Positions 1 to 37,372 are shown, counted from the first letter of the stretch. The stretch is DNA of 37,372 bases from SRR22947725_3405, one strand, 5' to 3'. The notes: a model not told the origin generated them from the sequence alone. Translations and numbers: made by a program.

Positions 1-69
1 CGGAATGATCAGAGCAGGAAAAACTCCAATCCAGAGAACGCGTTTTTGCAATGGAAAATTGTGTTTCAC
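1..69 (-). CDS. Possible 5' end of a membrane or exported protein gene running off the window
   Basis: GTG at 69 opens MKHNFPLQKRVLWIGVFPALIIP (basic then hydrophobic), open to the edge. Too short to identify. Confidence 0.3.
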   Translation of the reverse strand, partial: MKHNFPLQKRVLWIGVFPALIIP

Positions 70-277
70 TGGCTAATAGATACGGACCCATTCCATGCGG
101 GTATACTCGCATCAATGCACAGTGTTTCAAGTAAATGCATTTATTCCCCTTGAGGCAGAAGATAAACAATCGACTTACTACGCAATCCAACAATCAATTG
201 TCCTGACCCTAGAATGCCGAACCGCAGGGCCATGGTGACCGTCAACCATTACAAATCAGAATATTTTATTTTATCTG

Positions 278-306
278 TTGACCAGACATGGAAAGGGTGG
301 TTACTT
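278..306 (+). promoter_or_regulatory. Possible sigma-70 promoter for the ncRNA candidate
   Basis: TTGACC (278-283), 17 nt, then TTACTT (301-306). The -10 is a weak match. Confidence 0.3.
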
Positions 307-309
307 ACA

Positions 310-492
310 CCCATAACTTTTAGGATTTTCGGGCTGGTAAGTCTCATTAGCTTACTCACTCACATAACTTTTCTGATTGAAGCGGTAAACCGTTAAGATC
401 GGAATACTACAACATCCTACATATTAAACACTGGTTCTGAAAATTCCCCGGGCCCTTAGCCATCCTCTGGCGATAGGGCCCGGTTTTGATTT
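310..492 (+). ncRNA. Candidate structured small RNA or leader of about 180 nt
   Basis: 323-338 pairs with 430-447 (with G-U pairs and bulges). Inner hairpin 371-377/398-404 is capped by GCGG-TAAA-CCGT. The unpaired flanks are AC-rich and the element ends in a terminator. Confidence 0.45.
448..492 (+). terminator. Intrinsic terminator
   Basis: CCGGGCCCT (448-456) pairs with AGGGCCCGG (475-483), with an inner GCCA/TGGC pair, followed by TTTTGATTT. Confidence 0.7.
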
Positions 493-577
493 ATAAGGGG
501 CCTTCTATTTGAGTGTCAGTCACAGCCTCGCTGATTTGATCTTGCCGCATGGCCACCTCTTTAACACAATTCTATCA

Positions 578-1150
578 ATGATTCTGCCCATCGTAAAATA
601 TGGACACCCGGCCCTGAGGCAAAAAGGAGCAAGCATCGAAAAATTTGACGGCAAACTGGAGACATTCGTCGACCATATGCTGGATACGATGTATGACGCC
701 GACGGCGTCGGACTAGCTGCCCAGCAAGTAGGCAAAGTACTTCAAATTACCGTGCTTGATGTTTCACATGCCGAGGACAGGCCTTCGACCATGGCTGTTG
801 ATGGCAAAGAAGTGGAAATCAAAAATTATATGCCTTTGGTGCTAATCAACCCGGAAGTCGAGCCGCTGAATGAAATGATCAAAGGACCTGAGGGATGCCT
901 CAGCTTTCCCGAGGTTTACGCGGATATAGAAAGACCTGAATCCGTTGAAGTGAAAGCGCAGGACCACAAGGGAACGCATTTTACTTTTACCTGCGGAGGC
1001 TTGCTCGCTAAAGCTGTTCAACATGAGTTGGATCACCTGAAGGGAATCCTGTTCATTGACCGTATGGAGCGAAAAGACAAAGACAAATGGAGAGCGATTT
1101 TGGAAGCCATGCGAAGTGAGACTCAGCGAGAATTAAACGCCAGTAAATAA
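578..1150 (+). CDS. def: Peptide deformylase
   Basis: Motifs GVGLAAQQVG, EGCLS and HELDH. ATG at 578 gives the typical N-terminus MILPIVKYGHPALR; the ORF-track TTG at 509 is probably too early. Confidence 0.97.
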   Translation: MILPIVKYGHPALRQKGASIEKFDGKLETFVDHMLDTMYDADGVGLAAQQVGKVLQITVLDVSHAEDRPSTMAVDGKEVEIKNYMPLVLINPEVEPLNEMIKGPEGCLSFPEVYADIERPESVEVKAQDHKGTHFTFTCGGLLAKAVQHELDHLKGILFIDRMERKDKDKWRAILEAMRSETQRELNASK

Positions 1151-1175
1151 AGAAGCCCCCATTTAAAAGGCAAGC

Positions 1176-2663
1176 TCAGATATATTGTTTCCTTAGATGC
1201 GAAGGAAGTATATTCAGCTCATTCCGATACTTCGCCACAGTCCTGCGAGCGATTTTAATTTCTTTTTGCAACAGATTCTTGACGATTTGGTCATCCGACA
1301 AGGGCTTGGTGGGGGCTTCAGATCGCACCATATCCTGAATAATGTCTTTTACAGTCGCATTGGAAATATCTGTGCCTGAGCTTGTTTGAATCCCAGAGGT
1401 AAAGAAAAATTTCATTTCAAAAATCCCCTGTGCACATTGAAGATATTTTCCGGAAACCGCACGACTTACGGTCGTTTCATGCACACCGACTTTCTCCGCA
1501 ACCTGCATCATCGTCATTGGCTTCAAGTGTGCGATACCGTTATCAAAAAACTCATTCTGGCGGCGCACGATTTCTTTGGCAATATTGCTGATCGTTTGCT
1601 GCCTCTGATCGATACTCTTGATGAGAAATTTCCCGGACCTGATTTTTTCCCTGATATACTCCTTTAAATCGGAAGCACTTCCGGTCTGAGATAATAGGTC
1701 CTTGTAGGTGTTACTGATACGAATACGCGGGATGTGATCGTTGTTGGTACTGACCACATACTCATCGCCGGTTTTGGTGATGAATACCTCAGGCGACACG
1801 TAAGTTTCCCCGTCATTGAGATAGGCATTGCCCGGGCGCGGATTCAATCGACTGATGTGTTCGGTGGCCTGAACAACATGCTCAAGTGAAACTCCCAAAT
1901 CGCGAGCAATTTCAGGGAATTTACGCTTGCCTAGCAGTTTGAAGCAGCGATCCAAAATTCTGTATTCCAGAGTCATTTCCCGCTCAGCCCTTTCAAGCTG
2001 TAACATCAGGCACTCACGCAAGTCTATAGCCGCTACCCCGGCAGGTTCAAAAGTTTGAATCAATTCAAGAATTACCTGAATGGTTTCCTTGGGGGTATTG
2101 GTAGAAAAAACTAATTCGTCGATGGAGGCGTTGAGATAACCTTTTTCATCAATATTTCCTATTAAGAGATCAGCAATTTGATGTTGGTCCAAGCTCAGGT
2201 CAGAGAGTCTTACCTGTTCTCGAAGCGTTTCCTGCAGCGACGTCGTGGTAGTCAAGCTGTCAAACATGTGCTGACGACGCTCATCGTCTTCTTTGGAATG
2301 CCTTTTGACCGGAAGTGCTGTTTCAGAAAAATAATCTCGCCACTCTTGATCAAGTTGGGAAAGTTTCTCAATCTGCGACTCCCATTCTTCGGAAGTATCT
2401 CTGGAATCATTGGAATCATCGGAATCAGAGAAACCCTCCCCAGCATCCTTGGAACTATCAGACTCGGTATCACTGGAGGAATCTTTGGATTTCAACTCCT
2501 GTTCGATCAGTTCCTCGAGAACCGGATTTTGTTCTAACTCCTGATTAACAAGGGCTTTCAACTCCAACATTGGCGCTTGCAACAAGGCAAGTGACTGCTG
2601 AAGCTGTGGCGCCAGCATCTGGGAAAGCGCCATCTTTTGAGATAGGAAAAGACCTTGTGCCAT
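1176..2663 (-). CDS. rpoN: RNA polymerase sigma-54 factor
   Basis: Region I Q/L-rich (PQLQQSLALLQ..ELEQNPVLE), HTH VHETTVSRAV, and RpoN box ARRTVAKYR. Confidence 0.98.
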   Translation of the reverse strand: MAQGLFLSQKMALSQMLAPQLQQSLALLQAPMLELKALVNQELEQNPVLEELIEQELKSKDSSSDTESDSSKDAGEGFSDSDDSNDSRDTSEEWESQIEKLSQLDQEWRDYFSETALPVKRHSKEDDERRQHMFDSLTTTTSLQETLREQVRLSDLSLDQHQIADLLIGNIDEKGYLNASIDELVFSTNTPKETIQVILELIQTFEPAGVAAIDLRECLMLQLERAEREMTLEYRILDRCFKLLGKRKFPEIARDLGVSLEHVVQATEHISRLNPRPGNAYLNDGETYVSPEVFITKTGDEYVVSTNNDHIPRIRISNTYKDLLSQTGSASDLKEYIREKIRSGKFLIKSIDQRQQTISNIAKEIVRRQNEFFDNGIAHLKPMTMMQVAEKVGVHETTVSRAVSGKYLQCAQGIFEMKFFFTSGIQTSSGTDISNATVKDIIQDMVRSEAPTKPLSDDQIVKNLLQKEIKIARRTVAKYRNELNILPSHLRKQYI

Positions 2664-2674
2664 AAACGATTACC

Positions 2675-2703
2675 AACATATACCAAAAAGCACAATCTTT
2701 CAA
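2675..2703 (-). promoter_or_regulatory. Sigma-70-type promoter of rpoN with a very short leader
   Basis: TTGAAA (2703-2698), N17, TATGTT (2680-2675). The ATG is at 2663. Confidence 0.55.
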
Positions 2704-2710
2704 GCCAGAG

Positions 2711-2726
2711 CGGCATGAAGATTGCT
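2711..2726 (+). promoter_or_regulatory. Sigma-54 -24/-12 motif oriented away from rpoN
   Basis: CGGCATG-AAGA-TTGCT has exact GG-N10-GC spacing and is close to the consensus TGGCACG-N4-TTGCW. Confidence 0.55.
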
Positions 2727-2799
2727 GCGAGAAATGTATCAAACAGCGTGAAACAAAAACCAATAATTGATGGATCACTGATTTTAGAACACTTTCAGA

Positions 2800-3291
2800 T
2801 CAAGATACCTTCTTGGTCACAGCTTTCTCGGCCTCTATCTGAAGATTTGTGAAATTACCCTCTTCACAACAATGAACAAATCCTTCAGTAACTGACTTCA
2901 GCTGCTCCCACCTTTGGCGAATACGGACAGCCTCAGGTGGGGTGATATGATTATCCCCTGCGGCAGAAGCAACGACGGATAATAAATCGGCAAATTCCTG
3001 CACTATGGTGTTCGTTGCCGGAATAAGGAAATCCGGGTGGGCATGGGTGTTTTTGGGGTTATGAATGAAAAAGCCCCCTCCTTTTTCACAAACCCACTCC
3101 AGCAATCGCTTATCCTGAGTACTATCAAGCAAATCTTTGAAACGATCCAGTGGGTTGTGAGTGCCACTTCCCTTTTCACCTTTGGGTTCCGCCCATTTGT
3201 AAATCATGGAAAGAGAGAGACCCATATCTTCTGCGATTTGCTTGGGACTTCCTTCTTTGAACAAATCGCGAAGTAACTCATGTGATTGCAT
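2800..3291 (-). CDS. Phage CII-like (CP76-type) HTH regulatory protein
   Basis: N-terminal HTH (PKQIAEDMGLSLSMIYKWAE), NPLDR motif and a helical C-terminus (DNHITPPEAVRI). ATG at 3291 (MQSHELL) is preferred over TTG at 3312. Confidence 0.65.
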   Translation of the reverse strand: MQSHELLRDLFKEGSPKQIAEDMGLSLSMIYKWAEPKGEKGSGTHNPLDRFKDLLDSTQDKRLLEWVCEKGGGFFIHNPKNTHAHPDFLIPATNTIVQEFADLLSVVASAAGDNHITPPEAVRIRQRWEQLKSVTEGFVHCCEEGNFTNLQIEAEKAVTKKVS

Positions 3292-3333
3292 GAGAGAATT
3301 TTGCGCTGCCAAGCTTACAAAGGCAAGATAGAT

Positions 3334-6300
3334 TTATGGCGTCGGCAGAAGGTTCACCCGATAAAATCTTGGAGAGAGCAGTCCACCGGTCAGCGAACCA
3401 TCGTCAACAAATTCAAATGAGTCTGTTTCAGAGATGATTACCTGAGGAATGTCGCTCCATGGACCCAGCAATGAGTTGGCGAAAGAAATCCGGTAAGCAA
3501 ATCCAGACATACCCGACCATCGAACTGTGATTTGACCGTTTGCGAAACTGACGCTGTCGATATTGGCCGGCGCTGCATCTCCTGGCTCTTTTCCTTCTTC
3601 ACGAGGATTGCCTTCAAGAACAGCGATACGATAAAAAGCATGTTCCGCCGGCAAGTCTATGCAGTGGGTCAGGCTGTTCCCATTGGATTCCAAAGTTTCA
3701 AGAACAGACCAGTTTCCAACTGAAATATCTGAAGTTGCCTCAACCTGATAAGCCTCACCAGTTGTTGAGGACCAGGAGAGGCAGACCTGATCATCTGCCA
3801 ATGCCATGATGGGATCAATGTAACTCAATACAACGGGCTCCACAGGAACGCCGGGCTGCCCCGCAAGCTCTCCAATCCGGAAAAACTGATAAGTAGTTGG
3901 CAAACTGACGCAGAATTGCATATTGGCATCATTTGCAGTGATAACTTCCACTTGTTGCCAATCCAAACTAGTCACACCACTGTTGCCCTGAATTACGTAA
4001 TCACTCCCTTCAGTGGCAGTCCACAGGAGGCAGATACGGTTTTGATCAAATTCAATTACAGGATCAATAAAAGCAGAGATGACCCGGTCACCGGGAGGCT
4101 GAGGATCGCCTCCCCCTGAACGAATCCTGAAGAAACGGAACTTGGTGGGCAGCTGGACACAGTATCTTGTTTGATCTCCAGTGGCCTGCACTTGTTCAAT
4201 CGCGGTCCACACGGAATCCTGAAGGCCGCTTCTTGCTTCAACGGTGAAGATATCGCCTGCTTGCGAAGGCCATTCCAAGCAGATTTGCTTGTCTTCAATT
4301 TGCAGGATAGCGTCAATAAATTCAACCGTATCAACCGGTGCCTCAATGTCTCCAGCAAGCACCCTCAAAAACCTGATTTCGGTTGGCAATGCCAAACAGT
4401 AAGCACTCTGATTGGCATCCGCAATGAAAGTATCAATCACTGCCCAGTCTCCGTCTCTCAAATCGACCAATCCTTCTATCTGGTAGGTGCGTCCTGTTTC
4501 AGAATCCCAATCAAGACAGATTTCATTATCACCCACACTTAGCACCACATCCACAAACACCTCTTCCCTAGGAGGTGACACGAGATCACCCACCACAATT
4601 CTGAAGAAACGATAAGGTGCAGGCAAATCAACGCAATACTGTGTAATTTCACCGATGGCAATTAGAGAACTCAAGTCGGTCCACGCCTCCTCTTCAAGAT
4701 TAACTTTGGCCTGAACCACATAAGATCGATTGACTTCAGTAGCCCAGTCCATGCATAGCTGATCTCCAACCAAAGCCAATACAGGATCGATAACAGGAGG
4801 CGCTGGAGGATCTTCGCCTTCAATGGGCTCGATACGGAAAAAGCGATAAGGTGTATCAAGCGCCAGGCAATATTGCATGTCACTGCGATCAGCAACAACT
4901 TCGTCAACATTGTTCCATGCGACTTCCAATAAACTCGTCCGGCCCTGAATACGATAACGGCTACCTGTCTCAGCATTCCAATTCAAACAGAGCTGATCAC
5001 CTTGGACATCGACAACCGGATCAATATAGTCCGAAGGTGTTTGGTTATCCAAACGGATCACTACGCGGAACAATTGATACTCAATCGGCAGGTCAAAACA
5101 GTACTCAGAATATACATCCCCGGCAATAATCGGTCCCGCCAAACCATCCCAAACCGGATCTTCTTCAAGAACTTTCCCCTCTACCCAGTAGCTTTGTCCG
5201 ATCTCAGATTCCCAGGACACGCAGATCTCATCACCTAGGAAGATAATATCAACAGGCACAACAATAATATCTGGGCTTTCATCAAATTTAGCGTTAGCCA
5301 TGATGCGATAATCCACCGCTGTTGTCTCACGATTGATGACCGAAAGATACCATCTCCCGGGAACCAATACCGGAGATGAATCCTGATTCAGCTGTATGAC
5401 TTCATCCACATTGCCAGGGTTAACACTTGCAGTGTCGAATGCCGAGAGAACAGGCGGACTCCCAAATTTTAAGAGAAGATCCAAATTCCCATTTTGACCA
5501 CCTTCAAGGTTGGAAAGAGTGAATGTCACATCAATGGTATCTTCGTCCACGTCGAAATAGTAGATTTCAGGGATCGCTGGCAATCCAGGCTGATTACCCG
5601 CAATGGCGTTTGTGACCCAGATTTCATTCTGCAAGGGTGTGGCGGGAACATCCACAGATTGGGCAGCCCTGACACGGTAGGTTACTTGGTCTTCTGCTTC
5701 ACGATTAATAACACCAAGGAACCATTCACCTCCGCTTAAAGCAACTGCAGTACTGGCATTCAGAACAATCGTTTCCGTGATGGAATTATCACTGAAACTG
5801 AAATCATCAAGATCTGTTAGACTGGGCAGTTGATCCTTTCTCAGTATGAGGTCTACATTGGCTTCAGCGCCCCCTGCTATTGGATCCAGTGTAAATGTTA
5901 CTTCCTCAGCAGCTGGGTCTACTACAAATCGGTAGTAATTTATTTCCTGAGGGAAGTCAGGCTGTTTGATCGCTACGGTGTTGGTTCTCCAAAGATTGTT
6001 CTCCAGAGTGATGACCGGGGGTTGGTTGGTTTCCAAGCTGGCACGAATAGTAAAATTAAGATCTTCCGTTTGCTGATTGAGCACGGAAAGAAACCAATTA
6101 CCATCAAGGCTGGGTAAGATGTCATTTGTGCGGACGATTAATTTACCTGAACCCGGTCTATCAGCAAAGACTGATCCTAATCGGTCATTGCTCTCAAAAG
6201 TAGGAAGTTCTTCTTTCTTTAAGGCAAATTGAGCATCTCCATCTGCTCCAAAGATTTCAAAGCGAGCTGCCACAGCGTTGGTGCTGGCTACCTCGAACAA

Positions 6301-9300
6301 GAAATAATTTTCTACCTTCGCGTCATCAGAGGCAAAATTGTCTCCAACCTTAAAATCGATGGATTCTCCATCTGTAAGACGAATGACATTGTATGGAACC
6401 GTTGTTTCAGTGACTGTGATCTGATAATCAACGTCGGTCCGATTGGCTTCCGCGTTGTAAACGCCAATGTAATAACTACCCGGAAAAATGGTCGCAGGAG
6501 GCTTATTTGTCTCAAACAACTGGTCTTTCAAAAGTCCTGGTAATTCCGAACGTTGATCAAAAACGGCAAGGTTAGGTAATGGTAACCCATATTTCTCAAC
6601 CATGTTGACATCCCCATTTGCCGGCTCTAGTTCAATGTCCAATTCCACAACATTGGAGGCAGCTCGATAACGGTAATACTGCATCTGGAGATCGTCTGTA
6701 AATGGAATGGTATTACTGAAGGGAATTGTATTGGTCAACGCAATGATCTGTACATCGTCCGCATCAAATTGCAGGCACAACTCATAATCCTGTTTGAAAC
6801 TGGATTTTCTGTTGGCAACCGCAAGGTAGTATCTTTGCCCAGGCTGTAACGCTGGTTCTGGAAGCGTTCCGAGCTGGTTCGTTTCTGAATCAAAAAATGT
6901 CATCCCCCCCAACGAGAGCAACATGCCTTCTCCTTCATCCGTACCATTGAAATCGATGGAAGGAATGACATCAGGAGGGCTATCGCCCGTTGGAACCCCT
7001 GTGTTATCAAACCACATTTCAAGGTCCCCCGTTCCGGTCAACCAATTGGTAGCCATTGTCGCGATCCGTGGGGTCTCGACAATGAAGTAATGCACTTCGT
7101 CGGCATCGAGTTTACCAGTAAAACATTGTCCATTGCGCAGAGTCTCGGCCTGAACATTGGTATTAGCCAGACTAAGGAGTAATTGCCAGTTTTGGAGGAT
7201 GGGTGGAGGCTCAATCGCACCGTCACGAGTATCGTTGATTTCCAAACTCCAATTGCCCAGCGCGGATTCTCCCTTGAAAACTTCAAGAGGTTCTTCAGGA
7301 AAGTAGTATTTCACCACAGCGGCATCGCGGATTTCAATATCATCCAGTGACATGGCAGGGCGACCCTTCACGAAAGTGAACTCCAATAGTGTTTCAGGCC
7401 TGGCCGGCACAAAGCGAATCGGAGTGTTTCGTCTCCAGCGAAGGGAACCATCCACTACCTGGGCCTGACGACCATCCAAGAATGCTAAACCAACAGGCGA
7501 ACCCCGACCAGCGGAGGAACGAGTGGAATAGAACAAATCAAATTTACGCCCAGGGGGAGTCGGAATAGTTATGGCCATTCTGGAACTGAAGACGTATGCA
7601 AATTTTCTTCCTTCAGGAGCGTTCCTGTTAACAATACGCACTCTTCCTGATATGACATCCCACATATTCCCAGCGTCATCGGCAGGGAAGGATTCAACTG
7701 CTGCTATAATGCCATTTGGCGCCTGTTCAAATCCACTGATAGGCGTAATGCTGGTGACAGCATTGGTGGTGAAGGGGCCTCGCGCAAACTTGATCAATGT
7801 ATCCGCATCTTCCTCATCGTCACTAAAACCAGCGAATACAGGTTCATCGGAGGTTCCTGATCCGAGACCAGTGTTGATGTCTTGTCCGCGATTTTCCGCA
7901 AGTAACACCCGCGTGCCTTGAGGACTTACCAGATGCATACTTAAATCGGATAATCGGGGGTGATCAATCCGTAAACCAATTTTGGCTTCCGCCACTCGAC
8001 GTGAATCGGCCACAAAGATGTCCGAATCCGTTTGGGCAAAGTCCAGAATAGGCACCTCAAGTTCGTCAGGAAAAAATGGTTGTTCCGAATCAATGATCAG
8101 GTTGCGTTCGATATTAAATGTCAATCTGAAATCAACAGCCACAGGGTGTGGATTGTAGACCCCGATGAAATACCTTCCGGCATTCAAGGGCGGAATATCT
8201 CTCGGCGTCATGGTGACTGTGACAATGTTTTCCCCCTCAACACCCAAAGCGCGTTTGTCGAAGATTGTTTGCGTCGGCAGTTCTTCAAGTCGTAGATACA
8301 AATCCAAGGGAAGGTCGAATTCTGTCAAATTAGCCGTAAAAGCGCTGGCATCAGGCGGCACTTCCACGAAGAAATACCTGAAAGATTCTGCCTGTACGGT
8401 AGCAAACAGTCCATTTTCATCGAGCAATTGATTCGGAGTGGCGACAACCCTGAAACCGGATAGTCGCCCGGTTTGACTGAGGGCGTTGTCCACCATAGTC
8501 ATGAGCCAGACTCCAACGCCATTTTCGCCAATGAAATTGATTAAATTACCGGGTCCATCAGAGGGGATTGAGTTTGGAAACACTCCAAAGTCATCATACA
8601 AACCATCGAGAAAAATCGAACTGCCTTGCGGGCTGAGCAATGTATGGTTATTCAAAACAGCCGAAACACCATTGTGGGAAATGCTTCCCAGAAGATCCCC
8701 GATGTCCTCGTGAAAAACAGTTTGCTCGACCACCACGCTTTGCACTGTAAGCCCATTCAATGGATTGCCAATAGCAATACCCAAACCAGCACCTGGACTA
8801 CCGGGAGTTCCGTCAGGGATAATACCCTGGTTCAACGGAATACCTCGGAAAACCCGGTTCCCATTTTGATCGGTAAAGTCAAAAGGCTCTTCCTGCGAAA
8901 GCCCCACCATGGCATACTGCGCACCCTGATGATCCTCTGACTTTACGCCTACATAATAGACCACGTCATCACCAAGCGGTTGATTTTCAAATAGCACCAC
9001 CTCGGTTCCACCTTGATTCAAAGACTTGGCCGCAGCGGAAACCACTCCTTCATCCAAGTCGAGGAGGCCTGCATCACGCGACACATAGAGGTCGATATCT
9101 GCTTCTGAAACGCGCGGCTTACCCAATTCAGGGGGAAGAAAAGTCACAAAAGCTACATTGGGGCCATTGGTAAAACCAACGTCGTTTGTAGAAGGCAACG
9201 AATTGGTAAAGGTATAGAACTGCCATTGCTGCGCCAATCCGTTGGTTGTGCCTAAAAGTGGAGCATTCGCGCCCACCCTGTCTTCGAGGCGGGGTATACC

Positions 9301-12300
9301 ATTCGTTACCGCAATCAGAGGAGGAAATACTGGTGGTAATGGCGTTTCAAGTGGCTCCAGTTCAAATGGCGCTTCCAACTCCGAATCATCACCACTGCTG
9401 ATAACGAGAGCAAAATCCTGCACCACACCATCCGGATGGTCGAAGACAGCATTGACATTAACGCGACGACCTATCACGGAGACAACATAGTTGGTGGATA
9501 GCGGACCATTGATGTAAACGTTCTCAACGTTATTGACCACATCCGAAGCAGCAACACTGTCGGACGCGGACATGCGGGTGAACAAGGAAGCTTCAACGAA
9601 ATCATTTCCGTAAAACACCTCCCCCGACAAGGCATTCGAAACAACCAAGTCAAGATCGTTCACGAGTTTGACACCTGCAGCAGGATTTCCCGGAGGATCC
9701 GTCCATACCAATGATACTCTCAAGGGGAATGCTCGTGCGCCATTGGTAGAGATATTCAAATCCCATGAAACACTGTCTCCCGTTCCTAAAGATCGCTCGG
9801 TGTCTTGATCAAAGAATTGTACTGAGGAGGTATGATTATCTTCCGTCTCAAAGAAACTTTGAGGCATGCTGTTGTTCAGACTCGGTAAACCCCATCCCTG
9901 ATAATTGACAAGTGGATCTATCTGATAATCATAGATGGTTCCAGATGACCTTGCACCATTAATCAATAATGCTTTCAAAAGTGCAGGACTGGGATTGTGC
10001 CCTTTCTCAGTCAGGTATTCCTGCATCAGGGCCAAACTACCTGAGACAACAGGAGCAGCCATGCTGGAACCAGATTCAAATCGATAATGAGGTTCGAGCC
10101 CCTCATTTAATTCAGCAAGGCCTTCATAAAAACCTTCCTCCTCCTCCTCGGTCACTACGGCTGTTTCGAGATCGAAAACCATAGTCTGTTCCGAGTTGTT
10201 CCCAATGCTGAAAAAGTATATGTTACCCGGAACCAGATTTAAGGGCGCCTGAGAATCCAGAGCTAAGGTCACAGTATTCAGTCCGAAAAAATCCTCAGTT
10301 GTCGGAAAGCGTCCCAAGGCTCCGTAAACAGGCAGATCAGGCAGGTCCAGAGGAGCATCTTCGTTGGTCCTGATGCGAACACGAACTTCCACACTGTCAA
10401 GCGGCACAAAAACTGTGATTGGATAAAGTTCTCCCGGGTTAACAGAAATACCTTCACGAAGGTTCAAAATCGTATTTTGCATACCTTCAGGGCTCTCCCA
10501 GTCCTTGGAGCGCGTGGATACTATATAAGTCCCTGGAGCGACCACATCGGGTTTGAATCGGCCACCCTCGCCTTCAATCCCAATACCGACGTTACCTCGA
10601 GAAGAAAATGAGGCCACCTCGGTAGCTGAATCCGTGTCAGCAAGGAATGCCTTTTCAAGCACTGGGATCTGGTTGGTTTCTACCACTCCCATATCATTGG
10701 TCGTGATTTGGTCCACAAAGCCAGTTACCACTTCGTTTGTAATGAAACGCAGCGTTTCAATTGCGCCAACAGTGATCACGTTTTTGGCAGTTGCAGGTGC
10801 CAGGATACTTCCCGGTGAGCCTCCTCTTCCACTTTGATTTCCGTTGCCTGCATTTCCTGAAGAAAACACGTAAACCATGGGCTGTTCTCCCTCCACATAA
10901 GGCAGCGCATCTCTCACGGCTGCATCAAAACTTGCAGAGGCCAACCCATATTCCTGTGAGTTGGGATAATTCCAACTGTTATTTGAAATCATGGCATTGG
11001 TACGACCTTCGGTGATATAATTGTGCTCAGCAGCAAGCGCTTGAAGTTCTTCATCCGACTCCAGAGGTCCGGAAAGTAAATCGATAGTCAATGACAGCAA
11101 TTCAGCCTCTGGGGCCATGCCATGGAAATTGGCATTTGTAGCAGAATTGATGATGTTGGTAATGGTGGGCGAGTTTTCCCCTGAACTTGCAAGGATACCT
11201 GCAACATGGGTTCCATGCCCGACAGAATCAAGGTGCCCTGAATAACGAATGGCTGATACCAATCCGGCAGAGCTGGTAGGCACAAGACCGGGATTGGTGT
11301 TATTTTGAGAATGGCCCGAGGATTCGACGCGACCTGTGAGGTCTGGATGCGTTGCATCAACACCACTGTCATTGATGTTAATCAGGACTCCAGAGCCAGA
11401 AAGACCATGATGGTTTTCATTGGTAAGATTGCTGCCGTCTGTATCCACCGTGACTCGCCCCCTTGACAAGTCATTTGCCAACTCTCGTTGGTGCCAGGGT
11501 TCGACCCACTGCACCAGATCTAAGTTCGCCAATGGTATCAGGCTGTCTGATGTGGCATGAACCACATACTGATCTCCGAAAGGAGAGTCAGTGCGGTTGA
11601 TTAATTGAAGTCCCAGTTGCTGCAGGGCAGATTCTGCAGCCAGAGATTCATCCGGAAAGACAGTCAAACTCAGCAGCGTTCCACTCTCCAGCTCTGTTCG
11701 TTCAACAGCTAAAGGCAGGAGTGATTCGCTAATTTTGAAGTAAGGTGCGTAGGGAACCACAGCGCGAACTCCACTGATGTTTTTCAGGTGAGTCATCACG
11801 TCAGGATCGGCACGAACCAACCATGCGTTGTTGGGGATGTAAGAAACTTTGTTGGCAGCTAATTGCTCTAGCAAGTGGGCTGGCAAGACTTCATCAAAAG
11901 GTTGATCGGTCTGGATGAGATAACTGCGAGTCCGAATGGGAGCTTGAAGATGAGAAGGTATCTTCAGAGCACGTCGTGAACTCGTGTCAATCAAGGCGTT
12001 GTTCAAGAGTAGCACATGATTTAATCGAACTAATTGATCGACTCCAACGGCTGTGTTCCTGAGACGATGAGGGTGCAAGGGGTCCTCGGGCAAAGGCTCC
12101 TGATAGCGAGCCAACACCTCAGGACTAGCTTGATTCGCGTGCCGTGTAGTTTGGTTCAGTTGAGTGAGCAGTGGTTGCCCGGCGCCATTCAAGCGGGGAA
12201 TTTTCACATTACCCGTGCCCGTCATGGCAGATGAAACAGCCTCTGCCTCCCTTTGCTTATCTTCCTGGACACGGTTCCCCAAGTTCCAGCAATAAACTCC

Positions 12301-12354
12301 CAGAACCATCAATAAAATCGCTATGATTACCCAAGTTTTCGCGCTCAATCGCAT
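3334..12354 (-). CDS. Giant (3006 aa) KP-43-like S8 subtilase with P-domains, PPC-like repeats and C-terminal repeats
   Basis: Catalytic triad INDSGVD, HGTHVAG and SGSSMAAP, with oxyanion SSGNAG. KP-43-family motifs ATAKNVITVGA, FSSRG, RFKPDVVAPG, QGWG and LVWTDPPG..LVNDLDL. N-terminal hydrophobic helix followed by a prodomain. Confidence 0.92.
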   Translation of the reverse strand: MRLSAKTWVIIAILLMVLGVYCWNLGNRVQEDKQREAEAVSSAMTGTGNVKIPRLNGAGQPLLTQLNQTTRHANQASPEVLARYQEPLPEDPLHPHRLRNTAVGVDQLVRLNHVLLLNNALIDTSSRRALKIPSHLQAPIRTRSYLIQTDQPFDEVLPAHLLEQLAANKVSYIPNNAWLVRADPDVMTHLKNISGVRAVVPYAPYFKISESLLPLAVERTELESGTLLSLTVFPDESLAAESALQQLGLQLINRTDSPFGDQYVVHATSDSLIPLANLDLVQWVEPWHQRELANDLSRGRVTVDTDGSNLTNENHHGLSGSGVLININDSGVDATHPDLTGRVESSGHSQNNTNPGLVPTSSAGLVSAIRYSGHLDSVGHGTHVAGILASSGENSPTITNIINSATNANFHGMAPEAELLSLTIDLLSGPLESDEELQALAAEHNYITEGRTNAMISNNSWNYPNSQEYGLASASFDAAVRDALPYVEGEQPMVYVFSSGNAGNGNQSGRGGSPGSILAPATAKNVITVGAIETLRFITNEVVTGFVDQITTNDMGVVETNQIPVLEKAFLADTDSATEVASFSSRGNVGIGIEGEGGRFKPDVVAPGTYIVSTRSKDWESPEGMQNTILNLREGISVNPGELYPITVFVPLDSVEVRVRIRTNEDAPLDLPDLPVYGALGRFPTTEDFFGLNTVTLALDSQAPLNLVPGNIYFFSIGNNSEQTMVFDLETAVVTEEEEEGFYEGLAELNEGLEPHYRFESGSSMAAPVVSGSLALMQEYLTEKGHNPSPALLKALLINGARSSGTIYDYQIDPLVNYQGWGLPSLNNSMPQSFFETEDNHTSSVQFFDQDTERSLGTGDSVSWDLNISTNGARAFPLRVSLVWTDPPGNPAAGVKLVNDLDLVVSNALSGEVFYGNDFVEASLFTRMSASDSVAASDVVNNVENVYINGPLSTNYVVSVIGRRVNVNAVFDHPDGVVQDFALVISSGDDSELEAPFELEPLETPLPPVFPPLIAVTNGIPRLEDRVGANAPLLGTTNGLAQQWQFYTFTNSLPSTNDVGFTNGPNVAFVTFLPPELGKPRVSEADIDLYVSRDAGLLDLDEGVVSAAAKSLNQGGTEVVLFENQPLGDDVVYYVGVKSEDHQGAQYAMVGLSQEEPFDFTDQNGNRVFRGIPLNQGIIPDGTPGSPGAGLGIAIGNPLNGLTVQSVVVEQTVFHEDIGDLLGSISHNGVSAVLNNHTLLSPQGSSIFLDGLYDDFGVFPNSIPSDGPGNLINFIGENGVGVWLMTMVDNALSQTGRLSGFRVVATPNQLLDENGLFATVQAESFRYFFVEVPPDASAFTANLTEFDLPLDLYLRLEELPTQTIFDKRALGVEGENIVTVTMTPRDIPPLNAGRYFIGVYNPHPVAVDFRLTFNIERNLIIDSEQPFFPDELEVPILDFAQTDSDIFVADSRRVAEAKIGLRIDHPRLSDLSMHLVSPQGTRVLLAENRGQDINTGLGSGTSDEPVFAGFSDDEEDADTLIKFARGPFTTNAVTSITPISGFEQAPNGIIAAVESFPADDAGNMWDVISGRVRIVNRNAPEGRKFAYVFSSRMAITIPTPPGRKFDLFYSTRSSAGRGSPVGLAFLDGRQAQVVDGSLRWRRNTPIRFVPARPETLLEFTFVKGRPAMSLDDIEIRDAAVVKYYFPEEPLEVFKGESALGNWSLEINDTRDGAIEPPPILQNWQLLLSLANTNVQAETLRNGQCFTGKLDADEVHYFIVETPRIATMATNWLTGTGDLEMWFDNTGVPTGDSPPDVIPSIDFNGTDEGEGMLLSLGGMTFFDSETNQLGTLPEPALQPGQRYYLAVANRKSSFKQDYELCLQFDADDVQIIALTNTIPFSNTIPFTDDLQMQYYRYRAASNVVELDIELEPANGDVNMVEKYGLPLPNLAVFDQRSELPGLLKDQLFETNKPPATIFPGSYYIGVYNAEANRTDVDYQITVTETTVPYNVIRLTDGESIDFKVGDNFASDDAKVENYFLFEVASTNAVAARFEIFGADGDAQFALKKEELPTFESNDRLGSVFADRPGSGKLIVRTNDILPSLDGNWFLSVLNQQTEDLNFTIRASLETNQPPVITLENNLWRTNTVAIKQPDFPQEINYYRFVVDPAAEEVTFTLDPIAGGAEANVDLILRKDQLPSLTDLDDFSFSDNSITETIVLNASTAVALSGGEWFLGVINREAEDQVTYRVRAAQSVDVPATPLQNEIWVTNAIAGNQPGLPAIPEIYYFDVDEDTIDVTFTLSNLEGGQNGNLDLLLKFGSPPVLSAFDTASVNPGNVDEVIQLNQDSSPVLVPGRWYLSVINRETTAVDYRIMANAKFDESPDIIVVPVDIIFLGDEICVSWESEIGQSYWVEGKVLEEDPVWDGLAGPIIAGDVYSEYCFDLPIEYQLFRVVIRLDNQTPSDYIDPVVDVQGDQLCLNWNAETGSRYRIQGRTSLLEVAWNNVDEVVADRSDMQYCLALDTPYRFFRIEPIEGEDPPAPPVIDPVLALVGDQLCMDWATEVNRSYVVQAKVNLEEEAWTDLSSLIAIGEITQYCVDLPAPYRFFRIVVGDLVSPPREEVFVDVVLSVGDNEICLDWDSETGRTYQIEGLVDLRDGDWAVIDTFIADANQSAYCLALPTEIRFLRVLAGDIEAPVDTVEFIDAILQIEDKQICLEWPSQAGDIFTVEARSGLQDSVWTAIEQVQATGDQTRYCVQLPTKFRFFRIRSGGGDPQPPGDRVISAFIDPVIEFDQNRICLLWTATEGSDYVIQGNSGVTSLDWQQVEVITANDANMQFCVSLPTTYQFFRIGELAGQPGVPVEPVVLSYIDPIMALADDQVCLSWSSTTGEAYQVEATSDISVGNWSVLETLESNGNSLTHCIDLPAEHAFYRIAVLEGNPREEGKEPGDAAPANIDSVSFANGQITVRWSGMSGFAYRISFANSLLGPWSDIPQVIISETDSFEFVDDGSLTGGLLSPRFYRVNLLPTP
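3610..5260 (-). repeat. Seven tandem ~75-80 aa protein repeats, each with two conserved Cys
   Basis: Approximate consensus (F/Y)ID....D.(I/L)CL.W....G..Y.(V/I).....L....W...YC..LP..(Y/F).FFRI recurs 7 times. Boundaries are approximate. Confidence 0.85.
5290..7140 (-). repeat. Five tandem PPC-like beta-sandwich repeats in the protease
   Basis: Recurring YF/YY.F.V...DL.L....LP....D...G.(W/Y)(Y/F)(L/I).V.N units. Further copies lie at about 8110-8400 and 8900-9230. Confidence 0.7.
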
Positions 12355-12389
12355 ATCGTTATAAATCCAATTTTACCTGTCTCCCTATC

Positions 12390-12405
12390 AGCGGACTTCA
12401 TGCCA
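12390..12405 (-). promoter_or_regulatory. Sigma-54 -24/-12 promoter candidate for the protease gene
   Basis: TGGCATG-AAGT-CCGCT has GG-N10-GC spacing, lies in the 65-bp gap 35 nt upstream of the ATG at 12354, and is correctly oriented. Confidence 0.5.
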
Positions 12406-12419
12406 TTCTGATCTTTTCA

Positions 12420-15400
12420 TCAATCAAACGGAAGCGATGTTTCACTTTCCACGGTAGCCTGCAGGTTGGTGATGGAACCATCATACCTGACCACTCGGCG
12501 AAATAAATATTCGCCTGTCACTTGATAGTTGGTGCAGATATTAAAAAGCCGTGGCGGTTCGGGGTCCGTTCTCAACGACTGATCTGCAGGTCTCAAAGAC
12601 TGCCCATAGGCATAAATCGTTACTCGAGGTTCGTCCGCTTTTAACAGTGACAAGATCTGTTGAGGAATTCGCTCATAAGCAAAGTCATCAATACCGCTTT
12701 GATACTGCACTAAGTCTTCCCAATCCAAGTACGGAGATTGAAGAGTCAAAGCCGGAGCTGAAAGCACTTCACCCAAATGCTGAAATCTTCCATTGCGGAA
12801 AAATCGTCGCACACCATTAATGCCGCTCGGGCCATTAACCATCGAACCCATTTGGGAGGGTTGATTCTGATTCTGGGGCAAAGCTTGTAGGCCTGCCGGC
12901 TGGATAGTTTGCGCACGGAATCGTGCCTGCTGAATACCATCCAGATCACGATTCAAAACCTCAGCCGTACTTGAATTCGTCTGGACCACAACACCCGATA
13001 AAACGGCAGACCATGCAGCCAACCCTGGCTGATTGACTGACAATAAACCTCGAGCCGCGTTGTCATCGAGTGCAGTTGTAAAATGTTCAAGAATCTTCCA
13101 GTCATTCGTAGGGTGAGTGCCCATACTGCCCGACCAGTTCATCCAGTTACGCTGTGCAATGGCCATCACGTTGGCGCGAGACCCATCGATTTGCCCCACC
13201 TCATCACTGAAACCAACGTTCAAGTCTCCATCCAGAGTTTGAAATGGATGACCCTCTGCGAGAGGAGAACTCGCCAGAGGAAGATCTGTCACGTTGAGTA
13301 TCCGCCCTGCCCCATCCGTTCCGATAGCTGACTTCAAGTAAACAGTCTGCCACGGAGTACCACGGTGGACACGCCCGAGCCAGCCTATGTTGGGATATCG
13401 ATTGGTTGGAAATTGCCAATCATCCGAGCTGCGAATAAGAGGGTCTTTGAAAGCGACATTATACTCGGAGACATCCGCACCTGCACCGGAGGGCCATGGT
13501 CGATAGCGCGTGTTGATCTTTTCAATATTATGTATGCGTCCATCCAAAGCTCGATTCGGAGGATCAACCAATTCACTCCTCACCGCGCGACCTTCCAGGT
13601 CAGTAAGATCCTCAACGGTGTAATGAACCAAAGGATCATTTGCCTGCCAGGTATTGTAAATGACTTTCTTCAGCGTAGGAGTGAACGGAATCTGGCGTAT
13701 GAAACTCTTGCGTGGATCTTTCAACCTTTGAAAGGCGAGGGCAAGTTGTTGGGCAGACATGAATTTCGGAGGGAAACCGAGGAATGTACGGAAGAGGTCG
13801 ATAGACTCTTCACGATCTCTCCCCGTCCCTCGAGCACGAAAACTGTTCCACAGCTGCTGGGAGACTGGAATTTCATCAAGCGAGGTGAATATTTGGTTGA
13901 TGACTCCTTCGGTTGGAGCATTGATTGTATTTGCATTTCCAAGTCGGTTGGTCGACCAGAACATACGTGAGTCCCCAGACCCTCCGTAATTGGAGACGGG
14001 GCTGGACTGCCCAGAACCATATGCCCCAAGAAGCTCGCTGGTGACATCCATGCGTGTCACAAGATTGTCGAGATTCACGTAGTCCAGGATTCGCTGAGTC
14101 TGCTCATCGAGGATGTAGAACTGGACTCGGTTCGTCATGGCTAGACCTATTTGAGGCGAAGGAAAAATATTTCGATCTGGAAACAAGTTATCAGGAACTA
14201 ATGTGGTTGGAATCAACCTGCCTGTGGTGTGTTCGTAAATACTTTTTGGAACAGGAATCGCGGTGTCCTGGATGGGAATAACAAACTGATTCCCTTCCCA
14301 TTCATTGGCCGGCAGTAGGTTATTATCAGGAGCTGGCGCGAATGTACTATTGACCAGAACCCGGCCAAGTTGATTCGTCAAAAGCATGCTGCACTGCACT
14401 TGTGCATGCAGCCTGATGGGCCGCGGGAAATCATTTGTGTAGGAATTCCAGGCTTCCAAAGCGCACATGTTGGAAATACTCAGCACCATCATCTGGTTGG
14501 TCCGCCAAGCATTCATGGGGGCATTTGGAGCGGTTTTATTGATCTCCAGTTTACGCGTCAGTTCGAGCGTAGTAAGCACTCCATACTCATTGAAGTTGGG
14601 TAATCCTTTTTTGGCAGCAATGACCCAGGGTATCCCCAAGACGTTGTCATCAGGTTGAAGAACATCACGCTGCGCTTGGAATTTCAAATCACGAAAAGGT
14701 CTTTGAAGCTGCACTGGAGCATCATTGGTGACTTCGATAAAGTCTGAAATAGAGACGATGCCTTCGTCACTCACATTGAATCTGGGACGAAAAACCAACG
14801 GGAGTCGTTCTACCGTCTCACCCGCAAGGCGGGCCGATGGTCGGTTGGTCGTTACCGGTTCTGTCATGTTGGCTGCTAATTGTAACAGCTGGTGCACATT
14901 CGCAGTGTATTCATTCACCCCGGGAACAATTTCCGGCCAAAGCCGAATGTTGGTTAAGGAGAAGTTACGATTGACGTAGGTGTCACCCACTCTATGAAAA
15001 TTCGTTCCGGCTATTGATATCTGCTGACCCTGAGTATTCCTTACGTTGAAAGATGGAGGATTAGTCGTGATGTTCCCCATCAACAAACGCTGAGCTGAAC
15101 GCATGAACAAGTCTCGAGGCTGCCAATCAACGAAATTGGTCTGATGATTGAAGATCGCATTTTGAGGTTCAAACCGGTTGTCGTAATTGAGATGTATTTT
15201 TTTGGTTCGGACTTCACGGAGCCGAGGCGCGTTATCTTGAATGGCAAGACGGTAAGAACGGGATTCAGTATCTGGGATGGACTCCGAACCTAACTGAGAG
15301 ATCAATCTGTAATAAGTGTAACGATCATAAGTCGAGGCAGTAGGCAAAGCCGGAGCGGTTTTGACGCGGCCCGTGATACTTTCCTGAGAACCAAATTGGC

Positions 15401-16547
15401 CATTGGCATTGGGTATTCTACCGTCATTAAACAATTCCTGAACATCGTAAAAAGCTCTGTGGAAGTCACTACCCCACCAGGCATTTGCCGTGTTATCTGC
15501 AACATCAAGCGCAAGCCAATTTTGATTTTGCAGATAAGGCCCGTTAGCAAAGATATCCACGTAATCTCTCTGCATCTGCATTTGCGTTGGGTTCGCAATC
15601 AAATTTAAGGGCGTCAAGGGGCGATTGGCGCGACGATAATTAAGGATGGAAAAGGCATCACGGAACGAATTCCCTGCGTTTCCAGCTCCATTCAAGGGTC
15701 CTGCGTATTGGTATTGGGTCCAAATACGAGGATTCAGATCGCGCAGAAATGAACCCAGATTAATTTCCCATGGACCAATCCCCTGATTGCGCACAAAGGA
15801 GTCCTGAGAATTGATTTCCTTGATCTGATTATGGATCGTGTTCAAGTCAAGTGTTCTACCTTCTGGGATCACTATGTAGGCAAATCTACCGATGAACCTG
15901 TTCGTTGATGAATGTGGCAACCCTGGATCTTCAAGGACTCCAACCCATTGAGGGTCTCCCACATTACGAGTCCAGACGGGCAATCCTGATTCAGAGTCTG
16001 TTAACTGCCGATTGTCTTCGCTGAAAGAGGGAAGCAATCCTGTCGGCTCGAATCGACCATTGCGGTTAAAATCCAAGTAAAAGCGAAAATCGATCTGACG
16101 CTCATACTGTCTTGATCGGGGGTTGTATTCAATATCCTCAACATACACAGGCGGGCGGGGGTCATAAAACTGATTCCCAATATTGACCGCTTGATTGTAC
16201 GGATCCCCGATCGGATCCCCATTGGGGAGGAAATAATTTACGTTGTGAGGATCAAAATTAAAATTAGAGGCATTGTAACCGTCAGGGTTAAAGAAGTTGG
16301 TAGAGACAGTGTAGTCAAAGTCAAAACGATTTGAAGAACTGAGGATGCGCCCCACTACTTCCGATTGAGCCCTGGCCATACCGGCCTCTGCGGCAAGCTT
16401 GGCCGTAATATGGTCGGTTGTCACCACAACCGTTGCGCGCTCACGCCGACTCACTCCGAGAAAAACAATCGCCATCAAAGTCACCACTGATAGCATGATC
16501 AGGGTGATGACCAAAACGACACCTTGCTCTTTGGTTTTTACCTTCAT
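12420..16547 (-). CDS. Giant PilX/GspK-like minor pilin (Verru_Chthon protein A-like), 1375 aa
   Basis: Class III signal lacking Glu5 (KEQG|VVLVITLIML). GspK-like motifs LDLN, GLLSVNQ, RFQHLGEVL and VTIYAYGQ..RRVV. ATGA overlap with the upstream gene. Confidence 0.8.
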   Translation of the reverse strand: MKVKTKEQGVVLVITLIMLSVVTLMAIVFLGVSRRERATVVVTTDHITAKLAAEAGMARAQSEVVGRILSSSNRFDFDYTVSTNFFNPDGYNASNFNFDPHNVNYFLPNGDPIGDPYNQAVNIGNQFYDPRPPVYVEDIEYNPRSRQYERQIDFRFYLDFNRNGRFEPTGLLPSFSEDNRQLTDSESGLPVWTRNVGDPQWVGVLEDPGLPHSSTNRFIGRFAYIVIPEGRTLDLNTIHNQIKEINSQDSFVRNQGIGPWEINLGSFLRDLNPRIWTQYQYAGPLNGAGNAGNSFRDAFSILNYRRANRPLTPLNLIANPTQMQMQRDYVDIFANGPYLQNQNWLALDVADNTANAWWGSDFHRAFYDVQELFNDGRIPNANGQFGSQESITGRVKTAPALPTASTYDRYTYYRLISQLGSESIPDTESRSYRLAIQDNAPRLREVRTKKIHLNYDNRFEPQNAIFNHQTNFVDWQPRDLFMRSAQRLLMGNITTNPPSFNVRNTQGQQISIAGTNFHRVGDTYVNRNFSLTNIRLWPEIVPGVNEYTANVHQLLQLAANMTEPVTTNRPSARLAGETVERLPLVFRPRFNVSDEGIVSISDFIEVTNDAPVQLQRPFRDLKFQAQRDVLQPDDNVLGIPWVIAAKKGLPNFNEYGVLTTLELTRKLEINKTAPNAPMNAWRTNQMMVLSISNMCALEAWNSYTNDFPRPIRLHAQVQCSMLLTNQLGRVLVNSTFAPAPDNNLLPANEWEGNQFVIPIQDTAIPVPKSIYEHTTGRLIPTTLVPDNLFPDRNIFPSPQIGLAMTNRVQFYILDEQTQRILDYVNLDNLVTRMDVTSELLGAYGSGQSSPVSNYGGSGDSRMFWSTNRLGNANTINAPTEGVINQIFTSLDEIPVSQQLWNSFRARGTGRDREESIDLFRTFLGFPPKFMSAQQLALAFQRLKDPRKSFIRQIPFTPTLKKVIYNTWQANDPLVHYTVEDLTDLEGRAVRSELVDPPNRALDGRIHNIEKINTRYRPWPSGAGADVSEYNVAFKDPLIRSSDDWQFPTNRYPNIGWLGRVHRGTPWQTVYLKSAIGTDGAGRILNVTDLPLASSPLAEGHPFQTLDGDLNVGFSDEVGQIDGSRANVMAIAQRNWMNWSGSMGTHPTNDWKILEHFTTALDDNAARGLLSVNQPGLAAWSAVLSGVVVQTNSSTAEVLNRDLDGIQQARFRAQTIQPAGLQALPQNQNQPSQMGSMVNGPSGINGVRRFFRNGRFQHLGEVLSAPALTLQSPYLDWEDLVQYQSGIDDFAYERIPQQILSLLKADEPRVTIYAYGQSLRPADQSLRTDPEPPRLFNICTNYQVTGEYLFRRVVRYDGSITNLQATVESETSLPFD

Positions 16548-17638
16548 TGTGTTTCCAAACTGATACGGTTCGCGGTGGATAGCGGAATCATACGACGAAA
16601 GAGATGCACCGCCCCGGGTTTATCTTCGAGAAATTGACGCGCTGCCTGACTGTTGGGCATGGCTTTCATGCGAGCGAGCACCTCTGGATCCAGCACTCCT
16701 ATTTCAAGCTCCATGAAAGCCGGTAAGGCATTTCCGTAAAAACGATATCGGGTCTGTCCACTCAAAGCTTCAGCGTTGATTGATTCTTGCTCCAATATTG
16801 TATCAGCGTATTTAAGATTGACGACTTGATTCGGGGTATTCAGGAATTCATTGTAGTAAAGCATCGGTCTTCCATCGGAATCAATGGGTTGCATGTTAAA
16901 ATGGACCACGCCTTCGATCAGAGGTGAGACGCTGAGATTGAAAACACGGTTGGTAGCCTCACGAGGTGCCACAGTTTGAACAAACTCATAATGTTCCCAG
17001 AAATTGCGCAGGAGGTTTTCATTCATCTTACGGTTGGGCTGATAACGGTCTTGAATGCGACTGGCTGCAAGATCAACGTTCACCGAGGAAAAACGAAATA
17101 GAGTCCCAAATCCCAAGCTCTGCGTTCCAGGGTCAGCCACAAAATTGGTACCGGGAGAGAAAAAATAACCTTTGGCAACCCAGTTCAGATTAGACCGCGT
17201 CAGGAAGAAGACATTCTGAAGTGTGTTGGTTCTGAGGGATCCATCAACCAATTGCTGAAACACTGGGCGATAATTATAAGCGCGATCGATTGTTCCCTGC
17301 ATGTGAGGTCTTTGAGCGCTGTTGGACTCGAGACCGATGACCGGTAGCCCCGGGGCCTCAGCTTTTTGTATGTCCTCTACCAGCACTTCGATAGCTGCCC
17401 TTCCACCACCCAGAATATCTACCTGCTTGGACGTTGCCAGCAGAGCTTTCTGAGTCTGATTGAACATGGAAAACAAACCAAAAACAATGACCGACATGAT
17501 CGACACCGCCAATAACACCTCAACCAGAGAAAACCCAGCGAGACCAGCTTTACCCGGTGGCAGGGAACCGCGTCTCAACTGAGTCGAGACTCCGGTCAGA
17601 TTACTTGGTATCACTTTGTTAAGAGCTGAAAGCATCAT
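16544..17638 (-). CDS. PilW/GspJ-like minor pilin (Verru_Chthon C-like)
   Basis: Prepilin site AG|FSLVEVLLAVSIM. ATGA overlaps on both sides. Confidence 0.8.
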   Translation of the reverse strand: MMLSALNKVIPSNLTGVSTQLRRGSLPPGKAGLAGFSLVEVLLAVSIMSVIVFGLFSMFNQTQKALLATSKQVDILGGGRAAIEVLVEDIQKAEAPGLPVIGLESNSAQRPHMQGTIDRAYNYRPVFQQLVDGSLRTNTLQNVFFLTRSNLNWVAKGYFFSPGTNFVADPGTQSLGFGTLFRFSSVNVDLAASRIQDRYQPNRKMNENLLRNFWEHYEFVQTVAPREATNRVFNLSVSPLIEGVVHFNMQPIDSDGRPMLYYNEFLNTPNQVVNLKYADTILEQESINAEALSGQTRYRFYGNALPAFMELEIGVLDPEVLARMKAMPNSQAARQFLEDKPGAVHLFRRMIPLSTANRISLETQ

Positions 17639-18528
17639 AAGGCAGGAGGTGTGTAATCCTTGGAATTAAAGTAATAGAGCGGCACATCATTACGGCTATC
17701 ATCCCCACGAAGAAAAGGAACTCCATTCGTCGAAAGCAATCGCCCGCTTACCAATGTTCGAAATATTTTTTCATACCTACCTACACGATATTGAATATCA
17801 GGTCGTCCGCTGTTCCCGATCTGCACCTTGGTAACTGGCCATCGGAATTTCAATTGAACATCATAGAGATTGGTCGCCACGTTGGTTGCGAGTGAAAACC
17901 GGTTTGTAGTAATGGGAACGGAGTTTTGATGGAAAGAGTTGGTAGGAGATGGAAGATAAGGCACGATCTTGGTCGATAACAAATAAGAGAATGAGTTTTC
18001 CTGAAAATCGCTTACCTGAAATCGCTCACCAGCAGAGCCACTGATGGCGCGCACCATGGCAGAAACTTCATTGGTCGAGTAGATCACAGCTCCGTTTCGA
18101 CGCACATCCACCACTTCAAGATGCGGGGTGGAGAGCATTCCCAATATGAAATGAGCATTCACCAAAGGTACGGCTTGATTAAAATCATTGACTCTTTCAG
18201 CAATCCCCACGGACCGGAGATTACCCATGTGATTACTGATTGTAATGGAATCCACAAAATTAGTGAGCGTATCAAAACCTAAAGCACCACTGCGGATAGC
18301 TTCCATGAATAAGGTACCATCCTGGTTAATGATCGTCTCCTCACGGTTCAAGCGCTGCGCCTCAAAACCGGTAGGCATGATCCCGATAATGGCCACCATC
18401 GCAAACGCAACAATCGCGATAGACAACGCAATCTCCACCATAGTGAAACCACTGGTGGAAGATTGGCCCTTCATCATTGGGCCTCCTTGGTTATCTTGAA
18501 TCTGTGGTTTTTTGGATGTGATTTGCAT
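17635..18528 (-). CDS. PilV/GspI-like minor pilin (Verru_Chthon B-like)
   Basis: SG|FTMVEIALSIAIVAFAMVAIIGIMPTG. The ATG at 18528 overlaps the upstream stop (TAATG). Confidence 0.8.
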   Translation of the reverse strand: MQITSKKPQIQDNQGGPMMKGQSSTSGFTMVEIALSIAIVAFAMVAIIGIMPTGFEAQRLNREETIINQDGTLFMEAIRSGALGFDTLTNFVDSITISNHMGNLRSVGIAERVNDFNQAVPLVNAHFILGMLSTPHLEVVDVRRNGAVIYSTNEVSAMVRAISGSAGERFQVSDFQENSFSYLLSTKIVPYLPSPTNSFHQNSVPITTNRFSLATNVATNLYDVQLKFRWPVTKVQIGNSGRPDIQYRVGRYEKIFRTLVSGRLLSTNGVPFLRGDDSRNDVPLYYFNSKDYTPPAL

Positions 18529-19346
18529 TAGTCCAGTTCCGGTAAGACAGCCTTGGCGCGTCCTGTTAACCAATTGACATATACGTGGTGATTCCCGTCC
18601 TCTTGATTCCCAATTCCTGATTTATCTACAATATCAACCAGTCCAATTTGGGGATTCCCGTTGGCATCTCTGGGAACAAAAATACTCCCCTCTCTGAAAG
18701 TAACCACTTCATCGCGTCCCGAGATCAATTGCCCTTGAGCATCGAACCCAAGAACGGGCAATGGCAGCCTCTGACCTGTTGTGAAAAACTCGATATTGCT
18801 GTATGGAAACGAGCGTTGAACGGGGTTAGCCATCGCTTGAAACTGTGGGTTGAACTTGTTGGTCTGGAAATAAATCCCATCTGGAAGGAATCTCCAGTCT
18901 GTTAAAAACCTGGTATTGGACTGGCCGGGCTGATCTCCCGCAGTTCTTGTTGCGTAAAGTGCATAAGCAGCATACTGCTCGGGGATTAATTCAATCAACC
19001 TTTCAAGCTCGGATTCAGGCAGGTTTTGCAAAAGACCAGGATCAGCAACTAGAGATGCAGTCAGGAACGTCAGGTAAACAGGACTACGATTATTGATGGC
19101 CAGCGTACGCGCCAGATTAAGATCATCGATCAATTGGCGATTGGCCGCCTTGAGGGCGTTCGATTTGTTGAGCCCCTTCAGAGACGGGAGGGTCACAGCC
19201 GAAAGCAACCCAATAATTGCCACCACGACGAGAAGCTCGATCAGAGAGAAACCCCAATCAGATCCACGAAACCCTTTCGGGGCTTGCTTACAAGACGCCA
19301 TAGGAGGCGTCCCAGAAGCAGGAAAGTTGGCAGCGTTCACTTTCAT
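18528..19346 (-). CDS. FimT/FimU/GspH-like minor pilin (Verru_Chthon D-like)
   Basis: WG|FSLIELLVVVAIIG, DLNLARTLAI..R.PVY, FDAQG and C-terminal VNWLTGRA. Confidence 0.85.
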   Translation of the reverse strand: MKVNAANFPASGTPPMASCKQAPKGFRGSDWGFSLIELLVVVAIIGLLSAVTLPSLKGLNKSNALKAANRQLIDDLNLARTLAINNRSPVYLTFLTASLVADPGLLQNLPESELERLIELIPEQYAAYALYATRTAGDQPGQSNTRFLTDWRFLPDGIYFQTNKFNPQFQAMANPVQRSFPYSNIEFFTTGQRLPLPVLGFDAQGQLISGRDEVVTFREGSIFVPRDANGNPQIGLVDIVDKSGIGNQEDGNHHVYVNWLTGRAKAVLPELD

Positions 19347-19349
19347 GAT

Positions 19350-20177
19350 TTATTCCCAGCTGAGAATGTTATCCTTGTTGAAGCCCGATACGGCCGTGTT
19401 GGCTGAACTGGCTTGCAAGTCTGGCCCAACAGACCAGATCATGACATCACCAGCATACTCAAATGGGTTATTGGTATTGTTGGCGACAGGCGCCAAACCA
19501 CCGAAACCAGCAAGGCTGTTCTGCTTTCTGGATACCGCAGGATTGCTGTAGAATCCATCACGGCATTTACCATCATAATTTAAATCAAGAGTGATGATAT
19601 AGGGAGTTCCCCAGGGATCTCTGTAAACACCTTGCGCATCAATTCCACCCGCATTGGGATTTTCTGTTCTTTTTACCCCGTCAAGAAATGGGATTTTCTG
19701 CGGGTTTTGAGAGTGTCCCTGGTTTTGAGTAGGTATTCCATTTGGATAAGCTTCCCAGTCCATAAGGATAGCAAGAATATCTGCGTTGCTAGCCTGTAAA
19801 GGAATGTTTCGATTGCCAATACCCCCTCCACTCATGTCGATGTTGGAACCGTTTTTATTGCCTAGAACCGTGCCTGATGAAGAGGCATAAAGGTTGGCGG
19901 TTCCATAGGTGAAATCCGGATTTGTGTTGTTATTGAGGCTTGCCCTTACCTGTTTTGATGAGGGCAGACGACTGTATGTGGCGTTGTATTGCTGGATAGC
20001 ACCTTCCATCGCTTTGATGTCGTTACGCGCAACAAGAATTTTTGCCTTCTCCTTGGCTTTGGATAGAGCAGGAAGAAGCATACTGGCGAGAATACCGATG
20101 ATTGCGATAACCACTAAAAGTTCGATCAAGGTGAATCCTGATCGATTGCGTGAAATCCAATTTGTTTGAGTCTTCAT
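19350..20177 (-). CDS. GspG-like type IV pilin or pseudopilin
   Basis: [40 protein letters not shown] and DNILSW. DLNYDG is a possible Ca-binding loop. Confidence 0.88.
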
Positions 20178-20224
20178 GATTTTTGACTGTTTTTGATACT
20201 AAAAATGTAATCAACCTTTTGCGG

Positions 20225-20989
20225 TTATGGTTGGCTCAATGCTTCAAAGACCTTGGGCTGAGTGCTCCAGTTGTTGACTCGATAAATTTTGTTTCCAATC
20301 ACCAAGTCAGCCCATAGGTCGAAGCTTTGCTGGTTGAAACGATTCAAACCTGATGATCGATACTGCCATGTGTTCATTCCACGGAACCTTTGATTTCTGC
20401 CCTGATATGGACGAAGGGATTCCATGCTTCGATTTCTACCGAGAACATCCTGATAATTACCTACAATCTGTTTGAGAGGCCAGGGTATGGGAGCTTTTAA
20501 CACTCGGATGCTGGGGTTCTCAGAGATTTCTCCCACCTCCGATGCCTTCAGATCCAGGTAGCCTTTGACCTCAGCCTGATTACGAGCAACATTTTGAAAA
20601 CCATCTCTACCGAAAAACCGATTGATCTGTGGGCGACCGATCTCATCTGAGCCACTCAAGGATGTGTAAGTACGCCTTTCAGTGTAAACTGTTCCGGTTA
20701 ATTCATAGAAGAGTTGATTGGTGACAGTGTTGACAACACCGTTTCGCAGTAAAGCATCAGGAGGGAAAGAGCCAATGTCAGCATGATAACTTTCAATGGC
20801 CGTAGAAACGTTGTTCAGAAGCGCCGACGTTTGACTTAGACGCGCTTTGGTTGTTGCCACCCCCGAAACTCCAACAATAAGGGAAGCCAAAATGCCAATG
20901 ACAGCAATCACGACCAACAGCTCAATGAGCGTAAAACCCTTCAGGCTTGGAACCCGGGTTATTTGGCTTTGGGCATTCTCGTGTTTCAT
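20225..20989 (-). CDS. GspG-like type IV pilin or pseudopilin
   Basis: [36 protein letters not shown] and VNNW. Confidence 0.85.
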   Translation of the reverse strand: MKHENAQSQITRVPSLKGFTLIELLVVIAVIGILASLIVGVSGVATTKARLSQTSALLNNVSTAIESYHADIGSFPPDALLRNGVVNTVTNQLFYELTGTVYTERRTYTSLSGSDEIGRPQINRFFGRDGFQNVARNQAEVKGYLDLKASEVGEISENPSIRVLKAPIPWPLKQIVGNYQDVLGRNRSMESLRPYQGRNQRFRGMNTWQYRSSGLNRFNQQSFDLWADLVIGNKIYRVNNWSTQPKVFEALSQP

Positions 20990-21005
20990 GCTGCTTTCAT
21001 ATCCG

Positions 21006-21302
21006 TTAAGTCATTGTTGAGGAACGCATGGACTTATCCATTTCGGATTCGACGCGCTCCCCCAGCCATTGTTTGATCATGCTTTGATAGTTCAAATACC
21101 TTGATCTAGCAAGACGCTTAATTCTTGATAGCATTTTCGGGTCCATACGCAGCGTGATCGTGACAGATTCTGAAGATTCGCTGCCCGCCGCTACCGAGTT
21201 CTGCATTAAACGCATTTCAATCGTATTTTCTCCCCAGAAAGCAGCTTCAGCCTGCTCGCTGTCAAATAAAGGGACATCTTCCCAATCGGCAACTGCATTC
21301 AT
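21006..21302 (-). CDS. BrnA/CopG-like antitoxin (RHH)
   Basis: P.F.SE.AEAAFW N-terminus and RHH segment TITLRM..K.LARSRYLNYQSMIKQWL. Start is ATG 21302 or TTG 21311. Confidence 0.8.
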   Translation of the reverse strand: MNAVADWEDVPLFDSEQAEAAFWGENTIEMRLMQNSVAAGSESSESVTITLRMDPKMLSRIKRLARSRYLNYQSMIKQWLGERVESEMDKSMRSSTMT

Positions 21303-21332
21303 ATCAAGCAATATTTTGTTAATCCCCGCTCT

Positions 21333-21620
21333 CTAAGTGATCATTTGACTAAGCTTTCTTTGGTAGAAATAAGCTTCATCATCCGTAAATGGACGGGATA
21401 AAATCACTCTAACTTGCTTTCCGTTCGTTCGAAAAACACTAAAAATCCCAACTCCTGTCGCTGAACGGCCCAAATTAAAAAATCTGGCCTGAGCGGAAAA
21501 CCTCGATGCGTCGGGTAACAACCTGATAGCAAACGGGTCTTCGAAAGATTCTTCTACGTCTCGCAACGCCAACGAACTTTCATCCGATACCGCCGAGGAG
21601 TTGTCCCAATCAAAGTCCAT
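21333..21620 (-). CDS. BrnT-like toxin-family protein, degenerate
   Basis: MDFDWD, F.DP, R...LG and VRVILSR..E..FY. It lies upstream of the antitoxin but lacks the usual KxxxNxxKHG motif. Confidence 0.75.
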   Translation of the reverse strand: MDFDWDNSSAVSDESSLALRDVEESFEDPFAIRLLPDASRFSAQARFFNLGRSATGVGIFSVFRTNGKQVRVILSRPFTDDEAYFYQRKLSQMIT

Positions 21621-21645
21621 TCAAAATGACTCGTATATCGATCGC

Positions 21646-21695
21646 AAATACATCGTCAATACAATGTATTTACAATTACTGATTTTGAGTGTCAA
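21646..21695 (-). promoter_or_regulatory. Promoter and palindromic operator region of the brnT/brnA-like pair
   Basis: TTGACA (21695-21690), N17, TAAATA. Nested inverted repeats AAATACAT (21646-53)/ATGTATTT (21664-71) and AATACA-A-TGTATT (21658-70). Confidence 0.5.
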
Positions 21696-21714
21696 CCGAA
21701 AACCCCTGTTTTGC

Positions 21715-21754
21715 GATAAAAGGCCGCCTCTCTGGTGGTTGCCAGAAAGGCGGC
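21715..21754 (-). terminator. Intrinsic terminator after pilC
   Basis: GCCGCCT.TCTGG / CCAGA.AGGCGGC stem, followed on the minus strand by a short T-run. Confidence 0.7.
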
Positions 21755-21792
21755 AGTGTAAATCATATGTTTGATTCAGTCAGCCAGACAAC

Positions 21793-23127
21793 TTAACCAC
21801 CCAACTTGTCAATCAGAGCAATCAGCGGTAAGAAAAGGGCAATCACAATACTACCAACGATGATGGCAAGAAAAACGATCATGATCGGCTCGAGAAGTGA
21901 GGTGAGCGCAGCCACTGCATTGTCCACTTCCTCATCGTAATTGTCAGCGATACGCATGAGCATTTCAGGCAAAGCACCTGTTTGCTCTCCCACATCAATC
22001 ATACTGATCACCATAGGAGGGAATACTTTCGAAGTCTCCAGAGGAAGGGTGATGGTATCTCCCTCTTTGACGCTTTCGTGCACCATGGTTACTGCTCGGG
22101 CGACCACCATGTTCCCGGAAGTTTCACGCACGATGGTCAGTGCCTGCAGAATGGGCACACCACTGCTCACAAGCGTACCAAGTGTTCTGCTAAACCTCGA
22201 GATGGAAACTTTGCTGACCAAGGGGCCCACTACAGGCGCCTTGAGCTTCCCAAAGTCCAGCCAGTAACTACCAAACTTGGTCTTGGCCAGAATTTTCAAG
22301 AAGATAAAAAAAGCAATCGGATACCAAACAGCGGGGCCTGGAACCGGCCAGTCACCTGCCCATCCAGGGAAAATAATGGTTTTATCCTTAATGTAATCAC
22401 TGATGTTCATCACGACCTGCGTAAACCCCGGAAGAGGTTCACCTTCAAGCATATCTGCAAATATTTGTTTGAACTTTGGCACCACCACAACCATGAGCAA
22501 CAAGAGAATGAGCCCTGCAACAACCATCACAGCAGCCGGATAGAACATGGCCGCAATAACCTTGCCTTTGATTTTTTCGGCTTTCTCCATGAATTCCGAA
22601 AGACGGTTGAGCACTACTTCAAGCACACCACCCATCTCACCGGCTTTTACCATGTTGATAAAGAGCTTGTTGAAAGTCTTCGGATGTTGCGCCAAACCTT
22701 CGGAAAATGTGCTGCCTCCTTCAATGGCAACTGCAAGCTCCTCAATGATTCCCTTCAAGGCAGGATTTCTTTCCTGCTTTCCCAGAACGCGTAGACCTCT
22801 CAGCAATGGAAGTCCTGCGTCAACCAATGTTGCAAGCTGCCGAGTAAAAGTAGTCAGCACCTTGGTTTTGACCTTACCCTGGAGAAACTTGGGCATGGGG
22901 ATGTTAATATCACCTTTCTTGCCCTTTTTCTTGGCTTTGGCAGGCTTTTTTCCCCCTTTTTTGCCCTTGGCACCCTTTTTAGGTTCCGCTGTTGCCTCTG
23001 TGACCTTGGTCGGAAAGAAGCCCATATCCTTCAGGCGATTGATAGCCTCATTTTGAGAGGCTACATCTAGAGTGCCTTTTTCCTCCTTGCCACGTTGATT
23101 CATGGCGACGTAATTAAATTTGGGCAT
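21793..23127 (-). CDS. pilC: Type IV pilus platform protein PilC/GspF
   Basis: FTRQLATLVDAGLPL, AGEMGGVLE, FSRTLGTLVSSGVPIL, VGEQTGAL and LLEPIMIVFL. Confidence 0.96.
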   Translation of the reverse strand: MPKFNYVAMNQRGKEEKGTLDVASQNEAINRLKDMGFFPTKVTEATAEPKKGAKGKKGGKKPAKAKKKGKKGDINIPMPKFLQGKVKTKVLTTFTRQLATLVDAGLPLLRGLRVLGKQERNPALKGIIEELAVAIEGGSTFSEGLAQHPKTFNKLFINMVKAGEMGGVLEVVLNRLSEFMEKAEKIKGKVIAAMFYPAAVMVVAGLILLLLMVVVVPKFKQIFADMLEGEPLPGFTQVVMNISDYIKDKTIIFPGWAGDWPVPGPAVWYPIAFFIFLKILAKTKFGSYWLDFGKLKAPVVGPLVSKVSISRFSRTLGTLVSSGVPILQALTIVRETSGNMVVARAVTMVHESVKEGDTITLPLETSKVFPPMVISMIDVGEQTGALPEMLMRIADNYDEEVDNAVAALTSLLEPIMIVFLAIIVGSIVIALFLPLIALIDKLGG

Positions 23128-23141
23128 AACGGGAACCAGTT

Positions 23142-24875
23142 TTAAGTGTATTTCAAGATTTCTTCAACGGAGGAATCTCCAGTGAAAATACTGCGAAGAC
23201 CATCCTCACGAAGGGTAATCATTCCATCCTCTACCGCCTTCTGGCGCACCACGACAGTAGGAGCACGATCATTGATGAGGGAGCGAATCGATTCAGAAAC
23301 TTCCAATAATTCGTAAATCCCTCTCCGGCCTTTATAACCGGTATCATTACAATCTCCACAGCCACTCCCATAGTAAAACTCCTTATCACCAATATCTTCT
23401 GGAGACAATTTCAATTGATTCAATTGCTGGTCGGTGGGCTCAAAAGGGGTCTTGCATGAACTGCAGACTTTTCTGACCAATCGTTGCGCCAAGACCCCCA
23501 TCAGTGTCGATGAAATAAGGAATGGTTCAACTCCCATGTCAACAAGACGCGTCACCGCCCCGGGAGCATCATTGGTGTGCAGTGTACTGAGAACCAAGTG
23601 ACCCGTAAGCGATGCTTGAATAGCAATTTGTGAGGTTTCCAAATCACGCATTTCCCCAACCATAATCACATCGGGATCCTGACGCAAAAAGGCTCGCAAC
23701 GCTTTTGCAAAAGTCATTCCCACGGACTCTTTCACCGGAACCTGCATGATGCCTTCGATGTCAAATTCGACAGGGTCCTCAACGGTCAAAAGTTTATGAT
23801 CTGTTTTGTTGATACGCCTCAGACAGGAATAGAGAGTGGTTGTTTTACCACAGCCCGTCGGACCCGTGACCACAAAAATACCGTTGGGTTGTTTGATTGC
23901 CTGCTGGACATAGTCATGGACGCTATCAGGGAAGCCTAGATGTTCGAGTTCAAGCGATACGGCAGAACGATCAAGCACGCGCAGCACAACGGATTCACCA
24001 AAGGCTGTTGGAAGCGTCGATAGACGCAGATCAACCTGTCTTCCACCTATGCTACAGGAGATGCGTCCGTCCTGAGGCATTCGTCTTTCGGAAATATCCA
24101 GGTTGGCCATGATTTTCAGACGGGAGGCCACTGGCATTGCCAAATGTAAAGGCGGAGGAGTCATTTCATAAAGAGCACCGTCAACACGATAACGTATTTT
24201 GAATTCTTCTTCGAATGGCTCGAAGTGGATATCGCTTGCTCTGTCCTGAACCGCTTGCAATAAAACCAGATTGACAAATTTGACAACGGGCATCTCATCC
24301 TCATCGGAAGTGAGGTCCAATGCGCCGTCCTCCACAACGTCACCAACCTCAGCTGCATCCACGTCGGCTTCAGCATCCATCTGGCTCAGGATATCGGCAA
24401 TCCCACTTTCAATTTGAACAGTACTTGCTCCTCCTCCCTCGGCAGCATAAGCCTCGCTCAGGCACTGCGCTACTTGAGCAGGATCTGCCAGAACGGTCTG
24501 AATAGGAAGGGGAACCACATAACCCAGTTCATCGACCTTGGAGGGATCCAATGGATCAACAAAAGCCACCTTCAACATTTCATCTTCCAACCCAACCGGA
24601 ACACACTGATAAGCCTGAGCTGTTTCAGAGTTGAGCATTTCCTTGAGCTCGTCGGTTACCATGCCGGGATTGACTTGCATGACCTCAGCCCCAAGATAAC
24701 CAGACACGACCTGAAGCATGGAGTCTACGTCCATGTAGCCGTAATCTTTGATGATGTCCATCACCGGATTGCCACTGCGGTTCAACTCTTCGTTGATTTC
24801 CTCCAGCTGCAGATCATCCAGCATCTCCTGGTCCCTGAGCAAGCTTAGCAATGGATTGGATATCACTTCAGACAT
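23142..24875 (-). CDS. pilB: PilB/GspE assembly ATPase (second copy)
   Basis: [13 protein letters not shown], Walker [31 protein letters not shown] and two CxxC Zn motifs. Confidence 0.93.
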
Positions 24876-24900
24876 AATAAATTAGATATTCTTCAAAACT

Positions 24901-26001
24901 TTATTCTTGGGCCTCAGCAGCAGCTCGTTCTTCGTGAATTTCCTGCAGTTTTGCCAAGACGGTTGCTGGATCCTGTGCTTTGGTAATCACCTGTTCTTCA
25001 TCAATGATCCCTTGCTGGTATTTGTCTATCAAGTAACCATCCAGAGTCACCATTCCATATTTGGCGCCGGTCTGGATATCTGAATTGATGCGAAATGTCT
25101 TGTTATCACGAATCAGCGCACCAATGGAAGGCGTATTGTTCATAATCTCAAACACAGCTACTCGCCCGGGCTTATCGCAACGCGGCAACAAGAGCTGCGA
25201 AATGACCGCCTGCAAAACAGTAGAAAGCTGAATACGAATCATCTCCTGCTGATTGGTGGGGAAGGCATTCACCAAACGGTCAATGGTCTTGGCTGCGCCT
25301 GTTGTATGCAGCGTTCCAAAAACCAAGTGACCCGTTTCCGCCGCTGTGATTGCAGCTTCAATCGTTTCCAGATCTCGCATTTCACCCACAAGAATCACAT
25401 CGGGATCCTGGCGCAGAGCACGCCTCAGAGCCTCTGCAAAACTTGGAACATCCACATGCACTTCACGCTGAGTGATCACGGCGCTTTTATGTGTGTGGTA
25501 ATATTCAATGGGATCCTCAACCGTGATCATGTGAACATCATCGCGTTCGATGTTCATGATATTCAGCAAGGATGCTAGGGTTGTGCTTTTACCTGAACCA
25601 GTTGGCCCTGTAACAAGTACCAGTCCTCGAGGCTTGTAGAGAAGTTCTTTTACACTGGGCGGGATCCCAATTTGCTCCATGGTGAGCAGGGTACTGGGAA
25701 TCTGCCGAAGAACCATTGCGAAATCACCACGCTCTTTGAAGACACTGACACGAAAACGAGCAGCTTCACCAAAGGCGAAAGCAAAGTCGGCACCACCATT
25801 TTCACGCACCTGCTGAATATGATCCTCAGAAGAAATACTCCTCATGAGTTCCTCGCAGTCATCCGCACTCAATGGCGGCCCCTCTACTCTATGCAATGTC
25901 CCGTGAACACGAATAGCAGGAGGGATCCCATTGCGAATGTGCAAATCTGATGATCCCTCTGAAACCACCAACTGCAAAAGATCTGACATTGAGTAAGACA
26001 T
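24901..26001 (-). CDS. pilT: Retraction ATPase PilT
   Basis: [45 protein letters not shown] and AIRNLIRE-like SIGALIRD. No Zn motif. Confidence 0.95.
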   Translation of the reverse strand: MSYSMSDLLQLVVSEGSSDLHIRNGIPPAIRVHGTLHRVEGPPLSADDCEELMRSISSEDHIQQVRENGGADFAFAFGEAARFRVSVFKERGDFAMVLRQIPSTLLTMEQIGIPPSVKELLYKPRGLVLVTGPTGSGKSTTLASLLNIMNIERDDVHMITVEDPIEYYHTHKSAVITQREVHVDVPSFAEALRRALRQDPDVILVGEMRDLETIEAAITAAETGHLVFGTLHTTGAAKTIDRLVNAFPTNQQEMIRIQLSTVLQAVISQLLLPRCDKPGRVAVFEIMNNTPSIGALIRDNKTFRINSDIQTGAKYGMVTLDGYLIDKYQQGIIDEEQVITKAQDPATVLAKLQEIHEERAAAEAQE

Positions 26002-26115
26002 ACGTCGTATAACTAAATTTTAAATGATAAGGGCAAGGCACTCAAAACGAACTGTGCCATTATTCCAAGTTTCTTTTTTTATAATTTGGTAGCAATACTT
26101 GGGCCAGATCAGTGT

Positions 26116-27822
26116 TTATTCCATGGATGTAGCACGTATCACTTCATCCACGGTCGTCAACCCTGCAACGACTTTACGACAACCATCTTCGCGAAGTGTC
26201 TTCATGCCCATTTCACGGGCACGTTTACGCAGCACTGATGAAGGCACTTTTTCATAAATGAGTTTCCTTGCTTCATCATTCACCACAAATATTTCAAAAA
26301 GGCCAAATCGCCCACGATGCCCCGTGCTGTTACAATTACTGCATCCTTTACCTTTTTGATAATTTGCATCCTCTACATTGCCGGGATCAATCCCAATCGA
26401 TCGAAGTTCGTTTTCTGTAGGCTGTATAGGAGCTACACACTTCGGGCAGAGTTTTCTGACAAGACGTTGCGCCATCATTGCGCGAGTCGAGGAAGCGACC
26501 AAAAACGGTTTGATTCCAATATCAATCAAACGAGTCACCGCACTTGGAGCGTCGTTCGTATGCAGCGTTGAGAAAACAAGATGCCCGGTCAGAGAAGCAT
26601 TGATTGCAATCGTCGCTGTCTCTAGATCTCGAATCTCCCCAAGCATGACAACGTTTGGAGATTGACGGAGCATCGACCTCAGAGCGCGCGCAAAACTTAA
26701 ACCAACTGTCTCGTTTACCTGCACCTGATTGATACCCGCCAAGACATACTCAACAGGATCCTCCACGGTGATGATCTTACGATCAGGTCGATTGATGAAG
26801 TGGAGACAGGAGTATAGAGTTGTGGTCTTGCCTGACCCAGTTGGACCGGTGACAAGCAGGATTCCGTCAGGCAAACCGATCATCTCCTCAAAAATCTGCT
26901 GATCATCAGTGAAAAAGCCCAATGTCGGTAACCCAAGTTTCAATCCGTCTTTATCCAGAATACGCATGACGATGCTCTCACCATGCGTGGTGGGAACCGA
27001 GGAAACACGCAAATCGATCACCTTATCCCCTACGTCGCACTGGATACGTCCGTCTTGAGGAATGCGCTTCTCGGAGATGGACATGTTCGACTCGATTTTC
27101 AAGCGGGCAATCACCGAAGCCTGCAAGCTTTTGGGCGGACTTTTGACGATGTGACAAACACCGTCGATGCGATACCTTACGCGGAAAGTGTGCTGCATTG
27201 GCTCCAGATGAATATCCGAGGCACGCGACCGATAGGCATCAATAATGATCTGGTTAGTCAGTTTAATGATGGGGGCATCTGCAGTGACGACGGTGCCCTT
27301 ATCTGCTTCCAGTTCACCGAGTGACGCAATCTCTACCTCGCCTTCAGTGATGTCCTGAATCATCTTGCTGACAGAATCATCCTTGCTCTTATTGCCACCA
27401 TAATACCGATTGATGGCATTCTGGATTTCCTTTTCGCCAGCAACGCGAACTTCAATTTGCTTACCTAATGCGACTTGAAGGCCATCAATTGCCTCAAGGT
27501 CCGTGGGGTCGGCAAGAGCCATGGTCACCGTGTCATCCGAGACGTAGATGGGAACAGCATTGAAGCGCTTGACCACATTCCTCGGCACAGCTGAGATGAC
27601 GTCATCAGCAAGCTGTATAGCATCCAGCTCAATGACTTCAGCACCAGCTTGAGCAGCCTTTGCCATCGTTACGCTTTCATCCATCAGCTCCCCTTTGGCG
27701 ACAAGGGTATCCAATACTCCTAAATCGCCAGAAACTTCGCCACGCGCTTCCTCAACCTGCTCAGAGGTAAGCAAACCCATGTCGATCAGCGTATCTACCA
27801 AATAATCGTCTTTTACAGCCAC
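26116..27822 (-). CDS. pilB: PilB/GspE assembly ATPase (first copy)
   Basis: GTG start. ASDIHLEP, GPTGSGKT, LRQSPNVVMLGEIRD, STLHTN and CPKC..CSNC. Confidence 0.93.
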   Translation of the reverse strand: MAVKDDYLVDTLIDMGLLTSEQVEEARGEVSGDLGVLDTLVAKGELMDESVTMAKAAQAGAEVIELDAIQLADDVISAVPRNVVKRFNAVPIYVSDDTVTMALADPTDLEAIDGLQVALGKQIEVRVAGEKEIQNAINRYYGGNKSKDDSVSKMIQDITEGEVEIASLGELEADKGTVVTADAPIIKLTNQIIIDAYRSRASDIHLEPMQHTFRVRYRIDGVCHIVKSPPKSLQASVIARLKIESNMSISEKRIPQDGRIQCDVGDKVIDLRVSSVPTTHGESIVMRILDKDGLKLGLPTLGFFTDDQQIFEEMIGLPDGILLVTGPTGSGKTTTLYSCLHFINRPDRKIITVEDPVEYVLAGINQVQVNETVGLSFARALRSMLRQSPNVVMLGEIRDLETATIAINASLTGHLVFSTLHTNDAPSAVTRLIDIGIKPFLVASSTRAMMAQRLVRKLCPKCVAPIQPTENELRSIGIDPGNVEDANYQKGKGCSNCNSTGHRGRFGLFEIFVVNDEARKLIYEKVPSSVLRKRAREMGMKTLREDGCRKVVAGLTTVDEVIRATSME

Positions 27823-27869
27823 AGCAATCCTAGTCAGTTAACTCACTCATCCTTAAAATGGAAATCAAG

Positions 27870-27899
27870 AGAGTGCAATAATCAAAGACCCCTTGTCAA
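27870..27899 (-). promoter_or_regulatory. Possible sigma-70 promoter of the pil operon
   Basis: Perfect TTGACA at 27899-27894 with a weak -10 (CACTCT at an 18-nt spacing). Confidence 0.3.
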
Positions 27900-28643
27900 C
27901 GAGGACATGCTGCAATCCCCATATATATCTACAAGATCTGGAAAATATGACGAACAAATTAGAAAACTACTGTTAAATACTTGATTATAGGACAAAAAAT
28001 TAAGTTGCTACATATTTTCCGGCAACCCCTGCAAGTCTCATGGATCCATTACCGATGGAGGTTGAACAACCCACTTCCACGGCCTGAATCGGAGTGTGGA
28101 TCGCAGTTTTATGCTAATTTTAAGAAAGAAGTATTCCTTGGACGGACGGATACGCACACTTGTGCTTTTCTCTGCCGCTCAAATGTCGACTTACTAATTG
28201 ATGGACATGTACTTTTTCCCATTAATCAAAATTCCCTTGGGCGACAATTTGAGGAGAGCATTCAAAATATTTTAATGAAAGTCCCCATGCCTGGGGGAAA
28301 ATTTTGACTCTCAAAGGGACATGCAGCCATCAGATGGTCATGACGTTCGGGATCATTGGGAGTGATTGCGAAACCGCTATCTCGCAGACCTCTTGACTGA
28401 AGAAAAATGTGTCAACTTTGAAAAAAAAGAAGATTGAGCCTAAATTACCGCAGGCGCCCGTTCAAGAGGTTCTATTTCAGTTCGAGTCAGATAGGTATCC
28501 TGTTCTTTGTGTGGATCATTCCAGACCATTTGTCATTTTATAATTTAATTACCGTTCAAGATGACTTATGGTTTATAAGGTATCAGCGAGTCGATGACTC
28601 CAAAAGGAAGGTCATCTAAATGTATTTTCAATACAATTAATCT

Positions 28644-29489
28644 ATGAGTGAGGTATTAAAAATAGGATTTCTCGGAGCAGGCAAAATGGCAACGGCCCTT
28701 GCATCGGGCTTTATTGCGACGGGGAAATTAAAGCCTCAAAACCTGATTGGAAGCGACCCGTATCCTGGAGCTCTGAAAGTATTTGAAGAAAATACAGGCG
28801 GTCAAATAACAGATAAGAATACCGATGTTGCACGCGACGCAGACCTCATCTTTCTGGCTGTAAAACCAGAGAAAGTGGGTGATGCTCTTGACTCTATTCA
28901 AACATATTGGCGGGAATCTCAATGCCTGATCTCGATTGTTGCGGGCGCCAAGCTAGAGCAATTAGCTGCACACTTACCAGCTGGAGCGCGCATTTTAAGA
29001 GTTATGCCCAACACACCTGCCTTAGTAGGCTCTTCAGCTTCAGCATTTGCATTGGGGGAGTTTGCCACTCGAGTGGACGCAGAGATCACCACATCCCTTT
29101 TGAATTCTGTAGGTATAACAGAAGAGGTAACGGAGCATTTATTGGATGCCGTAACCGGATTAAGCGGCAGTGGGCCAGCATTTGTTTACCAATTCATCGA
29201 AGCTCTGAGTGACGGAGGTGTCGCATCAGGGCTCCCCCGAGAGCTGGCAACCAAGTTGGCTGCGCAAACGGTTGCTGGAGCAGCAAAAATGGTTTTGGAA
29301 ACAGGAATACATCCAGGACAACTCAAAGATGCCGTAACAAGCCCGGGCGGAACTACCATCGAAGGCGTTCACGAGCTCGAAAAAGGCGGGTTGCGCGCCA
29401 CCACCATGAATGCTGTGCGCGCAGCTGCAGCTAAATCAAGAAAACTGGGGCGCCCAAGATCCAAAGGCCGCTTCGGAAAAATATCCTGA
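28644..29489 (+). CDS. proC: Pyrroline-5-carboxylate reductase
   Basis: GFLGAGKMA, LAVKP, RVMPNTP, TGLSGSGPAF and VTSPGGTT. Confidence 0.97.
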   Translation: MSEVLKIGFLGAGKMATALASGFIATGKLKPQNLIGSDPYPGALKVFEENTGGQITDKNTDVARDADLIFLAVKPEKVGDALDSIQTYWRESQCLISIVAGAKLEQLAAHLPAGARILRVMPNTPALVGSSASAFALGEFATRVDAEITTSLLNSVGITEEVTEHLLDAVTGLSGSGPAFVYQFIEALSDGGVASGLPRELATKLAAQTVAGAAKMVLETGIHPGQLKDAVTSPGGTTIEGVHELEKGGLRATTMNAVRAAAAKSRKLGRPRSKGRFGKIS

Positions 29490-29493
29490 TCAG

Positions 29494-30786
29494 ATGCAAC
29501 TTCCCGGCCCCAGCCCTAAACAAGCGACTATCCTTTGGACGGCCATCACTGGATTAGCTATTGCGATCATCATCGGCCTCATCAGCGCCGTTTTTGCAGG
29601 TATTGGCTGGATGGCAAATCAACTTTCATCCGTGCTGTTGCCACTGGCAGTCGCTGGTATCATTGCATACCTTCTGGATCCTGTGGTTGATTGGCTGGAG
29701 CATCGAAAAATCAAGCGACCATGGGCAATCGTAAGTGTTTTTGCGCTGGCGATATTATTACAAATCGGGTTTGCAGCCACTTTTGTTCCCTTCCTGATCA
29801 AGGACACCAAAGAGTTGGTTGATTCCGTGCCTAAATATCGTGACTCGATCCAAAAACGATATGAGCTATACAGCAAAAATCACTCTTTGGAAAAATACCT
29901 TCCTGATTCGCTGAAGAACTACCTTCCCTGGATAACCCGCACCAATACAACCAGCGCTGAGCTCAATGATGACATGACTGATCAAGTCGATGAGATGGAA
30001 TCAAAGACAAGCCAAGCTACCTTAACCGCTTCCGGGGAAACGCCTGCCAAAGCAAAATCCATTGATTTGAATGCGGATCAAATCGGAAAATTTGCTGATG
30101 CAATCTGGAAAGGTGTCAGCGGTATGGGGAGATGGGCTCGTTCACGCATAGAGAATATCACTTCCATGTTCGGCATGCTTGCAGGATTCGCACTCGTTCC
30201 TGTTTATGTTTTTTATTTTTTATCTGAAAAATCGGGTATCAAAGACAATTGGACGAGCTATCTTCCAGTGCATGACTCTTGGATTAAGGAAGAGCTGGTG
30301 TTTGTTCTCAGATCTATCAATGACGCATTGGTAGTATTTTTCCGTAGCCAAGTGCTGGTCGCGATGTGCGTGGGAGGATTGTTGATGATTGGTTTCTCCA
30401 TCATCGGCTTGAGATATGCAGTGCTTTTGGGATTCATAGCGGGCGTGCTGGGAATCGTGCCCTATCTGGGCGTCATGCTCAGCATCCTGCCAGCAATGGC
30501 TATTTCAATTGCTCAGGCAGACGGCTGGATTCATCCGTTACTAACACTTGGAATCTTTGTCTTAGTCCAGTTGATGGAAGGATTGGTAATTTCTCCAAAA
30601 ATCATTGGGGACCGGGTGGGTATGCACCCTCTAACCGTCATCATCGCCATTATGATCGGGACTACCTTGCTGGGAGGAATCATCGGCGGCGTTCTTGCGA
30701 TCCCACTCACTGCAGCACTGAGAACAGTCATGTTCCGCTATGTATGGAAACAGCCTGTAGGAAAGTTAGAACAATTGAGCGCTTAA
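29494..30786 (+). CDS. AI-2E (PerM) family transporter
   Basis: AYLLDPVVDWLE, multiple TM segments, IVPYLG and ISPKIIGDRVGMHP..GGVLAIP. ATG at 29494 follows the proC stop. Confidence 0.92.
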   Translation: MQLPGPSPKQATILWTAITGLAIAIIIGLISAVFAGIGWMANQLSSVLLPLAVAGIIAYLLDPVVDWLEHRKIKRPWAIVSVFALAILLQIGFAATFVPFLIKDTKELVDSVPKYRDSIQKRYELYSKNHSLEKYLPDSLKNYLPWITRTNTTSAELNDDMTDQVDEMESKTSQATLTASGETPAKAKSIDLNADQIGKFADAIWKGVSGMGRWARSRIENITSMFGMLAGFALVPVYVFYFLSEKSGIKDNWTSYLPVHDSWIKEELVFVLRSINDALVVFFRSQVLVAMCVGGLLMIGFSIIGLRYAVLLGFIAGVLGIVPYLGVMLSILPAMAISIAQADGWIHPLLTLGIFVLVQLMEGLVISPKIIGDRVGMHPLTVIIAIMIGTTLLGGIIGGVLAIPLTAALRTVMFRYVWKQPVGKLEQLSA

Positions 30787-30808
30787 AGCGTTTGATTGAT
30801 TTAGTAGA

Positions 30809-31378
30809 TTAAAGCATTTTCCGCACATCAACCGCATCCATGCCAGCCGCAATGATCGCTTGCATACCGAGATCCGTATCTTCATAGGCCCTGCATTTGG
30901 CGGGTGGGATTCTTATTCTGCGCGCAGCTTCAAGAAAAATATCCGGAGCAGGCTTCTGATTAGAAACGTCCTCGCTGGTAACGATGGCATCGAAATACTT
31001 GGACAATCCGACATGATCGAGCAATGGCTCGATGACTGATCGAATGCCACCTGTAGCCACAGACATTGGAACGCGTCCATGCCAGTCACTTACGATGGAG
31101 ACCACTGGAAGCAGCGGACGCACCTGATCCATGTAAGGAAGGTAAGCCTCTTCTTTCTCGTGAGAAAGGGCCATGACATCAACTGGAACCCCTTGTTCAT
31201 CGCTGAGCATTTTGATGATTTGCCAGGAGGGCACTCCTCCAAGGGCGTAAAATCGCTCTTCAGGAAAGTCGAGACCATGACGTTCCGTCACCTCCTTCCA
31301 AGCGAGCCAATGCGCTGGCATGGAATCTACTAAAGTGCCATCACAATCAAAAATAAGGCCTTCTATATTATCGCTCAT
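30809..31378 (-). CDS. HAD-family phosphatase (YqaB/beta-PGM-like)
   Basis: FDCDGTLVDSMP.H, KPAPDIF and EDTDLG. ATGA overlap with prfA. Confidence 0.92.
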   Translation of the reverse strand: MSDNIEGLIFDCDGTLVDSMPAHWLAWKEVTERHGLDFPEERFYALGGVPSWQIIKMLSDEQGVPVDVMALSHEKEEAYLPYMDQVRPLLPVVSIVSDWHGRVPMSVATGGIRSVIEPLLDHVGLSKYFDAIVTSEDVSNQKPAPDIFLEAARRIRIPPAKCRAYEDTDLGMQAIIAAGMDAVDVRKML

Positions 31379-32454
31379 TGATTCATTTCCTTGAGTTTTA
31401 CCTGGAGAGCGTCATGCATCAGAGGTTCGATCACGGAATCCATGTCTCCCTCCATCAAAGCGGGCAGGTTGTACAATGTCAGTTCAATACGATGATCCGT
31501 CATTCGATTTTGAGGGAAATTATAAGTGCGAATGCGCTCATTGCGCTCTCCCGTTCCCACTTGCGCCTTGCGCTGTGCCGCGTATTTGGCGTGTTCTTCA
31601 GCGATTTTACGCTCTAGCAGCCGTGACCTGAGTACAGTGAGAGCCTGGAGCTTGTTTTGCTGCTGAGATCGTCCGTCGGCACACCTTACAATCAAACCGG
31701 TTGGTTTATGCTGAACCTGCACTGCTGAATCTGTCGTGTTGACCCCTTGCCCTCCAGGGCCAGAAGCTCGACACACTGAAATGACGAGGTCGTCTGATTT
31801 GATGGCGACATCCACCTCTTCTGCCTCCGGGAGCACAGCAACGGTACACGTGCTTGTGTGCACGCGGCCTTGAGTTTCGGTCAGAGGGACTCGCTGTACG
31901 CGATGAACGCCACTTTCGTACTTCAATCGCTTGAAAACGTCATCACCCTTGATGCCGAAAATAATTTCCTTGAACCCCCCCAGATCTGAGGGGCTACTGT
32001 CCAGAACCTCCAGCTTCCAGCGACGCGCTTCAGAATACCTGTTGAGCATTCTGTATAGATCAGCAGCGAATAAGGCAGATTCTGATCCGCCCGCACCTGC
32101 TCTGATTTCCACGATGGTATCTCGGCTATCAGTTGGATCAGGTGGAACGATTCCCATCTGCAGCTGAACGATTGCTTCCTCAAATCGTTCCCTCAATGAA
32201 GAAAGATCTTCTTTTGCCATCTGAGCCATTTCAGTGTCAGCTGGTTCGGCGGCAATCAGTTCTTCGTTATCCCTTATTTCTTCTTCAATTTTTTGGTAAT
32301 CCCTTCCTTTCGCAACCAGACCTTTCAAGCGATTGTATTCTCGGGTAAGTTCCTGAGACTTTTTCTGGTCGTTGAACACTGACGGATCGCCCAGAGCAGA
32401 TTCTACTTCCGCGAGGCGCCGCGCAAACCGCTCGACAAAGGGATGAAGGTCCAT
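31375..32454 (-). CDS. prfA: Peptide chain release factor 1
   Basis: GGQ motif, PxT tripeptide (VPLTE), ESGVHRVQR and RIRTYNFPQNR. ATG at 32454. Confidence 0.97.
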   Translation of the reverse strand: MDLHPFVERFARRLAEVESALGDPSVFNDQKKSQELTREYNRLKGLVAKGRDYQKIEEEIRDNEELIAAEPADTEMAQMAKEDLSSLRERFEEAIVQLQMGIVPPDPTDSRDTIVEIRAGAGGSESALFAADLYRMLNRYSEARRWKLEVLDSSPSDLGGFKEIIFGIKGDDVFKRLKYESGVHRVQRVPLTETQGRVHTSTCTVAVLPEAEEVDVAIKSDDLVISVCRASGPGGQGVNTTDSAVQVQHKPTGLIVRCADGRSQQQNKLQALTVLRSRLLERKIAEEHAKYAAQRKAQVGTGERNERIRTYNFPQNRMTDHRIELTLYNLPALMEGDMDSVIEPLMHDALQVKLKEMNQ

Positions 32455-32458
32455 GATG

Positions 32459-32507
32459 AAAATACAAATCGCCCGCAAGCAACCTTGAGCGGCCACGTGC
32501 GGGCGAT
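32459..32507 (-). terminator. Terminator-like hairpin between rpmE2 and prfA
   Basis: Perfect 10-bp stem ATCGCCCGCA (32468-77)/TGCGGGCGAT (32498-507), followed on the minus strand by TTGTATTTT. Confidence 0.6.
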
Positions 32508-32520
32508 GAAAGAAAAAGGT

Positions 32521-32814
32521 TTAGCGCTTGCGCTTTTTGAACGCGGTGGCTTTTTCCTGCGCTTCTTTGGTCTTGGCGCGTCGCTGTTCAAACTTGTCCA
32601 CGCGACCTGCTGTATCCACGAACATCTGCTGTCCTGTATAGAAAGGATGCGATGCACTGCTGATGCCCAGCATTACCATTGGATATTCGTTACCGTCTTC
32701 CCATTTAACCGTTTGGGTAGTACGGGCACAGGAGCGGCTCAAGAACGTAAAGCCGGAGGCAGAGTCCTTGAAAACCACGGGTCTGTAATTCTCTGGGTGA
32801 ATGTCACTTTTCAT
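32521..32814 (-). CDS. rpmE2: 50S ribosomal protein L31, type B (Zn-independent)
   Basis: [33 protein letters not shown] and AGRVDKF. No CxxC pairs. Confidence 0.95.
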
Positions 32815-33223
32815 ATAAGGTCGGCAAACTTACCAATCGGTATCACTTTGACAAGCGAAAAAACAAAAAAGACTGTCTGATCAGCTTATACCGGCAAATC
32901 AAAGACCACGGATATTTCAACCATTTTGACAAAAGTGCTCATGCAGCTGGAGCATGCAACGAGCCTAAGCAGATCAAAGCTTCACGTCTACGGACCACAG
33001 CCATTGCAGGCCGGGGTAACCCATTGCTACCTACTTTTATGAAGGACACATATTCTTAATTGATCCTAAAAATTGAAAGCGCCAATGGTGTCAAAAGTGC
33101 CTGTTAGCATGTGCAATGACCGGATCTTGGCCACCCAAAAAAAATAAAAAATGACCCTTTTAGGCTGAATTAAGCTGTAGCCATTCACTGAAAAGACCGA
33201 ATCATGACAGGCTCCATCTTTTG

Positions 33224-34198
33224 TCAAAGGCTGGGCTTCCCGGGGCCAAGACCCAGCATATCACCTTTTTCAAAAGAAGAGCCAATCAGGAACGAATCAG
33301 CTGTAAGAACTTTGCCACCTGGTCGTTGTAACTTCAGTATGCGCAATGATCCTTGACCAGTGCCCACGACGAAGGCCTTGTGATCCGCTTGCATGATCTG
33401 ACCGGGCTTACTTCCTTGCGATGGGAGAGGCTGGGTTTCCCAAACCTTCAGTCGCTCCACTTTACCATCTGGATACTGAAAGCTGGTAGAACAGCCAGGC
33501 CAGGGAGACAGTGCCCGAACTTGACGATCAAGATGCGAGGCAGGCTGTGTCCAGTCCAGAAAACCATCTTCCTTGGTGATTTTTCTGGCATGAGAGGCGC
33601 CTGCTGAAATTTGGGGGAGGGGCTTCAAATCTCCTTGGACATATTTTTCCAGATCATTCCGGATTAATTCGGAACCGGCAGCAGCCAACTGATCATGTAA
33701 TATAAGTGCCGTGGTTTTCGCGGTAATCGGAACCTCCTTTTTACTGATGATAGGCCCTGTATCCATCCCCTCGTCCATCAACATCAAGGTCGCCCCAGAG
33801 ATTTGATCCCCATTCCAAATTGCCCATTGAATGGGCGCGGCCCCACGGTATTTGGGTAGTAACGAGGTATGAATATTCACACATCCAGCAAGAGGCAGAT
33901 CAAGAACTGCAGCAGGAAGCAACTGTCCGTAGGCCATCACAACCATGACATCAAGATCCATCGCAGCTAACTCACCCAGACATACAGGGTCTTTGCTAAT
34001 GCGTTCAGGCTGCCAAACCGGCAGTCCCAGCTCCGATGCAAGCGCCTTGACAGGGGTAGCTCGCAGTTTGAGTTTACGCCCTTGCGGACGGTCTGGCTGC
34101 GTGACGATTCCCTGAAGCTGAACTTCCCTCATATCGTGCAGGGTTTGAAGAACAGGGCAGGCAATTTCAGCGGTCCCAAAGAAAACAGCTCGGATCAT
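33224..34198 (-). CDS. fmt: Methionyl-tRNA formyltransferase
   Basis: FFGT, VTQPDRPQGR, AYGQLL, HTSLLPKYRGAAPIQWAI and MDTGP. ATG at 34198. Confidence 0.97.
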   Translation of the reverse strand: MIRAVFFGTAEIACPVLQTLHDMREVQLQGIVTQPDRPQGRKLKLRATPVKALASELGLPVWQPERISKDPVCLGELAAMDLDVMVVMAYGQLLPAAVLDLPLAGCVNIHTSLLPKYRGAAPIQWAIWNGDQISGATLMLMDEGMDTGPIISKKEVPITAKTTALILHDQLAAAGSELIRNDLEKYVQGDLKPLPQISAGASHARKITKEDGFLDWTQPASHLDRQVRALSPWPGCSTSFQYPDGKVERLKVWETQPLPSQGSKPGQIMQADHKAFVVGTGQGSLRILKLQRPGGKVLTADSFLIGSSFEKGDMLGLGPGKPSL

Positions 34199-34264
34199 AA
34201 CGGCAACGGTATCTAAACGGGGATTTAAATGAATGTTCAATGCTTGAGTTGACAGAACTCATCA

Positions 34265-34302
34265 TAAAAACAAACCCGGACAACTCATCAAGTTGGTCCG
34301 GG
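34265..34302 (-). terminator. Intrinsic terminator
   Basis: CCCGGAC.AACT / AGTT.GTCCGGG stem, followed on the minus strand by TTTGTTTTT. Confidence 0.65.
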
Positions 34303-34332
34303 CCGTTTTGAGTTTAAAGAAATCTGAGTGCG

Positions 34333-35304
34333 CTATTTGTTGCGAACCTCAATTTTGATGATCTCTCCAAAACTTAGAGAAACTTCCTTTGCTCCTTGCT
34401 GGAGTTGAAGATGCAGATCGCTGCCCGAAATGCGGCTAATTCGAGTGGCAACGTACTCACGCTTCACTGTTTTGAAAGAAAGAACTAAGTTCTTGATGGA
34501 TGCTGATGGCACTACCCGGAAGAACTCCGTGAATTTGGTTTCGATAAAATTGCGATTGAAATTTGTATCATCTTTTGAGAATACACTACCAGCCAAACCG
34601 CCACCACCACCACCGGCTGCTGCTCCCCCCTTGGATATCCCCAAACCAGGCTTTCCTGAAGGCGCGGCAGGTGCCGCAGGTGCTGCGGGTGCTGCGGGTG
34701 CTGCGGGTGCAGGAGGTGCTCCTGGCGCTCCAGTATCATCTACCAGAGGCTCAGAATCATACTGAGAAACACTCTCAATCCCTGGTAAGGAAATGAACAG
34801 GATAGGACCGATCACGGGCAAGATCGCAGATAATCCACACACAAGTGCAACGGGGCGCCCCCTGAAAACAGCAATTTCGTAAGCCGCAAGAAGATTTCCT
34901 GCATAAAATGCAAATATCAAAAGGAATCCAACTGGGGTCGAAAGGGTAGAAAACAAGGTTGTTTTCCCGTCGGGTTGCTCCATACGATCAGGCTGACGAA
35001 CATTGATCACCGGCGGGTGGATTTCATCCTCTGGCAATTCGATAAAAGGATCCACAAATTCAGCATATTTAGGATTCGCTTTCAGCCACAATAGCGTTTC
35101 CTGGGAAAGAAAGACCAAATCTATTCGGTCTGTAAAAGTGCCTATTTTCCTTCGGATAACCATGCTTTCTTCGTCCATGGCAGAAACATTACCCTCGATA
35201 ATATTGCCGTTTTCCATTACGAAAGTTTGGGTTTCCGCTGCGCCGCAAGGCGTTGTCCAGCATACGGCCAGACAGAGCGCCAGGATTGAGTAAATCTTTT
35301 GCAT
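34333..35304 (-). CDS. Hypothetical membrane protein: signal peptide, small beta domain, 2 TM, Pro/Ala/Gly linker, C-terminal domain
   Basis: Signal-like start MQKIYSILALCLAVC..GAA, two hydrophobic segments, a (PAA)n linker and a downstream terminator. Confidence 0.8.
   Translation of the reverse strand: MQKIYSILALCLAVCWTTPCGAAETQTFVMENGNIIEGNVSAMDEESMVIRRKIGTFTDRIDLVFLSQETLLWLKANPKYAEFVDPFIELPEDEIHPPVINVRQPDRMEQPDGKTTLFSTLSTPVGFLLIFAFYAGNLLAAYEIAVFRGRPVALVCGLSAILPVIGPILFISLPGIESVSQYDSEPLVDDTGAPGAPPAPAAPAAPAAPAAPAAPSGKPGLGISKGGAAAGGGGGGLAGSVFSKDDTNFNRNFIETKFTEFFRVVPSASIKNLVLSFKTVKREYVATRISRISGSDLHLQLQQGAKEVSLSFGEIIKIEVRNK
34667..34720 (-). repeat. 9-bp coding tandem repeat encoding (PAA)n
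   Basis: GGTGCTGCG-type units repeat about 5 times on the + strand; the protein reads PPAPAAPAAPAAPAAPA. Confidence 0.8.
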
Positions 35305-35447
35305 CTTCAATTTATTAAGCAAGTTCAATGCCTTGGATGGGCACAAGGTAAAAAAAGAATGGTATCAAATCAACCTCAATCCCACTCAAAAACTGAGTCA
35401 AGCCCATGCCGCATCCCACCATTCTGATAGGCTGCGTCAAGCGCTGG

Positions 35448-35503
35448 GCATTTAAAAAACGAGCGCACAGGTTTTTAACATCAGGTGCGCTCGTTTCAAA
35501 TGC
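35448..35503 (-). terminator. Intrinsic terminator after the RNase E/G gene
   Basis: 12-bp stem AAACGAGCGCAC (35457-68)/GTGCGCTCGTTT (35485-96), extended by GCATTT/AAATGC, with a T6 run on the minus strand. Confidence 0.75.
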
Positions 35504-35511
35504 ACTCAAAA

Positions 35512-37372
35512 TCAGGACTCTGACCTGGCCAACTCTTTTTGGGTTCCGAGGTCGACAATCCGAAACTCTTCGTAATGGTAAGATGGATCAGGTCGGAAGG
35601 ACAATTTGCCGAAATACTGTTTTTCCATCTGGATCACCAATTGCTCATCCTTGGTACGCAAGCGATGGAACACTTTGGGGTTCACCACGATCATTAGCTG
35701 GTAATCAGACTCATCCCGTTGCCGTTTTTTGAGGATTTCACCTAATTTACGCTGAATTTCAACACTCATCGTCACCACACTTTTCACCTTCCCCTTGCCG
35801 CTGCAGTATGGGCAATCGTCGTTGACTGATGCGCGCACACTTTCGGTCTGTCTTTGACGGGTCATTTCTAGTAGGCCTAGCTGAGAAATCGGCAGAACAT
35901 GCGTTTTCGCCTTGTCACGTCGAAGACCTTCTTTGACCTTTTGATAAACGCTTTGTTGATCGCGCCTTGATTTCATATCGATGAAATCAAGAATGATCAA
36001 TCCACCAATGTTCCTCAACCGCATCTGACGTGTGATTTCAGCTGCAGCCTCCAAGTTAACCTTGAGAATCGTCGAATCTTTTTCTTTTTGACTACTCTTG
36101 TGGCGTCCTGTGTTCACATCAACAGCAACCAATGCCTCGGTTTCATCAATCACAATATATCCACCACTCTTGAGATGAACTTGCCTGGTGGTAGTGCTTT
36201 GCAATTGCCGGGTTATACCGAACCGATCGAATATGGGCTGTGTATCCTGATAGAGTTTAACCTTGTTGGTTGATCTTTTGGAAATACGGCTGATCGTGTC
36301 CTGGATATGTTTATTCTCCTTTTTGGAGTCCACCACAATACGTTCCACGTCTTCAGTGAGGAAATCACGAACCGTACGCTCGATTAAATCAGGCTCCTGA
36401 AATACGCAATAGGGTGGTTTTTTATTGTTGATCAGACTTTGAATACGTTTCCACTCTTCGACCAGGAATGCCAGGTCTCGCACAAAGTAGCGAGCCTTCT
36501 GGGCCTGACCAGCGGTGCGGATAATAACCCCCATCCCTTCGGGGATGGTTAGATTTCGAACGATTTGTTTGAGGCGTTGTCGCTCCTGCGTATTGTCGAT
36601 CTTGCGGGATATTCCACATTGGTCTGAGTTAGGCAAAAGGACGAGGAAACGACCCGGAATCGCCAAGTTGGTTGTGATGCGAGGTCCTTTGGTTCCGATG
36701 GGACCTTTGGTTACCTGCACGATGATCTCGGTCCCGATAGGATAAACTTTTGGGATATCCTTCTGGGTAACTTTGGGGCGCTGCTTCCTGCCCTTGCCTT
36801 TTTTCCTTTCCACAATTTCGATGTTGCTATCGAAATTGTTGGGCACAATGTCCCAATAATGAAGAAAGGCATTCTTTTCAAAACCGATGTCCACAAATGC
36901 GGCCTTCAATCCATCCTCGAGGTTTTTGACAACTCCCTTGTAGATACTGCCAACCAATCGATGATCGTTGTTTCGTTCGATGGTAAACTCCTCAAGCACA
37001 CCATCCTCAATTACTGCCACTCTGGATTCGAGAGGTTCGACATTGATGATCAGCTCTTTGTGCTGACGGTTGAGAGGAATGAAAGCACGCTTCACTCTTG
37101 AAATGACTTTATCCGCTGCAGCCTTGATGGTGCCAACAATTCCCTTGGCTGGTTGCTCAGGAATTTCAACTGGTTCATAAGGCTTATCTTTATCATTTTT
37201 GTTCCCTCGTCGATCACGCGGCCCTCGCCGGTTGCCTTCACGTCGTCCCGATGTCCTGGATTTACCCTTCTCTTTGGATTCTCCTGGTTTCTCGTCTTTT
37301 TCAGCTTGCTCGGCTTTCTCAGCTTGCTTGGCTTTTTCAGCCTCAATCTTTGCTTTCAAGGCTTCATCAGTT
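35512..37372 (-). CDS. Ribonuclease E/G family protein, 5' end outside the window
   Basis: GSIYKGVV..AAFVDIG, VQVTKGPIGTKGPR, DVNTG, RLRNIGGLIILDFIDM and Zn-link CPYC. The frame is open to the window edge. Confidence 0.95.
   Translation of the reverse strand, partial: TDEALKAKIEAEKAKQAEKAEQAEKDEKPGESKEKGKSRTSGRREGNRRGPRDRRGNKNDKDKPYEPVEIPEQPAKGIVGTIKAAADKVISRVKRAFIPLNRQHKELIINVEPLESRVAVIEDGVLEEFTIERNNDHRLVGSIYKGVVKNLEDGLKAAFVDIGFEKNAFLHYWDIVPNNFDSNIEIVERKKGKGRKQRPKVTQKDIPKVYPIGTEIIVQVTKGPIGTKGPRITTNLAIPGRFLVLLPNSDQCGISRKIDNTQERQRLKQIVRNLTIPEGMGVIIRTAGQAQKARYFVRDLAFLVEEWKRIQSLINNKKPPYCVFQEPDLIERTVRDFLTEDVERIVVDSKKENKHIQDTISRISKRSTNKVKLYQDTQPIFDRFGITRQLQSTTTRQVHLKSGGYIVIDETEALVAVDVNTGRHKSSQKEKDSTILKVNLEAAAEITRQMRLRNIGGLIILDFIDMKSRRDQQSVYQKVKEGLRRDKAKTHVLPISQLGLLEMTRQRQTESVRASVNDDCPYCSGKGKVKSVVTMSVEIQRKLGEILKKRQRDESDYQLMIVVNPKVFHRLRTKDEQLVIQMEKQYFGKLSFRPDPSYHYEEFRIVDLGTQKELARSES

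What the first reader, a model, noticed from the sequence alone, without database searches (positions are those of the whole stretch)
3334..27822. Candidate undescribed system: retractile type IV filament locus with a 3006-aa subtilase in the PilY1 position
Seen: a co-oriented run of pilB, pilT, pilB, pilC, a BrnT/A-like pair, two GspG-like pilins and overlap-coupled FimT/PilV/PilW/giant PilX-like genes, with the protease 65 bp later, then a CII-like gene and rpoN. Established: in T4aP loci fimU-pilVWX is followed by the tip adhesin pilY1; canonical T2SS lack PilT; the DPWG motif is a pseudopilin trait. The locus therefore mixes T2SS-like pilins with a retraction motor. Inference: the protease is a tip-displayed or dedicated cargo for attachment to and digestion of particles, cells or matrix, or it matures the giant tip pilin. 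No secretin, PilMNO or PilD genes are in the window.
Basis: partly seen in the sequence, partly recalled or inferred. Interest (0 to 1): 0.8.

Follow-up and report, generated by a model that had tools for sequence, protein, structure and literature searches.

The report
Pilus operon ending in giant protease
This is a real 13-gene operon for a retractable pilus-like filament whose last gene is always a giant, active protease, which suggests that these marine and soil Verrucomicrobia export the protease with the filament or carry it on the filament, though no experiment has yet shown this.

Summary
Window 3334-27822 holds 13 co-oriented genes: PilB, PilT, PilB, PilC, a BrnT/BrnA-like pair, two GspG-like pilins, four minor pilins and a 3006-aa S8 subtilase 65 bp after the last pilin.

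An ortholog model shows the 1375-aa "PilX-like" protein is a giant GspK/XcpX-type cap (Z 13.1). The cassette is therefore T2SS-like H/I/J/K, combined with a PilT retraction motor.

- **Synteny:** the subtilase directly follows the cap in 27/27, 72/72 and 21/21 loci. These sets overlap and span more than 20 families of one order (record titles: Limisphaerales/Pedosphaera).
- **Distribution:** I found neither protein outside that order. One genome lacks the protease, and its cap has a divergent middle.
- **Activity:** the catalytic triad is intact in 23/23 orthologs.
- **Rest of the machine:** PilM-PilQ, PilD and a separate canonical T2SS lie elsewhere in a same-species genome.

Best reading (0.55): the protease is this filament's dedicated cargo or tip-carried enzyme. 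Binding and export are inferred, not shown; the complex job gave no verdict.

New here:
- The BrnT/A-like pair is a conserved operon member.
- The protease ends in an uncatalogued C-terminal domain shared by dozens of secreted proteins.
- A protein with that domain always follows pilQ.

The scan noted this system before on other DNA. My literature searches found no description.

The parts
26116..27822 (-). PilB/GspE-type assembly ATPase 1 (568 aa) with MshEN N-domain
   Evidence: PF00437 438.6 bits and PF05157. TIGR02538 scores 606 bits and TIGR02533 590 bits, both below their equivalog cut-offs.
24901..26001 (-). PilT-family retraction ATPase (366 aa)
   Evidence: TIGR01420 441.3 bits, above the cut-off of 319.1.
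23142..24875 (-). PilB/GspE-type assembly ATPase 2 (577 aa) with MshEN N-domain
   Evidence: PF00437 460.6 bits and PF05157.
21793..23127 (-). PilC/GspF platform protein (444 aa)
   Evidence: PF00482 220.8 bits in two stretches.
21723..21754 (-). Terminator-like hairpin (13 pairs, 9 G-C) just after pilC
   Evidence: Pattern scan only. RNA-library contigs run across it (X4 record 24).
21658..21695 (-). Promoter-like TTGACA-17 nt-TAAATA overlapping the palindrome AATACATTGTATT, upstream of the BrnT-like gene
   Evidence: Read from the sequence. Function is inferred; it may be an operator for the ribbon-helix-helix protein.
21333..21620 (-). BrnT-like small protein (95 aa), conserved operon member
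   Evidence: PF04365 21 bits, below the cut-off of 34.5. Present between pilC and pilin 1 in 34/42 loci, with median identity 65% over 50 loci.
21006..21311 (-). CopG/BrnA-like ribbon-helix-helix protein (101 aa), conserved operon member
   Evidence: PF12441 38.9 bits, above the cut-off of 28. Median identity 71% over 50 loci.
20225..20989 (-). Pilin 1 (254 aa), class III signal ...KGFTLIELL
   Evidence: PF07963 and TIGR02532. The GspG hit covers the N-terminus only, 41.8 bits.
19350..20177 (-). Pilin 2 (275 aa), GspG-like, with DPWG motif
   Evidence: PF07963 and PF08334 25 bits. TIGR01710 63.7 bits, below the cut-off of 88.85. RDPWGTPY is visible in the translation.
18528..19346 (-). Minor pilin D (GspH/FimT-like, 272 aa)
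   Evidence: PF07963. TIGR02596 43 bits (below 70) and TIGR01708 36 bits.
17635..18573 (-). Minor pilin B (GspI/PilV-like, 312 aa from the TTG start; a more likely start is an ATG about 32 codons in)
   Evidence: SGFTMVEI motif. TIGR02598 23 bits, below 51.4.
16544..17638 (-). Minor pilin C (GspJ/PilW-like, 364 aa)
   Evidence: AGFSLVEV motif. Weak N-terminal hits to TIGR02599 and gspJ.
12420..16547 (-). Giant GspK/XcpX-type cap pilin A (1375 aa)
   Evidence: No Pfam hit. The ortholog model has pLDDT 85 and pTM 0.80. It matches GspK 3ci0_K at Z 13.1, rmsd 5.1 Å, 257 of 280 residues aligned, and XcpX 5vtm_X at Z 12.2; the next hit scores 7.5. Found in 39/41 relatives.
3334..12354 (-). 3006-aa S8 subtilase, terminal gene of the pilin operon
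   Evidence: PF00082, PF01483 and PF04151. Asp/His/Ser and the oxyanion Asn are conserved in 23/23 orthologs. The model of residues 1-1200 has pLDDT 78. Nearest solved structure is KP-43 1wmd, E 1.3e-28.
12226..12354 (-). Protease residues 1-43: one hydrophobic N-terminal helix (membrane anchor or uncleaved signal), with no conserved prepilin Gly-1 or Glu5
   Evidence: The model predicts a helix over residues 5-43, followed by a disordered stretch 44-95. Ortholog alignment.
11470..12069 (-). Protease residues 96-295: two beta-alpha-beta domains ahead of the catalytic domain. Reading them as I9-type propeptides is my inference from the secondary structure.
   Evidence: Secondary structure of the model. 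No Pfam hit.
9835..11397 (-). Protease residues 320-840: S8 catalytic domain with an inserted beta-sandwich (about 620-740)
7855..9822 (-). Protease residues 845-1500: the best-conserved non-catalytic beta-domains, with the start of the P-domain at its end
   Evidence: Identity is 51-72% per 60-residue window over 23 orthologs, against 18-33% in the last 800 residues. P_proprotein maps to residues 1457-1494.
3610..5262 (-). Protease residues 2365-2915: seven ~80-aa repeats, each with one Cys pair. Disulfides are inferred, which would place the protein outside the cytoplasm.
   Evidence: Cys positions and repeat motifs.
3337..3582 (-). Protease residues 2925-3006: terminal domain ending ...RFYRVNLLPTP. 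The same domain ends dozens of other secreted proteins in these genomes.
   Evidence: No Pfam or NCBIfam model matches it.

Best explanation
The window carries the motor-and-pilin operon of a type IV filament machine that is conserved across one verrucomicrobial order (record titles: Limisphaerales / Pedosphaera / subdivision 3).

The machine is a hybrid. It has two PilB-type assembly ATPases, a PilT retraction ATPase and PilC. Its pilins are T2SS-like: GspG-like major pilins and a GspH/I/J/K-like minor-pilin set whose K subunit is a 1375-aa cap. The PilM-PilQ secretin genes and the prepilin peptidase lie elsewhere in the genome.

The 3006-aa subtilase is the fixed last gene of the pilin operon and is most likely this filament's own exoprotein. 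The proposed path has four steps, all inferred:
1. The protease is inserted through Sec by its single N-terminal helix.
2. It folds in the periplasm, where the Cys-pair repeats form disulfides.
3. It cuts off its tandem propeptide-like domains, which frees it from the membrane.
4. It docks on the minor-pilin cap and is carried through the PilQ channel as the filament extends.

Outside the cell it either stays at the tip as an adhesive protease that PilT can reel back, or it is released. The evidence cannot separate those two outcomes.

**Shown:** gene content, catalytic competence, the cap's fold and the conserved linkage.

**Inferred:** docking, the export route and the propeptide cleavage.
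For: 1. **Invariant linkage.** The protease follows the cap gene directly in three overlapping samples.
   - 27/27 loci fetched round the cap homolog in relatives from 20 families. Three further loci had under about 700 bp downstream.
   - 72/72 of the 80 genome-contig loci that have at least 1 kb downstream. The median distance between the tblastn hits is 125 bp.
   - 21/21 genomes of the order in a class-wide sample.
   - All 41 loci that hold all eight genes from pilC to the protease are colinear.
2. **Co-distribution.**
   - A protease ortholog occurs in 21/22 genomes of the order and in 0/129 genomes of other orders, at E <= 1e-30 with residues 1-1500 as query.
   - The cap family occurs in 22/22 genomes of the order. 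Elsewhere there are only N-terminal hits, in 4 genomes.
   - The protease's only strong match in each genome lies at the cassette.
3. **The one exception co-varies.** G138 is 95% complete and has the operon. Its cap gene is followed 63 bp later by a uvrA-like gene, with no protease ortholog in the genome. Its cap aligns only over residues 1-318 and 937-1356.
4. **The cap is structurally GspK/XcpX** (Z 13.1 and 12.2, next hit 7.5). In T2SS this is the subunit at the filament tip.
5. **The protease looks exported and active.**
   - The triad and oxyanion Asn are conserved in 23/23 orthologs.
   - It has an N-terminal hydrophobic helix.
   - It has seven Cys-pair repeats.
   - Its C-terminal domain is shared with signal-peptide proteins carrying PA14, matrixin, PKD, Ig and cytochrome domains.
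6. **The rest of a surface pilus machine exists** in a genome of the same species (99% identical cap): PilM-x-x-secretin on C35 and an A24 peptidase on C3.
7. **Precedents in print.**
   - The TCP and CFA/III pili each export one operon-encoded exoprotein, through binding of its disordered N-terminus to the tip minor pilin (PMC10120004, abstract and introduction read).
   - D. nodosus subtilases need type IV fimbriae for optimal secretion (PMC3480457, passages).
8. **RNA libraries.** Contigs from RNA libraries of 4 of 4 runs laid, from 4 studies, cover the whole locus and bridge the cap-protease junction.
Against: - No direct evidence of binding or of pilus-dependent export exists.
- The protease has no PilY1 domain and no conserved prepilin motif.
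- The same-species genome also holds a complete canonical T2SS: GspE-F-G-H-(I)-J...GspD on C27. It has a third GspF/GspK-like cluster on C8. Either could export the protease.
- The protease's C-terminal domain is shared by about 15-70 matches per genome. It also occurs in 13/53 genomes of other orders that lack this cap. This could point to a general export or anchoring route unrelated to this pilus.
- The evolutionary-rate signal between cap and protease did not reproduce.
- The RNA evidence comes from contigs, with no DNA or silent-stretch control. It cannot prove a single transcript, or even transcription.
- The cap fold comes from an ortholog that aligns at 43% identity over shared columns in A2 (tblastn best segment 38%). 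It does not come from the window's own protein.
- The genomes are related, so the locus counts are not independent events.
Confidence: 0.55

Rival explanations
1. Co-regulated but not physically coupled. The protease is transcribed with the pilins because adhesion and extracellular proteolysis are used together. It leaves the cell by another route, either the canonical T2SS or a route that reads its C-terminal domain.
For: - A separate, complete T2SS cluster and a third GspF/GspK cluster exist in the same-species genome.
- The protease's terminal ~75-aa domain sits at the extreme C-terminus in 20/20 other ORFs sampled.
- That domain marks a set of secreted enzymes and adhesins.
- It occurs in other orders without this cap.
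Against: - Co-regulation alone rarely keeps a gene in one exact position, directly after the cap gene, across more than 20 families: 72/72 and 27/27 loci.
- None of the 14 other proteins with that C-terminal domain whose genes I fetched lies at this operon.
- Protease and cap share the same taxonomic limits.
- In G138 the cap has a divergent middle and the protease is missing.
Confidence: 0.25
2. The protease works on the filament itself. It might mature the giant cap or the large pilins, trim the filament, or degrade retracted subunits in the periplasm while still tethered by its N-terminal helix.
For: - A single N-terminal helix with no obvious cleavage motif could keep it in the inner membrane.
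- It has a P-domain, as in proprotein convertases.
Against: - About 1500 variable C-terminal residues of PPC, Cys-pair repeat and secretome-type terminal domains are typical of extracellular substrate-binding enzymes. A processing protease would not need them.
- Ortholog length varies from 1380 to 3162 aa among closed reading frames, while the catalytic core is conserved.
- G138 keeps pilins and cap without the protease.
Confidence: 0.1
3. The neighbourhood has no functional meaning, and the protease gene merely lies next to the operon.
For: The gap is 65 bp rather than an overlap, and no interaction is shown.
Against: - Conserved order and orientation across the whole order.
- The neighbours beyond the protease (CII-like gene, rpoN, def) change outside the genus and its sister genus.
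Confidence: 0.03

Closest known systems
Type II secretion pseudopilus with its GspH-GspI-GspJ-GspK tip (E. coli GspK 3ci0, P. aeruginosa XcpX 5vtm). T2SS loci that encode their own substrate, such as pullulanase or SslE, are recalled and not checked here.
   Same: - GspG-like pilins with the DPWG motif.
- A four-gene minor-pilin set ending in a GspK-fold cap (Z 13.1 and 12.2).
- A large hydrolase encoded alongside.
   Different: - PilT is present, and there are two assembly ATPases.
- The locus has no GspC/L/M or GspD.
- The secretin partner is in a PilM-PilQ type cluster.
- The cap is about four times the size of GspK.
- The major pilins are 254-275 aa.
- A separate canonical T2SS exists in the same genome.
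Type IVa pilus minor-pilin/PilY1 priming complex (FimU-PilVWX-PilY1; Myxococcus PilY1). The role of PilY1 is as cited in PMC7616799, passages read.
   Same: - PilB/PilT/PilC motors.
- A minor-pilin cassette.
- A very large secreted protein encoded directly after the last minor pilin.
   Different: - The large protein has no PilY1 domain (PF05567 gave no hit at E <= 0.01) and is an active subtilase.
- The minor pilins are closer to the T2SS type.
- A different conserved secreted protein follows pilQ.
Type IVb pili that export one operon-encoded exoprotein: TcpF by TCP and CofJ by CFA/III (PMC10120004, abstract and introduction read; PMC6048534 and PMC9565799, search listing only)
   Same: One dedicated exoprotein is encoded in the pilus operon. 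In those systems it is carried out by binding to the tip minor pilin.
   Different: - Those cargos are small colonisation factors, not enzymes of 3000 aa.
- Their tip pilin is a TcpB/CofB trimer, not an H/I/J/K set.
- Binding has not been shown here.
Dichelobacter nodosus subtilases AprV2, AprV5 and BprV (PMC3480457, passages read)
   Same: These are S8 proteases, one with a P-domain, whose optimal secretion needs the type IV fimbrial system.
   Different: They are much smaller. I did not check whether they are encoded in a pilin operon, and their mechanism is also unknown.
Verru_Chthon cassette proteins A-D (TIGR02600, TIGR02598, TIGR02599, TIGR02596)
   Same: - A verrucomicrobial four-gene set of three small prepilin-type proteins plus a giant one.
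- The minor pilins give weak N-terminal hits to D, B and C, in that gene order.
- An Atlas neighbour cluster of the cap carries that name (0.97; a lead only).
   Different: - All scores are below the curated cut-offs, and the cap does not match TIGR02600 at all.
- TIGR02600 was found in 0/8 genomes of this order and over its cut-off in 3/53 genomes of other orders.
ComZ of Thermus thermophilus (6qvi), an oversized minor pilin
   Same: A pilin fold carrying a large inserted module (Z 7.5).
   Different: The match is weak, the inserted module is unrelated, and there is no protease partner.

Membership tests
Type IVa pilus machine | PilT-family retraction ATPase | tested here: met
   TIGR01420 441.3 bits, above the cut-off of 319.1.
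Type IVa pilus machine | PilB assembly ATPase and PilC platform | tested here: met
   PF00437 at 438 and 461 bits, and PF00482 at 221 bits. The PilB and GspE equivalog models both score below their cut-offs, so the subtype is unresolved.
Type IVa pilus machine | PilM-N-O-P alignment complex, PilQ secretin and PilD peptidase | tested here: met
   Not in the window. In same-species genome G001 there is PilM (PF11104 127 bits), then two unknown genes, then a 998-aa secretin on C35, and an A24 peptidase on C3. PilN/O/P were not identified by any family model.
Type IVa pilus machine | PilY1-family tip protein after the minor pilins | tested here: not met
   The protease gave no PF05567 hit at E <= 0.01. 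The genome search of 4 genomes found none, but the control genomes did not ring either, so that part is uninformative.
Type II secretion system | GspK-fold cap with GspH/I/J-like minor pseudopilins | tested here: met
   Ortholog model against 3ci0_K: Z 13.1, rmsd 5.1 Å, 257 of 280 residues aligned. Against 5vtm_X: Z 12.2. GspH, GspJ and GspI give weak N-terminal hits.
Type II secretion system | GspG major pseudopilin | tested here: inconclusive
   TIGR01710 scores 63.7 and 41.8 bits, below the cut-off of 88.85, with N-terminal matches only. PF08334 scores 25 bits, above its cut-off of 21, for pilin 2.
Type II secretion system | No retraction ATPase; GspC/L/M and GspD in the locus | tested here: not met
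   PilT is present, and the window has no secretin or GspC/L/M hits. GspL and GspM were not searched genome-wide.
Verru_Chthon cassette (TIGR02596/98/99/600) | Scores above the curated cut-offs for proteins D, B, C and A | tested here: not met
   D scores 43.2 (cut-off 70), B 23.3 (cut-off 51.4), C 23.9 (cut-off 256.5), and A gives no hit. TIGR02600 gave no match in G001 and 0/8 in the order.
Peptidase S8 (subtilase) | Asp-His-Ser triad in S8 order, oxyanion Asn, subtilisin fold | tested here: met
   PF00082 128 bits. The motifs are conserved in 23/23 orthologs. Foldseek against 1wmd: E 1.3e-28, TM 0.83 normalised by target length.
BrnT/BrnA type II toxin-antitoxin | Family scores above cut-off, and the patchy, mobile distribution usual for such pairs (the latter recalled) | tested here: not met
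   BrnT scores 21 bits, below 34.5, and NF047399 scores 22.8, below 60. CopG_antitoxin scores 38.9, above 28. The pair holds a fixed position in 34/42 loci at 65-71% median identity.
Pilus-exported exoprotein (TcpF/CofJ type) | Encoded in the pilus operon | tested here: met
Pilus-exported exoprotein (TcpF/CofJ type) | Binds the tip minor pilin, and its export depends on the pilus | not testable with these tools
   This needs genetics or biochemistry. The single complex job is reported under Tried and rejected.

The most novel reading that the evidence does not exclude
The filament is a retractable proteolytic "fishing line". The giant GspK-like cap is a docking platform that carries a 300-kDa active subtilase out through PilQ. 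The protease's variable C-terminal arrays bind particles or prey proteins, and PilT then reels the complex back.

A wider version adds the uncatalogued ~75-aa ...RFYRv C-terminal domain. It ends the last gene of both pilus operons: the protease, and the protein after pilQ. It also ends dozens of other secreted proteins. On this reading it is a sorting or docking signal read by this machine, which would be a C-terminal-signal secretion route built on a type IV filament.
Probability: 0.12. Interest if true: 0.85.

Novelty: new variant of a known kind. Interest (0 to 1): 0.62.

Why it matters
How T2SS and secreting type IV pili choose their cargo is still poorly understood. PMC10120004 says so in its introduction.

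Here evolution has kept a single, very large and easily assayed enzyme genetically tied to a giant tip subunit across a whole order. That order includes abundant marine, freshwater and soil Verrucomicrobia. This gives a natural system in which tip-cargo recognition could be mapped.

The system also combines T2SS-type pilins with a retraction motor, which bears on how the two machine types relate.

If the protease is displayed or delivered by a retractile filament, that would be a new way for particle-associated bacteria to couple attachment with protein degradation.

Tried and rejected
1. **Complex prediction.** I sent cap residues 318-937 with protease residues 845-1200. The verdict was "no answer" (score 0.00, mark 0.34) and the controls were not run. 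The tool did not use my alignments. This counts neither for nor against binding, and only one of many possible domain pairs was tried.
2. **Evolutionary-rate covariation.**
   - With 31 taxa, 13 partitions and 59 branches, the highest off-diagonal Spearman value was 0.47. It linked cap residues 938-1375 with protease residues 846-1500.
   - With 55 taxa, finer partitions and 107 branches, the matching pairs gave -0.19 to 0.01, and the best inter-protein pair was 0.15.
   - I treat this as no robust signal. One search timed out and was rerun with faster alignment settings.
3. **Foldseek of the cap model against the PDB.** There was no match at E <= 0.001. The GspK relation appeared only with VIA-align.
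4. **Sigma-54 promoter search.** There were 25 matches against 22 expected, and none sat convincingly upstream of the pilins. The sigma-70 and terminator scans were at chance level overall.
5. **Is the C-terminal domain tied to giant caps?** Not supported.
   - It occurs in 13/53 genomes of other orders.
   - It does not track TIGR02600. G086 has 9 TIGR02600 matches and no copy of the domain.
6. **PilY1 family search in 4 genomes.** Nothing was found, but the control genomes were silent too, so this is uninformative.
7. **Own assembly.** It is not held, so all genome-wide statements rest on G001, which is 86% complete with 6% contamination.
8. **Order of the three ATPase genes across loci.** This could not be resolved from tblastn best hits, because PilB1 and PilB2 cross-hit and the 10-kb flank often cuts the first gene.
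9. **Literature.** Searches returned no paper describing this operon, the cassette name, or a pilus-linked subtilase in Verrucomicrobia. Subscription journals are not covered.

Full report
**What is there**

The stretch 3334-27822 holds 13 genes, all on the minus strand. Pfam and NCBIfam identify them as follows.
- Two PilB/GspE-type ATPases with MshEN domains: 26116-27822 and 23142-24875.
- A PilT-family ATPase: 24901-26001 (TIGR01420 441 bits, cut-off 319).
- PilC/GspF: 21793-23127.
- A small BrnT-like protein: 21333-21620 (21 bits, below cut-off).
- A CopG/BrnA-like ribbon-helix-helix protein: 21006-21311.
- Two pilins with GFTLIE-type class III signals: 20225-20989 and 19350-20177. The second carries RDPWGTPY and a T2SSG hit.
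- Three minor pilins: 18528-19346, 17635-18573 and 16544-17638.
- A 1375-aa protein with a PilX/GspK-like hydrophobic start and no Pfam domain: 12420-16547.
- A 3006-aa S8 subtilase, 65 bp later: 3334-12354.

A CII-like gene and rpoN follow.

**Whose DNA this is**

The window's own assembly is not held. The nearest held genome, G001, encodes a cap protein 99% identical to the window's. It serves here as a stand-in, and is 86% complete with 6% contamination.

The titles of the public records that carry the closest loci read Pedosphaera sp., Limisphaerales bacterium and Verrucomicrobia subdivision 3. Many come from seawater, lakes, groundwater, bog and soil. A few titles, such as Akkermansia and Bifidobacteriaceae, look like mislabelled bins.

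**The rest of the machine**

- G001 has a PilM(627 aa)-x-x-secretin(998 aa) cluster on contig C35 and an A24 prepilin peptidase on C3.
- It has four GspF/PilC-type platform genes.
- One of these belongs to a complete, canonical T2SS cluster on C27: GspE, GspF, a 152-aa GspG at 118 bits, GspH, GspJ and GspD.
- Another belongs to a cluster with a normal-sized GspK-like protein on C8.

The locus studied is therefore an additional filament system with a retraction motor. It is not the cell's general T2SS.

**The giant pilin**

A full-length ortholog of 1190 aa was modelled from a 66-sequence alignment, because the window's protein exceeds the size limit. The model has pLDDT 85 and pTM 0.80. It shows a 67-residue N-terminal helix and a pilin beta-sheet closed by the C-terminal strands.

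Foldseek found nothing significant. An exhaustive VIA-align search ranked three hits first.
- GspK (3ci0_K): Z 13.1, rmsd 5.1 Å, 257 of 280 residues aligned.
- XcpX (5vtm_X): Z 12.2.
- ComZ: Z 7.5, well below the first two.

The protein is thus a GspK-type cap with about 900 extra residues, and the cassette is H/I/J/K-like. It is not a member of the catalogued Verru_Chthon cassette. The three small pilins score below the cut-offs and the cap does not match TIGR02600. An Atlas neighbour cluster does bear that name (a lead only).

**The protease**

- *Activity.* Asp, His, Ser and the oxyanion Asn are conserved in 23 of 23 orthologs aligned.
- *N-terminal region.* A model of residues 1-1200 (pLDDT 78) shows one N-terminal helix (5-43), a disordered linker (44-95) and two beta-alpha-beta domains. 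I read those two domains as tandem propeptide-like modules.
- *Catalytic region.* An S8 domain with an inserted beta-sandwich follows, then further beta-domains. The nearest solved structure is the KP-43 alkaline protease (1wmd, E 1.3e-28).
- *Not a pilin.* The N-terminal helix has no conserved Gly-1 or Glu5.
- *Conservation.* Residues 480-1500 are conserved at 51-72% identity per 60-residue window. The last 800 residues are variable at 18-33%. Closed orthologous reading frames range from 1380 to 3162 aa.
- *C-terminal half.* It holds PPC-like domains, seven ~80-residue repeats each with one Cys pair, and a terminal domain without Cys.

**Is the adjacency conserved?**

Yes.
- *Cap distribution.* The cap has a homolog in 39 of 41 relatives from 20 families.
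- *First sample.* In 30 loci fetched round the cap, the protease follows directly in all 27 that continue downstream. Three end within about 700 bp. In two loci (L027, L031) the protease frame is split into several ORFs.
- *Second sample.* A scan of one genome per species returned at least 572 relatives of the cap. Among the best 80 loci, 72 of 72 with at least 1 kb downstream have the protease next. All 41 loci holding the eight genes from pilC to the protease are colinear.
- *Class-wide sample.* A protease ortholog was found in 21 of 22 genomes of the order and in none of 129 genomes of other orders, at E <= 1e-30. The cap family was in 22 of 22 and nowhere else beyond N-terminal hits. In all 21 the two genes are adjacent, by their coordinates.

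These three samples overlap and the genomes are related, so the counts show stability rather than independent events.

The neighbours beyond the protease (CII-like gene, rpoN, def) are kept only in the genus and its sister genus.

**The exception**

G138 is 95% complete and has the operon, but a uvrA-like gene starts 63 bp after the cap gene. No protease ortholog was found in that genome. Its cap aligns with the window's only over residues 1-318 and 937-1356. Loss of the protease thus goes with a changed middle of the cap. This is a single case.

**Expression**

Metatranscriptome libraries hold the locus. Contigs from four runs of four studies cover all 30 bins of 2500-22400. In each run a contig bridges the cap-protease junction:
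- X1: 12149-13781
- X3: 12074-12719
- X4: 12299-12898
- X5: 11495-12718

These are contigs without a DNA or silent-stretch control. They are compatible with co-transcription but do not prove it.

A strong terminator-like hairpin follows pilC (21723-21754). A TTGACA-17-TAAATA promoter-like site with a palindrome precedes the BrnT-like gene. This suggests a separate pilin-protease transcription unit, although one RNA contig crosses the hairpin.

**How it most likely works**

The linkage, the shared taxonomic limits, the tip-type fold of the cap and the exported, active nature of the protease all fit the known logic of secreting type IV filaments.
- TCP and CFA/III each export one operon-encoded protein by binding it to the tip minor pilin (PMC10120004, abstract and introduction).
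- D. nodosus needs its type IV fimbriae for optimal secretion of its subtilases (PMC3480457, passages).

I therefore favour a dedicated cargo or tip-carried protease (0.55). Whether it stays on the tip cannot be decided. The rivals are:
- export by another route with mere co-regulation (0.25);
- a role in processing the filament (0.10);
- a meaningless neighbourhood (0.03).

About 0.07 is left unassigned, for readings I have not thought of.

My two attempts to go beyond synteny failed. The single complex job gave no verdict. A rate-covariation signal of 0.47 in a 31-taxon analysis did not reproduce with 55 taxa.

**New side findings**

1. *The BrnT/BrnA-like pair.* It lies between pilC and the first pilin in 34 of 42 loci. 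The eight without it form one clade. Median identity is 65-71%, as high as PilC at 68% and far above the pilins at 32-45%. It behaves as a core component, perhaps a regulator, rather than a mobile toxin-antitoxin pair.
2. *The terminal domain.*
   - Nearly all protease orthologs end in a ~75-residue domain with the pattern LxW..G..Y.V...L..W...F.D...RFYRv, often with a final Pro.
   - A profile of 49 such tails finds about 30 further ORFs in G005 and about 14 in G012.
   - In 20 of 20 sampled it lies 0-11 residues from the stop codon.
   - Eleven of the 14 carriers fetched show Pfam domains typical of secreted or surface proteins: PA14, matrixin, CotH/LTD, Ig, multihaem cytochrome, Calx-beta, a second S8 and PKD. 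The other three have no Pfam hit. Thirteen of the 14 begin with what looks by eye like a signal peptide, which I did not test.
   - No Pfam or NCBIfam model covers it.
   - It occurs in 8 of 8 genomes of the order (14-71 matches) and in 13 of 53 genomes of other orders. It is therefore not specific to this pilus.
3. *The protein after pilQ.*
   - The gene directly after pilQ in G001 encodes a 644-aa secreted protein with seven GDQ-type repeats, an fn3 domain, a TSP3 repeat and the same terminal domain.
   - In all 33 genomes where it and PilQ were found on one contig, its ortholog lies within 2 kb downstream of pilQ on the same strand.
   - Both operons of the machine thus end with a protein bearing this domain.
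   - The 644-aa protein could be the true counterpart of PilY1.

**Novelty**

Five literature searches found no description. This scan had already noted the same architecture on two other windows (e1-3553432 and e1-2813525). My independent counts agree with those notes and extend them to a marine clade.

I file it as a new variant of a known kind: a type IV filament or T2SS with a co-encoded exoprotein. It is distinguished by the giant GspK-type cap, the retraction motor, the fixed giant subtilase and the conserved BrnT/A-like pair.

Noticed in passing
window 21006-21620: The BrnT-like and CopG/BrnA-like pair is a conserved member of the pilus operon. It is present in 34/42 loci at 65-71% median identity, as conserved as PilC. 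It is preceded by a promoter-like site and a palindrome at 21658-21695, so it may regulate the pilin-protease unit rather than act as a toxin-antitoxin pair.
   Followed up: partly
window 3337-3582; G005 and G012 loci L129-L162: An uncatalogued ~75-aa domain ending ...RFYRv lies at the extreme C-terminus of the protease. It also ends about 15-70 other ORFs per genome, and 11 of the 14 carriers examined have Pfam domains typical of secreted or surface proteins (PA14, matrixin, CotH, PKD, cytochrome, a second S8). It sat at the C-terminus in 20/20 ORFs sampled. It occurs in 8/8 genomes of the order and in 13/53 genomes of other orders. It could be a sorting or anchoring domain.
   Followed up: partly
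L121:32-1966 (G001 contig C35), downstream of the pilQ secretin at L121:2054-5050: A 644-aa secreted protein with seven GDQ-type repeats (possibly a beta-propeller), fn3, a TSP3 repeat and the same C-terminal domain. In all 33 genomes where both genes are on one contig, it follows pilQ within 2 kb. It is a candidate PilY1-like partner of the same machine.
   Followed up: partly
L123 (G138 contig C24) 7205-13443: The one genome of the order without the protease. A uvrA-like gene follows the cap gene, and the middle third of the cap (about residues 318-937) no longer aligns with the window's.
   Followed up: partly
L124:7398-9923, L125:6348-8828, L126:7838-10285: Stand-alone paralogs of 815-841 aa match only residues ~500-1300 of the cap, that is the inserted module and C-terminal part. 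One lies next to a second PilB/PilC pair. No Pfam domain.
   Followed up: no
window 2800-3312: A CII/CP76-like helix-turn-helix gene lies between the protease and rpoN. It is conserved only in the genus and its sister genus (7 loci, L011-L017), so it is not part of the order-wide system.
   Followed up: partly
window 23142-27822: There are two PilB paralogs, both with MshEN domains (a c-di-GMP-binding type, recalled). They are conserved unequally across the order, at median 44% and 65% identity by tblastn best hit, though the two queries cross-hit each other's genes. Two assembly ATPases alongside two major-type pilins may mean two filament modes.
   Followed up: no
L127 (G001 contig C27) and L128 (G001 contig C8): A complete canonical T2SS cluster and a third cluster with a normal-sized GspK-like protein exist in the same-species genome. 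The organism therefore runs at least three type IV filament systems.
   Followed up: partly
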